Assembly (NCBI GenBank): GCA_031407575.1
Contig: JANOIJ010000203.1
Location: 1-44,863, forward strand
DNA length: 44,863 nt
Reading direction: 5' to 3'
Origin: Gemmatimonadaceae bacterium
GTDB taxonomy: Bacteria > Gemmatimonadota > Gemmatimonadetes > Gemmatimonadales > Gemmatimonadaceae
Shown here: one piece after another, positions 1 to 44,863 of the stretch
How positions within the stretch are numbered: position 1 is the stretch's first letter
Layout: every line of letters begins with the position of its first letter
The notes under the pieces: generated by a model
Told to the model about the DNA's origin: nothing
Databases searched by the model: none
The model's input: the letters and a program-made list of their open reading frames with translations, nothing else
Program-made: the position numbers and the translations under genes

Positions 1-7
1 ACAGCAC

Positions 8-128
8 GTGCAGATCCTTCGCTGCGCTCAGGATGACAACACCCGAATGCTTCGCTGCGCTCAGGATGACAAACCCGGCGATCGGCGTGACAGGCGTTGT
101 CATCCTGAGCGCAGCGAAGGATCTGCAC
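8..128. repeat. Family-A palindromic repeat element: units of TTGTCATCCTGAGCGCAGCGAAGGATCTGCAC in inverted orientation (arms 8-40 and 96-128, extra partial unit 51-74)
   Basis: Arm 8-40 (GTGCAGATCCTTCGCTGCGCTCAGGATGACAAC) is the exact reverse complement of arm 96-128. The same 32-nt unit recurs at six other loci in this window. It lies just downstream of the stop of the minus-strand ORF 144..668. Confidence 0.85.
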
Positions 129-143
129 CTCGCACTTCCAGGC

Positions 144-668
144 TCACTCCCCGAACTGCGGCTCATACTGTCCATCGAACTCCTCCTGAAGACGAAGTCG
201 TTCCAACGTGCGCGCACACGTGTTCCAGCGCAGTATCGCATCGTCATTGCCGGCTGCACGGACCTGCGCTGCCTGCTCGAACGACGCCATCGCCGCGCGC
301 AGTGACTGATGCGCCATGGCCTCCGCGTGCATCGCACCCGTGGCCAGCTGTGCGTGACCCAACCGTTCGTCGATGATGCCGGCGTAGTAGTGGCGCTGGT
401 ACGGATCCGTCAGGCGATCGAGCACCGCGCGCGCACGCAGCGCCAACTCGCGCGGCTCCGCGCCGAACTGGTCGGTGAGCGAGAGCAAGAGCATCACCAG
501 CACCTGCTGGTTGGTCGCGTCCACCTCGAGAATGTCGAGGCAGATGCTTTCCGTCGCCCATGACTGGTTGAGCAGCCGATACCGCTCGGCCTTCTGGAGC
601 GCGCGCGGAACGGCCGCCGCCGAGATGGTCTTCAATGCGATGACGCGGTCCATTGGTCCCTCCGTCAA
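144..668 (-). CDS. Hypothetical soluble alpha-helical protein (174 aa), last gene of the sdh operon
   Basis: ORF 144..668. Its start overlaps the sdhB stop by 4 nt (665-668). The predicted protein is non-hydrophobic and helix-rich with no motif I recognise. Confidence 0.5.
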   Translation of the reverse strand: MTEGPMDRVIALKTISAAAVPRALQKAERYRLLNQSWATESICLDILEVDATNQQVLVMLLLSLTDQFGAEPRELALRARAVLDRLTDPYQRHYYAGIIDERLGHAQLATGAMHAEAMAHQSLRAAMASFEQAAQVRAAGNDDAILRWNTCARTLERLRLQEEFDGQYEPQFGE

Positions 669-1489
669 CTCTTCTTCGCGCCGCGCACGAGACGCACGAG
701 CGCCTTGAGCGGATCGTAGTGCGCGTCGACCACGCGCTCCTTGAGCGGAATGATCGCGTTGTCAGTGATGGTGATGTGCTCGGGACACACCGTGGTGCAG
801 CACTTGGTGATGTTGCAGTACCCGATGCCGAAATCATCCTTGAGCGCCGTCGTGCGATCGGCGATGTCGAGCGGATGCATTTCCAGAGCGGCGGCATAAA
901 CGAGATAGCGCGGGCCGATGAACTCCTCGTGCTTGTGGTGGTCGCGCAAGACGTGGCAGACGTCCTGGCAGAGGAAGCACTCGATGCACTTCCGGAATTC
1001 CTGCACGCGGTCCACGTCGCGCTGGTCGATGCGCCACGTGCCATCCGCGTTGTCGGGAGGACGCGGCGTGAACTTCTGGATCTTCGGCTTGACGCGAAAA
1101 TTCCACGAGACGTCGGTGACCAGGTCGCGCACGTGCGGAAAGGCGCGCATGGGCTCGACGGTCACGGGCTCTTCGGCGGGGAGTTCATCGAGCCGCGTCA
1201 TGCACATCAGCTTCGGCTTGCCGTTGATCTCGGCCGAGCAGGACCCACACTTGCCCGCCTTGCAATTCCAGCGCACGGCGAGGTCGTTCGCCTGCTCGGC
1301 CTGGATCTGGTGAATGGCGTCGAGCACCACCATGCCGTCGTTGGTCTCGGTGGTGTAGTCGTGATACTTGCCGGTGCCGTCAGCACCGCGCCAGATCCGG
1401 AAGCTGCGCGCCTGGTGTCCGACGGCGGCATCCTGTGCAGCCTGTGCGGCGGTGTAGGCATCAACGGCGTGCGACTCTGGTGCGGTCAC
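665..1489 (-). CDS. sdhB: Succinate dehydrogenase/fumarate reductase iron-sulfur subunit
   Basis: 274 aa with three Cys clusters (CKAGKCGSCSAEING for 2Fe-2S; CIECFLCQDVC and CNITKCCTTVCP for 4Fe-4S and 3Fe-4S). Its start overlaps the sdhA stop (ATGA at 1486-1489). Confidence 0.9.
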   Translation of the reverse strand: MTAPESHAVDAYTAAQAAQDAAVGHQARSFRIWRGADGTGKYHDYTTETNDGMVVLDAIHQIQAEQANDLAVRWNCKAGKCGSCSAEINGKPKLMCMTRLDELPAEEPVTVEPMRAFPHVRDLVTDVSWNFRVKPKIQKFTPRPPDNADGTWRIDQRDVDRVQEFRKCIECFLCQDVCHVLRDHHKHEEFIGPRYLVYAAALEMHPLDIADRTTALKDDFGIGYCNITKCCTTVCPEHITITDNAIIPLKERVVDAHYDPLKALVRLVRGAKKS

Positions 1490-3303
1490 GATGCCATCTC
1501 CTTGATGATCGCTTCGAGCTCGGCCGGCATTGCAGGGATGGTCTCGCGCGACAGTTGCATCGCGCCGTCCTGTCCGCGCGAAATGATGTGATTGAACGTC
1601 CCGAATGCGGGATCCTTGTCCGGATAGTCGTCGCGAAAATGACCGCCGCGACTCTCGCGACGCTCCAGCGCCGAGCGTGCAATGGCTTCCGATACAATGA
1701 GGAGGTGGCGGAGATCGAGCGCCGTGTGCCAGCCAGGGTTGTACTCGCGATTACCCGGCACGCCGACGTTGGCCGCGCGTGTCTTGAGCACCTCGAGCTC
1801 AGCGAGCGCACGCTCCATCTCGGACTGCACGCGCACGATGCCGACGAGATTCTGCATCGTGGTCTGCAGCGACTCCTGCACCTGGAACGGGCCTTCGCCC
1901 GCGGCGCCACGCTCGAAGGGCGCGAGCGCCATGTGGGCGCTCTCGTCCACTTCGGCGTCGCTGACGGACGGTACTGACGTTCCACGCGCGAACGCGGCCG
2001 CGTGCTCGCCGGCGCGCTTGCCGAACACGAGCAGGTCCGACAGCGAATTGCCGCCGAGTCGGTTGGCACCGTGCAGGCCGGCCGCGCATTCGCCGCACGC
2101 GAAGAGGCCGGCGACGGTGGACATCTGCGTGTCGCCATCAACGCGGATACCGCCCATGATGTAGTGCGTCGTGGGCCCGATCTCCATCGGTTCCTTCGTG
2201 ATGTCGATGCCCGCGAGCTGCATGAACTGGTGATACATGCTGGGGAGCTTCTTCCTGATGTGCTCCGCGCCGTTGGGAATGCGCTCCTTGATCCACGAGA
2301 TGTCGAGGTACACGCCGCCGTGCGGGCTGCCGCGTCCGGCTTTTACCTCGCTCACGATCATGCGCGCGACGTGATCGCGCGTGAGCAGCTCGGGCGGGCG
2401 ACGCGCTTCCTTGTCGCCCTGTGTGTAACGCCAGCCCTCTTCCTCGTTGTCGGCCGTCTGCGGCTTGTAGTTGTCGGGGATGTTGTCGAACATGAATCGC
2501 TTGCCCTCGCGATTCCTGAGGACGCCCCCTTCCCCGCGCACGCCTTCCGTGACGAGGATGCCGCGAACACTGGGCGGCCAGATCATGCCGGTGGGATGGA
2601 ACTGCACGAACTCCATGTCCTGCAGCGCCGCGCCGGCGAGGTACGCGAGGGCATGTCCGTCGCCAGTGTATTCCCAGCTGTTGCTGCTGATGTTGTAGGC
2701 GCGACCAACGCCGCCGGTGGCGAGCACCACCGACTTGGCGCGGAAGATCTTGAACCGTCCGCGCTCGCGATCGTACGCGAACGCGCCGGCGATGCGGTCG
2801 CCGTCGCGCAGGAGCGTGACGACTGTGCACTCCATGTGCACGTCCATGCCCTGGTGAACGCCGTGATCCTGTAAAGTCCGGATCATCTCCAATCCGGTCC
2901 TGTCACCGACGTGCGCGAGACGCGGATACCGGTGCCCGCCGAAGTTGCGCTGAAGGATCCGCCCGTCGGGTGTGCGGTCGAAGAGCGCACCCCACGCCTC
3001 GAGCTCCCGCACGCGCGCGGGCGCTTCCTGCGCATGCAGCTGCGCCATGCGCCAGTTGTTCAGGTACTGCCCGCCGCGCATGGTGTCGGCGAAGTGGACG
3101 CGCCAACTGTCGCGGTCGTCCACGTTGGCCATCGCCGCCGCCACGCCGCCCTCGGCCATGACGGTGTGAGCCTTGCCGAGCAGCGATTTGCAGACGACGC
3201 CAACCTTCGCGCCGGTGCTTGCGGCTTCGATGGCCGCGCGCAGTCCGGCTCCGCCGGCACCAATGACGAGGACGTCGTGATCTATGATCTGGTATTCCGG
3301 CAT
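1486..3303 (-). CDS. sdhA: Succinate dehydrogenase/fumarate reductase flavoprotein subunit
   Basis: 605 aa with an N-terminal FAD-binding fold (DVLVIGAGGAGLRAAIEA) and the HPTG flavin-attachment region. It lies next to sdhB. Confidence 0.92.
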   Translation of the reverse strand: MPEYQIIDHDVLVIGAGGAGLRAAIEAASTGAKVGVVCKSLLGKAHTVMAEGGVAAAMANVDDRDSWRVHFADTMRGGQYLNNWRMAQLHAQEAPARVRELEAWGALFDRTPDGRILQRNFGGHRYPRLAHVGDRTGLEMIRTLQDHGVHQGMDVHMECTVVTLLRDGDRIAGAFAYDRERGRFKIFRAKSVVLATGGVGRAYNISSNSWEYTGDGHALAYLAGAALQDMEFVQFHPTGMIWPPSVRGILVTEGVRGEGGVLRNREGKRFMFDNIPDNYKPQTADNEEEGWRYTQGDKEARRPPELLTRDHVARMIVSEVKAGRGSPHGGVYLDISWIKERIPNGAEHIRKKLPSMYHQFMQLAGIDITKEPMEIGPTTHYIMGGIRVDGDTQMSTVAGLFACGECAAGLHGANRLGGNSLSDLLVFGKRAGEHAAAFARGTSVPSVSDAEVDESAHMALAPFERGAAGEGPFQVQESLQTTMQNLVGIVRVQSEMERALAELEVLKTRAANVGVPGNREYNPGWHTALDLRHLLIVSEAIARSALERRESRGGHFRDDYPDKDPAFGTFNHIISRGQDGAMQLSRETIPAMPAELEAIIKEMAS

Positions 3304-3336
3304 TCGTATTTGATTGGTCTTAGGCTGCGATTCTTC

Positions 3337-3513
3337 GGAACTACGGAACAGCGCGATTCACGATCCGTACGGATGCAACGGAAACAGCCGGGTATCGGTC
3401 AGCCACCCTCACCACTCACGGCCACGAAGACATCAAGAATTCTCTTTGTTCATGAACGCGTCGAGACACGCGCACGGAACGATCCGGCAGTTTCCGTTGC
3501 ATCCGTCAAGATC
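3337..3513. repeat. Family-B structured element, copy 1 (long inverted arms 3362-3391 and 3484-3513; leader GGAACTACGGAA at 3337-3348). It sits within the sdh operon between sdhC and sdhA.
   Basis: GATCCGTACGGATGCAACGGAAACAGCCGG pairs with CCGGCAGTTTCCGTTGCATCCGTCAAGATC. There is about 85% identity to a second copy at 35844-35977. Local GC is lower than in flanking sequence. Confidence 0.7.
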
Positions 3514-3552
3514 TGTCCAATTGCTTTTCACTCGCGCACTGGACAACGGTGA

Positions 3553-4344
3553 TCAGAAAAACCGGAAGTCCGACCAGATTCCCATCGAGCACAGCCGCAC
3601 GTAGATGTCTGAGAACGCCACCCAGAACAGGCTCGCCCACGCCCAGTTCATGTGGCCGCGATTGAGACAGCTCACGCAATCGTACGCCTTCTGGCGCACG
3701 GGACGTCCCGACAGGCGGTCGAGGTACCCGCCAACGAGATGACGCAGCGAATGACAGCCGAGCGTGTAGCCGCTCAGCAGGACGACGTTGATCACGAGAA
3801 TCAGCGACCCGATGCCGATGCCGATGTGCTTCACCCCGCTCGCGTCCGCGAACCAGAAGCCGCGATACGCATCGAGGCCGAGGATCACGAGGAAGGCCAG
3901 CGCCGCATACAGGAAATAGCGGTGCACGTTCTGGAGAATGAGCGGCAGGCTGCGCTCGCCGAGGTAGCTGTTGCGTGGCTCGCCGACGGCACAGCCCGGC
4001 GGATCTGCCCAGAACGCCTTGTAGTATGTGCCCCTATAGTAGTAGCACGTGAAGCGGAAGCCGGCGGGGAACGGAAGGATCAGCAGCGCCGGCGAAATGG
4101 GAGGCACGAACCAGGGCGCCGTGGCGAACCACGCATGCGGCGAGTTGCCGACGATGAGCGGCGAATAGAATGGCGAGAGATAGGGACCGAACTCATAGTG
4201 CGCGTTCTGGAACGCGGCCCAGGTGGCGTAGGCGAGAAACGAGCTGAGCACGACGAACGCGCCGACCTGGGGCACCCACCACGCATCGCGACGCATCGTT
4301 TCGCCGAATTTCCGGCGCGTGAGCTGAACGACCTGTTGAGCCAT
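3553..4344 (-). CDS. sdhC: Succinate dehydrogenase/fumarate reductase cytochrome b subunit (b558-type membrane anchor)
   Basis: 263 aa and very hydrophobic, with about 5 predicted TM helices and conserved His residues. It sits directly upstream of sdhA in the same orientation, as in type-B SdhCAB operons. Confidence 0.7.
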   Translation of the reverse strand: MAQQVVQLTRRKFGETMRRDAWWVPQVGAFVVLSSFLAYATWAAFQNAHYEFGPYLSPFYSPLIVGNSPHAWFATAPWFVPPISPALLILPFPAGFRFTCYYYRGTYYKAFWADPPGCAVGEPRNSYLGERSLPLILQNVHRYFLYAALAFLVILGLDAYRGFWFADASGVKHIGIGIGSLILVINVVLLSGYTLGCHSLRHLVGGYLDRLSGRPVRQKAYDCVSCLNRGHMNWAWASLFWVAFSDIYVRLCSMGIWSDFRFF

Positions 4345-4460
4345 CGAGCGCGCATCTCCATTGGTAGAGTGGCGCTAAGGTACGGGCGGTGAAATGTCGC
4401 GGGAAGAGGTTATGCCGTCCGCAGGGCCGCGTGCGCACGAGGATCACCCCGCCGCCCTCG

Positions 4461-4633
4461 TTGTCGTCCCGAGCCCTTCGACGAAGTTCACCCTGAGCGA
4501 CGCCGAAGGGCTCAGGGTAAACTTCGGCGAGGGACCTGCGGTGTCGCTCCGCGGCAAATGGAACAGCACAAGCAGGTCCCTCGGTCGCGAAGCCTGCCCT
4601 GAGCCAGTCGAAGGGCTCCTGTCGGGACGACAA
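4461..4633. repeat. Structured multi-hairpin element: an outer stem (4461-4482 with 4607-4633) enclosing two inner hairpins, one of which has a CCTGAGC...GCTCAGG core
   Basis: TTGTCGTCCCGAGCCCTTCGAC pairs with GTCGAAGGGCTC(CTGT)CGGGACGACAA. Inner hairpin 1 is GAAGTTcACCCTGAGC...GGCTCAGGGTaAACTTC. Inner hairpin 2 is GAGGGACCTGC...GCAGGTCCCTC, a perfect 11-bp stem. The element lies in the divergent region between the sdhC start (4344) and the kinase start (4680). Confidence 0.7.
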
Positions 4634-4679
4634 TCCGATTTGGCTCGACGGCGCATTCAAGCCGTATATTGCCTGTCCA

Positions 4680-6914
4680 ATGGCAGACCCGCTGGTGTCC
4701 CTCAACGCCGAACTCGAGGCGCGATTCGCCATAGAGCGAGAGCTCGGCCGCGGCGGCATGGCCACGGTCTATCTCGCCGAAGAGCGCAAGCACGGCCGGC
4801 AAGTCGCCATCAAGGTGCTGCACCGCGAGCTCGCCGCCTCGGTGGGCGCCGAGCGATTCCTGCGCGAGATTGGCATCGTCGCGCGGCTGGCGCATCCACA
4901 CATCGTGCCGCTCATCGACTCCGGTGTCGCCGGCGGACTGCTGTACTACGTGTCGGCGTTCGTGAGCGGCGGCTCGCTGCGCGACCGGCTCGAGCGCGAA
5001 GCCACGATCCCCGTCGCCGATGCGCTCCGCATCGCGCACGAGATCGGGTCGGCACTCGCCTACGCGCATCGGCAGGGCTTCGTGCACCGCGACGTGAAGC
5101 CCGAGAACATCCTCTTTGCCGACGGGCACGCCGTGCTCACCGATTTCGGCGTGGCTCGCGCGTGCACCGTCGTCGCAGCGGACGCGGTGACGGAGGCGGG
5201 CATGGCCGTGGGCACGCCTGCATACATGAGCCCCGAGCAGGCGGCCGGCGACACCGAGATCGGCACGGCGAGCGACATCTACAGCCTCGCGTGCGTGGTG
5301 TACGAGATGCTCGGCGGCAAACCGCCGCTCATGGGTAGCACGGCGCGCGACACGCTCATGAAGCAGGTGACGGAAACGCCGCGCTCCGTGCGCTCCACGC
5401 GCCCCGACGCGTCGCTGGCGATCGATGCCGCGCTCGTGCGCGCGCTCGCCAAGGCGCCAGCCGACCGCTTCGCCGGCATCTCCATTTTCACCGAGGCACT
5501 CCACGCGCCGGATCCAGAGCAGGCGACATCCCGGCACCCGACGCGCAGCATCGCCGTGCTTCCCTTCATCAACTCGAGCCCCGACGTCGAGAACGAGTAC
5601 CTGAGCGACGGCATCACCGACGAGCTGATCGACGCGCTCGCCAAGGTGGACGGCCTGCGCGTCGCGTCGCGCACGTCCGTCTTCGCGCTCAAGGGCAAGC
5701 CGCTGGACGTCCGCGCCATCGGCGCGTTGCTCGGCGTCTCGGACGTGCTGGAGGGCACCGTGCGCAAGTCGGGTGATCGCCTGCGCATCACGGCGCAGCT
5801 CACGTCCACCAAGGACGGCGCGCTGGTATGGTCGCAGCGATACGACCGCACGCTGCACGACGTCTTCACGATCCAGGACGAGATCTCACGCACCATCGTC
5901 AGCACGCTGCGCGCGACGTCGTTCTCGTCGCACCCGAGCGGCGTCGGGCGGCGTTCCACCGAGAGCGTAATTGCGTACGGTCTCTACCTGCGCGGGCGCT
6001 ATGCATGGAACAGCCGCACCCAGGAGGGCGTTTCCGAAGCGATCGAATACTTCAAGCAGGCGATCGCTGAAGATCCGACGTATGCGCTCGCGTACACAGG
6101 GCTGTCCGATGCGTACGCGCTGCACGTGGACTACCGCAGCGTCCCCGTGGCCGAGGGGTTCGAGCGCGCGAAGGCCTATGCACGCAAGGCGCTCGCGCTG
6201 GACGACACGGTCGCCGAAGCGCATGCGTCGCTGGCGTGGTGCCTGTTCGCCTACGATTGGGATTGGGATGGCGCGGCTCGCGAGTTCCAGCGCGCCATCG
6301 AGCTGGACCCGCGTTACGCCACGGCGTACCAGTGGTATGCGTTTCTCCTCGCGTCGGGCGGGCGGATCGATGAGGCACTCGTCACCGGACACACCGCGCA
6401 GGACCTCGATCCGGCCTCCGTGTCCGTGCGGCGCAGCCTCGGCTGGTTGTACGTGTACGCGAGACGATACGAGCAGGCGCGGTACCACCTCGCGCGCGCA
6501 ATGGAGATGAATCCCACCGCCGAGGAGAATTACAGGATTTTGGGTCTCACGCTCGCCCTCGAGGGACAGCTCGACGAGTCGGTGCGTGTGCTGCGCGAAG
6601 CGGTGACCATGCCAGGCTCCGGCAGCTACACGCTGGGGACGCTCGGATTCGCCCTGGCCAAGTCCGGCAAGACGCACGAGGCGGAGTCCATCCTCGCCGA
6701 GCTCGAGCTGCGCGGAGAACGCGAGTACGTGTCGCCTGTCGCACTTGCCACGGTCTGCATTGGACTGGGAATGCACGAACGCGCGCTCGACTGGGCCGAG
6801 CGCGCGTTCGATGACCGGCGAGGATGGCTGGCCTACCTCACCGTGAATCCGATGCTCGATCCGCTACGAGACCAACCACGCTTTCAGGCGCTGGTGCGTC
6901 GGGTGGGACGCTGA
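4680..6914 (+). CDS. Serine/threonine protein kinase with C-terminal TPR-like repeats
   Basis: 744 aa. The N-terminus carries Hanks kinase motifs (GRGGMATVY, VAIK, HRDVKPENIL, DFG, SPE). After the kinase domain there is a linker and then TPR-like helical repeats (e.g. AIELDPRYATAYQWYAF). Confidence 0.9.
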   Translation: MADPLVSLNAELEARFAIERELGRGGMATVYLAEERKHGRQVAIKVLHRELAASVGAERFLREIGIVARLAHPHIVPLIDSGVAGGLLYYVSAFVSGGSLRDRLEREATIPVADALRIAHEIGSALAYAHRQGFVHRDVKPENILFADGHAVLTDFGVARACTVVAADAVTEAGMAVGTPAYMSPEQAAGDTEIGTASDIYSLACVVYEMLGGKPPLMGSTARDTLMKQVTETPRSVRSTRPDASLAIDAALVRALAKAPADRFAGISIFTEALHAPDPEQATSRHPTRSIAVLPFINSSPDVENEYLSDGITDELIDALAKVDGLRVASRTSVFALKGKPLDVRAIGALLGVSDVLEGTVRKSGDRLRITAQLTSTKDGALVWSQRYDRTLHDVFTIQDEISRTIVSTLRATSFSSHPSGVGRRSTESVIAYGLYLRGRYAWNSRTQEGVSEAIEYFKQAIAEDPTYALAYTGLSDAYALHVDYRSVPVAEGFERAKAYARKALALDDTVAEAHASLAWCLFAYDWDWDGAAREFQRAIELDPRYATAYQWYAFLLASGGRIDEALVTGHTAQDLDPASVSVRRSLGWLYVYARRYEQARYHLARAMEMNPTAEENYRILGLTLALEGQLDESVRVLREAVTMPGSGSYTLGTLGFALAKSGKTHEAESILAELELRGEREYVSPVALATVCIGLGMHERALDWAERAFDDRRGWLAYLTVNPMLDPLRDQPRFQALVRRVGR

Positions 6915-8487
6915 CCCTCCTACCGAAGATGCCGGGCAACTGCACTCCACCGATCTCCTCGGCCACCTGCATGAGCGGCGGAAGTACCCGCACGAGATCC
7001 TCGACCAGCCCGCTCACTCCGTTGGATGCGCCGTTCGCGCCGCTGCCGCTCCACAGCACGACCTTGTCGAACTTGATGTTCGCGATTGCGCCCGCCAGCG
7101 TCTCGGTGATCTGTGGCATCTGCTCCAGGAAGAGCAGGCGATACGCCGCATCGGGATTGCCGCCCGCGGCCGCGACCATCTTCTGAAGACCCTCGGCCTT
7201 CTTCTCCATGATGGAGAGGTTGCCGCGCGCTTCCGCATCCATGCGCGCGAACGTCGCTTCCGCCTCGGCTCGCGCGCTGATGGTCACGCGCTCGGCGTCG
7301 GCTTCGGCCTGCACGATCATGCGTGCTTTCTCCGCCTTTGCAGGCGCCTCGAACTCCGCGCGTTGTTCGGCTTCCACGCGATCAGCGCGCGCCAGCGCCG
7401 CACGGGCCTGCGCCTCATTCTCCACGCGCTCGATCTCCGCCGTCGCCATGCGCTGCGCGACCTCCGACTGCTGCGACGCCTCCGCATGGGCCACGGCCAG
7501 AACGGCTTGCGTGCGAACGACCTTCGCCTGCGACTCGGCTTCGCCGGCGATGGCCGCCGCATCGGCGGCCGCCACGGCGATACGCTTCGCGCGCTCTGCT
7601 TCCTTGACGGCGATGTCGCGCTCGAACCCCGCCTGCTGCTCGCCCACCGCTTGTTCCTTCTTGATGGAGGCAATGCGCACCGCACGCTCGCGGCTCGCTT
7701 CCTCGAGTCCGATGTCCCGGTCCTTCTGCGCGGCCGCCACGCTGACGGACTGCTCACGCTCGGCGTTCGCGACGCGAATGGCGCCTTCCTTTTCCTGGTC
7801 CGCGACGTCGCCGCGTGCCTTCTGGATCGCCTGCGCCGCAGCCTGCTTGCCGAGCGCCTCGAGGTAGCCTGACTCGTCGCGCAGGTCCTGGATGTTCACG
7901 TTGAGCAGCGTAAGCCCGACCTTCATGAGCTCCGGCTCGAGCTGGTGCTGCACGCGTTGGAGGAACGCTTCGCGATCGCGGTTGATCTGGTCGATGCTCA
8001 TCGTCGCGATCACGGCGCGCAGCTGGCCGATGATGATGTCGCGCGCCGTGGCCTCGATGTGCTCGTGCGTGAGGTTCAGCAGGCGGATCGCGGCGTTCTG
8101 CCGTACGTGCTCCTCGGTGGCGATGGCCACCGTGAAGACGGAAGGCACGCTGATGCGGATGTTCTCCAACGAGAGCGCATCGGGGAGCTTCACGTCGATG
8201 CGGACCGGATCCAGCTCGAGGAACGCATACTCCTGGATGACCGGCCAGATGAATGCGCCACCCCCGGAGATACAGCGAGCCGCTCCGATGCCGCCTCCGA
8301 TGCGTCCAGAGATGACGAGAATCTTGTTCGCAGGGCAGCGGACGTACCGGCTCACGAAGAGGAACGCGAGCCCTAGCAGGAGAATGACGAACGCGATGCC
8401 GAGCAGAACGCTGCCGGGCAGGGATTGAAGCATGGCGAGGCCGGCCGGCGGGCTGTCGCCGGGAGTGGCTTGAAGGAGGAAATACAT
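6838..8487 (-). CDS. Flotillin-like SPFH/band-7 domain protein
   Basis: Start moved to the internal ATG (MYFLLQATPGD...), which precedes an N-terminal hydrophobic anchor. The SPFH core (CPANKILVISG...FIWPVIQEYAFLELDPVRIDV) is followed by a long EA-rich coiled coil typical of flotillins (YqiK/FloT-like). Confidence 0.85.
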   Translation of the reverse strand: MYFLLQATPGDSPPAGLAMLQSLPGSVLLGIAFVILLLGLAFLFVSRYVRCPANKILVISGRIGGGIGAARCISGGGAFIWPVIQEYAFLELDPVRIDVKLPDALSLENIRISVPSVFTVAIATEEHVRQNAAIRLLNLTHEHIEATARDIIIGQLRAVIATMSIDQINRDREAFLQRVQHQLEPELMKVGLTLLNVNIQDLRDESGYLEALGKQAAAQAIQKARGDVADQEKEGAIRVANAEREQSVSVAAAQKDRDIGLEEASRERAVRIASIKKEQAVGEQQAGFERDIAVKEAERAKRIAVAAADAAAIAGEAESQAKVVRTQAVLAVAHAEASQQSEVAQRMATAEIERVENEAQARAALARADRVEAEQRAEFEAPAKAEKARMIVQAEADAERVTISARAEAEATFARMDAEARGNLSIMEKKAEGLQKMVAAAGGNPDAAYRLLFLEQMPQITETLAGAIANIKFDKVVLWSGSGANGASNGVSGLVEDLVRVLPPLMQVAEEIGGVQLPGIFGRRVSVPPDAPAPESVVGLVADRASDSR

Positions 8488-8528
8488 GGCTGCTGCGCTG
8501 GGTGAGGGAACGCTGACGACCCAATGTG

Positions 8529-9110
8529 CTACGGAAGCGCGACCACCGTTAGCATAGATCCGTCCAGGACATCCACGACCTGCACGCGCGTTCCGGCCAC
8601 GAGCAGGGACTCCACCGGCGCTCCGTCGGATTGCACGGCAGGCCATTCGACCTGCCGTCCGCCGACGACCAATCGGACTTTGCCGGGCGTGGCGCGCCCT
8701 CCGGCAATGGGCAGCGACACCACGGCGTCCAGTCCAATCGCATGCTCGAGGTTGACAGATCCGTCGGCCTCCATGCGCGTAAAGCTCCGCATCACGAAGG
8801 CCACGAACCCGTAGATCGCGACGCCGAGCAGCAGCGCGAGCGCAAGCGCCACGACGCTGTTGAACTGTCGCTGCGCCAGCAAGCCACCAAGTCCGGCGAA
8901 CCCGATGCCCGCGGCAATCGCACGCGGACTGCGGAAGTGGAATGCGTCGAGCGCCGTGCTGTGCGTGGCGCCCGGATGGTGGACATCGAGCGTGTGATCC
9001 CCATGTGGATCGGGGGCGTCATGACCGCCCAGCCCGAAGACCGATCCAATGACCTGCAGTACTCCGATCGTCCCTCCCACGACCGCGAGAAAGACGAAAA
9101 AGGACGTCAT
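8529..9110 (-). CDS. NfeD-family membrane protein (flotillin partner)
   Basis: Start set at the internal ATG (MTSFFVFLAVVGG...). It has N-terminal TM segments and a C-terminal OB-fold-like segment (GKVRLVVGGRQVEWPAV...GTRVQVVDVLDGSMLTV). It lies immediately upstream of the flotillin gene in the same orientation. Confidence 0.75.
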   Translation of the reverse strand: MTSFFVFLAVVGGTIGVLQVIGSVFGLGGHDAPDPHGDHTLDVHHPGATHSTALDAFHFRSPRAIAAGIGFAGLGGLLAQRQFNSVVALALALLLGVAIYGFVAFVMRSFTRMEADGSVNLEHAIGLDAVVSLPIAGGRATPGKVRLVVGGRQVEWPAVQSDGAPVESLLVAGTRVQVVDVLDGSMLTVVALP

Positions 9111-9115
9111 GGGAC

Positions 9116-10063
9116 TCAGGTCACGCTCGCCCGTTCGGCGCGCACGTGACAGAGCCAGTTGTACCGGTCGTCCGTCTTGCCCTGCACGACGTCGAGGAAG
9201 CTGCGCTGGAGCAGCCTGGTCACCTCGCCCGCGCGGCCGATGCCGACCTTGATCTTGTCCACGCTGCGCACCGGCGTGACCTCGGACGCCGTCCCCGTGA
9301 GGAAGATCTCGTCGCACGTGTAGAGCAGTTCCCGCTGGAGTGGCTGCTCACGCACATCGAGGCCCGCGTCGCGCGCGAGGGTGATGATCGAGTCGCGCGT
9401 GATGCCGGGCAGCAGGGTGCCGTTCGTCGGCGTGGTGAAGACCACACCCTTCTGCACCACGAACACGTTCTGCCCCGAGCCCTCACTGATCAATCCATCG
9501 GGACCGAGCGCGATGGCTTCGTCGTACCCGTTGGCCAGCGCTTCCATCTTGATGAGCTGCCCGCCGAGGTAGTTGCCGGCCACCTTGGCCATGGACGGCG
9601 TGGTGTTCGGCGCCATGCGATGCCAGCTGGACACGCACGCGTCCGCGCCGTTCTCCATGGCGTGATCGCCAAGATAGGCGCCCCAGGGCCAGCAGGGGAG
9701 GAACACTTCGACGGGGCTGTCGAACGGCACCATGCCCGCGGCGCCGTACCCGCGCAGCACCATGGGCCGCACGTAGCAGGAGTCCATTCCGTTCTTCTCG
9801 ACCAGCTCGCAGCACGCCGCGACCAGCTCGTCCAGCGTGTACGGCACGTCCATGCGGTAGATCTTGCACGAGTTCAGCAGTCGCTGGAGATGATCCTCCA
9901 GGCGGAAGATCGCTGGCCCGCGCGGCGTGCTGTAGCAGCGAATGCCTTCGAACACCGACGACCCGAACTGCATCGAATGAGACAGCACGTGGACGTTCGC
10001 GTCCTTCCAGGGAATGAAGGATCCGTCGCGCCAGATCCACTCGGTCTCGCTGAGCTTCGCCAT
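9116..10063 (-). CDS. ilvE: Branched-chain amino acid aminotransferase
   Basis: 315 aa of fold-type IV aminotransferase with typical sequence (WRDGSFIPWKDANVHVLSHSMQFGSSVFEGIRCY; PLP-lysine region). Confidence 0.88.
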   Translation of the reverse strand: MAKLSETEWIWRDGSFIPWKDANVHVLSHSMQFGSSVFEGIRCYSTPRGPAIFRLEDHLQRLLNSCKIYRMDVPYTLDELVAACCELVEKNGMDSCYVRPMVLRGYGAAGMVPFDSPVEVFLPCWPWGAYLGDHAMENGADACVSSWHRMAPNTTPSMAKVAGNYLGGQLIKMEALANGYDEAIALGPDGLISEGSGQNVFVVQKGVVFTTPTNGTLLPGITRDSIITLARDAGLDVREQPLQRELLYTCDEIFLTGTASEVTPVRSVDKIKVGIGRAGEVTRLLQRSFLDVVQGKTDDRYNWLCHVRAERASVT

Positions 10064-10085
10064 CTATCGATTCTCCAAAAAAGAG

Positions 10086-10213
10086 GTGCAGGTACAGCAG
10101 CAGGTGCAGATCCTTCGAACAAGTGCAGATCCTTCGCTGCGCTCAGGATGACAACCCGAGCAGTTGCAGGTACTACAGCAGTTGTCATCCTGAGCGCAGC
10201 GAAGGATCTGCAC
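10086..10213. repeat. Family-A composite repeat element (1.5 forward units, an inverted unit, plus the internal sub-repeat GCAGGTAC(T)ACAGCAG twice)
   Basis: GTGCAGATCCTTCGCTGCGCTCAGGATGACAAC at 10126-10158 and its reverse complement at 10181-10213. It occupies the entire gap between the peptidase stop (10223) and the ilvE start (10063). Confidence 0.85.
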
Positions 10214-10222
10214 CTAGGGCGC

Positions 10223-11632
10223 TCATGACATCGCGAGCTCGTCCCACAGTGTGGCGATGGCGCGCATGCCTTTCGTGAAGTTCTCGACGCTCATCCACTC
10301 ATCGGGCGCGTGGGCGTTCTCGCCGGGTAGCCCGAAACCTACTAGAAGAACCGGCGCGCCGAGAACCCGCGCGAAATCCCCGACTACCGGAATGGAGCCG
10401 CCCTCCCCGGTGATCACGGGTTCGCGCCCGAACGCCGCCGCCAGCGCGCGGCGCGCCGCGTCGAACAGCGGTCCGGTGATCTCGGCGCGCCATGGCTTGC
10501 CGCCGTGCAGGTGCGTCACCGTGGCCGTCACACCATCGGGCGCCACGCGCGCGACGTGCGCGGCCATGAGCCGCTCGATCTCGGCGGGATCCTGATCGGG
10601 GACGAGGCGGCAGCTCACCTTCGCCATCGCCTTCGCAGGGAGCACCGTCTTGCCGCCCTCGCCCGTGTAGCCGCTCAGCAGGCCGTTCACCTCGCAGGTC
10701 GGGCGTGTCCACAACCGCTCCAGGACGGTGTATCCCGGCTCACCGCCGAGCGCGGGCGAGCCGGCTTCGGCGCGAAAGTGCTCGTCGTTAAAGGGGAGCG
10801 TCCGCATTTGCTCGCGAACCGCCGCCGGCCATTCGTCCACGGCGTCATAGAAGCCGGGAATGGCGACGCGACCCTCCGCGTCGTGCATGGTGGCCAGGAT
10901 GCGCGCGAGGGCCATGGCCGGATTGACGACGGCGCCACCGTAACTGCCCGAGTGCAGGTCCTGCGCGGGGCCCTGCACGTCGACCTGGAAGTACGCGAGC
11001 CCCCGGAGCGACGACAGGATGCTCGGCAGGCCGGGCGCGAACATGGCGGAATCCGAGATCACCACGGCGTCGCAGGCAAGCTCCGCGGCGTGCGACTCGA
11101 CGAACGACGCCAGGTGCTCGCTGCCAACCTCCTCCTCCCCCTCGGCAAGGACCACCACGTTGACGGGGAGCGTTCCACGCACCTCGAGATGCGCCTCGAG
11201 CGCCTTGATGTGAAGGAACAGCTGGCCCTTGTCGTCCACCGATCCGCGAGCATAGAGGCGGCCGTCGCGGATGGTCGGCTCGAACGCGGGCGACGTCCAG
11301 AGCTCGAGCGGCTCAGCGGGCTGCACGTCGTAGTGGCCGTAGACGAGCACCGTGGGCGCGCCCGACGGCGCGCCGCGCCATTCGCCCACCACCACCGGAT
11401 GGCCGGCCGTGGCGTGCACCGTGGCCGTGAGGCCGGCGGCGCGCAGCGACTGGGCAGTCCACTCCGCTGCGCGCACGGTGTCTGCATCGTGCTCGGAACG
11501 CGCGCTAACACTCGGGATGCGCAGAAACTCGAACAACTCGCCGCGAATCCGTTCGTCGTGCGTCGTGAGATAGGCGTCGAGGTCGGCAGGAACGTCGGTC
11601 ATCGTGCGCTGTGGAGGAGGAAAATTGATCAA
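10223..11632 (-). CDS. M20-family metallopeptidase (dipeptidase/ArgE/DapE/CPG2-like)
   Basis: 469 aa with M20 signatures (HYDVQPAEP...; GSVDDKGQ metal-binding Asp; Glu-Glu in EGEEEVGS). Confidence 0.85.
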   Translation of the reverse strand: MINFPPPQRTMTDVPADLDAYLTTHDERIRGELFEFLRIPSVSARSEHDADTVRAAEWTAQSLRAAGLTATVHATAGHPVVVGEWRGAPSGAPTVLVYGHYDVQPAEPLELWTSPAFEPTIRDGRLYARGSVDDKGQLFLHIKALEAHLEVRGTLPVNVVVLAEGEEEVGSEHLASFVESHAAELACDAVVISDSAMFAPGLPSILSSLRGLAYFQVDVQGPAQDLHSGSYGGAVVNPAMALARILATMHDAEGRVAIPGFYDAVDEWPAAVREQMRTLPFNDEHFRAEAGSPALGGEPGYTVLERLWTRPTCEVNGLLSGYTGEGGKTVLPAKAMAKVSCRLVPDQDPAEIERLMAAHVARVAPDGVTATVTHLHGGKPWRAEITGPLFDAARRALAAAFGREPVITGEGGSIPVVGDFARVLGAPVLLVGFGLPGENAHAPDEWMSVENFTKGMRAIATLWDELAMS

Positions 11633-11747
11633 AACGGACGGCTATAACGTTTCGGGATCGGAAAGTGACACCAATCAAGCGCGCTCCGCTCGCGGCATTC
11701 GGCGCATGATAGCATTGTCGGGTAAATCATTCAGGCGAGCGTAATTC

Positions 11748-12290
11748 ATGACCGCTGTCGATACCATCTCATACCGTTCGACGTCGATGCCGACCAAGAC
11801 CAGCGCCCTTCGGGACGAGATCAAGCAGACGCGGCCGTTCAGCTCGCCCGCGCAAGAGGGTGTGGTGAGCATCCTTCGCACGGCGGCGTTGCTGACGCGT
11901 CATGTCTCGCACGTGGTCGAGGGCAGCGGCGTCACGATCCAACAATACAACGTGCTGCGCATCCTGCGCGGCGCCGGAAGCGTCGGCCTGCCGACGCTCG
12001 CCATCCGGGACCGGATGATCGAGGAGGCGGCCGGCATCACGCGCCTGCTCGACAAGCTGGAGACGTCGGGTCACGTCGTGCGTGAGCGGTCGACGCCGGA
12101 TCGCCGGCAGGTGCTCTGCCGGATCACGCCGGCTGGCCTGCGCGTGCTCACCCAGCTGGACGAACCTGTCGACGCCGCGAACGAGATGGCGCTGCACGCC
12201 ATGAGCGACGACGAGAAGAATTCACTCATCGAGCTCCTCGGCGCGGTGCGCGCCGGCCTCGCCACGAAGCCCGCGAATCGCGCCCGTTAG
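11748..12290 (+). CDS. MarR-family transcriptional regulator
   Basis: 180 aa with a winged-HTH MarR core (QQYNVLRILRGAG...LPTLAIRDRMIEEAAGITRLLDKLETSGHVVRERSTPDRRQVLCRITPAG). Confidence 0.85.
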   Translation: MTAVDTISYRSTSMPTKTSALRDEIKQTRPFSSPAQEGVVSILRTAALLTRHVSHVVEGSGVTIQQYNVLRILRGAGSVGLPTLAIRDRMIEEAAGITRLLDKLETSGHVVRERSTPDRRQVLCRITPAGLRVLTQLDEPVDAANEMALHAMSDDEKNSLIELLGAVRAGLATKPANRAR

Positions 12291-12300
12291 GCCCGACACG

Positions 12301-13803
12301 CTACTGCCGCGGCGGCCATCCGCCGCGGTAGCCGGCAAGGACCCAGATGCGACGCACGCTGACGGTATCCGCACCCCGTAGCTGCGGTGCGAGCTCGCCA
12401 CGCGTCGTGCTCGTGAAGTGCGGCGCGAGTCGCTCGACACTCGCCGGCGTAGTCGTCGTCTCGTCAAGGGCCAGGACGAGGTTGTCGTTCACCTGCGCCG
12501 TGGCGGGAAAGCTGGGCCACAGCTCGTACTGATTTCGTCGTCCCGAGAGGCACACGCAGAACGTGGTTGGCCTTTCGGGCAGGTGATATGCGAGCTCGCT
12601 CACATCCTGGTACCGGTCCGCGCCGACGAACGTGCGTCCGCCAACGGCCGCACGCGCCTGCTCGACGCGCGCCACCAGGCCGTCGAAGCCCGCGCTGCGC
12701 GCAATGGGATCGCGACGCGCCGGCAGCGGAAGGATGGGCACCAGCGCATGCACATAGATGATCGCGACGAGCACGGCGGCCAGCGCCATGCCGCGACGCA
12801 GCCAGCGGTCGTGCGCCTGCGATGCCGTCGCGGCGACGAGCAGCGCGATGGCAGGGATGTACGACGGCGCCGGCCAGTTCGCTTCCACCGACTTGCGGGT
12901 CGCGGAGTAGACGAAGAACACCCAACTGCCCACGGCCACCGCCGCGAGCGTGAAGCGCACGTCGTCCGCCGCTCGACGCAGTGTTCGCCACACCGCGGCG
13001 GCGGCGAGCGCAAACAGGATGGGCGACACCAGGCCGAGCTGTCCGCCGATGAGGTCGAGCTCGCGCTTGATCGCCGAGCCCTTCGGCGTGCCGAGTCCAT
13101 GCTGGAGCTGGAACGTGAACGAGATCCAGTCGTGGAGCGCGTTCCATTGGAGCACGGGAAGGAACACGAGCGTCGCGACGATGCAGGCTGCATACGGCCC
13201 GGGCTCGCGCAGCCGCTGTCGCAGAGACGGACGCAGCAGCACCGCCGCGGTGATGGTGAGCGGCAGCAGGATGCTCGTGTACTTGGACGTGAAGGCGAGT
13301 CCGAGTGCGATGCCGGCGCCGATCCAGAAACGGAACGATTCGCGCGAGCCCACCGGCTGCTCGACGGCGCGCACGACGAAGTAGAGTGCCGCCGCGCTGG
13401 TGGCGAGGAGCGGGGAGTCCGGCGTCGCCAGGACGAGACCAGTGGCGGCAAGCGGCATGAGCGCGAAGACGATGGCCGCCAGCCGCGCCGCGACCGCACC
13501 ACCCAGCATCAACGCGATACGCGCCGTGTAGAACGCCGCGACGCCGCCGGCGAGCACGGGGAAGAACCGGATGGCCAGCGGCGATGGCTCAGCGCCGAAT
13601 AGCGCAAACAGCGAGGTGCCCGCGGCGATCAGGTGCGCGATGGCGGGCGGATGATCGAAGTAGCCGTTCGCGAGGTGGCGCGACCACTCCCAGTAGTACG
13701 CCTCGTCGGGGAAGAGCGGCAGCAGCGCGGCGAAGACGAGCCGAACGAGCGTGGCCACGCACGTGACGGCAAGCGCCGCGCGCCAGTCCTGGGCGCTGGT
13801 CAT
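12301..13803 (-). CDS. GT-C family (GT39/GT83, ArnT/PMT-like) membrane glycosyltransferase
   Basis: Start set at the internal ATG (MTSAQDW...). The N-terminal motif PLFPDEAYYWEWSRHLANGYFDHPP is typical of ArnT/PMT-type lipid-linked sugar transferases, and the protein has about 10 or more TM helices. The start abuts the stop of the upstream PHP gene. Confidence 0.8.
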   Translation of the reverse strand: MTSAQDWRAALAVTCVATLVRLVFAALLPLFPDEAYYWEWSRHLANGYFDHPPAIAHLIAAGTSLFALFGAEPSPLAIRFFPVLAGGVAAFYTARIALMLGGAVAARLAAIVFALMPLAATGLVLATPDSPLLATSAAALYFVVRAVEQPVGSRESFRFWIGAGIALGLAFTSKYTSILLPLTITAAVLLRPSLRQRLREPGPYAACIVATLVFLPVLQWNALHDWISFTFQLQHGLGTPKGSAIKRELDLIGGQLGLVSPILFALAAAAVWRTLRRAADDVRFTLAAVAVGSWVFFVYSATRKSVEANWPAPSYIPAIALLVAATASQAHDRWLRRGMALAAVLVAIIYVHALVPILPLPARRDPIARSAGFDGLVARVEQARAAVGGRTFVGADRYQDVSELAYHLPERPTTFCVCLSGRRNQYELWPSFPATAQVNDNLVLALDETTTTPASVERLAPHFTSTTRGELAPQLRGADTVSVRRIWVLAGYRGGWPPRQ

Positions 13804-13807
13804 GCGG

Positions 13808-15085
13808 TCAGGAGGCCGCCGCGGTGCCGCGCCGTCGCGCTCGCAACACGTACCAGAGGACAGCGAGCGCGGCGATCCACGCGAGCCACACGATGCGTTC
13901 GTCGCCGGACAGCGTGCGCAGCATTCCCCAGCCAACGATCGGCACGGTGAATGGCAGCGCCAGTCCGGTCTCGGTGTCTGCGACATAGCGCTCGACCACC
14001 TTCGTCGAGCGCCGGCCACCGCCTCGCAGCGCGTTGCTGATCATCACCGTCAGCTGCTCGGACGAGAGGGCGCGCCAATTCGGGAAGAACATGAGCGTCC
14101 ATCCGGTGGCCGTGTGGCCCCACCCGTGGTGATCGCTGCCCGCAACGAGCGCGAGATTGAGGCTGTCCGCGAGATGGACGATGCGCGCGCGCTCGCGGCG
14201 CCCCTGCCCCAGTCCCTTGGGCGAACCGTCGATGACCTCGATGGCGCGGACGCCGGCGGTTCCGGGCCCCGTCGCGGCAACGAACTTCGAGAGGTCGCCC
14301 GGAATCGTCTCAATGAGCACGGGCTCGGCGCCCGGAATCCCGCTGACCATCCTGAGCGACGCCTCGTCGATGTCGCGGAGGTTTGCGGTGAGGATGCCCT
14401 GGTACATGCGGTCGGCGTCGAGGACGTTCACGTGCTCGCCGTTCCACACCACCTCGATGCCCGGCAGCAGCGAGGTGCCCTCGCCGGCGCGGGTCGGGTT
14501 GTTCGGCCAGGCGTCGCGCGCGCCCTCGAACGTGCGGTGGTCTGTGATGAACGCGACGTCGAAGCCGGCGTCGCGATGCCAGTTCCGGACGTCAGCCGGG
14601 TGCCAGTCGGAGCGGCCGTCGTGCGAGAAGCGCGTGTGGGCGTGGAAGTCGATGGCCATGATGTCGGCCGCCGTCTCCAGCCTGGCCATGGGACGCGGCA
14701 TGATGGTCGTGGCGGCGTAGACGCCGACGAGCGCGACGAGGCCAACGCCGATTCTGGCCACTTCGCGCAGCGCGCGATGCGTGGCGGTGCGCGCCACCAC
14801 GCGTCCGACGAACCACCACCAGACGACATAGCCAACGACGAGGGTGATCCACAGCGCCACGTGCTGCCGGAGGCTCAGCAGCGTGAGCGTGTCCAGCACG
14901 GCCGACACGGGCGCGAGCAGCACGTATCCCGTGGGTCTGTGGAGCGTGACTTCGCTGACGGTGCCGAAGGTCGCGGCGTCGTGAAATGGCAAGCGCGCGA
15001 ACATCGCCGACACGGCGACGAGCACGGCCGTGACGAGCAGCGCGAGCGGAATTGCGGGCAACCGCAGAATGGATGGGAGCTTCAC
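13808..15085 (-). CDS. Membrane-anchored PHP-domain phosphoesterase
   Basis: N-terminal TM helices are followed by the PHP metal-binding motif (AIDFHAHTRFSHDG) and further His/Asp motifs (DHHGWGH). The start is uncertain: GTG at 15085 or ATG at 15004. The ORF-track extension to 15643 would overlap the divergent gene at 15257 and is rejected. Confidence 0.7.
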   Translation of the reverse strand: MKLPSILRLPAIPLALLVTAVLVAVSAMFARLPFHDAATFGTVSEVTLHRPTGYVLLAPVSAVLDTLTLLSLRQHVALWITLVVGYVVWWWFVGRVVARTATHRALREVARIGVGLVALVGVYAATTIMPRPMARLETAADIMAIDFHAHTRFSHDGRSDWHPADVRNWHRDAGFDVAFITDHRTFEGARDAWPNNPTRAGEGTSLLPGIEVVWNGEHVNVLDADRMYQGILTANLRDIDEASLRMVSGIPGAEPVLIETIPGDLSKFVAATGPGTAGVRAIEVIDGSPKGLGQGRRERARIVHLADSLNLALVAGSDHHGWGHTATGWTLMFFPNWRALSSEQLTVMISNALRGGGRRSTKVVERYVADTETGLALPFTVPIVGWGMLRTLSGDERIVWLAWIAALAVLWYVLRARRRGTAAAS

Positions 15086-15103
15086 GCGGGGGAAGATAGT
15101 AGA

Positions 15104-15165
15104 CGAGAACGGAGAGCGGCGAGCGGAGAACGGAGAACGGCGAAACGGCGAACGGCGAACGGCGA
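15104..15165. repeat. Imperfect tandem heptamer array G(A/C)GA(A/G)CG, about 9 copies, in the divergent promoter region
   Basis: gagaacg gagagcg gcgagcg gagaacg gagaacg gcgaaacg gcgaacg gcgaacg gcgag. It lies between the PHP-gene start and the thioredoxin-domain gene start (15257). Confidence 0.7.
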
Positions 15166-15256
15166 GTATCCTGCGCGACGAACCTGCGTTTCGCCGATCG
15201 CCGCGCTCCGCTCGCCACTCCCGTTCCCAGTTCGCCGCGCGCCGGTACTTTAGAAG

Positions 15257-17278
15257 ATGGCCAATCACCTCGCCGGCGAGACCAGTCCGTACCTGCTCCA
15301 GCACGCGCACAATCCCGTTGATTGGCGGCCGTGGGGCGAGGACGCGCTGGCGCTCTCGCGCACCGAGCGCAAGCCCATCCTCCTCAGCATCGGCTACGCG
15401 GCGTGCCACTGGTGTCACGTCATGGAGCGCGAGTCGTTCGAGAACACCGCGATCGCCGCACTCATGAACGAACACTTCGTCTGCATCAAGGTGGACCGCG
15501 AGGAGCGCCCCGATCTCGACGCGATCTACATGCAGGCCACGCAGGCCATGACGGGACACGGCGGATGGCCGATGACGGTGTTTCTCACGCCCGAGGGCGA
15601 GCCGTTTTACGCTGGTACCTACTTTCCGCCGGACGACCGCCACGGCATGCCCAGCTTTGGCCGAGTGTTGCTCGGCGTGAGCGATGCGTGGCGAAGCCGG
15701 CAGGACACCGTGGTGCGCACCGCGGCGCAGATGCGCGAGCTGTACGCGGCGAGTACCGAGCGCACACGCTCCACCGGCACGCTCGACGAAGCGCTACTGC
15801 TCCGCGCGGTCGATTCGTTGAAGCAGCGGTACGAACCGAAGTTCGGCGGCTTCGACGGCGCGCCGAAGTTTCCGCCGACCATGGCGCTGGACTTCGCGCT
15901 TCGGAGCTGGGCGCGTACGGGCGACGCGGATGCGCTCGCGATGGTGACGCACACCTTCCAGCGTATGGCGCGCGGCGGCATCTACGACCAGGTGGGCGGC
16001 GGGTTCTCGCGCTACAGTGTGGATGCGTACTGGCTCGTACCCCACTTCGAGAAGATGCTGTACGACAACGCGCTCCTTGTGCGGCTCGGCGCGCATCTCT
16101 ACCAGGCCACGCATGACGCTGAGGTGCGACGCGTCACTGAGGAGACGCTCGGCTGGGTGTTCCGGGAGATGACGTCGCCCGAGGGCGGATTCTATTCCTC
16201 GCTCGATGCGGACAGCGAGGGCCATGAGGGCCGCTACTACGTCTGGGACTCCAGCGAGCTCGACGCATTGCTCGGCGAGGACTCGTCGCTGCTGAAGTCG
16301 TACTGGGGCGTGACGCCCGGCGGCAACTTCGAGGGGCGCAACATCCTCTTCGCGCCGGATGATCCGTCGGCGGTTGCGCGCGCGCAGGGCGTGACGGAGC
16401 CCGAGTTGCGGACAGCGATCGAGCGCGCGACGCGCATCCTGTACGACGCGCGTGAGCGCCGCGTGCGTCCTGCGCGAGACGAGAAGATCCTCGCCGGGTG
16501 GAACGGCCTGATGCTGCGCGGCGTGGCCGAGGCGGCGCGTGCGTTCGGCGACGACGATCTTCGTGCGCAGGCGGTGACGAACGGGGAATTTCTCTTTCGC
16601 GCGCTGGTGCGCGACGGACGCGTGCTGCGCTCCTACAAGGATGGCGTCGCGAAGATCGACGGCTTCCTTGAAGACCACGCGGCACTGGGGCTTGGCGCGA
16701 TTGCGCTGTATCAGCTCACCTTCGATCGTGTGTGGATCGATCGCGCGCGCGCGCTCGGCGACCAGATTCTCGGGCGGTTCTGGGACGATGACACGCACGC
16801 GTTCTTCGACACGGCGGCGGATGCGGAACGGCTGGTGACGCGTCCGCGGGACGTCACCGACAACGCGCTGCCGAGTGGAACGTCACTGGCGATCGAGCTG
16901 CTGCTGTCGCTCGGTGACTACTTCGATGTGCGCGAGTACACCGACCGCGCGACGCACATGCTGGAGACAGTAGCCGAGCCGATGGCGCGGTACCCCACGG
17001 CGTTCGGCCACGCGCTCGGCGCGGCGGACATGGCGGTGCGCGGCGCGGTGGAGGTGGCGCTTGTGGGACCGGTGTCGGACGAGCGGTTTCAGGCGTTGCT
17101 GCGCGCGGTGGCGGAACGGTACGTGCCGTCGCTGCTACTGGCCGGCGGTGATGCGCACGGCATCGCGGTGATGAAGGATCGTGCGCGCAACGAGCCGACG
17201 GCGTTCGTCTGCCACGCATACACATGCTCTGCTCCAACGACCGATTCTGCGATCCTCGGCAAACTGTTGTCATCCTGA
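15257..17278 (+). CDS. Thioredoxin-domain protein of the DUF255/YyaL family (thioredoxin fold plus six-hairpin glycosidase-like domain)
   Basis: 673 aa. The N-terminus ([54 protein letters not shown]) is the hallmark of DUF255 and spermatogenesis-associated protein 20-like proteins. Confidence 0.88.
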
Positions 17279-17296
17279 GCGTCGCCGAGGGATCAC
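17267..17296. repeat. Partial family-A unit (TTGTCATCCTGAGCGTCGCCGAGGGATCAC) overlapping the stop codon of the preceding gene
   Basis: The TGA stop of the thioredoxin-domain gene (17276-17278) is the TGA inside the repeat core CATCCTGAGC. Confidence 0.7.
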
Positions 17297-17304
17297 AGAA
17301 CACG

Positions 17305-17443
17305 TTTGGGGTCAGAGTCGGGGTCAGAGTCGGGGTCAGAGTCGGGGTCAGAGTCGGGTTTGGTCAGAGTCGGGGAGGCGCGTAGCGTTTGGCTGCGCAT
17401 GGGATCGGAATCGCCCGCGACTCTGACCCCCGACTCTGACCCC
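17305..17443. repeat. Tandem 12-mer GGGGTCAGAGTC x4 plus one degenerate copy (17308-17371), with two inverted copies GACTCTGACCCC (17419-17443)
   Basis: Direct reading gives four perfect consecutive 12-mers, about 45 nt of unique sequence, then two reverse-complement copies. This could form a long hairpin. Confidence 0.8.
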
Positions 17444-17478
17444 AACTAGTTGACAAAAGCAACTATCTGCGCCAACAT
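17444..17478 (+). promoter_or_regulatory. Putative promoter/operator of the MarR-GNAT gene: 8-bp palindrome AACTAGTT overlapping TTGACA, and inverted repeat AGTTG-N7-CAACT
   Basis: TTGACA at 17450-17455, and a weak -10 (CAACAT) 17 nt downstream. Dyad symmetry overlapping the -35 is typical of MarR autoregulatory operators. The ATG is at 17485. Confidence 0.45.
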
Positions 17479-17484
17479 CAGGGC

Positions 17485-18438
17485 ATGACCCAAGAACGCA
17501 TTGCCGCCGTGCGGCGGTTCAACCGGTTCTACACCCGCGTCGTCGGCGCGCTCGACGAGGGACACCTCCAGAGTCGATTCGCCCTGGCCGAGGTGCGACT
17601 GCTGTTCGAGATCGCGCATCGCGATGGCCCGACCGCCACGGAGCTCATCGCCGACCTTGCTCTCGACGCCGGCTACGTCAGCCGCCTCCTGCGCGAGCTC
17701 GCGCGACGACGCCTCGTGAAGTCCACGCGATCGGCAGCGGACGGGCGCGAGCGTCACCTCTCGCTCACTGCCAAGGGCAGTGCAACGGTCATCGACCTGG
17801 AGTCGCGCGCCGGCGCCGACGTCGCCCGGCTCATCCAGCCGCTGGACGACATTGCGCAAGCGCGCCTCGTGGGCGCGATGGACGCGATCCGGTCGCTGCT
17901 CGCGCCCGCCTCTCCAGCAAGCGCCGTCGTGCGAGCTCCGTCGCCCGGCTTCGTGCTACGCGGACTTCAGCCCGGCGACTTGGGCTGGGTCGTCCAGGCC
18001 CACGGCGAGCTGTACACGCGCGAATACGGGTGGGACGACCAGTTCGAAGCGCTCGTGGCCAAGATCGTCGCCGGCTTCATCGAGACGTTCGACGCCTCGC
18101 GCGAACGATGCTGGATCGCCGAGCGCGACAGCGTGCGCGTGGGCTCGGTGTTCCTGATGCGACATCCCGAGCGGGACGGTGTCGCAAAGTTGCGCCTCCT
18201 GCTCGTCGATCCTGCGGCGCGCGGGCTGGGAATCGGCCAACGTCTCGTGCGCGAATGCACTGACTTCGCGCGCGCGTCAGGCTATCACACCATCACGCTG
18301 TGGACCAACGATGTGCTCGCCTCCGCCCGCCGGATCTACCAGGCAGAGGGCTATCGACTCGTGAATGAGGAACCGCATCACAGCTTCGGCCACGACTTGA
18401 AGGGACAGACGTGGGAGCTGGCGTTGGTCGAGAACTAA
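17485..18438 (+). CDS. Fusion protein: MarR-type HTH regulator domain plus GNAT N-acetyltransferase domain
   Basis: The N-terminal 150 aa are MarR-like (LLFEIAHRDGPTATELIADLALDAGYVSRLLRELARRRLVKSTRSAADGRERHLSLTAKG). The C-terminus carries GNAT motifs (RLLLVDPAARGLGIGQRLVRECTDFARASGYHTITLWT). Confidence 0.85.
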   Translation: MTQERIAAVRRFNRFYTRVVGALDEGHLQSRFALAEVRLLFEIAHRDGPTATELIADLALDAGYVSRLLRELARRRLVKSTRSAADGRERHLSLTAKGSATVIDLESRAGADVARLIQPLDDIAQARLVGAMDAIRSLLAPASPASAVVRAPSPGFVLRGLQPGDLGWVVQAHGELYTREYGWDDQFEALVAKIVAGFIETFDASRERCWIAERDSVRVGSVFLMRHPERDGVAKLRLLLVDPAARGLGIGQRLVRECTDFARASGYHTITLWTNDVLASARRIYQAEGYRLVNEEPHHSFGHDLKGQTWELALVEN

Positions 18439-18454
18439 CGACGGGATGATGTAA

Positions 18455-18548
18455 CCGAGGACTGAGACTGGCGACTGGCAACTGGAGACTGGAAACTGGC
18501 TGCGATGGACCCGTACGGTCAGTCTCCAGTCTCCAGTTTCCAGTCGAC
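18455..18548. repeat. Imperfect 7-nt-period tandem repeats (NNACTGG x6) followed by their inverted complement (CCAGT(C/T)T x4), giving a palindromic convergent intergenic region
   Basis: actgagactggcgactggcaactggagactggaaactgg ... cagtctccagtctccagtttccagtc. It lies between two convergent gene ends (18438 and 18560). Confidence 0.75.
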
Positions 18549-18559
18549 TCGATGCGCAG

Positions 18560-19894
18560 TCAGGGTAGTGGTTGCGCAGCCGCCTGCTTGTACACCACGC
18601 CGTTCTTCATCACGAAGCTCACCCGCTCCATCAGCGCAATGTCCTTCGTCGGGTCGCCGGGCACCGCGACGACATCCGCCCACTTGCCGGCCGCCAGCGT
18701 CCCCACGTTCTTCTCCCAACCGAGCAGCGTCGCGGCGTTCAGGGTGCCCGCGACGATCGACTGCATGGGCGTCATCCCGCCCCACGTCACCAGCAGCGTG
18801 AACTCGTGACCGTTCGCGCCATGCTCGCCCACGCCGGCATCGGTACCGAGCGCAATGGGGACGCCATTGCGCACCGCTAGCCGGACGGCGTTCCGCATCC
18901 CGGCTGCCGCAGCCAACGCCTTCTCGGCACGCAGACCGGTGAGGCGCCCGCTCTTTGCGGCCATCTCCACGAACTCGCCCGCACTGATCGTTGGCACCAG
19001 CCACGTGCCCTTCTGCGCCATGATCTTCGCGCCCTCGTCGTCGAGGAAGGAGCCGTGCTCGATGCTGGCGGCGCCCGCCTGCGCCGCGAGCTTGATGCCC
19101 TCTGCGCCGTGCGCGTGGGCCGCGACCTTTCGGTCGAGCTTCTTCGCTTCGTCCACGATCGCACGCATCTCGTCGAGCGTGTACTGCAACACACCCACCG
19201 CGTCTCCCTCGGAGAGCACGCCACCCGTTGCGCAGATCTTGATGACGTCAGCGCCGTACTTCGATTGATAGCGCACCGCCTTGCGTCCTTCGTCAGCGCC
19301 GTCGGCGACACCCGTGCGGAAGTCGCCGTCAGCGAGGCCCGGACGATAGCCGTTCTCGTCGCAGTGGCCACCGGTGATGCCGAACGAGTTGCCGGCGTTC
19401 TGCATCCGCGGGCCGACCACGGCGCCGTTCGTGATGGCCTGCCGCAGCGCCATGTCGTCGAAGTTCGACGCGCCGAGCACACGAATGCTGGTGAAGCCGG
19501 CCATGAGCGTCTTGCGCGCGTTCTCAACGCCGACGATGGCGCCATAGCTCGCGTAGTCGCGCACGCTCGCGTCATCCGACTTCGGATCCGAGAGCGGCCG
19601 GCCGATGATGTGCGTATGCGCGTCGATGAAGCCGGGCATGAGTGTCGCGTCGCCAAGGTCGATCACCCGCGCGCCGGCTGGGATGACAACAGTTCCCTGC
19701 CGACCAACAGCGACGATCTTGTCATCGGTGACGACCACCACGCCGTTCTGCACCACGGCGCCGCCGGTGCCGTCGATGAGGCGCGCCGCGCGCAACACCA
19801 CGGTGCCCTTGGCGGGCGTGACTTGCGCGCCGAGTGCCTGGTACGCTGAAAGAGTGATCAACGCGCACAGCGCGACCAATCGTGTGCGCGTCAT
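18560..19894 (-). CDS. Amidohydrolase-family metal-dependent hydrolase, exported (signal peptide)
   Basis: Start at MTRTRLVALCALITL... The amidohydrolase metal-binding motif (MPGFIDAHTHI) follows a signal peptide. The start overlaps the stop of the upstream gene (ATGA). Confidence 0.85.
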   Translation of the reverse strand: MTRTRLVALCALITLSAYQALGAQVTPAKGTVVLRAARLIDGTGGAVVQNGVVVVTDDKIVAVGRQGTVVIPAGARVIDLGDATLMPGFIDAHTHIIGRPLSDPKSDDASVRDYASYGAIVGVENARKTLMAGFTSIRVLGASNFDDMALRQAITNGAVVGPRMQNAGNSFGITGGHCDENGYRPGLADGDFRTGVADGADEGRKAVRYQSKYGADVIKICATGGVLSEGDAVGVLQYTLDEMRAIVDEAKKLDRKVAAHAHGAEGIKLAAQAGAASIEHGSFLDDEGAKIMAQKGTWLVPTISAGEFVEMAAKSGRLTGLRAEKALAAAAGMRNAVRLAVRNGVPIALGTDAGVGEHGANGHEFTLLVTWGGMTPMQSIVAGTLNAATLLGWEKNVGTLAAGKWADVVAVPGDPTKDIALMERVSFVMKNGVVYKQAAAQPLP

Positions 19895-20700
19895 TTCGTC
19901 ACCCAGTGCTTCGCGGCCTTCCACTTCGCCGGATCGAACAGCGCCGGGTCGAGCTCGACGTTGACGCGGATGTCGGTGTAGTCCTCGTAGAACACGAGCT
20001 TGCCGTCAGTGTGGATCTCGACGCGCGGCGCGATCCACGCCTCGCCCTGGCGCTGGTAGTTCATGAAGCGGACGTCCTGCACCTTGGTGGAATCGCGCGG
20101 TGCCGGGTCAGTGGATCGGACGAAGTAGAGGCGCTCCGCGTCGATCCAGAATCGCTTGTTGATCTTCGTTCCGGTCGGCGCCGCGCCCACGACGATCATC
20201 GGGCGGCCCTGGAAGGTGTCGGTCGCCACCTTGTTGAGGTCGTATCCCTCGCGGCGGAGCAACGTCGCGGTGCGCGCCGGCGTGTTGGCGTAGACGTCGA
20301 AGCCGAGGAGCAGGAGGGGATTGATGGACGGCTGGCCACGCAGTGCGCGCCCGTTGCTTGCAGCGAAGGCACTGTCGCGGACGTAGAGCACGCCATTGCC
20401 CGCACTGATGGGCTCGAAGTCGATGCGCAGCTTGCCCGGCATGGACATGGCCTCGTACCAGGTCTGCACGTTCCACTTCTCGGCGACGAGGCGCGACGTC
20501 TTCTGCGTGAAGGTGAGCGTGGTGTACCACTTGCCGGCGTACCGCTCGCGCATGGCGGCGATGAGGTCGTCGCCGCTGGCGTAGCTGAGACGCACCGGTG
20601 TGGCGGCCGGCGCGGTGGTGTTGGCCTTGCCGCGGCACGCGCACACGGCGAGCAGGGAGAGCGCCGCAACTCGGGCGCTCTGCATCATGAGGAAACGCAT
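19891..20700 (-). CDS. Hypothetical exported protein or lipoprotein
   Basis: Start at MRFLMMQSARVAALSLLAVCAC (signal peptide with a possible lipobox Cys). No motif recognised. It is translationally coupled to the amidohydrolase. Confidence 0.55.
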   Translation of the reverse strand: MRFLMMQSARVAALSLLAVCACRGKANTTAPAATPVRLSYASGDDLIAAMRERYAGKWYTTLTFTQKTSRLVAEKWNVQTWYEAMSMPGKLRIDFEPISAGNGVLYVRDSAFAASNGRALRGQPSINPLLLLGFDVYANTPARTATLLRREGYDLNKVATDTFQGRPMIVVGAAPTGTKINKRFWIDAERLYFVRSTDPAPRDSTKVQDVRFMNYQRQGEAWIAPRVEIHTDGKLVFYEDYTDIRVNVELDPALFDPAKWKAAKHWVTK

Positions 20701-20866
20701 CACGAATACTTCTCGTCTGCGGACCGCCGCGCAACGGGGGATGGTTCTGGCGTCGGGGGTCGCGGCGCATTCTTCGGCCACGACGTGGCGTCCTCGGGCT
20801 GCGTCCTGCGCGTCTGATGGGTGCGCTGGCGAGCGCCGCCAGCGGTTCTTTCACAGGAGATGCCTC

Positions 20867-21322
20867 ATGCCGCGCACCGTGCCGTTCGATGCAGCACCCT
20901 CCACCTTGCCCATTCTCCAGCTTCGATGCGCGCTCATCATTGGCGCTCTCGTCGACCTGCTGGGAGCCATCAAGTTCGCGTTCTTCCCGGCTGGTACACT
21001 CGCCGAGATGCAGTTGCCGCCCGGGGGTGCGTTCTGGCCGCGCTACGCCGCGGTATTCCTGGTGGTCCTCGCGATTCTCTACTGCGTGACGGCGATCAAT
21101 CCCGCGCGCTCGCTCGCGAACATCGGCGTGGCCATTGTGGGTCGCACGCTGGGGATGGCCTTTTACATGGTGTTCGCGCTGGTCACTCCCGGGACACAGC
21201 GGCTGGTCGTGGTCCTATCGGTGGCGAATCTCGTCTTTGCAGGCTGGTATTTCATCGCCCTGGGGCCATCGGGGCGGCAGCAGTTGTACGCTGCTCTCCG
21301 CCCACCGGAGTCTACGTCATGA
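20867..21322 (+). CDS. Hypothetical small integral membrane protein (about 4 TM)
   Basis: ATG at 20867, preceded by AGGAGA 7 nt upstream. The sequence is hydrophobic. Confidence 0.55.
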   Translation: MPRTVPFDAAPSTLPILQLRCALIIGALVDLLGAIKFAFFPAGTLAEMQLPPGGAFWPRYAAVFLVVLAILYCVTAINPARSLANIGVAIVGRTLGMAFYMVFALVTPGTQRLVVVLSVANLVFAGWYFIALGPSGRQQLYAALRPPESTS

Positions 21323-21340
21323 TGACGTACGATGGCGCTG

Positions 21341-21396
21341 ATGACATCCTGAGCGCAGCGCTGTCATCCTGAGCCCTTCGGCTCAGGATGACAAGG
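21341..21396. repeat. Family-A repeat: a partial unit plus a perfect hairpin TTGTCATCCTGAGCC-cttc-GGCTCAGGATGACAA
   Basis: It fills the gap between convergent stops (21322 plus strand, 21397 minus strand) and acts as a likely bidirectional terminator. Confidence 0.8.
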
Positions 21397-24300
21397 CTAC
21401 ACGCCGGCGACGCCCAGCATCGCGCTCATCGCGTCCACGTTCACCACGCCACGCGAATGCATGGCCGCGTCGGCTGATTCGACCAGCGCCCCGCCAGCCG
21501 AGCCACCGGCGAGCAAGCCGCGCTGGCGACGGGCGATGGTGGCCTGAAGGGCAAGGCCGGCGCTGGCGAGCGACGTCTCCGCCGTCTCGAGGGCGCGAAT
21601 GGCGCCTGCGTCGTCGCCGCGCGCATGGGCCAGGCCTGCGTTCAGGCGCTCCACGTACCCCGCGGCCCAGCTGCAGCGCTCGCGCGAGATGGCTCGCACG
21701 TCGCGCGCCGCGCGTGCAAGGTGGCGCGCTCGATCGACTCCCGCGGCTGCCGCCTGCAGCGCGCCACGAGCGCGGACGTCGCGGAGCATCACGCGCGTCA
21801 CCTGATTCTGCGTCTGCAGCGACCGCACCATCGCGGGCCAGCGCCGCGTCACCTCGGTGCAGGCGTCGGCGCCGGCACCACTGTACAGCAGCATGAGCGC
21901 ACGCGAGAAGAGCACGGACACGTGCTGGATGTGAAATCCGCGATAGGGCCACAGGACGAGCGCTTCGTGGAGGAAGGATTCGGCGCCATCGATGTCGTCG
22001 GCCACCAGTCGCTCATACGGCAGCGGAAACGCGAGCAGGTTGGTCACCATGAAGTGATCGCCGCGAGCACGCGCCTCCGGTTCCCATGCTCGCAGGCGCA
22101 CGCCAAGCTCGAGGTTGTCGCCGCAGTGCGACATCGCCCACGCCATCATCGTGCGCGTCGTGGACAGCTCCCACCACGCGCCGGTGCACTGGTCGCGAAA
22201 GATCTCTTCAGCTTTCGCGCCGGCAGTGACCGCGTGCGAGAACCGCCCATGGAGGAAGGCCACCCAACCATCGGCGAAATCCACCATACCACGTGCCTGC
22301 GGGCTCTCCACACGGTTGGCAAGACTGCTCGCCAACCGCAGCATGTCGCTCGACCGCCGTGCCGTTCGAGGACCTCCTGTGGCGGTGAGGACCGCTTCCC
22401 AGGAGAGCGCGAGGGCCAGCCGACGGGGCTCGCCGGCCGCGAGCGCCAGGAGCAGCGCCTGCGACTGGAACGCGGCCACACGCACGACGTCTACTGCGCC
22501 GAGCGCCGTGCTCACGGCCCGGAGGGCATCGATGCGGCGAAGGTCACGCAGCGGAATGTCGCGCTCCGTTCGTTCGACGAAGTGCAGTCCACGGAGTCGC
22601 AGCTGGACGCGCCGAGCGATCAACTGCGCCATGAGCGCGACGGACGACTGCGGGGACCCAAGCCCCACGCCGCGCAGCACGTGCATGAAGAGGGCGCGTC
22701 CTTCATCCACGTGACCACTGATGGCGTACTGCGTGGCCGCCATGCGCTGGAGGTCGAGACGCTCGTCCGCGCCAGCAATCGTCGCCGCACGTTCATACGC
22801 CTGCGCGGCGAGCTGACCGCGTCCCGCGTTGGCCAGTGCGTTTCCCATCGAAGTCAACAGCACGCAGCGCTGGCCGGGCTCGATGAGCGGAGACTCGAGC
22901 GCTCGCTGGTAGAGCGTGCCCGCACGAGCGAAGGCAAGCGCTCGCTCCGCTCCCTCGGCCGCCCGCGCGAAGTGCGCGCTCGCACGCGCGATCTCGCCGC
23001 ACTCGGCGAAATGCACGGCCACCGTTTCCTGATCCGCGTCCGGACGCGCGGCTAGTGCCGTCGCGAGACTCTGGTGATGCCGGCGCCGAATGGCCGGCTC
23101 GAGACGCGCGACGATGGTCTCGCGAATGCGATCGTGGTACGTCTCGACCTCGTCGAGCGGTGCGGAGCCGGTGGATCGCAACAGGTGTGCATGGCGCAGC
23201 AACGCCAGCGCGTGCGGGTCTCGCGCCGCTTCGCCGCTCGCGTCACGCCAGACGTCGTTGCGGACCGGCCGGCCGGCGATGGCCACGAGACCGAGGAGCT
23301 CACGCGCCACCGAGGGCAACGCCTCGATGCGCGCCCAGAGTGCCCGCTCCAGGTCGAACGGCGCCTCGCTGGCGTGGTGTGGCCATCCCGGGCGGGTCCG
23401 CACATATCGCGCGAGTTCGTGCATGAAGAACGGGTTGCCGTCCGACTCCGCGGACACGCGGTTCACGACGTCGTCGTTGGAGCCCGGCGGGAGCAAAGAC
23501 CTCGCGAGTGTCTGGGCCTCGGCTGCGTTCAGTGCGGATAGCGTGAGGTAGTCCGGGCGTGCACCATCGCGGCGAGCGGCGTGTGCCGTCGCCAGCACCT
23601 GGAGACACGGGCTCGTGTGCTCGTACTCGCTTCGGTACGTCGCCACGAAGAGCATTCGTGGAGGCGCAGCGCCAGTGAGGAGATGCGCGAGCAGCTCGCC
23701 GCTGTCGTCGTCTCCCCACTGGAGATCGTCGATGACCACGACGACGGTCGCCGTCTCGCCAAGGCTCGACAGCAGTGCACGCAGCACGCCGAACGCACGA
23801 CGGCGCACCTCGCGAGGATCCCGAACGATGACGCCCCCGCGCGCCGCCGCGATTGCGCCGACGCGCACCAGCACCGGGAACAGCCTGCCGAGGAAGGCGA
23901 TCTCCGTCGGGAGCAGGTGGGCGAGTTGCTGCGGCGAGCGCGTGCGCAGCCACGACGAGAGTGCGTCGACGACCGCGTCGACCGCCTTGAACGGCACCGA
24001 TTCCTGCTCGTCGCAGCGCCCCTCGAGGACCAGCACGCCCTCGTCGCGCCCGGCTTCGCCGAGGAAGTGCGCGATGAGCGCGCTCTTGCCGCCACCGGAC
24101 GGGCCGCGGACATACACCGTGCGACTCGCGCCACGCCTCACTGCATCCAGCGCCGACTCCAGTGCGTCCAGCTGCGCCACGCGACCCACGAACACAGGTG
24201 TGGGCTCCTCCATCGTCGGGGAGCGCTCGTCGTCACCCTCGATTACTGCAGCGAGTCGCGCGATCGTCTCGTCGGCCGCAGGCCTGAGCGCCGGCTCGGC

Positions 24301-25353
24301 AGCGAGCAGCGCAAGGCAGAGTGCCTCGAGGTCCGCCGGTACACCGCGCACCAACTTGCTCGGTGATACGACGACACCTTTCGACTTCGCGAGAAAAATC
24401 GCCCCGGCGGTGCCCGTGAACGGCGTCTTTCCAGTGAGCGCCTCATAGAGCATGACGCCCATGCTGTACCAGTCGCTCGCCGCGGTGAGGGAATGTCCAG
24501 CGAACTGCTCGGGCGACATGTACGGAGGCGTGCCCAGGTGCGCAGTGGTCCTCGTGGTATCGCCAAGGCCGACGGCGATGCCGAAGTCGAGGATCACGAC
24601 CTGCCCGTCCGGCCGGACGAGCACGTTGGACGGCTTGAGGTCACGATGCAGGACGCCGTGCCCGTGCAGGGCGGAGATGCCATCGGTGAGCTGTGCCATC
24701 GCGTCGCGCAGCCGTCGCTCATCGGCGATGGCATCGAAGGGCGGCCGCGCGGCCGGGTCGTCGCGGATGTGCCTCCCGTTGCGGACCCAGTCCAGGAAAT
24801 CCACGCCGTCCACCAGCTCCATCGTGAAGAACCACTGATCGTCCTCCGCGACCAGCTCGTACAGCTCGACCAGGTTCGGGTGCTCGAGCGCCGCGAGCGA
24901 GCGGAACTCGCGCTTGAACCTGAACAAGGCATCAGGGTCTGCCACCGGAAGCAGCTTGAGCGCCACGCGCGCAGCCGACTGCCGGTCGACGGCTTCGAAC
25001 ACGACGCCCATCCCGCCGGCGCCCAACGTGCGGGTGAGCTCGAAGCGCGGGCTACCGGCGAACGGGTGGACGGCGGACGGCGGTACGAGCTTGCGCACGT
25101 CAGCCGCAAACTCGGCGGCCGCAGCGGCCGCCCCGGCGAGGAAGTCGTCTGATGCCTCGGCGGCCTCGTACGCGCGCACCATGCGCTCGACGTCACGACG
25201 AAACGCTTCGTCTCCGGCGCAATGCTCCGCGAGGTAGCGGCCGCGCGACCCTACCGGTACACCGAGCACCGCCTCCACCATCGGCCTGACGCGTGCCCAT
25301 TGCTCCGCCGCGTCCGCGCGGCCGGGGCGATGCGGCGCGTCAGGGGATGTCAT
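21397..25353 (-). CDS. Large STAND-type Ser/Thr protein kinase (PknK-like): N-terminal ECF-associated motif, Hanks kinase domain, P-loop NTPase (AAA_16-like), and about 700 aa of TPR-like helical repeats
   Basis: Start chosen at the internal ATG (MTSPDAPHRP...), which overlaps the ECF sigma stop by 14 nt. The N-terminal motif is YLAEHCAGDEAFRRDVERMVRAYE. The kinase domain has LGAGGMGVVFEA, HRDLKPSNVL and DFG. The Walker A motif is VYVRGPSGGGKSALIAHF. The C-terminus is long and helical. Confidence 0.85.
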   Translation of the reverse strand: MTSPDAPHRPGRADAAEQWARVRPMVEAVLGVPVGSRGRYLAEHCAGDEAFRRDVERMVRAYEAAEASDDFLAGAAAAAAEFAADVRKLVPPSAVHPFAGSPRFELTRTLGAGGMGVVFEAVDRQSAARVALKLLPVADPDALFRFKREFRSLAALEHPNLVELYELVAEDDQWFFTMELVDGVDFLDWVRNGRHIRDDPAARPPFDAIADERRLRDAMAQLTDGISALHGHGVLHRDLKPSNVLVRPDGQVVILDFGIAVGLGDTTRTTAHLGTPPYMSPEQFAGHSLTAASDWYSMGVMLYEALTGKTPFTGTAGAIFLAKSKGVVVSPSKLVRGVPADLEALCLALLAAEPALRPAADETIARLAAVIEGDDERSPTMEEPTPVFVGRVAQLDALESALDAVRRGASRTVYVRGPSGGGKSALIAHFLGEAGRDEGVLVLEGRCDEQESVPFKAVDAVVDALSSWLRTRSPQQLAHLLPTEIAFLGRLFPVLVRVGAIAAARGGVIVRDPREVRRRAFGVLRALLSSLGETATVVVVIDDLQWGDDDSGELLAHLLTGAAPPRMLFVATYRSEYEHTSPCLQVLATAHAARRDGARPDYLTLSALNAAEAQTLARSLLPPGSNDDVVNRVSAESDGNPFFMHELARYVRTRPGWPHHASEAPFDLERALWARIEALPSVARELLGLVAIAGRPVRNDVWRDASGEAARDPHALALLRHAHLLRSTGSAPLDEVETYHDRIRETIVARLEPAIRRRHHQSLATALAARPDADQETVAVHFAECGEIARASAHFARAAEGAERALAFARAGTLYQRALESPLIEPGQRCVLLTSMGNALANAGRGQLAAQAYERAATIAGADERLDLQRMAATQYAISGHVDEGRALFMHVLRGVGLGSPQSSVALMAQLIARRVQLRLRGLHFVERTERDIPLRDLRRIDALRAVSTALGAVDVVRVAAFQSQALLLALAAGEPRRLALALSWEAVLTATGGPRTARRSSDMLRLASSLANRVESPQARGMVDFADGWVAFLHGRFSHAVTAGAKAEEIFRDQCTGAWWELSTTRTMMAWAMSHCGDNLELGVRLRAWEPEARARGDHFMVTNLLAFPLPYERLVADDIDGAESFLHEALVLWPYRGFHIQHVSVLFSRALMLLYSGAGADACTEVTRRWPAMVRSLQTQNQVTRVMLRDVRARGALQAAAAGVDRARHLARAARDVRAISRERCSWAAGYVERLNAGLAHARGDDAGAIRALETAETSLASAGLALQATIARRQRGLLAGGSAGGALVESADAAMHSRGVVNVDAMSAMLGVAGV

Positions 25354-25936
25354 CGCGCAACTGCTCGAACAGCCACGCGCGCGCCATGGACCAGTCGCGT
25401 GCGACCGTGCGCGGCGACACGCCCAGCGCCTCGGCAATCTCTGCCTCGGTGAGTCCCGCGAAGAAGCGACACTCGACAACGCGGGCGAGACGGTCGTCCA
25501 CGAGGCGGAGGCGATCGAGCGCTTCGTCGAGTGCCAGCAAGGACTCGGCGCGCTCTGCAACCGCGAGCGCCGGCGCGTTCGCCAGCTCCAGGGCGTCGAG
25601 GTCCATGCGTGCCTGATCAGCGCCTCCGCGCCGGGCGGCTTTGTGCTTGCGCGCGTAGTCGATGAGGATGCGGCGCATGGTGCGTGCGGCAATCGCGAAG
25701 AACTGCGATCGATCCACCCATTGCGCATCGGGCTGGTTGGCGAGCCGGAGATAGGCTTCGTGCACGACCGCGGTGGTGGACAGCGTGTGTCCGGAGTGTT
25801 CGGCGCGCAACTGCCGGTGCGCAATGCGCCGCAGCTCGCCGTAGATGAGCGGCATCAGCCGATGCATCGCCTCCGTCTCGCCGGCGCTCAACTCAGAAAG
25901 AGCCTGGACGATCTCCTTCTGCTCCTCGTCTGGCAT
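25340..25936 (-). CDS. ECF-type sigma-70 family RNA polymerase sigma factor of the Ser/Thr-kinase-associated subtype
   Basis: Start at MPDEEQKEIVQ (198 aa). Region 2 is LMPLIYGELRRIAHRQLRAEHSGHTLSTTAVVHEAYLRL and region 4 is LTEAEIAEALGVSPRTVARDWSMARAWL. From memory this resembles the TIGR02999-type sigma factors that are found next to protein kinases. Confidence 0.8.
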   Translation of the reverse strand: MPDEEQKEIVQALSELSAGETEAMHRLMPLIYGELRRIAHRQLRAEHSGHTLSTTAVVHEAYLRLANQPDAQWVDRSQFFAIAARTMRRILIDYARKHKAARRGGADQARMDLDALELANAPALAVAERAESLLALDEALDRLRLVDDRLARVVECRFFAGLTEAEIAEALGVSPRTVARDWSMARAWLFEQLRDDIP

Positions 25937-26151
25937 GCCGCGCTCCGCGCGCGAGAGTGTCCGTCGTGATCGCCGTGGCCTTACCGGCCGAGGCGTCGAA
26001 GGTACGCGGGCAACGTGGTAGGGCGACAGGTCGATCGCCGCTCGCCGCGAACCATCCATGAGCCAATGCACGAGCGTGGCGTCTTTCCGCCTGCTCCTGC
26101 GCGTCTCCTCCCGTCCGCTGAACCAACCCAACTCTCTCAGGAGGAATTCCG

Positions 26152-27138
26152 ATGCGTGCCAAGCTCGCGATCATGATGTCCCTGCTCCTCGCCGCGTGTG
26201 CCGGGGACGGTGTAACCCCGCCAGTCGAGGGAGCGCCCTCTCGACTCCCAACACCTGAGGCGCGGGCAGACAATGCCCTGTCGAAAGGCGCCGGCAAGCT
26301 GGTCGTCTGGGGCGAAAACACGGCGCGACAGATCACTGACGCCCCGGCGGGTACCCGCGTCGGGGCGCTCGCGGTCGGTGGGCCACAACAGGGCCTCGTC
26401 CTTCGCGAGGATGGTTCACTCCAGCTGTGGGGCACCGGAGCCGTGCCGCCGATTCCGCCCTCGCTTGTCGGCGAGCGCTTCGAGTCGGCGCACCTTTCCC
26501 TGACGTACCTCTATGCGGTCCGCACTAACAACTCCGTCGAGACGGTCGGGAAGTTCACAGACAGGGATAGTACGCCGGCAAATCCGCCCGCCGGCTTGCG
26601 CGTAAAGGGCATCGCGGGCGGCGGTGCGTTCGGCGTGGCGATCACCAGGAATGGCGATCTCGAGACGTGGGGCCCTGGCGCGGGTGGGATTACTCCGCCG
26701 ACAGGAAAGTTCATCCGGGTGTCGGCGCGCTCCGGCTATGCCCTCGCGCTCCGCAAGGACGGAACGCTCTTCGGATGGGGCCTCTTCTCGTCGCCTCTTC
26801 AGTTGTTGGGATGGAAGAGCGACGACAACGGACACTACTACGTGCCGGGCGAGACGTTCGCTGCCATCAGCGCCGGGAACAGGCACATCATGGCACTCCG
26901 CGCGGACGGAAGCGTCGTGGCGTGGGGCCCAAACGCGTTCCGCGAGAATGATGCGCCCGCGGGCGTTCGCTTTGCGGCGATCGCCGCTGGTTTCGAGTTC
27001 AGCCTAGGCCTGGACCAGAATGGGTACATCCACCACTGGGGCGATGCATCGGGGGGCAAGGGCGCGGTGCCACTTGGCCGCTTCGTGTCCATTGCCGCGG
27101 CTGCGAGGCACGGCTCGGCCATCGCGGCGGAACCCTGA
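26152..27138 (+). CDS. Lipoprotein with RCC1-like beta-propeller repeats
   Basis: There is a lipoprotein signal (MMSLLLAACAG). Repeated blades of the form ...G.....ALR.DGS...WG... recur about 6-7 times. AGGAGG lies 7 nt upstream of the ATG. Confidence 0.7.
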   Translation: MRAKLAIMMSLLLAACAGDGVTPPVEGAPSRLPTPEARADNALSKGAGKLVVWGENTARQITDAPAGTRVGALAVGGPQQGLVLREDGSLQLWGTGAVPPIPPSLVGERFESAHLSLTYLYAVRTNNSVETVGKFTDRDSTPANPPAGLRVKGIAGGGAFGVAITRNGDLETWGPGAGGITPPTGKFIRVSARSGYALALRKDGTLFGWGLFSSPLQLLGWKSDDNGHYYVPGETFAAISAGNRHIMALRADGSVVAWGPNAFRENDAPAGVRFAAIAAGFEFSLGLDQNGYIHHWGDASGGKGAVPLGRFVSIAAAARHGSAIAAEP

Positions 27139-27152
27139 GTAGCACGTCGCGA

Positions 27153-27180
27153 GGGCGCTCGGCCCACCGGTCGAGCGCCC
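27153..27180 (+). terminator. GC-rich hairpin (GGGCGCTCG-N10-CGAGCGCCC) downstream of the RCC1-like gene
   Basis: A perfect 9-bp stem lies 15 nt after the stop. There is no U-tract, which is common in high-GC genomes. Confidence 0.4.
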
Positions 27181-27323
27181 CCGCGACCAGCGGCGTGCGC
27201 AACGAGCGTGGCGTGTTTCGGGGTTTTCCTCCGCGTCTCCTGATGCGCCATCGAATGCAGGCGGCATGCGCAGCCACCAACACCACCACGAGCAGCCTCG
27301 GCTGCCTTTACAGGAGTGGGCCA

Positions 27324-28094
27324 ATGATGCGAACACGCCAATACATCAGCGCTGCGATGACGATGACCATTGCAACGAGCGCGCTGCTCAGCTGTTCCGA
27401 CACCACGACACCGGACCATGGTGGCACCTTTTACGGCCCGGTGGTCACGCTGGCGAATGGCAGCGGACACACCTACGTCACGCTCGACGGTGCGGGAGCA
27501 CCCACGGAGCTCGGCGTCGCGTTTACGGAAGCATCCCTCGTCGGCCTGGCGAACGCGCACACGGAGTTCGTGTTCCCGCTGCCGGCGCAGGCGTCGGCCA
27601 CCGCGTTCAAGCACGCGGTCATCAACTGGATGCCGATGGGCCACGCGCCCGCGATGGTCTACAGCGTCCCGCACTTCGACGTGCACTTCTACACCATCTC
27701 GAACGCCGAGCGGATGGCCATTGTGCTCGGAGATCCGGGGCTCGACGCGAAGATGGCGCGGCATCCCGCGCCGGAGTTCGTGCCCGCAGGGTACGCGCCG
27801 GGCGTGGGCAGCGCCGGGATGGGTCTGCACTGGAACGATCCATCGGCGCCGGAACGCAGCGGCGCACCATTCACGACGACGTTCATCTACGGCTCGTACG
27901 ACGGTGCACTCACGTTTGCCGAGCCGATGATCGCGAAGAGCTACCTCGAGACGAAGCCGTCCCCGGTGGTGCTCCCGCTCAAGCTACCCGCGAAATACTC
28001 GGCGCCTGGCTACCACCCGACCTCCTACACCGTCGGGTACGACACGAGCGCGAAGGAGTATCGCATCGCGCTCTCCGGCCTCGTGCTGCGCTAG
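27324..28094 (+). CDS. Hypothetical lipoprotein
   Basis: ATG at 27324 with AGGAG 8 nt upstream. The signal peptide and lipobox are TIATSALLSCSD. No motif recognised. Confidence 0.6.
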   Translation: MMRTRQYISAAMTMTIATSALLSCSDTTTPDHGGTFYGPVVTLANGSGHTYVTLDGAGAPTELGVAFTEASLVGLANAHTEFVFPLPAQASATAFKHAVINWMPMGHAPAMVYSVPHFDVHFYTISNAERMAIVLGDPGLDAKMARHPAPEFVPAGYAPGVGSAGMGLHWNDPSAPERSGAPFTTTFIYGSYDGALTFAEPMIAKSYLETKPSPVVLPLKLPAKYSAPGYHPTSYTVGYDTSAKEYRIALSGLVLR

Positions 28095-28139
28095 GCACGT
28101 CCCCGATCGCCACGCCAAGCCACTCAAAGGAGGTGTACG

Positions 28140-29657
28140 ATGTCTGGTCGCATTCATAGTCCGTGGGGTCGCGCACCATCGCGCGGCATGCTCGCAGTCA
28201 TTGCCACAACCATGTTGCTTGCCTGCGGCGGGGACCTGGGGCCAACCGCCAGCCGGCAGACCCCCACCCAAGTGAATCCGGTCCGCATCGACGTGTCTCC
28301 AACGGCGCTGAGCCTTGCCGTGGGCGGCAATGGACGGCTCTCGGCGCGAGCCGTTGATGCCAGCAGCCGAGAGGTCATCGCGTCATTCGCGTGGTCCGCC
28401 GCCGACCCTGCCGTCGCGACCGTGAACGCGAGCGACGGCACCGTGACGGCGCTGTCCGCCGGAACCACCACGGTGACGGCCACGGCGGGAACACTGAGCG
28501 CGACGGCAATCGTGTTGGTACGGCCGCCGGATCCCCCTGTCGGAATCTCCATCTCGCTGTCTGCGTTGAGCCTCTTCGGCGGCGGTACGGAGCGATTGAC
28601 CGCACACGCGTACGACTCCACCGGGCGGGTGATTGCGGACATGGCCGTCGAGTGGTCGTCCGCCGATCCGCGCATAGCCACCGTCGGCGTCAGCGACGGC
28701 CTTGTCACCGCGATCTCCGTGGGCACAACGACGATCACCGCTGTGGCGGGAGCGTTCTACGCTGTTTCGACAGTATCCGTCATTCCGGCGCCCAGCGCTT
28801 CCTTCGCATTCACGCGCGTGACGTCGCTGAGCGACGGAAGCTTCCGCTCCGACGTGCTCTCGCGCTCCGTTGGCGATCGCACGATGCGGCCGCTCCCGCG
28901 CCCCAACCAGTTCACGTCGATCGCTGCGCCCGCGTGGTCACGCGATGGCGGACAGTTGGTCGTTGAGGTGGTGCACCGGTTCGAGCAGGGATGCCCGTGG
29001 GTGGACTACTCGAGTGACCTGTATGTCGTGAGCGCGGCAGCGCCAGGCAACTCGCCATGGCGCGCGCTGACCACGAATGGCCTGAGCAAGTCGCCGAGTT
29101 GGTCGCCGGATGGCCAGCGAATCGCCTTTGCACAGCAATCGTCGATGTTTTCCAGGACGGCCATCTTCGTCATCGACGCCGCCGGCGGCGTGCCCATTCG
29201 CGTGACGCCGACGGACGGGTGGTACACCAATCCACGCTGGTCGCCCGATGGCTCTCGCCTCGCGTTTTCGGTATGGGAAGGCGAAAACTTCGACAACTCC
29301 GAAGTCTACGTCGTCAACGTCGATGGTAGTGGCTTGACCAACGTCACGCAAAGCCCCGCGTACGACGCGGACCCGGACTGGTCGCCGGATGGCGCGCAAC
29401 TCGTGTTCGTGAGCGATCGTGACCAAACCGCCTACCATTCGAACGTGTTCGTCGTCGATGCCAACGGTCGCAACGTCAGGCGGCTCTCATCGCGCGCCGA
29501 TTACAGCGCCACACCATCGTGGTCGCCCGATGGACGGCACATCCTCTTCAACTCCGGGGGTTCGCTGTTCATGATGAACGCCAATGGTTCATCGATGGTG
29601 CGGCTCACCACGCCTCCGCTCCACTCATGGGACATTGCTCCCGTGTGGACTCGCTGA
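28140..29657 (+). CDS. Lipoprotein with two Ig-like (BIG2) domains and a TolB-like (PD40/WD40-like) beta-propeller
   Basis: The lipobox is MLLACGG. There are two repeats of ...ATV..SDGTVTALSAGTTTVTA.. (Big_2-like). The C-terminus has repeated SWSPDG.R.AF and W/YSPDG blades (PD40). Confidence 0.8.
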   Translation: MSGRIHSPWGRAPSRGMLAVIATTMLLACGGDLGPTASRQTPTQVNPVRIDVSPTALSLAVGGNGRLSARAVDASSREVIASFAWSAADPAVATVNASDGTVTALSAGTTTVTATAGTLSATAIVLVRPPDPPVGISISLSALSLFGGGTERLTAHAYDSTGRVIADMAVEWSSADPRIATVGVSDGLVTAISVGTTTITAVAGAFYAVSTVSVIPAPSASFAFTRVTSLSDGSFRSDVLSRSVGDRTMRPLPRPNQFTSIAAPAWSRDGGQLVVEVVHRFEQGCPWVDYSSDLYVVSAAAPGNSPWRALTTNGLSKSPSWSPDGQRIAFAQQSSMFSRTAIFVIDAAGGVPIRVTPTDGWYTNPRWSPDGSRLAFSVWEGENFDNSEVYVVNVDGSGLTNVTQSPAYDADPDWSPDGAQLVFVSDRDQTAYHSNVFVVDANGRNVRRLSSRADYSATPSWSPDGRHILFNSGGSLFMMNANGSSMVRLTTPPLHSWDIAPVWTR

Positions 29658-29703
29658 GCCATGGTGGCTCGCATCCGCGGGGCCCGCCGCCTAACGTTCC
29701 CGC

Positions 29704-31488
29704 ATGAGCGAAGACGCCGCCTCCTTTGTGCGAGGCATGTTCGCGGGCGAGATCCACGACGATCTCCTCTTCCCGTTCCCCGCCGCGCTGCACGAGCGCG
29801 ATCCGGACGAAGCCCGCACCGTCCGCCGCCTCCTCGCGGACCTGCACCGCATGAGCCAGGGCCTCATCGACTCCGCGCGATTCGACGAAGAGGAGACGAT
29901 TCCCGAGGACGTCATCGCCGCGCTCGCGTCGACCGGTTTCCTGGGACTCAGTATCCCGCGCGAATTCGGGGGACTCGGCCTCTCGTCCGCCGCGTACGCG
30001 CACGTCTTCGGTGCGCTCTCCAGTCTCGACGCCTCACTCGGCGTCCTCGTAGGCGTGCATTGCGGGCTGGGCTCCAAGGCCATCGTGCTGTTCGGTACGG
30101 ACGATCAGAAGGCGCGCTACCTGCCGATGCTCGCACGTGGCGACACGCTCGCCGCGTACGCGCTCACGGAGCCCGAGACAGGCTCCGACGCGCAGCACAT
30201 CGTCACGCGCGCAGAACGCAACGACGACGGGAGCTTCACGCTCACTGGCCGCAAGCACTGGATCGGCAACGGGCATCGCGCGGGCGTCATCGCGACCTTC
30301 GCGCAGACCGCCGTCGAGCGCGACGGCAAGACTGTCATGCGGCCCACCGCGTTCATCATCCGCCCGGACATGCCCGGTTTCAGCGTAGCGGGCACCGTCC
30401 GCAAGCTCGGCATCCGCGGCTCGACGCAAGCGGAGCTCGTCTACCACAACCTGCGCGTGCCGGCGGATCACGTGCTCGGCACGATGGGCAAGGGATTCGG
30501 TGTCGCGGTGCGCGTGCTCAACGGCGGGCGCCTCACGCTGGCCGCCGGGTGCACCGCCGGGACGAAGTCGTTGCTGAAGCACATGGTCGAGTTCGCGGAG
30601 AACCGCGTGCAATTCGGCAAGCCGATTGCCGACTTCGAGATCACGCAGCGCAAGCTCGCGCGAACGGCGAGCGACCTCTACGCCGCCGATGCGATGCTCG
30701 GCGAGCTCTCGCGTCTCGCCGGTGCGCCCGATGGCGAGTACGCGCTGGAGGCAGCGTGCTGCAAGGTGTTCGCGAGCGAGATGCTCTGGCGCGCGGCGGA
30801 CGAGATGGTGCAGGTCGCAGGCGGACGCGGCTTCGTGAAGCCCTATCCGTATGAACGCTTGCTGCGCGACGCGCGCATCAACCGGATCTTCGAGGGAACG
30901 AACGAGATCCTGCGCCTCTTCATCTCGTTGAACGGCATTCATGGACCGGCGGAATACCTCAAGGAGCTCGGTGTGGCGCTACGCGATCCGTTGCGCAACC
31001 TCGGATTGCTCTCGGAGTACGCGGTGTCACGCCTCGCGAGTCGCTTCGGTGCCACGCCAACGCTGGACGTCGATCTCCACGAGCGACTCACGCCGCACAA
31101 GGAACACTTCGAGAAGCACGTGGCCGAGCTCAAGGATGCATCGGAACGACTCATCCGCGAATACCGCGAGGCGATCGTGGACCGGCAGCAGGAACTCGAG
31201 CGCCTGAGCGACATGGCCATCGAGATGTTCGCCACGGCGTGCACGCTCGCGCGCACGCAGCGCCTGCTCCACGAGCGCGACGAGAGCGGCTGCACGCGCG
31301 AACTGGATCTCTGCGACTTGTTCGTCGTCGAGTCGGGGCGCCGCTTCCGTGCGGCTCGCGGTGCGCTCCAATCCAGGCAGGACGAGGGCCGCCGCGCCGT
31401 GGCGCGCGGCGTGCGTGACGCCGGCGGATATGGTGTGCCGAGCGCCATCCTGCCCGACGACGATTCCGTCCCCACACACACAGCGTGA
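29704..31488 (+). CDS. Acyl-CoA dehydrogenase, long form (VLCAD/ACAD9-like with C-terminal extension)
   Basis: 594 aa. The ACAD N-terminal and middle domains carry AYALTEPETGSDA..., and the C-terminal catalytic region carries QVAGGRGFVKPYPYERLLRDARINRIFEGTNEI. Confidence 0.88.
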   Translation: MSEDAASFVRGMFAGEIHDDLLFPFPAALHERDPDEARTVRRLLADLHRMSQGLIDSARFDEEETIPEDVIAALASTGFLGLSIPREFGGLGLSSAAYAHVFGALSSLDASLGVLVGVHCGLGSKAIVLFGTDDQKARYLPMLARGDTLAAYALTEPETGSDAQHIVTRAERNDDGSFTLTGRKHWIGNGHRAGVIATFAQTAVERDGKTVMRPTAFIIRPDMPGFSVAGTVRKLGIRGSTQAELVYHNLRVPADHVLGTMGKGFGVAVRVLNGGRLTLAAGCTAGTKSLLKHMVEFAENRVQFGKPIADFEITQRKLARTASDLYAADAMLGELSRLAGAPDGEYALEAACCKVFASEMLWRAADEMVQVAGGRGFVKPYPYERLLRDARINRIFEGTNEILRLFISLNGIHGPAEYLKELGVALRDPLRNLGLLSEYAVSRLASRFGATPTLDVDLHERLTPHKEHFEKHVAELKDASERLIREYREAIVDRQQELERLSDMAIEMFATACTLARTQRLLHERDESGCTRELDLCDLFVVESGRRFRAARGALQSRQDEGRRAVARGVRDAGGYGVPSAILPDDDSVPTHTA

Positions 31489-32132
31489 TGCGCATCTACG
31501 ACATCTCGATCTCCCTCCGCTCCGGCGGCGTGGTCTACCCCGGCAATCCACCCATTTCCATCACCGCGCAGCAGGCCATCTCGCAAGGCGATGGCGCCAA
31601 TGTTTCGCGACTGGACTTCGGGTCGCACACGGGCACGCATGTGGACGCGCCCAAGCACTTCTTCGACGACGGCGCAGGCGTGGACGTCATGTCGCTCGAC
31701 GTCCTGATGGGTCCAGCGCGGTTGCTCGAGTTCTCCGACGCGGTGCTGAGTATCGGCGAAGCCGAGTTGCGCGCGCACGACCTCGCGGGCGTCACGCGGC
31801 TGCTGCTCAAGACGCGCAACTCGGCGTGGCTCGCGAGCGGCACCTCGGAGTTTCACGTCGACTACACGTACCTCGCTCCTGACGGCGCGGCGTATCTCGC
31901 GTCGCTCGGCGTGCAGCTCGTCGGTGTGGACTACCTCTCGGTGGAGCAGTTCCACTCGGGACACCATCGCACGCATCGCACGCTGCTCGAGCGCGGCATC
32001 GTGATCGTGGAGGGCTTGCTGTTGAGCGAGCCGCCCGCGGGTGACTACGAGTTGCGCTGCCTGCCGATCAAGATCGCGGGCCTCGACGGCGCGCCGGCGC
32101 GCGCGGTGCTGGTCTCCACTCTAGCGGAGTGA
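31485..32132 (+). CDS. Cyclase-family protein (kynurenine formamidase-like)
   Basis: 215 aa with the cyclase signature (SHTGTHVDAPKHFFDDG). The start overlaps the ACAD stop (ATGA). Confidence 0.8.
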   Translation: MMRIYDISISLRSGGVVYPGNPPISITAQQAISQGDGANVSRLDFGSHTGTHVDAPKHFFDDGAGVDVMSLDVLMGPARLLEFSDAVLSIGEAELRAHDLAGVTRLLLKTRNSAWLASGTSEFHVDYTYLAPDGAAYLASLGVQLVGVDYLSVEQFHSGHHRTHRTLLERGIVIVEGLLLSEPPAGDYELRCLPIKIAGLDGAPARAVLVSTLAE

Positions 32133-32136
32133 TCGC

Positions 32137-33732
32137 GTGACCCTCTCTCCCAAGGTGCCAAGTCGGCCCACGAGCCAGTTTGGCGTGCTGGGCCACCGCG
32201 CCGAGCGCGCCGACCAGTGCACGATGGTGATCTTCGGCGCGACTGGCGACCTCACGAAGCGCAAGCTGTTCCCCGCCCTCTATGAGCTGGCCGCTGCGCA
32301 CCTGCTCGCGCCGGGCTTTGCGGTGTTGGCTGTGGGACGCGATGCCACCGAGACAGACCAGACGTTCCGCGACAAGATGCACGCGGCGATCGAGGACTCG
32401 GACGAGGTGAAAAGCGTGGACGAGGACGTGTGGGATTGGCTGGCGCAGCGCACGTTCTACTCTGGCGGCGACGCGAGCGACGATTCCGCGTACGGGGGCA
32501 TCAAGACGCGTCTCGCGGAGATCGAGGCGTCGCGCCCCGAGGAAAGCCGCAACCGCTTCTTCTATCTCGCCGTGCCGCCCAGTGTTTTCGAGCCGATCGT
32601 GCGGCACCTGTCGTCGAGCGGCCTCGTGCCGAAGCACGACGACCCGAACTCGCTGCCATGGGCGCGCGTCGTCGTCGAGAAGCCGTTCGGCCACAGCCTC
32701 GAAACCGCCCTCGCGCTGAACGCGCTCGTGCTCTCGCTCTTCGCCGAGCATCAGGTGTATCGCATCGATCATTTCCTGGGCAAGGAGACCGTCCAGAACG
32801 TGCTCGTGCTGCGATTCGCCAATTCGATCTTCGAGCCGCTCTGGAACCGGCGATGGATCTCTCATGTCCAGATCACCGCGGCGGAGTCGGTGGGCGTGGA
32901 GGCGCGCGGCAAGTATTACGAGGAGGCCGGCGTTGTCCGCGACATGTTCCAGAACCACCTGCTCCAGCTGCTCGCGCTCACCGCCATGGAACCCCCGCCG
33001 AGCATGACGGCAGACGCCGTGCGCGACGAGAAGGTGAAGGTGTTGAAGTCGGTACGCTGGCTGACGCCGGAGACCATCCCGACGAGCGCCGTGCGCGCGC
33101 AGTATGCCGCCGGTGCGGTGAACGACAATCTCGTGGCGGGCTATCGCGACGAGCCTGACGTCGCACGCGATTCGCCGACGCCGACATACGCTGGCGTGCG
33201 CCTGCACATCGACAACTGGCGGTGGAAGGGCGTTCCCTTCTATCTCCGCAGCGGCAAGCGGCTGAGAAGGCGCTATTCCGAGATCGCAGTGGAGTTCCAG
33301 TCGCCACCGCACTTGATGTTCGGCGGTGAGGGCACGAGCCGCTCGCTCCCGCCCAACGTCCTGGTGATGCGCGTACAGCCCAACGAGGGAATCTCGCTGA
33401 ACTTCGAGGTGAAGGTGCCAGGCGCCGCGGTCGCGCTCACGGAGCACCTCGAGGTGGCGCCGGTGGACATGGACTTCAGCTATGCCGAGGCGTTCGGCGA
33501 GACGGCGGCGCCGGCATACGAGACGCTGCTGCTCGACGTGATGATCGGCGAGATGACGCTCTTCACGCGCAGCGATGAAGTGGAAGCCGCGTGGAAGATC
33601 GTCGACCCGCTGCTCCACTACTGGGAGACGCACTCGGCCCATCCGATGCCGACGTATGCGGCGGGAAGTTGGGGACCGGCGGAGGCGGACCGCCTCATCT
33701 CGCTCGATGGCGCGCGGTGGCGGACTCCCTGA
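32137..33732 (+). CDS. zwf: Glucose-6-phosphate 1-dehydrogenase
   Basis: Carries G6PD motifs (IFGATGDLTKRKL, EKPFGHSLETA, RIDHFLGKE). GTG start at 32137, 4 nt after the cyclase stop. An internal start at the M in CTMVIFGATGD is possible. Confidence 0.9.
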   Translation: MTLSPKVPSRPTSQFGVLGHRAERADQCTMVIFGATGDLTKRKLFPALYELAAAHLLAPGFAVLAVGRDATETDQTFRDKMHAAIEDSDEVKSVDEDVWDWLAQRTFYSGGDASDDSAYGGIKTRLAEIEASRPEESRNRFFYLAVPPSVFEPIVRHLSSSGLVPKHDDPNSLPWARVVVEKPFGHSLETALALNALVLSLFAEHQVYRIDHFLGKETVQNVLVLRFANSIFEPLWNRRWISHVQITAAESVGVEARGKYYEEAGVVRDMFQNHLLQLLALTAMEPPPSMTADAVRDEKVKVLKSVRWLTPETIPTSAVRAQYAAGAVNDNLVAGYRDEPDVARDSPTPTYAGVRLHIDNWRWKGVPFYLRSGKRLRRRYSEIAVEFQSPPHLMFGGEGTSRSLPPNVLVMRVQPNEGISLNFEVKVPGAAVALTEHLEVAPVDMDFSYAEAFGETAAPAYETLLLDVMIGEMTLFTRSDEVEAAWKIVDPLLHYWETHSAHPMPTYAAGSWGPAEADRLISLDGARWRTP

Positions 33733-33733
33733 G

Positions 33734-34252
33734 TTGAGGGGCATCATCGGATTTGCTGTCGGGCGGCGCGCACTGCTCGACGAGTGGCTCGTGGCCTGCG
33801 CGGTGCTCGCCCCGGCGGGGTGCCTCGTCGTCGCCGCGTGGACGTTCCAGGAAACAGGGTCGTGGGGCGCGGTGAAGTTTTTCGTGCTCTACGCGCTGCC
33901 GCTCTTCGCCGCAGCGCCGTTGTGGGCGCGCACGCGGCTCGCGATCATCGAGCAGCTGTCGTGGTTCACGCTCGGCATGGACGCGAGCGTGCTGGTGCTG
34001 TCTGTCGCGCGCTTCGCGGCGTCCGAGATCTTTCCGTTCTCGGGGCACATGTTGTTCCTCACCTACACGCTGCTCACGTCGCGCGTGCGCTGGTATCGCA
34101 TCCTTGTTACCGTGCTCATCATTGAGACGTCGGTCTTCAAGCTGCTCTGGCGCGACCAGCGGTCGTGGGCGCTCGGCCTGGGGCTGGGTCTCCTGGCCGC
34201 GGTCGCGGTGATGGTGCAGCAGCGCAGCACGGTGGTTGGTCGCAGCGAGTAG
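33734..34252 (+). CDS. Hypothetical integral membrane protein
   Basis: A hydrophobic ORF of about 4 TM beginning immediately after the zwf stop. The start codon is uncertain (TTG at 33734, or a later GTG). Confidence 0.4.
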   Translation: MRGIIGFAVGRRALLDEWLVACAVLAPAGCLVVAAWTFQETGSWGAVKFFVLYALPLFAAAPLWARTRLAIIEQLSWFTLGMDASVLVLSVARFAASEIFPFSGHMLFLTYTLLTSRVRWYRILVTVLIIETSVFKLLWRDQRSWALGLGLGLLAAVAVMVQQRSTVVGRSE

Positions 34253-34306
34253 GTCCCTCCCTGCCGTCGCGCATGTCGCTTCGGCCGTCTCTCCTAATAC
34301 AAGCCC

Positions 34307-35272
34307 TTGCCGACGTCAGCGACATTCCCCCGCGCCGTTGTGCTGTGCTGCGTGCTGCACGCCACCGTCGCTCCCGCGCAATCAGCCGTGCGCATTCGCG
34401 CCGACAACGATGCGTACAATTTCTGGCAGCCACCGTGGGACCGGCCGGACGAGGAGTACTCGAACGGCGTGCGAGTCTCGAGCGACTTTCGCGGTCCCGC
34501 ACTGTGGTCCGCGCTCGCGCCGCGCTGGCTGGGCCGCCGCGACACCAGTCGCGCAAACGAGCAGCGCGTGTCGAGCTCGTGGACGCTGGGCCAGGACATG
34601 TTCACGGCCTCGCGACGCATCAGCGATCCCATCGCACCAGCGGGCGCGCGGCCCAACGCCGGTGTGCTCTGGGTGCAGAATGCCGAGCGACGCGTCAGCT
34701 CGGATCGCATGACGGAGGGCAGCGTGACCATCGGTGTCACGGGTGAACCGTCGCTGGCGTCCTCGGTCCAGCGGATCGTGCATGGCTACACCGCCGCGTG
34801 GCAGCGGCCCATCGACTGGTCGCACCAGGTTCCGTTCGAGCCGTTGGTCAACGTGGCATACGACGAGCATCGGCGCGTGGCGGTGCGCGCGATGCATCTC
34901 CAGCCGCATGCTGGCGTTTCGCTCGGCAACCTGCTCACGGAAGCTCGGGCGGGTGTTGGCATGCACACGGGCTGGAACATGACTCACCCGTGGATGCCGG
35001 CGGCGGCGGTGCAGGACTACGAAGTCGCGGTGATCGCCGATGCGACGTTGCGCGCCGTTGCCTGGAACGGCACTTTGTCGGGCAACCTGTTTCGACCGAG
35101 CGCACGGATGACGCTGCGGCCGCTCGTCCCCGAGCTGCAGTTCGGCGTGTCTGTGCGCGCACGACGCGCGACGATCTCGTACCTCGTCCATCAGCGTGGT
35201 GCCGAGTACCTGGGGCGTTCGCGGGCGCATTGGTGGTCGCAGATCCAGACGCAGTGGCAGTTCGCAAGGTGA
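34307..35272 (+). CDS. Putative outer-membrane beta-barrel protein, possibly LpxR-like lipid A deacylase family (DUF2219)
   Basis: TTG start with a signal-peptide-like N-terminus (AVVLCCVLHATVAPAQS). It begins RADNDAYNF, with alternating amphipathic strands and a C-terminal aromatic residue. The family assignment is from memory and is weak. Confidence 0.5.
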   Translation: MPTSATFPRAVVLCCVLHATVAPAQSAVRIRADNDAYNFWQPPWDRPDEEYSNGVRVSSDFRGPALWSALAPRWLGRRDTSRANEQRVSSSWTLGQDMFTASRRISDPIAPAGARPNAGVLWVQNAERRVSSDRMTEGSVTIGVTGEPSLASSVQRIVHGYTAAWQRPIDWSHQVPFEPLVNVAYDEHRRVAVRAMHLQPHAGVSLGNLLTEARAGVGMHTGWNMTHPWMPAAAVQDYEVAVIADATLRAVAWNGTLSGNLFRPSARMTLRPLVPELQFGVSVRARRATISYLVHQRGAEYLGRSRAHWWSQIQTQWQFAR

Positions 35273-35436
35273 GCCTTGTTGCGCGCGGAAAACGGCGAGC
35301 GGCGTAGCGCGCGCTGCACTGACGGTTCGCCAAGGCTGCGGTCTGAGTGTGGTCTGCGCCGCGTGGGATAGCGGCACGTGGAGGTGGTCGGCGCGCCGCC
35401 ATGGTGTTTCGCCGCGAGCAGGCGCAGGATTCACGC

Positions 35437-35829
35437 ATGCGCAAAGCCGTCATCGCACGAGATGCGCCGCGGGACGAGGCCACGTTGTCCGCGGCCCTGC
35501 ACTCGCTCGCGCTTTCACACCTGCCGTCGCAGTTCTACCTCGGCCTCCAACTCGCGCTGCCGGCGGCAGTGCAGTTCTGGGCGTGGGGATGGCATCGCAG
35601 CGCGGGATGCATGGTGGTGGCGAGCGCATTCGGCATCTGGGCACTGGGCGAGCAGGCGCTGGACCAGGCCGGCGACACGACGATGGGCAACGGGCCGCCT
35701 GGGCGACTCGCGCGCGCCGTGCACTGGACGTCGGGGCTTGTCGCTGGCGGGTTGACGGCGGTGCTGCTGCTCGATCTCGTGCTGCGGTTTCTCGGCGTGG
35801 TGTTCAAGTGCCCGGGATGCGCGGGATAG
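35437..35829 (+). CDS. Hypothetical small membrane protein
   Basis: Start at MRKAVIARD within ORF 35347..35829. It has two hydrophobic segments and a C-terminal CPGC. The start is uncertain. Confidence 0.35.
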   Translation: MRKAVIARDAPRDEATLSAALHSLALSHLPSQFYLGLQLALPAAVQFWAWGWHRSAGCMVVASAFGIWALGEQALDQAGDTTMGNGPPGRLARAVHWTSGLVAGGLTAVLLLDLVLRFLGVVFKCPGCAG

Positions 35830-35843
35830 AGTCTCGGGATCAC

Positions 35844-35977
35844 GGCAACTACGGAAGAGCGGGGTTTCACATTTTACGGATTCTACGGAGACTGCCGGAT
35901 ACGGCAGAAGCTCCTTCTGTTCCGTGGTATCCGGCAGTTTCCGAAGCATCCGTAGAATCCGTCAACGCGCTGTTGAC
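35844..35977. repeat. Family-B structured element, copy 2: three nested perfect stems (TACGGATTCTACGGA/TCCGTAGAATCCGTA; CTGCCGGATAC/GTATCCGGCAG; CAGAAG/CTTCTG) plus the palindrome GTCAAC-N5-GTTGAC
   Basis: It is about 85% identical to 3337-3513 in the leader (GGNAACTACGGAAnAGCG) and in the right arm (CCGGCAGTTTCCGnnGCATCCGTnnAATCCGTCAA). It lies between convergent gene ends (35829 and 36042) and is AT-richer than the surrounding sequence. Confidence 0.7.
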
Positions 35978-36041
35978 ACGCGGATGCCCAGTTCGCATGC
36001 GCGCATCGACACGTGGCGTTCGACAACGACAACTACTCCGC

Positions 36042-37913
36042 CTACGGCCGCAACGGTGCCCGCACCGCGCTGCCGGTTCGCTCCGCCGTGTGCACGACCA
36101 GCGACAGGCGGCCCGCCATCAGGTCCGCGCGCTCGGCCGCATTCAGCGTGAGCGTTCCCCGCGCCTGGCTCGATCCTGAAAGTCCGAGTCGCCGAACCAC
36201 CGGGCCCGCATGACCCGCGCTATCGCGACTGAGGCTCATGAGCCTGACACGGCTCGCGACCGGATTCGCCACGCGCACGTCGTAGTCGAGCGCGCGCTTG
36301 GTGACATCGAACGAGAACGTGCCGCGGATCGTGCCGCCGGAGCCGGATGCCACAGCGGTGAAGGCGACGGGCGCCGGTGCCGTGCCACGCACGAGCGGCG
36401 GAGTCGTTGCCGGCGCGCGGCGCGGATGCGACGACTGCTCGTAGTCGTACGCCATGGCGACGAGGCGCGCGTCGGAGAGTGAGCGCCCGAGCAACTCGAC
36501 ACCGATCGGCAAACTGTCCGGTGTGAAGCCCGCGGGAATGGACAGCGCGGGCAGGCCGCTGACTGCGCTGATGCTGCAGGTCGAGCCGCGCTGCGGCTCG
36601 CCGATGAGTGCCGCCTTGCGCGTGAGCGTCGGATAGGCGAGCGCGTCGAGGCGGTTCACGTCCATGAGTGCGACGAGCGTATCGCGCGCGACGACCCGAT
36701 TCGCCAGGGCCGCGCGATACGGCGCGCCGTCTCGCGTGCCGCGCAACTCGCGTCGACGAAACTGCGCCTCGAGCGCCGTGTGGTACAGTCCGCGCTCGAG
36801 GATCTCACCGAGCGAACGAACCGGCGCGTTGGGTATCTGCGCAAGAAAGTCGAGCAGGTCGAACTTGAACTCGAAGTCGATCACGGCTGCCCTCGTCATG
36901 ATCGTGTCCAGCCCCGGCGTGGCGATCTCGATGATCTCGGCGCCGCGCGACTTCATCTGGTCCAGCGCAGCTCGTACGACGCGCGAGCCCTCCTGGTCGT
37001 CGGCCTCCGTGCCGAAGAACGACCTGAGGACACCGATGCGCGTTCCGCGCAACGACGTGGAATCGAGCGACGCGACGAAGCGAGGAAGTGCACGTCCCTC
37101 GAGGACGCGTGTCGCGGAGTCTGCGCCGTCCGGGCCGATGGTTGCGTCGAGCGCTATGGCGAGATCCATCACCGTGCGCGCCATCGGACCACCGACGTCC
37201 TGCGTGTGCGAGAGCGGCACGATACCGGTGATGCTCGACAATCCCTTCGTGGGCCGCAGGCCGAACAGGTTGTGCACGGCGCTCGGGGTGCGGATGGAGC
37301 CGCACGTGTCCGAGCCGAAGGCGACTGCGGCAAAGCTCGCGGCCACTGCTGCGCCGCTTCCGCCGCTGGAGCCACCCGGATACCTGTCCGGGTCGTACGG
37401 GTTGCACGTCTGTCCGCCGAACGAGCTGATGCTGGTGATGCCTGCGGCCAGCTCGTGGAGATTCGACTTGGCGAGAATGATCGCGCCGGCGTCGCGCAGT
37501 CGACGCACCTGGAACGCATCGTCCGGCGTCTGCAGATCCGCCAGTGCGATGGAACCGCCGGATGTCGGCATGTCGCGCGTGGCGTAGTTGTCCTTGAGGA
37601 TGACGGGAATGCCGTGCAGCGGGCCGCGCACGGTGCCCGCCTTGCGCTCGGCGTCGAGCGCCGCGGCGTTCGCGCGAGCCAGCGGGTTGATGCGAATGAT
37701 CGCGTTCAACGACGGCCCGCGATGATCGTACGCCGCGATGCGTGCGAGGTACGCGTCGACCAGCGCGACGGCGGTCGTGCGGCCCGCCGCCATCGCCGCC
37801 TGCAACTCAGGAATGGATGCTTCGTATACGACGTCCGTCCTCGTGCGCTGCGCGAGTGCCGGCGACGCACCGAGAAGGAGGGCTATGATCGCGAGACGCG
37901 AGGCGCCGAGCAT
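36042..37913 (-). CDS. Amidase (amidase-signature family), exported
   Basis: 623 aa with a signal peptide (IIALLLGASPALAQ). The amidase-signature region is GGSSGGSGAAVAASFAAVAFGSDTCGSIRTPSA, and the catalytic Lys/Ser context is LHGIPVILKDN. Confidence 0.88.
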   Translation of the reverse strand: MLGASRLAIIALLLGASPALAQRTRTDVVYEASIPELQAAMAAGRTTAVALVDAYLARIAAYDHRGPSLNAIIRINPLARANAAALDAERKAGTVRGPLHGIPVILKDNYATRDMPTSGGSIALADLQTPDDAFQVRRLRDAGAIILAKSNLHELAAGITSISSFGGQTCNPYDPDRYPGGSSGGSGAAVAASFAAVAFGSDTCGSIRTPSAVHNLFGLRPTKGLSSITGIVPLSHTQDVGGPMARTVMDLAIALDATIGPDGADSATRVLEGRALPRFVASLDSTSLRGTRIGVLRSFFGTEADDQEGSRVVRAALDQMKSRGAEIIEIATPGLDTIMTRAAVIDFEFKFDLLDFLAQIPNAPVRSLGEILERGLYHTALEAQFRRRELRGTRDGAPYRAALANRVVARDTLVALMDVNRLDALAYPTLTRKAALIGEPQRGSTCSISAVSGLPALSIPAGFTPDSLPIGVELLGRSLSDARLVAMAYDYEQSSHPRRAPATTPPLVRGTAPAPVAFTAVASGSGGTIRGTFSFDVTKRALDYDVRVANPVASRVRLMSLSRDSAGHAGPVVRRLGLSGSSQARGTLTLNAAERADLMAGRLSLVVHTAERTGSAVRAPLRP

Positions 37914-38043
37914 GGCAGCGATGGTGGGAGGAGCGTGATTATGGGTCCGACACGCATGCGCCGCAACATCGCACTGGTGGCCGGCATGGGGTCGTCACTC
38001 CATCTTTCCGCGACGCCATCGCCCACCTCTCATCTCGACGCTC

Positions 38044-38508
38044 ATGACCCGCTCCGCCTCCACGCTTTTGTGCGCTGCCGTAGTGGCCCTTGGCAGCATC
38101 GGTTGCAGCGCCGCGCAGCCGGCCGTCGCCGCCATGCCCTCGCCGCAGTTTCCGCCGACGACCGGCGCCGGACGCGCGTTCTCGCCGTTCGTGCGCGCGA
38201 ACGGATTCATCTTCCTTGCGGGGCAACTCGGCACGGACAGCACGGGCAGGCTCGCCGCCGGCGGCATCAAGGAGGAGACGCGGCAGACCATGACCAATAT
38301 CAAGAACATCCTCGAGCGGAACGGCTCGTCGATGGACAAGGTGGTGAAGTGCCTCGTGCTGCTCACCGACATCGCGGACCGGCAGGCGATGTCCGAGGTC
38401 TACGTGACGTTCTTCGCGGCGGACAAGCGTCCCGCGCGGACGGCGGCGGGCGTCAGCGCACTCGCGCTCAACGGGAAGGTCGAGATCGAGTGCGTCGCGA
38501 CGGAGTGA
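38044..38508 (+). CDS. RidA/YjgF-family protein with N-terminal signal peptide
   Basis: 154 aa. The signal is STLLCAAVVALGSIGCSA, and the RidA core is FIFLAGQLGTD...ETRQTMTNIKNILE...VVKCLVLLTDIAD...PARTAAGVSALALNGKVEIECVA. Confidence 0.85.
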   Translation: MTRSASTLLCAAVVALGSIGCSAAQPAVAAMPSPQFPPTTGAGRAFSPFVRANGFIFLAGQLGTDSTGRLAAGGIKEETRQTMTNIKNILERNGSSMDKVVKCLVLLTDIADRQAMSEVYVTFFAADKRPARTAAGVSALALNGKVEIECVATE

Positions 38509-38509
38509 T

Positions 38510-38610
38510 GTTGTCATCCTGAGCCCAGCGTTGTCATCCTGAACGCAGTGAAGGATCTGCACCTCAGCACGACGGGACGTGCAGATCCTTCGCTGCGCTC
38601 AGGATGACAC
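38510..38610. repeat. Family-A repeat element (two forward units, a 16-nt loop, and an inverted unit)
   Basis: It starts 2 nt after the RidA stop and ends 4 nt before the stop of the convergent FAD-oxidoreductase gene. Confidence 0.85.
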
Positions 38611-38613
38611 CTG

Positions 38614-40047
38614 TTAGCGCTTCGGAGGAATCGCAGCGGTTGGCGGAGGAGTGGGCTCGTACTCCTTGGCGGGAATCCGGAACCGCTTTGCGATCGCCGC
38701 GTCGCCATCGTCGCCGAGCATGCGTTGCGCGAGGTATTCGCCGACCACCGGCGCGAACTTGAATCCTTCCGCGTTGCCACCGCCGGCGAGCCAAACGTTC
38801 GACATCCGCGGATGACGATCGATGATGAAGTCGCGACTCGACGTCGACTCGTAGTGGCACGAATGCGTCTGGAGAATCGGCGCCGACTTCATGATCGGAA
38901 ATCGCTGCTCCAGCAGCCGACGCGAGCCCTCGAGACGGCTGGCGTCTGGCCAGCGGTCGCTGAAGTCCGGATCCAATTGCGAGGGCGGCGTTGGCGGGCG
39001 CGGTGGTGCGGGCGGCGGCGCGACCACTGGCGCACCTGGCACCGGCGCCGCCTCGCGTCGGCTCGCACTGCCGCGCACGCGAAAGCCGCGGTTGTCCACC
39101 GGCAGCGCCGCCCACCCGGTGACCCCGGGAAAATTCCAGCTCGGCAGGTTCGGAAAGGTGAAGCGCTCGTCGTTCGGCGGAGTGCCGTAGTAGATCGCGG
39201 TGCCCATCGGCGTCCGCGTGCGATTGTACAGGACGTCGGGGAACGTCTTGCCGAGCCACGGACCAAGCGCGAACACGAACTGCTCCGCGCGGAGCGTGTG
39301 GCCGGTATCGAGCGCGATCTCCTCGAGCTTGCCGTTCGCGATCTTTGAAATGCGCGCCCGGCCGATGCGGATCGTGCCGCCCGTGCTCTCGAACGCGGCC
39401 GCGACGGCTTGCGTCGCACGCCGAGCGCGGATGACGCCGGCGTCGGTCTCGCTCAGCACGACGGTGATGTCGTCGATGTTGATGACGGGCCAGCGATAGC
39501 GCACTTCGTCGGGCGAGAGCACCTCGTGCGGGACCTTGTACTTGTCCCACCACTCCTTCGTCTTCGTCGTAATCGGCTCGGGCTCGGCGCGCATGATCAG
39601 GTCGCCCGTGGTATGCCACAGTCCCTGTGTGGTGTCCTCGCTCCACTCCGCATCGAACGCGCGCCAGCGCTTCATCCCCTCCCGCGCCCACTGGACCCAC
39701 AGCTCCCCGTCGTCGCGATCGCCGTACGACGAGCGAATGCCGCGCGTCTCGTCGCCCGACGTCGAGCGCGCGTTGCCCGGACCGTACGCGTCCACGAGCG
39801 TCACCTTCGCGCCCATCCGGCGCAGGTTCAGCGCCGTGAAGCTACCCCACACCCCAGCGCCGATGACGACGATCTCCGCTGACGAACTCCCGATGAACGG
39901 CAACCGGCGCTTGGGACGAAGCCCGGGCACCTGCTGCGCGTCGGCGACGCCGCCGCCGGCCAGCAGGAGGCCGGCGCCCGCTGCGACCTTCAGGAAATCG
40001 CGCCGCGCGACGGATGCGTTCGGGTCCTTGCCGGCATCATCTACCAT
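38614..40047 (-). CDS. FAD-dependent oxidoreductase (DAO/amino-acid-oxidase-like), Tat-exported, with a proline-rich insertion
   Basis: Start at the internal ATG (MVDDAGKDP...). The twin-arginine signal is RRDFLKVAAGAGLLLAGGG and the FAD-binding fold is IVVIGAGVWGSFTAL. The insert is PVPGAPVVAPPPAPPRPPTPP. Confidence 0.75.
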   Translation of the reverse strand: MVDDAGKDPNASVARRDFLKVAAGAGLLLAGGGVADAQQVPGLRPKRRLPFIGSSSAEIVVIGAGVWGSFTALNLRRMGAKVTLVDAYGPGNARSTSGDETRGIRSSYGDRDDGELWVQWAREGMKRWRAFDAEWSEDTTQGLWHTTGDLIMRAEPEPITTKTKEWWDKYKVPHEVLSPDEVRYRWPVINIDDITVVLSETDAGVIRARRATQAVAAAFESTGGTIRIGRARISKIANGKLEEIALDTGHTLRAEQFVFALGPWLGKTFPDVLYNRTRTPMGTAIYYGTPPNDERFTFPNLPSWNFPGVTGWAALPVDNRGFRVRGSASRREAAPVPGAPVVAPPPAPPRPPTPPSQLDPDFSDRWPDASRLEGSRRLLEQRFPIMKSAPILQTHSCHYESTSSRDFIIDRHPRMSNVWLAGGGNAEGFKFAPVVGEYLAQRMLGDDGDAAIAKRFRIPAKEYEPTPPPTAAIPPKR

Positions 40048-40127
40048 GTCGTCCGCTTGGTGGTGAGGGTGACGGGCCAATATGAAGTTGCCCCAAAAAC
40101 AAATCAAACTCTGCGGTTCCAGACAAC

Positions 40128-40208
40128 TTGTCATCCTGAGCGAAGCGAAGGATCTGCACTTCCGCCGTAGCCAGGTGCAGATCCTTCGCTTGCCTCAGGA
40201 TGACAACC
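40128..40208. repeat. Family-A inverted repeat pair in the divergent promoter region
   Basis: TTGTCATCCTGAGCGAAGCGAAGGATCTGCAC -15 nt- GTGCAGATCCTTCGCTTGCCTCAGGATGACAA. It lies between divergent starts at 40047 (minus strand) and 40263 (plus strand). Confidence 0.85.
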
Positions 40209-40262
40209 TGGCGATCGCCGCCCGCCGGGCGTTCTCGTGCACGCTGACGACGACGCGTATAC

Positions 40263-40808
40263 TTGCGCTCCATGCGAATTGCCAAGCTGTCGCTCAGCGC
40301 GTTGATGCTGGTGAGTGCGTGCGAACGAGCCGAGTCCGACGCGTCGCTCGCGACGCCGTATGCAGCGCGACTCGCGACGACGAATCCGGCGTATGTGCGC
40401 ACGGCCGCCACCGTACGTCGCGACACCGGCGCGAAGCCGGTGGAAACGTTCGCGCTTCCGCAGTACACGGCCGCGCAGTCGCGCGAGGGAGCGGCGGTGT
40501 ACTCGGCCACCTGCGCCCGCTGCCACGCCAATGCGCAGTGGACGGGTGACACATTCGCCGCGGCATGGCAGGACCGCAGGCTGTCGGACTTTCATGATCT
40601 CATCTCGGTGACGATGCCGCAGGACAACCCCGGCGGACTGACGCCGCGGCAATACCTGGATGTAACGGCATACGTCCTTGAGCTTGCCGGCTTTCCGAGC
40701 GGAAACGTCGAGCTGCGCGGAGATTCCGCGACCCTGCGGCACACTCGGCTGGCGATCACACCGCCCCCACCTCGAGCAGTCACCACCAATCCTGTCCCGA
40801 CGAGGTAG
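40263..40808 (+). CDS. c-type cytochrome (class I-like), lipoprotein
   Basis: The signal and lipobox are LSALMLVSACE. There is a single CXXCH heme-binding motif (CARCHAN) preceded by GAAVYSATC. Confidence 0.75.
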   Translation: MRSMRIAKLSLSALMLVSACERAESDASLATPYAARLATTNPAYVRTAATVRRDTGAKPVETFALPQYTAAQSREGAAVYSATCARCHANAQWTGDTFAAAWQDRRLSDFHDLISVTMPQDNPGGLTPRQYLDVTAYVLELAGFPSGNVELRGDSATLRHTRLAITPPPPRAVTTNPVPTR

Positions 40809-40867
40809 CGCTGGTGCATGCCAAACGTCGCGAAGCGCATTGGCGATCCGAGCATCGGTTGACAGTC

Positions 40868-40903
40868 GATCCCCGACCGAAGTAGTCGTCTTCGGGGATT
40901 GTT
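40868..40903 (+). terminator. Imperfect hairpin (CCCCGAccGAAG...CTTCGGGG) followed by TTGTTC
   Basis: It lies 60 nt after the cytochrome c stop. The stem has bulges. Confidence 0.3.
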
Positions 40904-40974
40904 CAGCGACGTTCACGCTCCGCACTGCGCGGCGCGCTTCTGCAGCGTTGGAGCCTGCTTTGCGAAGAGCTCGA

Positions 40975-41016
40975 TTGACTCATCGGCATGAGTTTGGTAT
41001 ACTCATGGTATGAGTA
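40975..41016 (+). promoter_or_regulatory. Near-consensus sigma-70 promoter (TTGACT, 17 nt spacer, TATACT) with two ACTCAT-N3/4-ATGAGT operator palindromes, driving a leaderless vapBC transcript
   Basis: TTGACT is at 40975-40980 and TATACT at 40998-41003. The ATG is at 41010, only 6 nt after the -10. The palindromes are at 40978-40993 and 41000-41016. Confidence 0.65.
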
Positions 41017-41264
41017 AGCGTCTTCAGGTCGCCATCGAGGACTCCGAGTACCGCGAGATGCAGCGCGCGGCGCGCCGGGCCGGCCTTACCATGTCGCAGT
41101 GGGTGCGCGAAGCGCTGAGTGCCATGCGCCGTCGCCAGCCCGCAAGCGACACAGGCAAGAAGCTGAGCGCGGTTCGCGAAGCGGCCCGTCACAGCTATCC
41201 CGCGGGGGACATCGACCAGATGCTTACTGAGATCGAATCAGGCTACCTGGGCGACCCGCCGTGA
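41010..41264 (+). CDS. vapB: Ribbon-helix-helix (CopG/VapB-like) antitoxin
   Basis: 84 aa. The N-terminus ([34 protein letters not shown]) is RHH-like. It overlaps the downstream PIN gene by 4 nt. Confidence 0.75.
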
Positions 41265-41653
41265 TCTTCGTCGATTCCAACATTCCCATGTACCTGATCG
41301 GCGCCTATCACCCTCATAAGGCGGATGCGCAGCGACTGCTGGAGACGGCGATCGCTGCCGGCGAGCGGCTCGTGACCAATGCCGAAGTGTTCCAGGAGAT
41401 CCTTCATCGATATGTCGCTATCGATCGCCGAGACGCAATCCAGCCTGCGTTTGATGCTCTGTCAGCGGTCGTGGATGAGGTGTTCGCCATCGGCATGGCC
41501 GACGTGGAACGGGCGAAGACGATCGTGCATGGAAAGCGGATCTCAGCGCGCGATGCCATTCATCTGGCTACCATGCAACGGAGTGGCGTCGATCGGATCA
41601 TGAGCTTCGACGCGGGGTTCGAGAACATTCCGGGGATTGTTCGACTACACTGA
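41261..41653 (+). CDS. vapC: PIN-domain ribonuclease toxin
   Basis: 130 aa with an N-terminal acidic residue (MIFVDSNIP, Asp5) and the further conserved acidic positions of the PIN fold (E..., D98, D118). Confidence 0.8.
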
Positions 41654-41764
41654 CCCCTCCGCAGCCGTGCGGCAGCAGCGTTCCTTCCGCTCGCCACGAC
41701 TTTCCTGTAGTTCCTATCCGCGAACTGCCACGACCCCGAATTCAAATTTCTTCCCGCTTCCCGC

Positions 41765-42817
41765 ATGACGACCCGATTCATCGTTGCCGCGGCGCTCACG
41801 CTGACGTGTGCCGCGCACGCGAACGCGCAGGGCACCGTGCAGCCGACCAACGACGCGCCGAATCCGTACCGATCCGTGGAAGGCTGGGCGAAGCTGCCGG
41901 ACGGACGCACATGGGGCTCCACGAGCGCCGTGGACATCGACCGCGATGGAACGAGTATCTGGATCGCCGAGCGATGCGGCACCAACAGCTGCCTCGGTTC
42001 GTCGCTTCCGTCCGTTCTCAAGTTCGACAGGACGGGCAAGCTGCTCCGGTCCTTCGGCGCAGGGTTGGTGATGTCGCCGCATGGCATTCACGTCGATCGC
42101 GCGGGAAACGTCTGGGTGACGGACTGCTCGTGCACTCGCGCGGCCGCCGGCACGCCGGTGGACAGCAGCGCGGGTCCGCGGGGACACCAGGTCTTCAAGT
42201 TCAGTCCCACCGGCAAGCTGCTGTTGACGCTCGGCAAGGCGGGGGGCGGCCGCGACACGGCGCATTTCTGGCAGCCGAACGACGTCCTCGTCGCACCGAA
42301 CGGCACGATCTTCGTGGCCGAGGGGCATTCGTCGAGCGCGGGGGCCACGGCGCGCATCCTCAAGTTCTCGAAGACTGGCACGCTGTTGAAGACGTGGGGC
42401 ACGCTCGGCAGTGGTCCCACGCAGATGAACCAGCCACACGCGCTGGCCATGGACTCGAAGGGACGTCTGTTCGTGGGCGATCGCGGCAATGACCGCATCC
42501 AGATCTACGACCAGGACGGCGCGCTGCTGGATACGTGGTACCAGTTCAGCCGGCCGAGCGGAATCTTCATCGACGCGAAGGACCGGATGTACGTCGCGGA
42601 TTCGGAATCCGGATCTGTCGCTCCGACGCGCAAGGACTGGAAGCGCGGCATTCGCATCGGCAGCGCGAGAACGGGCGCGGTCTCGGCGTTCATTCCCGAC
42701 CCGAACGAGAATCCGCCGAGCACGAGTGCGGCCGAGGGCGTGGCGGTGGATGCGAAGGGGAACATTTACGGCGCCGAGGTTGGCCCGAAGCGGCTGATGC
42801 GGTATGTGAAGCCGTAG
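41765..42817 (+). CDS. NHL-repeat (six-bladed beta-propeller) exported protein
   Basis: The signal peptide is FIVAAALTLTCAAHANAQG. The blades are of the repeated NHL type (...P.G...D..GN.WV.D...; ...LF.VGDRGNDRIQIYD). Confidence 0.75.
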   Translation: MTTRFIVAAALTLTCAAHANAQGTVQPTNDAPNPYRSVEGWAKLPDGRTWGSTSAVDIDRDGTSIWIAERCGTNSCLGSSLPSVLKFDRTGKLLRSFGAGLVMSPHGIHVDRAGNVWVTDCSCTRAAAGTPVDSSAGPRGHQVFKFSPTGKLLLTLGKAGGGRDTAHFWQPNDVLVAPNGTIFVAEGHSSSAGATARILKFSKTGTLLKTWGTLGSGPTQMNQPHALAMDSKGRLFVGDRGNDRIQIYDQDGALLDTWYQFSRPSGIFIDAKDRMYVADSESGSVAPTRKDWKRGIRIGSARTGAVSAFIPDPNENPPSTSAAEGVAVDAKGNIYGAEVGPKRLMRYVKP

Positions 42818-42835
42818 ACGGGGGCGCTGACAACC

Positions 42836-42907
42836 CTGTCATCCTGAGCGTAGCGAAGGATCTGCACCTGCCGACGTGCAGATCCTTCGCTGCGCTCAGG
42901 ATGACAA
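42836..42907. repeat. Family-A perfect inverted repeat (32-nt arms, 8-nt loop)
   Basis: CTGTCATCCTGAGCGTAGCGAAGGATCTGCAC ctgccgac GTGCAGATCCTTCGCTGCGCTCAGGATGACAA. It fills the gap between convergent stops (42817 and 42908). Confidence 0.9.
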
Positions 42908-44863
42908 TTAGCGCGGCAGCGCCATCGCCACAAGCGACGTCGAATCCGCGGCGCCCATCGCGAACACGATGTACTGCCGCCCCTGGTGCAGGAACGTCAT
43001 CGGCACCGCGGTTGTACGAGACGGGATCGTCACCGCGCCCACCTGCTTGCCCGTCGCCTTGTCCAGCGCATAGAGCTGCACGGGGCCCGGCGGATTGAAG
43101 CTGCGGCCCGTGCTGTAGATGAGCAGCGACTTCGTGTTGATGATCTGTGGTTGCCCGCGTCCTCCCGTGGACAGCGGCAGCGTGACGCCGGCGAACAACG
43201 GATCCTGTGTCGTCACCGGCAACAGCTTGCCGCCGCTGGGAATCCACCACGCCTTGTCGCCGGTCTTGAGGTCATACGCGGTGACACCGCCCAACTGCTT
43301 CGGCTTGAGGATGGAGACGCCGCCGATGAGCGACGCCGACGCGCGACCCGCAAAGCCACCGCCAGTTGCACCCGGCGCGGGTGGCCTGTAGCCGGGGGGA
43401 GGCGGAAGGGCGCCCGCCAGGCCACAGCTGTCGCGCGGTGAGCTGTATCGGAACTCGGAGCACGGATCCTTCTTGAGCGAGATGGTACTCAATCCGCTCT
43501 GCGATCCCACGTAGAACATCCCCGTCTCCGGATCTGCTGCGGCGCCGCCGTCGATGTTCACACCGCCGCTCGCGCCAGGCGCGTACCACGAGCACGTCAG
43601 CTTCGTTGGCCCCGACCCATCCGCGAGCACGGCGGGGATGTAGTGCGGCCCCATGCGACAGCGCCTCGCGAGCTTGAGCGCGGAATCCCTGATCGCCGGC
43701 GTGTAGTCGATGAGGTCCGCCTCGACGAGTCCCTGCTGCGAGTACGGAGCCGGCTTGGTCGGTATCGGTTGCGTGGGCGACGTCTCCTCGCCGGGTACGT
43801 CGCTCTGGAGCACCGGCGTCTCGACGATCGGCCAGATGGGCTGCCCCGTCACGCGATCGAGCACGTACACCCAGCCCTGCTTCGTCGTCTGCGCGACGAC
43901 CTTTCGCCGCTGCCCGTCGACCGTCACGTCGAGCAGGTTGGGGAACATCGGCGTGTCGTAGTCCCAGATGTCGTGGTGCACGAACTGGTAGTGCCATCTC
44001 CGCTGGCCAGTCTTCGCGTCGAGCGCGACGATGCTGTTGCCGTAGAGGTTGTCGCCGGGCCGGTGGCCGCCGTACTCGTCGAGCAGTGGCATGCCGACCG
44101 GGATGTACACGATGCCGAGCTCGGGGTCGGCGGCGTAACCGGCCCATGCATCATTCTTCCCGACGCCATCGCTGCCAATCTTAGAACCCTTCTTCCACGT
44201 CTCGGCGCCGAATTCACCCGGCTGCGGAATGAGGTTGAACTTCCACAACTGCTTGCCCGTGCGGATGTCGAAGCCGCGGACATAACCGGGCAGGTTGTGC
44301 GCGCGGATCGGGTAGTAGCCGTGGATGGACGAGTTGCCGACGACGATGACGTCGCCAACGAGAATGGCCGGCGAGCTCGCGGCGATCTGCCCGTGCACGG
44401 GGTCGATGCCGACGGTGCCGTCCGCGCCGGTGCGCGTCCTCGCGTTCCACTTCTCACCGGGACGCGCCTTACGCGCCGGCGCGGCGTCGCTGATGATCAA
44501 CTCACCGGTGTCGTCCACCGCGAGCGGCACGAGCGGAAAGCCAAGTCCCGCCATGAGGTCCACGACGCCGGCCTTGCCGAACCTGGGGTCGGGCTTGCCG
44601 GTCTTCGCGTCCAGCGACGCGAGGTGATAGCCCGGCGTGACGACGATGACGCGCTCCTCGTTACCGCTGGTCCAGTACGCGAGCCCGCGTCCCGCAAATC
44701 GACGCGGCGCCTTTTGCCAGCGAATGCCCTCGTCCATGCCCCATTGCCACAGCGTCTTGCCAGAGACGGGATCGATGGCGAACGCCTTGCGCCGATTTGT
44801 CGCGACAGTGAACAAACGCCCCTTTGCAAAAAGCGGCGTCGCGCGAAAGTACTCGTCCTCACC
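42908..44863 (-). CDS. PQQ-dependent dehydrogenase (quinoprotein alcohol/glucose dehydrogenase family, 8-bladed propeller), 5' end beyond the window
   Basis: Carries repeated W-containing PQQ propeller motifs (AYDLKTGDKAWW, LDAKTGQRRWHY, FDIRTGKQLWKF, ASLDAKTGKP). The reading frame stays open to the window edge (…GEDEYFRATPLFAKGRLFTVATNRRK…), so the gene is partial. Confidence 0.8.
   Translation of the reverse strand, partial: GEDEYFRATPLFAKGRLFTVATNRRKAFAIDPVSGKTLWQWGMDEGIRWQKAPRRFAGRGLAYWTSGNEERVIVVTPGYHLASLDAKTGKPDPRFGKAGVVDLMAGLGFPLVPLAVDDTGELIISDAAPARKARPGEKWNARTRTGADGTVGIDPVHGQIAASSPAILVGDVIVVGNSSIHGYYPIRAHNLPGYVRGFDIRTGKQLWKFNLIPQPGEFGAETWKKGSKIGSDGVGKNDAWAGYAADPELGIVYIPVGMPLLDEYGGHRPGDNLYGNSIVALDAKTGQRRWHYQFVHHDIWDYDTPMFPNLLDVTVDGQRRKVVAQTTKQGWVYVLDRVTGQPIWPIVETPVLQSDVPGEETSPTQPIPTKPAPYSQQGLVEADLIDYTPAIRDSALKLARRCRMGPHYIPAVLADGSGPTKLTCSWYAPGASGGVNIDGGAAADPETGMFYVGSQSGLSTISLKKDPCSEFRYSSPRDSCGLAGALPPPPGYRPPAPGATGGGFAGRASASLIGGVSILKPKQLGGVTAYDLKTGDKAWWIPSGGKLLPVTTQDPLFAGVTLPLSTGGRGQPQIINTKSLLIYSTGRSFNPPGPVQLYALDKATGKQVGAVTIPSRTTAVPMTFLHQGRQYIVFAMGAADSTSLVAMALPR

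Follow-up and report, generated by a model that had tools for sequence, protein, structure and literature searches.

A question raised by this 44,863-nucleotide contig stretch from a Gemmatimonadaceae bacterium (the whole stretch is referred to here as the window) is what the short palindromic repeats in its intergenic gaps are, and which enzyme acts on them. A preliminary description left open whether they are REP-like elements, MITEs, or repeats with a dedicated REP-associated tyrosine transposase. The analysis reported herein answers that question with good, though not complete, assurance: the window repeats probably correspond to the Ssn-related motifs (SRMs; Chenal 2025) and to the CGTC/TGTC-tagged REPs (Di Nocera 2013), i.e. 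to target-type repeats of a recently discovered nuclease family specific for single-stranded DNA (ssDNA), and not to RAYT-type REPs or MITEs.

The repeat family itself is real. The 32-mer TTGTCATCCTGAGCGCAGCGAAGGATCTGCAC has 10 matches at up to 3 mismatches in the window versus 0 in 100 dinucleotide shuffles, and a looser structural pattern yields 11 units versus 0 in 100 shuffles. The ten 32-mer copies form five inverted pairs (numbered below); besides these full copies, variant and half units were found, so that all seven loci listed in the preliminary description are accounted for. Every window unit carries TGTC followed by AT, and a C directly after the palindrome. The features are as follows.

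8 to 39, minus strand: complete unit, 0 mismatches; left arm of inverted pair 1, tags facing inward
44 to 73, minus strand: degenerate unit TTTGTCATCCTGAGCGCAGCGAAGCATTCG with a mutated 3' stem half (D1, 74%); the third unit of the first locus
97 to 128, plus strand: complete unit, 0 mismatches; pair 1; 15 nt from the stop codon of gene 144-668(-)
4461 to 4633, no strand assigned: composite degenerate relative; outer inverted arms TTGTCGTCCCGAGCCCTTCG around three CCTGAGC-type hairpin modules
10104 to 10117, minus strand: 3'-half fragment CGAAGGATCTGCAC, adjoining the duplicated spacer sequence 10086-10103
10123 to 10154, minus strand: complete unit, 0 mismatches; pair 2
10182 to 10213, plus strand: complete unit, 0 mismatches; pair 2; 9 nt from the M20 peptidase stop codon (gene 10223-11602(-))
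17267 to 17296, plus strand: single complete variant unit GTCATCCTGAGCGTCGCCGAGGGATC
21341 to 21362, plus strand: 5' part-unit GACATCCTGAGCGCAGCG
21362 to 21394, no strand assigned: perfect hairpin of two 5' halves, TGTCATCCTGAGCC-CTTC-GGCTCAGGATGACA; 2 nt from the stop of the kinase gene 21397-25824(-)
38510 to 38530, plus strand: 5' half-unit, beginning 1-2 nt past the stop codon of the RidA-family gene 38044-38508
38531 to 38562, plus strand: complete unit; its apical stem, GAAC-GCA-GTGA, shows a compensatory change; pair 3
38579 to 38610, minus strand: complete unit, 1 mismatch; pair 3; 3 nt from the stop codon of the DAO gene 38614-40047(-)
40128 to 40159, plus strand: complete unit, 1 mismatch; pair 4; between the divergent gene starts 40047(-) and 40305(+)
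40175 to 40206, minus strand: unit with 3 mismatches in the apical part; pair 4
42836 to 42867, plus strand: complete unit, 2 mismatches; pair 5; 18 nt past the stop codon of the NHL-repeat gene 41765-42817
42876 to 42907, minus strand: complete unit, 0 mismatches; pair 5; abuts the PQQ dehydrogenase stop codon (42908)

A REP-like, mostly intergenic family of inverted pairs, as originally proposed, is thus what the window contains. Spacers within the pairs measure 8, 15, 16, 27 and 57 nt, and both relative orientations are present; in the 38531/38579 pair, for example, the tags face outward across a spacer of 16 nt. Perfect stems of 30-32 bp had been described as usual. This applies to two of the five pairs (100% complementary over 33 nt and 97% over 36 nt, respectively), and units 10123-10154 and 10182-10213 do form a 33-bp perfect hairpin; the remaining three pairs contain several mismatches, the 38531/38579 pair being about 91% complementary over 34 nt. 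The inverted pairs fold with -34 to -49 kcal/mol (z -8 to -11), the 42836/42876 pair with -38.8 kcal/mol as ssDNA. The suspected relationship of 4461-4633, located upstream of the Ser/Thr kinase gene 4680-6914, was confirmed, since its outer arms agree with the 5' half-unit 21361-21380 at 17 of 20 positions and enclose three CCTGAGC modules. This element is degenerate, its inner modules lack the GTC tag, and as ssDNA it folds with -57.7 kcal/mol (z -7.2).

The conserved element is not the 32-mer. Rather, it is the dyad previously noticed inside each arm, 5'-(T)GTC-[ATCCT]-GA-[GC-GNA-GC]-GA-[AGGAT]-C(T), and the 32-mer is an extended version of this dyad that is particular to the source genome. 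The hairpin has a stem of 5 bp at its base (ATCCT/AGGAT), above which a tandem G·A/A·G mismatch leads to a GC stem of 2 bp closed by a GNA triloop, and is made directional by its unpaired flanks, a (T)GTC tag at the 5' side and C(T) at the 3' side. Among instances not selected for the tag, the bases before the stem are conserved at T.80, G.93, T.93 and C.95; among instances not selected for the flanks, C follows the stem at.95-.98 and T at.80. The 110 units beside GIY-YIG genes show no variation in GTC or in the 3' C, and at least 90% conservation of the T before GTC. Compensatory changes were found in all seven of the seven base pairs (97.9% of cells paired), one of them within the window, at 38533-38557. 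Double-sided changes amount to 106 cells. Shuffles gave 21.6 +/- 9.6, none of the 500 attaining the observed number, and slid controls gave 3-12. Few cells, about 11 of 770, hold G-U pairs. Both covariation and conservation reside within each arm, not between arms.

It is this covariation, and not nearest-neighbor energy, that establishes the single-unit hairpin: a nearest-neighbor DNA model gives a single unit -2.7 kcal/mol (z 0.37), i.e. no thermodynamic support, so the stability of the hairpin would have to rest on non-canonical contributions from the G·A mismatches and the GNA loop. Hirao and co-workers reportedly described d(GCGNAGC) in the 1990s as an unusually stable DNA hairpin, in which a sheared G·A pair closes a one-base loop. 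The canonical unit has precisely this heptamer, GCGNAGC, at its apex; the mini-hairpin is, however, a structural motif and not a genetic element, and its relevance to the repeats is presumptive. Units with other stems and other apical stem lengths also exist. In Rfam, the repeats had 0 matches at the gathering threshold, and the sub-threshold similarity to eukaryotic miRNA precursors (25-36 bits versus thresholds of 70-100) is of a generic long-hairpin kind and meaningless. No tRNA or tmRNA origin was found, and hammerhead, K-turn, boxB and CsrA-site candidates were dropped on inspection, as core positions mismatched and a strand or RNA dependence was unsupported.

The closest published counterpart is the Ssn/SRM system. 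Ssn (cd10448) binds the NTS sequence CGTCATTCCCGCGMAVGCGGGAATCYRG only as ssDNA, and not in its RNA form; the three nucleotides preceding the palindrome count most for cleavage, and the C following it counts most for binding (PMC11893778). The cut is made in ssDNA upstream of the motif, as was shown for the Neisseria and Wolbachia enzymes only (PMC11893778). SRMs are semi-palindromes of 20-50 nt that form a hairpin with an upstream HGTC tag and a stem beginning W-Y, and lie near 71% of Ssn homologues (PMC11893778). The window units possess the hairpin, the HGTC tag with the W-Y stem start, and the C after the palindrome; flanking genes for a ~94-amino acid (aa) single-domain GIY-YIG protein were found in other genomes and not in the window. 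With the Neisseria NTS (a subset of dRS3), the units share a directional hairpin with an unpaired HGTC tag, an AT stem start and a following C, and also a high copy number, a mostly intergenic location and the bracketing of a ~94-aa single-domain GIY-YIG gene. The NTS stem is fully paired (ATTCCCGC/GCGGGAAT), whereas that of the window variant is invariably interrupted by a tandem G·A/A·G mismatch and carries a GNA triloop. The published SRM pattern, HGTCWYN(0-2)YYVSBRHN(0-5)WNVSBRGN(0-2)RNCYNB, was built from 29 genomes (PMC11893778). It matched an NTS-consensus test sequence and no window unit, its sole window match (16141-16174, inside a gene) being due to chance; the units are missed because of the T-G-A in the tandem G·A mismatch. 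The window units are an apparently undescribed sequence variant of the SRM class; the published pattern that they fail is an operational search tool and not a biological definition.

The CGTC-tagged REPs often have TGTC as their tag, stems that begin with AT and a 3-nt tail, and they form dimers with no associated transposase (PMC3733652). The window units likewise have a CGTC/TGTC tag, A-T at stem positions 1-2, a short 3' tail and opposite-orientation dimers; both groups are mainly intergenic, with some units running into genes, are mostly arranged as inverted dimers, and come without a transposase. They differ in the stem, which in the CGTC-tagged REPs is uninterrupted over 8-9 bp with a loop of 4-5 nt (PMC3733652), and in the window units is made up of 5 bp, a 2-nt G·A/A·G mismatch, 2 bp and a 3-nt loop. 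The method of Di Nocera et al. kept no repeat that had more than a single mismatch in its stem (PMC3733652).

The evidence supports a small Ssn-family GIY-YIG ssDNA nuclease, and not a RAYT/IS200 tyrosine transposase, as the partner of the motif. A forward test found a ~95-aa GIY-YIG gene (PF01541) in 4 of 183 loci chosen by the motif, each time about 20-50 nt from a unit, and no other recurrent protein family beside the motif in these 183 loci. For the reciprocal test, 80 metagenome loci were chosen solely for encoding a ~95-aa single-domain GIY-YIG protein. The motif was present in 70 of them and lay within 150 nt of the gene in 67, leaving 13 without a motif at that distance by the search pattern applied. 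Its density falls from 5.7/kb within 150 nt of the gene to 1.13/kb at 151-500 nt and 0.09/kb beyond 500 nt, a local enrichment of 60-fold. Since the motif brackets the gene in 67 of 80 independently chosen loci, an Ssn-family partner is favored over a RAYT. A motif-linked protein is 47% identical (E 3e-26) to a 94-aa GIY-YIG protein of N. gonorrhoeae, whose gene is located among 16 NTS repeats within 1.6 kb. We take this Neisseria protein to be the SsnA orthologue, and the linked proteins are, judged by sequence, its homologues; the covarying hairpin with its conserved tag and 3' C is tightly linked to ssn homologues in other genomes. Motifs occur on both sides of 34 of 81 GIY-YIG genes (42%), the same proportion as the 42% published for SRMs (PMC11893778). 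Within the 44.9-kb window, neither a GIY-YIG gene nor a remnant of one was detected (hmmsearch; tblastn to E 10), and no transposase domain was found by Pfam in its approximately 37 genes.

REP/REPIN-RAYT systems (Nunvar 2010; Bertels & Rainey 2011; Ton-Hoang 2012) follow a shared logic, with short hairpins that bear an unpaired 5' tetranucleotide and form inverted doublets, and with a single-copy, repeat-flanked nuclease gene whose product acts on ssDNA. The REPIN-like doublets of the window, with their conserved tetranucleotide, might accordingly be classical elements that owe their mobility to a RAYT, an IS200-like Y1 transposase whose gene would lie outside the window, as had been contemplated. 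However, the tag is (T/C)GTC and not GTAG, the linked enzyme is GIY-YIG and not HUH/Y1, GIY-YIG alone recurs beside the motif in the 183 motif-chosen loci, the reciprocal linkage reaches 67 of 80 loci, and the window is devoid of transposase domains. Moreover, REP sequences are typically species- or genus-specific, while the core of the window variant is nearly identical across phyla. Di Nocera et al., too, found no RAYT flanked by CGTC repeats (PMC3733652), and we regard this origin as highly improbable. Still harder to sustain is the MITE option, under which the 32-mers would be terminal inverted repeats of deletion derivatives of a DDE-type insertion sequence. Three pairs do resemble elements of 72-80 nt that carry inverted repeats at their ends (TTGTCA...TGACAA). 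Against this, the spacers vary and both relative orientations occur, single units and half-units exist, a flanking direct duplication is not evident, conservation and covariation lie inside each arm, and the gene found between such arms elsewhere encodes a 95-aa nuclease domain and not a transposase.

The location of the repeats had suggested two further ideas, insertion targeted to gene ends and selection for terminators or mRNA-stability hairpins, both based on a fit of 0-5 nt to stop codons. Such a fit was seen at distances of 0, 1 and 3 nt, but not at 9, 15 and 18 nt. In one further case the stop codon lies within the unit: the CCTGAGC of unit 17267-17296 provides the TGA (17276-17278) and the final codons of gene 15257-17278. 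The locus 40128-40206 departs from the gene-end rule altogether, as it lies between divergent starts, i.e. in a divergent promoter region. No observation demonstrates insertion targeted at gene ends, and the placement is accounted for just as well if intergenic DNA simply tolerates insertions. A primary function at the RNA level, in which gene-3'-end inverted pairs terminate transcription or protect mRNA and selection accounts for the stop-codon fit, draws on the three, probably four, of seven loci that occupy convergent-gene gaps (often 0-3 nt from a stop), the strong folding of the pairs, the excess of single units in other genomes whose upstream gene is on the same strand (60 versus 36), and the argument of Di Nocera et al. 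that many REPs are transcribed (PMC3733652). Nevertheless, none of the repeat loci has the GC-rich hairpin plus T-tract of an intrinsic (Rho-independent) terminator; no T-tract occurs at any of them, they are absent among the terminator-like sites of the window, and these sites are at or below chance. The orientation bias is weak: in other genomes, units between tandem genes divide almost evenly into sense (98) and antisense (80), and another 44 lie in divergent gaps. A terminator would need neither the invariant unpaired GTC tag nor the 3' C, G-U pairs are rare, and the RNA form is not bound by Ssn (PMC11893778). The terminator idea thus has weak support, and a primary RNA-level function appears unlikely, while a secondary effect of this kind is compatible with the Ssn-based explanation.

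If the repeats are Ssn targets, replication, repair or DNA uptake would expose the tag-bearing strand in single-stranded form and let a unit fold. An Ssn-family endonuclease of ~95 aa, made up of a single GIY-YIG domain, would then bind the folded unit and nick the ssDNA a few nucleotides 5' of the tag. Its gene would lie at another place in the genome, as a rule between two units in inverted orientation, and the inverted pairs of the window resemble such a unit-ssn-unit cassette minus its gene. Units would have multiplied genome-wide and persisted where insertion was tolerated, at gene ends and in intergenic gaps. We infer that the source genome encodes a cognate Ssn, which cuts the window units and caused their spread. 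The proposed check for presence/absence polymorphism revealed none for the source organism: a second assembly, GCA_043737975.1, represented by two short contigs that both fall inside the window, is 99.9% identical to it, and together with a Logan contig the range is 99.9-100%, with no gaps and no empty site.

More than 119 genome contigs, representing at least 15 phyla, contain the exact 25-nt core, as do 64 viral contigs; the flanks are always unrelated. The hosts belong mainly to environmental phyla (Acidobacteriota, Chloroflexota, Gemmatimonadota, Patescibacteria and others), although the core also occurs in Bacillota and phage contigs. In comparison, CGTC-tagged REPs were reported in five phyla (PMC3733652), and symbionts were stressed as SRM hosts by Chenal et al. 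(PMC11893778). Perhaps the tandem-G·A form, GTC-WYBYY-GA-[hairpin]-GA-RRVRW-C, is a distinct Ssn-target sub-family across bacteria that both the 2013 REP catalogue and the 2025 SRM pattern missed, a tentative reading that we hold at slightly under an even chance. If it is true, the Ssn/SRM system would be much more widespread in environmental bacteria than reported, and it would follow either that unit-ssn-unit cassettes are transferred horizontally or that the nuclease holds its site under exceptionally tight constraint. REP-like repeats do not usually share a nearly identical 25-mer across phyla; either horizontal spread or a strong constraint imposed by the enzyme would explain why these do. 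The Ssn enzymes paired with so uniform a site could be considered as ssDNA tools of a new specificity. As the published SRM pattern overlooks the variant, Ssn/SRM censuses undercount soil and candidate phyla.

The repeats also affect annotation. The pseudo-peptide VILSAAKDLH, predicted earlier as a recurring product, is indeed the translation of GTC ATC CTG AGC GCA GCG AAG GAT CTG CAC; a literature search on the repeat sequence and this peptide returned nothing relevant. Units that supply stop codons and false start codons distort gene calls, as in the DAO-family oxidoreductase, whose open reading frame is falsely extended N-terminally by the repeat, to 40134 rather than 40047.

The repeat family of the window is real and non-random. 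The 32-mer TTGTCATCCTGAGCGCAGCGAAGGATCTGCAC occurs in 10 copies at ≤3 mismatches, whereas 100 dinucleotide shuffles gave no copy; searched with a structural pattern, the window yields 11 units and 100 shuffled sequences yield 0. In addition to the inverted pairs formed by the 32-mer copies, locus-by-locus reading and a half-motif scan yielded extra pieces, as listed below.

Repeat copies in the window (pairs from 32-mer matches; other pieces from locus reading or the half-motif scan)
8-128: inverted pair 1 of 32-mer copies
44-73 (-): third unit, degenerate
10104-10117: 3' fragment of a unit
10123-10213: inverted pair 2 of 32-mer copies
17267-17296: variant unit, complete
21341-21394: part-unit, then a perfect hairpin built from two 5' halves
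38510-38530: 5' half-unit
38531-38610: inverted pair 3 of 32-mer copies
40128-40206: inverted pair 4 of 32-mer copies
42836-42907: inverted pair 5 of 32-mer copies

The element at 4461-4633 is a degenerate composite relative. G+C content is ~67% throughout the window, the genes are ordinary chromosomal ones according to Pfam (sdhAB-like, G6PD, acyl-CoA dehydrogenase, two Ser/Thr kinases, LpxR and others), and a tRNA search of the window found none.

Gene positions come from Pfam and from the gene calls of GCA_043737975.1, another assembly of this organism that is 99.9% identical. Three, probably four, repeat loci lie in gaps between convergent genes (at locus 21341-21396 the ORF on the left is without Pfam support), two lie between tandem genes, one lies in a divergent gap (gene starts at 40047(-) and 40305(+)), and one is truncated by the window edge. 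The fit to within 0-5 nt of the stop codons claimed in the preliminary description holds for some loci and fails for others, the measured distances being 0-18 nt. A TGA inside a unit serves as the stop codon of gene 15257-17278. At a gene start, the longest ORF of a DAO-family oxidoreductase begins with an ATG (40132-40134) supplied by a repeat unit, where it reads as the CAT of GTCATCC. In the database the gene is called from 40047, so the repeat yields a false 29-residue N-terminal extension (window 40047-40134).

The exact 25-nt core, GTCATCCTGAGCGNAGCGAAGGATC, is present, between unrelated flanks, in 64 IMG/VR contigs whose G+C spans 43-70%, and in >119 genome contigs among the matches listed. 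It occurs in Acidobacteriota, Chloroflexota, Gemmatimonadota, Bacteroidota, Bacillota, Planctomycetota, Verrucomicrobiota, Omnitrophota, Patescibacteria, Nitrospirota, Synergistota, Bdellovibrionota and several proteobacterial classes; this tandem-G·A variant is strikingly uniform across phyla. Among instances found by loop sequence alone, with a non-canonical stem, T-G-T-C before the stem and C-T after it were 80-95% conserved. Stem variants were compensatory (ATTCT/AGAAT, GTCCT/AGGAC, ATTCC/GGAAT, ATGCT/AGCAT and ATGTT/AACAT), and the apical part varied in length within a constant GA...GA frame. From the conserved flanks, compensatory stems and GA frame, the unit can be written as 5'-(T)GTC-[5 bp]-GA-[small hairpin, usually GC-GNA-GC]-GA-[5 bp]-C(T), of which the 32-mer is an extended version peculiar to the genome of the window.

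Covariation was examined in an alignment of 110 distinct units, from loci picked by the neighbouring protein rather than by core sequence. Changes were seen on both sides at 7/7 proposed pairs, and 97.9% of the cells held standard pairs. Double-change cells numbered 106, compared with 21.6 ± 9.6 in shuffles (0/500 as high) and 3-12 when the partner column was slid as a control. While the basal stem served as a filter for the alignment (≥4/5 pairs), the apical helix was wholly unfiltered; moreover, loose matches were bimodal by basal pairing (103 at 5/5 and 20 at ≤2/5), so very few chance hits were admitted. In a nearest-neighbour DNA model, a single unit folds with just -2.7 kcal/mol (z 0.37), and inverted pairs with -34 to -49 kcal/mol. 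The tag strand alone carries the GNA loop and the two G·A mismatches. As DNA, d(GCGNAGC) folds into a mini-hairpin of great stability, and sheared G·A pairs arranged in tandem are also stable.

When every ORF of 183 motif-selected loci was clustered, the only family adjoining the motif in unrelated taxa was a protein of 92-100 aa that consists of one GIY-YIG domain (PF01541, E-values between 5e-12 and 4e-18). Its gene was present in 4/183 loci, with units within ~20-50 nt in 4/4. In the reciprocal test, 80 metagenome loci were chosen for encoding a relative of the GIY-YIG protein and for nothing else; the motif was present in 70/80, and within 150 nt of the GIY-YIG gene in 67/80. Within 150 nt of the gene, motif density was 5.7 per kb; it fell to 1.13 per kb over the next interval (151-500 nt) and to 0.09 per kb farther than 500 nt away. 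Units stood on both sides of 34/81 GIY-YIG genes in these protein-selected loci, and the most frequent cassette was unit(+), GIY-YIG gene, unit(-), in which the tags face outward.

A similar arrangement is known from Neisseria. SsnA, a 94-aa single-domain GIY-YIG protein (cd10448), binds and cuts the NTS (CGTCATTCCCGCGMAVGCGGGAATCYRG), the Neisseria form of the Ssn-related motif (SRM); it acts on ssDNA only and on the tag strand only, cutting a few nt upstream (Chenal et al. 2025, PMC11893778). For cutting, the three nt that precede the palindrome are critical; for binding, it is the C that follows it. SRMs occur near 71% of Ssn homologues, on both sides in 42%; in N. meningitidis, NTS-bearing DNA transforms less with the Ssn system; and the NTS-ssnA-NTS layout was noted to be IS-like, in parallel with REP/RAYT (PMC11893778). 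The CGTC-tagged REPs, defined by Di Nocera et al. 2013 (PMC3733652), often carry a TGTC tag, start the stem with A-T, have a short tail and form dimers. Their members include Neisseria dRS3 and Rickettsia RPEs, and they "apparently lack a dedicated transposase" (PMC3733652).

A tblastn search of PLSDB with the motif-linked GIY-YIG protein matched 2.17-Mb N. gonorrhoeae chromosomes, such as NZ_CP119140.1, that are wrongly entered there as plasmids; the presumed Neisseria ssnA locus was reached because of this misfiling. The matched ORF, of 94 aa, sits amid 16 NTS copies in 1.6 kb and is presumed to be the SsnA orthologue; its product is 47% identical to the motif-linked protein over 88 residues (E 3e-26). 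A Planktothrix homologue is 66% identical, and its flanking units are of the tandem-G·A type. The nearest solved structures, UPF0213 GIY-YIG proteins, are more distant (E 6e-8). The Planktothrix agardhii plasmid locus (NZ_LR882964.1, 17350-20622), where tandem-G·A units lie on both sides of the ssn homologue, has an MmeI-type restriction-modification gene on one side and the DISARM helicase gene drmA on the other, a defence-island context.

Homology to the Ssn family and the tandem-G·A flanks in Planktothrix indicate that the window repeats are the tandem-G·A form of the SRM. On this evidence, the family belongs to a known kind, the SRM or CGTC-tagged REPs, a kind partnered with the Ssn GIY-YIG ssDNA nuclease. 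A search of the window for an ssn gene or remnant found none. The sequence variant of the window appears to lie outside published descriptions. The published degenerate SRM pattern did not match the window units and did match a test sequence composed after the NTS consensus; the pattern fails because the T-G-A of the G·A mismatch breaks its YYVS positions. We regard this pattern as a means of finding SRMs and not as what defines them. The main value of the analysis is that the RAYT, MITE or terminator reading of the preliminary description is corrected and that the published pattern is shown to miss the tandem-G·A form.

Action as a terminator or mRNA stabiliser may arise secondarily from the long hairpins of the pairs; however, T-tracts are absent at the repeat loci, one locus sits between divergent genes, the cross-genome orientation bias is only weak, and the invariant unpaired tag would have no role in such a function. 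A RAYT-type REP would have a different tag, and no Y1 transposase was linked to the motif. Nor do the repeats behave as a DDE-type MITE, since spacing varies, both orientations are found, and single units and half units are present. Coding sequence is excluded by position and by distribution on both strands.

The number of units changes over short evolutionary scales. In one intergenic region shared by three related viral contigs (87-94% identical), two units are present in L004 (8250-8520), four in L011 (2900-3300) and three in L025 (1000-1250). Several unrelated genomes also carry head-to-tail arrays of 5' halves only, each TGTCATCCTGAG plus ~10 variable nt (L086, 268-400; L114, 1-40; L127, 3235-3740; and the Planktothrix locus L268, 1800-1900). 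The differing viral counts and these arrays together indicate that unit number is labile, and the arrays suggest a second multiplication route for part-units, e.g. slippage or repair at a cut site. A search for a clean empty site found none, and the mode of spread is a matter of inference. Among the 145 singleton units of the motif-selected loci, 76 lay on the locally C-rich strand and 38 on the G-rich strand, counting loci with |GC skew| ≥0.02; one possibility is that the tag strand is kept off the lagging-strand template, 8-kb skew being a weak proxy.

Other features of the window were also recorded. A DUF255/thioredoxin-like gene ends at 17278 and a MarR-GNAT fusion gene starts at 17485; the gap between them holds a perfect tandem array of GGGGTCAGAGTC (x4.2) at 17308-17358 and, ~60 nt downstream, two inverted copies (17414-17443). 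These repeats may form an operator-like array or represent a second repeat family. Between two convergent genes, which end at 35829 and 36042, the DNA is comparatively AT-rich and holds an imperfect 55-nt inverted repeat at 35855-35974 (75% complementary, 10-nt gap). The heptamer GAACGGC is repeated eight times at 15106-15165 (86% matches), where long ORFs on opposite strands overlap (13808-15643(-) and 15257-17278(+)). Finally, a VapBC-like pair within 40975-41653, in which an 84-aa ORF (41010-41264) overlaps a PIN-domain gene (41261-41653), is preceded by the best sigma-70-like site of the window, TTGACT-17-TATACT with an upstream TG (40975-41003).

Follow-up and report, generated by a model that had tools for sequence, protein, structure and literature searches.

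The stretch of DNA analyzed here, hereafter the window (44,863 nt, contig JANOIJ010000203.1 of a Gemmatimonadaceae bacterium), carries the genes of an Sdh1-type succinate dehydrogenase on its reverse strand (Table 1). The flavoprotein and iron-sulfur subunit genes, sdhA and sdhB, both pass an NCBIfam equivalog cut-off and overlap by 4 nt. The membrane anchor has no Pfam or NCBIfam model, and its 263-aa ORF was recognized only through the match to chain C of PDB 7D6V, the membrane anchor of the mycobacterial succinate dehydrogenase. Downstream of sdhB (144-668) lies a gene for a conserved protein of 170-174 aa, for which there is again no Pfam or NCBIfam model. At the two borders of the sdhC-sdhA spacer, the sdhA start codon is conserved (MPEYQIIDHD in the window vs. 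MPDYQTVDHD in relatives), and the position of the sdhC stop codon matches that of relatives when the C-termini are compared. No Shine-Dalgarno-like sequence was seen upstream of sdhA, as is also the case for several other genes of the window.

Table 1. Coordinates of the sdh genes, of the two hairpin copies and of a second repeat family in the window.
Feature	Coordinates	Strand	Description
sdhC	3553..4344	-	263 aa; membrane anchor of Sdh1-type succinate dehydrogenase; PDB 7D6V_C, E 4.5e-54
sdhA	1486..3303	-	Flavoprotein; passes NCBIfam equivalog cut-off
sdhB	665..1489	-	Iron-sulfur subunit; passes NCBIfam equivalog cut-off
sdhC-sdhA spacer	3304..3552	-	249 nt, from ORF coordinates
Copy 1, sdhA-side arm	3338..3391		3' arm in the sdh mRNA; nhmmer arm model E 7e-8
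Copy 1, loop	3392..3483		92 nt, AT-rich
Copy 1, sdhC-side arm	3484..3536		CCGGCAGTTTCCGTTGCATCCGTCAAGATC...; 5' arm in the sdh mRNA
Copy 2	35842-35977		Arms 35855-35909 and 35920-35974, loop of 10 nt
Copy 2, left arm	35842..35909		Three units (one fewer than right arm); takes in the GGCAACTACGGAAGAGCGG outer segment
Copy 2, right arm	35920..35977		Four units: TTCCGAAGCA / TCCGTAGAA / TCCGTCAA, plus outer CGCGCTGTT
Copy 2 spacer	35830..36041		212 nt, between a convergent amidase gene and a gene for 130-160 aa
Family A, full	8-128, 10123-10213, 38532-38609, 40128-40206, 42837-42906
Family A, partial	4468-4610, 17268-17290, 21339-21407

An earlier note on this DNA had singled out the sdhC-sdhA spacer for its length (given as 250 bp, and 249 nt by ORF coordinates) and for a structured repeat with a second copy elsewhere in the window. 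This observation is confirmed, and the repeat is referred to below as family B. Both copies are indeed AT-rich, with a GC content of 0.534 for the spacer, 0.544 for copy 2 and 0.53-0.55 for the elements, against 0.669 for the window. Within the spacer, positions 3362-3391 pair with 3484-3513 across an interval of 92 nt, 26 of the 30 nt (87%) being complementary, while the best 30-nt inverted repeat in shuffled spacers (n = 200) reached 16.9 ± 1.0 matches and never more than 20. Described earlier as perfect to near-perfect, the inverted repeat is thus near-perfect, but not perfect. Its sdhA-side arm consists of an outer ACGGAACAGCGCG segment followed by the 9-nt units CGTACGGAT / GCAACGGAA / ACAGCCGGG, and the loop holds a small internal hairpin (GCGTCGAGACACGC) as well as a run of GTGAG-type heptamers. 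In the predicted sense-strand RNA, copy 1 folds with -82.6 kcal/mol (z -4.2 vs. shuffled sequence), and the A-rich last ~20 nt before the sdhA ATG are left unpaired.

Copy 2 lies between two convergent genes and folds with z-scores of -5.7 and -6.3 on its two strands, i.e., both copies are far more stable than their shuffles. The left arm of copy 1 and the reverse complement of the right arm of copy 2 are about 85% identical over ~48 nt, and the right arms of the two copies about 73% identical over ~55 nt, with no relation between the loops. The second copy is thus real, and its likeness to copy 1, first given as about 85% across the leader and both arms, is one of arms. The arm motif CCGGCAGTTTCCGWWGCATCCGT occurs four times in the window, once in each arm of both copies, where zero occurrences would be expected by chance. 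With no more than ~85% identity between the two copies, nothing points to a recent transposition. The same copy 2 is present in a near-identical strain (L046, GCA_043737975.1; 9 mismatches in 7778 nt). A Logan contig from an independent assembly of the same organism (L047) ends inside the copy 2 hairpin, at its position 2628 (about 35930 in the window).

The sdh loci of relatives were retrieved through SdhC homologues and represent ten other lineages, with SdhC proteins 77-88% identical to that of the window. In these, sdhC and sdhA are separated by 7 nt (L037, L045), 9 nt (L033, L035) or 15 nt (P0001 contig), or overlap by 4 nt (L039-L042) or 1 nt (L051, L052); with 0-15 nt at this junction in relatives, the long spacer is not a general feature. 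When aligned, the sdhC stop and sdhA start codons fall at the same places in the window and in the relatives, and ~240 nt of the spacer (about 3311-3549) represent additional DNA relative to these genomes. The family B element is absent from the junction in 8-9 of the 10 other lineages. Similarly, the orthologous copy 2 spacer is only 7 nt long in a relative (L048), against 212 nt in the window. Copy 1 was thus gained in this lineage at the sdhC/sdhA junction, and belongs neither to the ancestral nor to the conserved make-up of the sdh operon; copy 2 was also gained, between two convergent genes. The empty or near-empty sites in relatives, together with the copies found elsewhere in Gemmatimonadota (see below), support an insertion at both loci.

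One relative (L043, GCA_031362845.1) also has a longer junction, with a 99-nt sdhC-sdhA spacer (10793-10891) formed by an unrelated hairpin in which three GGTGAGA units face five TCACGNN units. Since its sister L045 has 7 nt at this position, the junction must have gained a hairpin a second time in L043, independently of the window. We considered whether the copy 1 loop could be a nested copy of this GTGAGA hairpin, and rejected the idea as the local alignment score was not significant (22 vs. 16.8 ± 2.3 in shuffles, maximum 31).

These comparisons bear directly on the function first suggested for the hairpin, namely setting the ratio between the membrane anchor and the catalytic subunits. As a conserved feature of the operon, this was not borne out: the junction is short in relatives, the element also occurs at unrelated loci, and the only other hairpin seen at the junction, that of L043, is unrelated, which does not correspond to a conserved cis-regulatory element of the sdh operon. 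A weaker version would be that the hairpin, whatever its origin, has been exapted as an operon-internal RNA element and kept to tune the anchor against the catalytic subunits, through RNase III processing, stabilization of the upstream segment or uncoupling of translation. The very stable sense-strand hairpin (-82.6 kcal/mol, z -4.2), the 20 nt predicted to be unpaired before the sdhA ATG and the different foldback acquired independently by L043 (but not by its sister L045, with 7 nt) would all fit such a role, which has also been proposed for the cyanobacterial STRR hairpins located between hupS and hupL (PMC2670836). However, the absence of the element from this junction in most other lineages (8-9 of 10) and the family B copies at loci without any link to sdh make this exaptation quite unlikely, and the unrelated repeats at other operon junctions (e.g., between sdhB and the next gene in L051) rather fit a passive colonization of tolerated gaps.

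To define the distribution of family B, a 23-nt arm pattern was scanned against one genome per species (185,579 species genomes), which yielded 14 loci, five of them genuine (L003, L005, L010, L011 and L012) and all five from Gemmatimonadota MAGs. A scan of metagenomes with such a pattern gave 18 hits, among which L023 alone was genuine, the others being chance matches within genes of unrelated organisms. Further copies thus exist in other Gemmatimonadota, and all six genuine hits outside the window are hairpins with common arms and differing loops of 20-113 nt. Overall, the family includes eight full copies (two in the window and six elsewhere) and one degenerate extra copy in L003, in which most of one arm is missing. 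No hit was obtained in viral contigs (pattern scan) or in plasmids (blastn), and an nhmmer profile built from 17 arms detected no further copies in the window, nor any in the sdh and amidase loci of related genomes (L033-L052, ~230 kb) except in the near-identical strain (L046/L047). Rfam 15 gave no match in the window at gathering thresholds, none at copy 1 with E-values up to 10, and only noise at copy 2 (19.6 bits vs. a gathering score of 100), and we found nothing in the searchable literature combining Gemmatimonadota with MITE, REP or REPIN terms.

A full family B element is about 125-220 bp long and comprises two inverted arms of ~50 nt around a loop, each arm being made of 3-4 tandem 9-nt units (NNNACGGAT) and a loop-side cap (AAACWGCCGG). 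When all arms are aligned in one orientation, from the loop outward, an inner cap (CCGGCWGTTTCCG) is followed by the 9-nt units with their TCCGT/ACGGA core, and then by a genome-specific outer segment (CGCGCTGTTCCGTAGTT in the window and L012, CCTCGCGGTTGCC in the JBBQJC01 MAG, CCTCAATCGGTAT in L005), the outer ends themselves varying between genomes (GCAACCGCGAGG, ATACCGAATTGAGG, ACGGAACAGCGCG). The two arms of an element may have unequal numbers of units, as in copy 2 and L010. Taken alone, an arm is no more stable than its shuffles (z -0.38, +1.32, -0.03 and +0.11), so that the hairpin requires both arms.

All copies are intergenic, the only ORFs there being spurious ones that cross them, and their contexts are diverse: within an operon, between convergent (copy 2, L010), divergent (L023) or co-directional genes, and ~100 nt after a 5S rRNA gene (L005). 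Neighboring genes code for ArsR, a DHDPS-like protein, a PQQ dehydrogenase, a histidine phosphatase, a rhamnosidase and a luciferase-like oxidoreductase, and the orientation of the copies relative to these neighbors is inconsistent. No transposase adjoins any of the copies, and the 24 window proteins scanned included neither a match to a transposase family nor a Y1 transposase or RAYT gene.

Several of these loci deserve a description of their own. In L005 (528-644 and 305-431), a 5S rRNA gene (RF00001, 101 bits) with its terminator is followed, after ~100 nt, by the family B copy. The loop of L012 (2354-2445) holds a canonical bidirectional intrinsic terminator (aaaagcGAAAGACCC...GGGGTCTTTCgtgctttt), which means that the arms enclose an older hairpin, or that the loop accepted one. 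In L011 (51-233, 240-370, 484-2322), the copy is flanked by the end of a small ORF on one side and by a PQQ dehydrogenase gene on the other. Relatives have a DUF4440 gene ahead of a PQQ dehydrogenase gene in their sdh loci (21 nt apart in L035), of which the small ORF of L011 may be an ortholog. Finally, hairpins built from CGAAT/GAATG units directly adjoin the family B copies of the JBBQJC01 MAG (L003 7290-7420, L010 4137-4290 and 4420-4560), forming mosaic clusters reminiscent of BIMEs.

The related arms also help to evaluate where such hairpins come from. One possibility would be that they were made locally, by replication slippage or template switching, and merely look related, and the window does build foldbacks from tandem short units elsewhere (15105-15230, 17306-17447 and 18466-18546). 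However, an arm sequence of ~48 nt is common to two loci here and to at least four other assemblies, including the non-periodic segments AACAGCGCG and AAACTGCCGG, which convergence does not explain, and arms from different loci cluster together. The earlier note had also offered, next to a MITE, a small RNA gene inserted in the spacer. The insertion itself is supported by the empty sites and the further copies, but a small RNA gene is at odds with the lack of promoter-like or terminator-like signals at the element, the lack of an Rfam match and the inconsistent orientation to neighbors. We thus regard a small RNA gene or locally made look-alikes as very improbable.

All copies fold as long hairpins (z -4 to -9.5), and the stems were evaluated for covariation on a loop-trimmed alignment (A3) with a 28-pair consensus stem. 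In this alignment, 90.8% of the stem cells are paired, compared to 23-46% with slid partners, and two-sided changes affect 8 of the 28 stem pairs vs. 4.1 ± 1.4 after shuffling, where a count of 8 was reached in 2 of 500 cases. RNAalifold gave a covariation term close to zero (+0.47), as there is hardly any variation among the central 20 pairs. Conservation is best in the inner 26 nt adjoining the loop, with an identity of 85% within copies and 84% between copies, while the outer zone of the arms reaches 57% within a copy vs. 36% between copies. Pairing is thus kept where the sequence drifts, and the inner core is constrained as sequence. Both features would be equally expected from a selected RNA hairpin and from a DNA element that needs to fold, or to be recognized, in order to spread. 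The earlier note had linked its case for a structured repeat to further copies and to covariation in the stems: such copies exist, and the stems do keep pairing through two-sided changes. G-U asymmetry was rejected as a guide to the transcribed strand, as each copy was oriented arbitrarily, according to the search pattern.

An inner core conserved beyond the needs of pairing (0.85 within and 0.84 between copies), and a motif recurring at a regular 9-nt spacing, could also be expected from a binding array, in which ACGGA motifs spaced by 9 nt and placed head-to-head would be bound by a DNA- or RNA-binding host protein. Yet the number of units is unequal between the arms of one element (copy 2, L010), and we know of no candidate binding protein for the family B arm motif. 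A bidirectional transcription terminator devoid of U-tract could likewise account for the copies at gene 3' ends (copy 2 and L010 between convergent genes, L005 after a 5S rRNA gene) and for the L012 arms enclosing a canonical terminator. However, copy 1 sits inside an operon, where an efficient terminator would be harmful as the downstream genes are needed in a fixed ratio, L023 is located between divergent genes, and the stems are not followed by a T-tract. No terminator-like site was found in either element of the window; the single one nearby (3575-3560) is within the end of sdhC, and this number is within chance expectation. Taken together, a protein-binding array or a terminator appears improbable. 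Other candidates were dropped on inspection, i.e., a CsrA sponge (the ANGGA motifs are in stems, not in loops), and parS, a DnaA box, an IHF site, an integron attC site, a retron and an IS200/IS605 or IscB guide RNA, for which neither a matching motif nor the necessary neighbors were seen.

Beyond family B, about a dozen intergenic regions of this genome carry hairpin repeats. They include family A (TGTCATCCTGAGCGCAGCGAAGGATCTGCAC; Table 1), whose inverted pairs form hairpins of 31-36 bp, mostly directly at gene 3' ends, and which is far more abundant than family B in the window, without any Rfam match. Three foldbacks are built from tandem units that face their complement, and share the architecture of family B with unrelated sequences: a 7-nt GARMCGGM unit (~9 units, 15105-15230), a 12-nt GGGGTCAGAGTC unit (5 units, 17306-17447) and a 7-nt NACTGGN unit (5 units, 18466-18546). 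In L051, the gap that follows sdhB in the sdh cluster, before the next gene, holds four tandem 42-nt units similar to family A (TGTCATCCCGCACGAGCGAAGCGAGTGTCGGGCTCGACGCCT; 11561-11768). With so many other intergenic hairpin repeats in the genome, the sdh copy represents one case of a general habit. It is thus tempting to speculate that a phylum-specific class of tandem-unit foldbacks exists, with arms of 7-12-nt units (ACGGA, CGAAT, GTGAGA, ACTGG, GGGGTCAGAGTC), which would spread through a hairpin-dependent process unlike classical TIR transposition and would repeatedly colonize operon junctions of 0-15 nt. We consider such a class unlikely, but if it is real, the host may have recruited some of its members as operon decouplers or RNase III sites.

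The explanation we favor, with a probability of about three in four, is that the sdh hairpin is a copy, inserted at this junction, of a palindromic ("foldback") repeat whose small, non-coding members are dispersed in a clade of Gemmatimonadota and form a so far undescribed family. The earlier interpretation is therefore partly supported: its alternative of a MITE-like insertion was right in substance, against a conserved role in stoichiometry or a gene for a small RNA. Two features of MITEs are found in family B, i.e., a non-coding element of 125-220 bp (within 50-800 bp) and presence or absence at orthologous sites (the sdhC/sdhA site and, in L048, the copy 2 site being empty in relatives). 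Its arms are inverted repeats of 30-55 nt, and MITEs have terminal inverted repeats of at least 10-15 bp that mark conserved ends. A classical TIR-based MITE is best conserved at its termini, whereas family B is most conserved next to the loop and least at its outer ends. No direct repeat indicative of a target-site duplication (2-10 bp in MITEs) is evident at L003, L005, L010 or copy 2. ATCA flanks copy 1 on both sides and is a weak candidate for such a duplication, the nearest empty site coming from a genome with only 88% SdhC identity. No parent insertion sequence was found, no transposase lies in the window or beside the copies, and plasmids and viral contigs gave no match to the element. 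A strict MITE label would thus be premature, although the element was inserted. We would rather picture an element that spreads as DNA, either with a trans-acting enzyme or through a hairpin-dependent process.

A gene overlap or a gap of 7-15 nt, as seen in the relatives, is the usual arrangement for translational coupling, and an RNA duplex of 30-45 bp is the kind of substrate cut by RNase III. Once inserted, the element would be transcribed within the sdhCAB mRNA and form a double-stranded hairpin of 30-45 bp. From its predicted stability, this hairpin (-83 kcal/mol) probably breaks the sdhC-sdhA translational coupling of the relatives. In that case ribosomes would have to start on sdhA independently, at the A-rich, unstructured stretch of 20 nt that precedes its ATG, and such an independent initiation is plausible since these nucleotides are unpaired in the predicted fold. 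The hairpin may also be an RNase III substrate, and would be a likely target for this enzyme or a barrier to 3'-exonucleases. A secondary, lineage-specific effect on the sdh mRNA is thus possible, yet any change in subunit ratio would be a by-product of a tolerated, possibly exapted, insertion, and not the reason why this sequence exists.

Recognizing an insertion here removes a tempting but wrong functional annotation, that of an RNA device controlling the subunit ratio of complex II, and documents a family of repeats, along with a more general occurrence of tandem-unit foldbacks, in a phylum for which the searchable literature holds no such elements. It also points to a natural experiment, in which an essential three-subunit operon whose first genes are normally coupled tolerates 240 bp of stable hairpin, such an insertion between sdhC and sdhA having happened twice independently, with different elements. 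Finally, palindromes break short-read assemblies, as illustrated by the L047 contig ending in copy 2, which bears on the quality of Gemmatimonadota MAGs.

Among known systems, REPINs are associated with a single-copy RAYT gene and reach tens to hundreds of copies per genome. Like REP/REPIN sequences, family B consists of two conserved inverted sequences around a spacer which together form a hairpin, and it is intergenic. REPINs are in addition vertically persistent, with lineage-specific sequence variants (PMC3116915, PMC3337134), which we count as a further likeness. However, a REP unit is in itself an imperfect palindrome of 20-40 nt, whereas family B arms do not fold alone (z -0.4 to +1.3), their spacer differs from copy to copy, and the scanned proteins of the window included no RAYT.

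A second analogue may be found in the STRR hairpins of filamentous cyanobacteria which, like the TAACTGA repeats of Beggiatoaceae and family B, are intergenic arrays of short tandem units pairing with an inverted array to form hairpins. STRR have been found between the subunit genes of one enzyme (hupS-hupL), and transcript stability or translational coupling were proposed as roles for STRR and TAACTGA repeats (PMC2670836, PMC4853749). These are simple tandem arrays of 7-nt units, whereas family B, in another phylum, has 9-nt units (3-4 per arm) and conserved non-periodic flanking segments, and a single arm sequence of ~50 nt is found again at different loci and in different genomes; true heptamer foldbacks do exist elsewhere in the window and in L043. 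In eukaryotes, foldback (FB) transposons have long inverted arms of short tandem repeats flanking a variable middle. They are orders of magnitude larger than family B and unrelated in sequence, and the comparison is thus an analogy only.

The closest functional analogues are the Correia elements of Neisseria (NEMIS/CREE) and the ERIC/IRU elements of enterobacteria. Family B differs from both in having no sequence similarity to them, no TA or other target-site duplication evident, and no IHF site or promoter seen, as well as in its arms of tandem 9-nt units, its conservation, which is lowest at the termini and highest in the loop-proximal 26 nt, and a copy number that looks low (2 in 45 kb). 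It resembles them in being of similar size (about 100-155 bp for Correia and ERIC), non-coding, an imperfect palindrome over nearly its whole length, dispersed in intergenic regions including inside operons, and found in length variants with extra internal DNA. Both known elements are co-transcribed into long RNA hairpins, with Correia elements binding RNase III and being cleaved or protected by it (PMC2649163), and ERIC elements changing the stability of flanking transcripts (PMC2229807), which are the kinds of secondary effect that the sdh copy of family B may have on its own operon.

Follow-up and report, generated by a model that had tools for sequence, protein, structure and literature searches.

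Introduction

Among described mobile repeats, the closest in kind to the element reported here are MITEs, which are defined as elements of about 100-400 bp with terminal inverted repeats whose transposase is supplied in trans, and REPINs, in which an inverted doublet of REP sequences and a spacer form a hairpin in single-stranded DNA or mRNA, and which are extragenic and show no obvious target duplication (PMC3116915). When we searched the literature on MITEs, REPs or RAYTs in Gemmatimonadetes, we found nothing relevant. Here, we analyze a contig of 44,863 nt from a Gemmatimonadaceae bacterium (the whole stretch is referred to as the window) and describe a palindromic element, copy 2, that lies between two convergent genes and has a relative, copy 1, elsewhere in the window. 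We propose, with a probability of roughly 0.7, that copy 2 belongs to a family of small, non-coding, non-autonomous mobile repeats that is specific to Gemmatimonadota and of the MITE, REPIN or ERIC type.

Results

A long hairpin between two convergent genes

Copy 2 lies in a gap of 212 nt between the stop codons of two convergent genes. The gene on its left (35437-35829, + strand, placed by the gene call on a contig of the same strain, L044) encodes 130 aa, ends just short of the element and matched no family in a Pfam search; its C-terminus, ...CPGCAG*, is kept in two relatives, L046 and L049. The gene on its right (36042-37913, - strand) encodes an amidase/CHRD protein (Pfam PF01425 and PF07452), the C-terminus of which, VRAPLRP*, aligns with VRAPLRR* of L046. 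Homologues of this amidase bear Gemmatimonadaceae names. The element between them spans 35844-35982, as defined by homology to copy 1 and by half-element matches in nhmmer at 35845-35901 (+) and 35977-35928 (-), and a preliminary description of this DNA had delimited it correctly. Its GC content is 0.55, compared with 0.67 for the window and genome. A contig in assembly GCA_043737975.1 is 99.88% identical to the window, and none of the nine SNPs that separate the two falls within the element. A public Logan contig assembled from short reads (L045), which matches the window at 100% identity, ends at 35932, inside the hairpin described next, and this end is likely an assembly break caused by the palindrome.

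Positions 35876-35962 can form a long, imperfect hairpin, and the claim of the preliminary description that such a structure occupies this convergent junction is upheld by a comparison with shuffled sequence, against which the fold is far more stable than chance. As RNA, the + strand folds at -73.5 kcal/mol, compared with -50.5 +/- 4.0 kcal/mol for its shuffles (z -5.7; 0 of 200 shuffles as good), and the - strand at -67.9 kcal/mol (z -5.0 against shuffles); as single-stranded DNA the element folds at -38.8 kcal/mol (z -6.7). Three nested perfect stems are present as described, with lengths of 14, 12 and 6 bp in place of the 15, 11 and 6 bp originally given: the outer stem pairs 35876-35889 with 35949-35962, what would be its fifteenth pair being a T/C mismatch; the middle stem pairs 35891-35902 with 35927-35938; and the inner stem pairs 35905-35910 with 35914-35919 around a loop that reads CTC (35911-35913) and not CTCC. 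Between the outer and middle stems, 9-10 nt (at about 35939-35948) bulge out on one side, and the paired region comes to 87 nt, short of the roughly 110 nt of nearly continuous pairing first reported. TCCG occurs in copy 2 at 35921, 35930, 35940, 35949 and 35958, and CGGA and TCCG motifs together number nine in 139 nt, where the density of the window predicts 1.7. Because the arms are periodic in CGGA units of 9-10 nt, copy 2 has alternative pairing registers, and its RNA fold (+ strand) and DNA fold differ in their pairing.

In its sequence the element is nearly symmetric: a central segment is flanked by two inverted arms, each of about 45-50 nt. The left outer arm (35844-35875) consists of the leader GGCAACTACGGAAGAGCGGGGTTTCAC followed by ATTTT, and can be aligned with the outer arms of copy 1 (AACTACGGAACAGCGCGATTCAC) and of a copy in another Gemmatimonadota assembly, L023 (CACGGCAACCGCGAGGAGCGGGAACC). 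The left core arm that follows, ACGGATTCTACGGAGACTGCCGGATAC (35876-35902, + strand), fits an arm pattern, ACGGATNCNNCGGARACNGCCGG, that has four matches in the window, namely two inverted arms in each of two elements, compared with 0.08 expected. The apical part (35903-35926), made up of the 6-bp stem and the CTC loop, is variable, its sequence being unrelated between family members. Beyond it lie the right core arm (35927-35953, - strand; reverse complement ACGGATGCTTCGGAAACTGCCGGATAC), which includes the bulge, and the right outer arm (35954-35982), which is recognised by its homology to copy 1 and contains the perfect dyad GTCAACgcgctGTTGAC (35961-35977).

A further 59 nt (35983-36041) separate the element from the stop codon of the amidase gene, and these are also missing from the empty sites in L046 and L049 described below. 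They hold TCGACACGTGGCGTTCGAC, an outer-arm-like motif able to pair with the dyad (z -2.0), as well as CGACAACGACAAC, a 13-mer that recurs unchanged in the outer arm of a metagenomic family member (L039), and the palindrome ATGCGCGCAT. This stretch is probably a decayed half-element.

Copy 1 and a family of related palindromes

Copy 1 (at about 3339-3536) was found only by short-word blastn. Its core arms, at 3369-3393 (+) and 3482-3506 (-), enclose a centre of 88 nt that is unrelated to the 24-nt centre of copy 2. The left halves of the two copies (35847-35901 in copy 2, 3339-3394 in copy 1) are 73% identical and the right halves (35929-35982 and 3482-3536) 76% identical, and the reverse-complemented left half of copy 1 matches the right half of copy 2 at 77% identity; for the right outer arm of copy 2 the corresponding values are likewise 76% against the copy 1 right arm and 77% against the reverse complement of the copy 1 left arm (GCATCCGTACGGATCGTGAATCGCGCTGTT). 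The leader of copy 2 had been described as common to both copies, and this holds for part of it: within the left half, AACTACGGAA[G/C]AGCG is shared, but the whole 27-nt leader is not, and a search of the window with up to three mismatches returned no second copy of it. On its transcribed (-) strand, copy 1 folds as RNA at -89.3 kcal/mol (z -4.6).

Across the family, the arms are composed of units of 9-10 nt, each with a CGGA, and include a 25-nt core, ACGGATGCAACGGAAACNGCCGGAT, with the consensus ACGGAT[G/T]CNNCGGA[A/G]ACNGCCGGAT. The outer arm carries a motif of the type GGCAAC..GAGGAGCGG or G.AA.AGCG..TT.AC. The centres, of about 20-190 nt, are unrelated to one another, as are the flanks.

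An 18-base form of the arm pattern matched 30 loci in a genome collection, about as many as chance would give, and nine of these 30 are in Gemmatimonadota MAGs, with four in a single MAG, JAZJZK. An inverted partner arm (at most six mismatches, within about 140 nt) accompanies the match at six of the nine Gemmatimonadota loci (L003, L004, L010, L016, L023 and L025) and at none of the other 21. The partner arms of L008 and L024 are more diverged, and L026 is a diverged form with a long loop. Of the 13 loci that a scan of metagenomes with a 20-base arm pattern produced, only two or three are true hits: L033 and L039 clearly belong to the family, L035 is an odd direct pair of arms, and the remaining matches were rejected as chance matches within genes. 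In total, the family comprises 13 copies, two in the window and about 11 elsewhere, and among the genome-collection hits they occur only in Gemmatimonadota assemblies. The preliminary description had entertained the possibility that the element was unique to its two loci in the window, and these additional copies show that it is not.

All 13 copies are intergenic, three between convergent, four between tandem and three between divergent genes, with three contexts undetermined. Their neighbours are unrelated ordinary or housekeeping genes, encoding a TonB-dependent receptor, an amidohydrolase, an acyl-CoA dehydrogenase, an S9 peptidase, a histidine kinase, FtsZ, an ECF sigma factor, ArsR, an MFS transporter, a rhamnosidase and a PQQ dehydrogenase. 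Searched with a half-element profile in nhmmer, neither the 8-kb loci that surround the other members nor 122 kb of sequence from close relatives yielded a further copy, apart from an additional half-arm in L003. A scan of viral contigs gave one match, which is unpaired, and a blastn search of plasmids gave none.

Two of the related loci show additional repeats. In L033, at about 3810-3945, the loop of the element holds a second, nested palindrome (CGCTCGCAACGAGCCGGGA ... TCCCGGCTCGTTGCGCGCG), which suggests that other repeats insert into hairpin tips. The member in L023 is flanked on both sides (at about 4160-4300 and 4410-4480) by another repeat (CAGCGAATSACTYGAMWSMSCCGAATCG...), and inverted symmetry there reaches at least about 70 nt beyond the element.

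Empty sites in syntenic relatives

The sites of both window copies can be compared with those of relatives, the nearest empty sites being in genomes that are 80-88% identical at the protein level. At the copy 2 site, the same two genes converge in L046 (amidase 82% identical) and L049 (amidase 80% identical), with conserved C-termini (...CPGCAG* and ...VRAPLR[PR]*), and their stop codons are separated by 7 nt and 4 nt, respectively, compared with 212 nt in the window.

Copy 1 lies on the transcribed strand between an sdhC-like gene and sdhA-sdhB, within a spacer (3304-3552, - strand) that runs for 249 nt from the stop codon of the sdhC-like gene to the start codon of sdhA. In three independent relatives (L050, L052 and L054; cytochrome b subunit 87-88% identical) the corresponding spacer is 7-9 nt, a distance that suggests translational coupling, and in the window the operon is otherwise intact. 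The parsimonious reading of these alignments is that both window copies are insertions in the window's lineage. About 40-75 nt of each filled gap lie outside the recognisable element, and an alignment of left flanks with reverse-complemented right flanks revealed no consistent target-site duplication at any copy.

At the amidase 3' junction of a further relative, whose amidase is 78% identical to that in the window, there is another palindromic element, distinct from copy 2 and about 150 nt long (L047 10996-11175, L048 11237-11416). Its ends are GGCATCAACTACGAAAGAGAC and, reverse-complemented, GGCATTAACTGACGAAGAAAC, and it has the motif CAACTACG[G/A]AAGAG in common with copy 2. This palindrome and the one nested in L033 imply that such elements come and go, and turnover of palindromic elements is evidently common in the Gemmatimonadota relatives examined.

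The terminal dyad

Directly after the hairpin, as the preliminary description reported, stands the perfect dyad GTCAAC-gcgct-GTTGAC (35961-35977). It had been read as the binding site of a dimeric transcription factor, and as an operator it would control a neighbouring gene. The 6+5+6 dyad is both perfect and unique in the window, where 0.08 occurrences are expected with up to one mismatch, and a similar dyad, TCAACAgcggTGTTGA, stands beside the arm in L010, which are features that an operator might have. Uniqueness bears on this reading in the opposite direction as well: the earlier proposal had been to look for the dyad elsewhere, and the window contains no second occurrence even when one mismatch is allowed. 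The location of the dyad also speaks against an operator, since it lies between two stop codons, upstream of no gene, and so has nothing to regulate, and it is missing from the empty sites of the relatives.

The dyad is better accounted for by the anatomy of the element. Alignment places it at the extreme end of the right arm, where it corresponds to the left leader in inverted form. The homologous stretch in the right arm of copy 1, GTCCAAttgctTTTCAC, does not form a dyad, and the reverse complement of the copy 1 left arm reads GTGAATCGCGCTGTT there. The terminal GTTGAC of copy 2 is the equivalent of the GTTGCC end of L003 and L023, which is the inverted partner of the left-end GGCAAC. The possibility had been raised that no other copy would have the dyad; copy 1 does lack it, but comparably clean dyads are found in L010 and L025 (CAACGggacagCGTTG), so that three of 24 half-elements have one, and the remainder show at most AA..TT complementarity around AGCG. 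Its homology to the element's ends and its presence in three of 24 half-elements together mark the dyad as a variant of the element's end and not a separate operator. The operator reading is thus largely refuted, and we regard it as very improbable.

Readings based on RNA structure

A hairpin of this stability might instead be maintained for its RNA fold. We compared the 25-nt core of the arms between and within elements, and found that its identity is 0.76 from one element to another and 0.79 (range 0.63-0.89) when an element's own two arms are compared. RNAalifold, run on eight short-loop members, predicts 30 pairs, of which almost every one is invariant; the covariation term is +1.28, and only three pairs show a single compensatory case. 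What is conserved, on these comparisons, is the arm sequence in both orientations. Such a pattern is expected of transposon ends recognised by a protein, or of recently copied DNA, and is not that expected of an RNA selected for its fold alone.

The preliminary description had listed a structured small RNA among its options, and an independently transcribed gene of this kind could be imagined from the strong predicted structure and from arms that are conserved across species. The searches lend this option no support. No Rfam 15 family matched anywhere in the window at the gathering threshold; around the element, E-values up to 10 yielded only chance-level matches (0.65 and above), and the best sub-threshold match, to a plant miRNA hairpin, reached 19.6 bits where the gathering score is 100. 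A scan for tRNA and tmRNA found none, no terminator-like site was predicted on either strand of 35600-36200, and no sigma-70-like promoter was found at copy 2 or within copy 1. The element is moreover nearly symmetric, so that neither strand is favoured, its centre is variable and takes 20-190 nt of unrelated sequence, and its covariation is near zero. A small RNA gene seems to us scarcely credible.

A cis-acting hairpin kept by selection, whether as a stabiliser of mRNA 3' ends, an RNase III site or a bidirectional terminator, would fit the high stability on both strands and the placement of copy 2 where the 3' ends of two convergent genes meet, and among copies between tandem genes the transcribed strand folds at the lower energy in three of four cases, a sample too small for significance. 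This reading must be set against the U-tract terminator that is present on neither strand, against the relatives in which the same genes lie 4-7 nt apart, against the three copies that lie between divergent genes, and against arms that are conserved in sequence with near-zero compensatory variation. The position of copy 1 within the sdhC-sdhA-sdhB operon is also difficult to reconcile with it: termination there would cut off sdhA and sdhB, no promoter or terminator able to rescue sdhA expression was found within the element, and we therefore argue that the hairpin is not a terminator. Overall, a selected cis-acting hairpin appears improbable. Rho-independent terminators and 3' stabilising hairpins do resemble copy 2 in being GC-containing hairpins at the 3' ends of convergent genes, but unlike Rho-independent terminators the element has no U-tract, its stem is several times the length required, and it also occurs inside an operon and between divergent genes.

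Two kinds of recombination site were also considered. An integron attC site has core sites R''/R' of the form RYYYAAC ... GTTRRRY and is found at the 3' end of a mobile cassette, with an integron integrase nearby. The ends of the element, CGGCAAC ... GTTGACA, are off this consensus, the genes on either side are housekeeping genes in conserved synteny, and no integrase is encoded in the window, and we rejected an attC identity. A Xer site was rejected on sequence and context.

Other repeats in the window

The window contains a second and more abundant repeat, which we call family A (GTGCAGATCCTTCGCTGCGCTCAGGATGACAA). Five inverted doublets with the two members 0-49 nt apart lie at 8-43/93-128, 10123-10155/10181-10213, 38532-38565/38576-38609, 40128-40159/40175-40206 and 42837-42871/42872-42907, and single or degenerate copies at 17268-17290 and 21339-21372; most are in gaps between predicted genes. 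Family A is a textbook REPIN-like arrangement, and a better fit to REPINs than the family of copy 1 and copy 2. Next to a degenerate family A copy, just downstream of a gene for a DsbH-like thioredoxin, positions 17308-17355 are a perfect tandem repeat of four GGGGTCAGAGTC units. A longer repeat at 29100-29544, with a period of 138-141 nt, encodes the PD40/'WSPDG' beta-propeller blades of a 505-aa secreted protein (28140-29657, + strand) and is an ordinary protein repeat.

Discussion

We describe a family of palindromic repeats in Gemmatimonadota, and interpret it as a family of non-autonomous mobile elements. The preliminary description had offered a structured small RNA, a cruciform-forming DNA element and a MITE as options, and of these the MITE-like option is what the evidence favours: both window copies are absent from syntenic junctions, and related copies occur at unrelated intergenic sites in Gemmatimonadota. 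With lengths of 107-236 nt and no gene spanning any of them, terminal inverted repeats, dispersal, and presence/absence polymorphism, family members share these properties with MITEs, and their two inverted repeats and spacer, which form a predicted hairpin, also reproduce the architecture of a REPIN.

In our model, an element inserted between the convergent stop codons of the 130-aa gene and the amidase gene to give copy 2, and another inserted into the tight sdhC-sdhA junction to give copy 1. A transposase encoded elsewhere would recognise the CGGA-rich arms and move the element, possibly by way of a hairpin or single-stranded intermediate, and after insertion the element would be a passive passenger. 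Any copy that is transcribed, which copy 1 must be given its place in the sdh operon, would fold into a long hairpin; this hairpin might undergo processing or influence the stability of the mRNA, but would not stop transcription. No transposase or RAYT gene is present in the 45-kb window or beside any copy, and the sequence examined, namely the window and the loci of the copies, yielded no autonomous element that shares the ends of the family.

A more specific version of this explanation is that the arms are REPs moved by a domesticated RAYT, an IS200/IS605-like Y1 enzyme, through a single-stranded hairpin intermediate. The inverted doublet with its spacer fits the REPIN definition (PMC3116915), no target-site duplication was seen, as expected for Y1 transposition, and some outer arms (those of copy 2, L010 and L025) are themselves small dyads, while family A places a second and clearly REPIN-like doublet family in the same window. 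Yet most arms do not appear palindromic on their own, clean dyads being limited to three of 24 half-elements, the observed density of two copies in the 45-kb window is low for REPINs, and a RAYT or Y1 transposase gene was seen neither in the window nor adjoining any copy. We consider this narrower version unlikely.

The arms, each with four or five inverted CGGA units of 9-10 nt, and a hairpin tip that tolerates, and seems to attract, unrelated inserts, raise a further idea, namely that the family represents a mechanistically new class of hairpin-borne mobile element. Such an element might be mobilised by an unrecognised enzyme, neither a classical DDE nor a RAYT transposase, that reads the periodic CGGA array on a folded single strand. 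We view a new class as quite unlikely, and continue to favour a mobile repeat of the MITE, REPIN or ERIC type.

If this interpretation is correct, palindromic mobile repeats are active in Gemmatimonadota, a phylum for which the literature we searched holds no prior description. Both this family and family A should be masked when Gemmatimonadota genomes are annotated, and the element should not be mistaken for small RNA genes, terminators or operators. The family would also account for contig breaks in short-read Gemmatimonadota assemblies. Its presence in the sdhC-sdhA junction, which is normally tightly coupled, provides a natural test of the effects of a long hairpin on the expression of an operon.

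The family most closely recalls the Correia/NEMIS elements of Neisseria and the ERIC/IRU elements of enterobacteria. Like these, it consists of non-coding, intergenic elements of about 110-240 bp with long terminal inverted repeats, in which the whole element is an imperfect palindrome, presence or absence varies between related genomes, and some variants have extra internal sequence; and like these, its members may sit in operons and be co-transcribed as a hairpin. The Gemmatimonadota element differs from both in belonging to a different phylum and having no sequence similarity to them, in that a related autonomous IS was not found for it, and in arms that are arrays of 9-10-nt CGGA units around a fully variable centre with no conserved core. 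Correia elements duplicate TA, whereas the Gemmatimonadota element has no recognisable target-site duplication. With REPINs it shares two inverted conserved repeats, a short spacer and a predicted hairpin in single-stranded DNA or mRNA (PMC3116915), along with an extragenic location and no obvious target duplication; it departs from them in its longer (45-50 nt) arms, most of which show no clean palindrome, its low observed density, and copies that have no RAYT beside them. The element shares no sequence with any described family. This palindromic repeat family is thus new and lineage-specific, while the kind of element that it represents, the selfish palindromic repeat, is well known.
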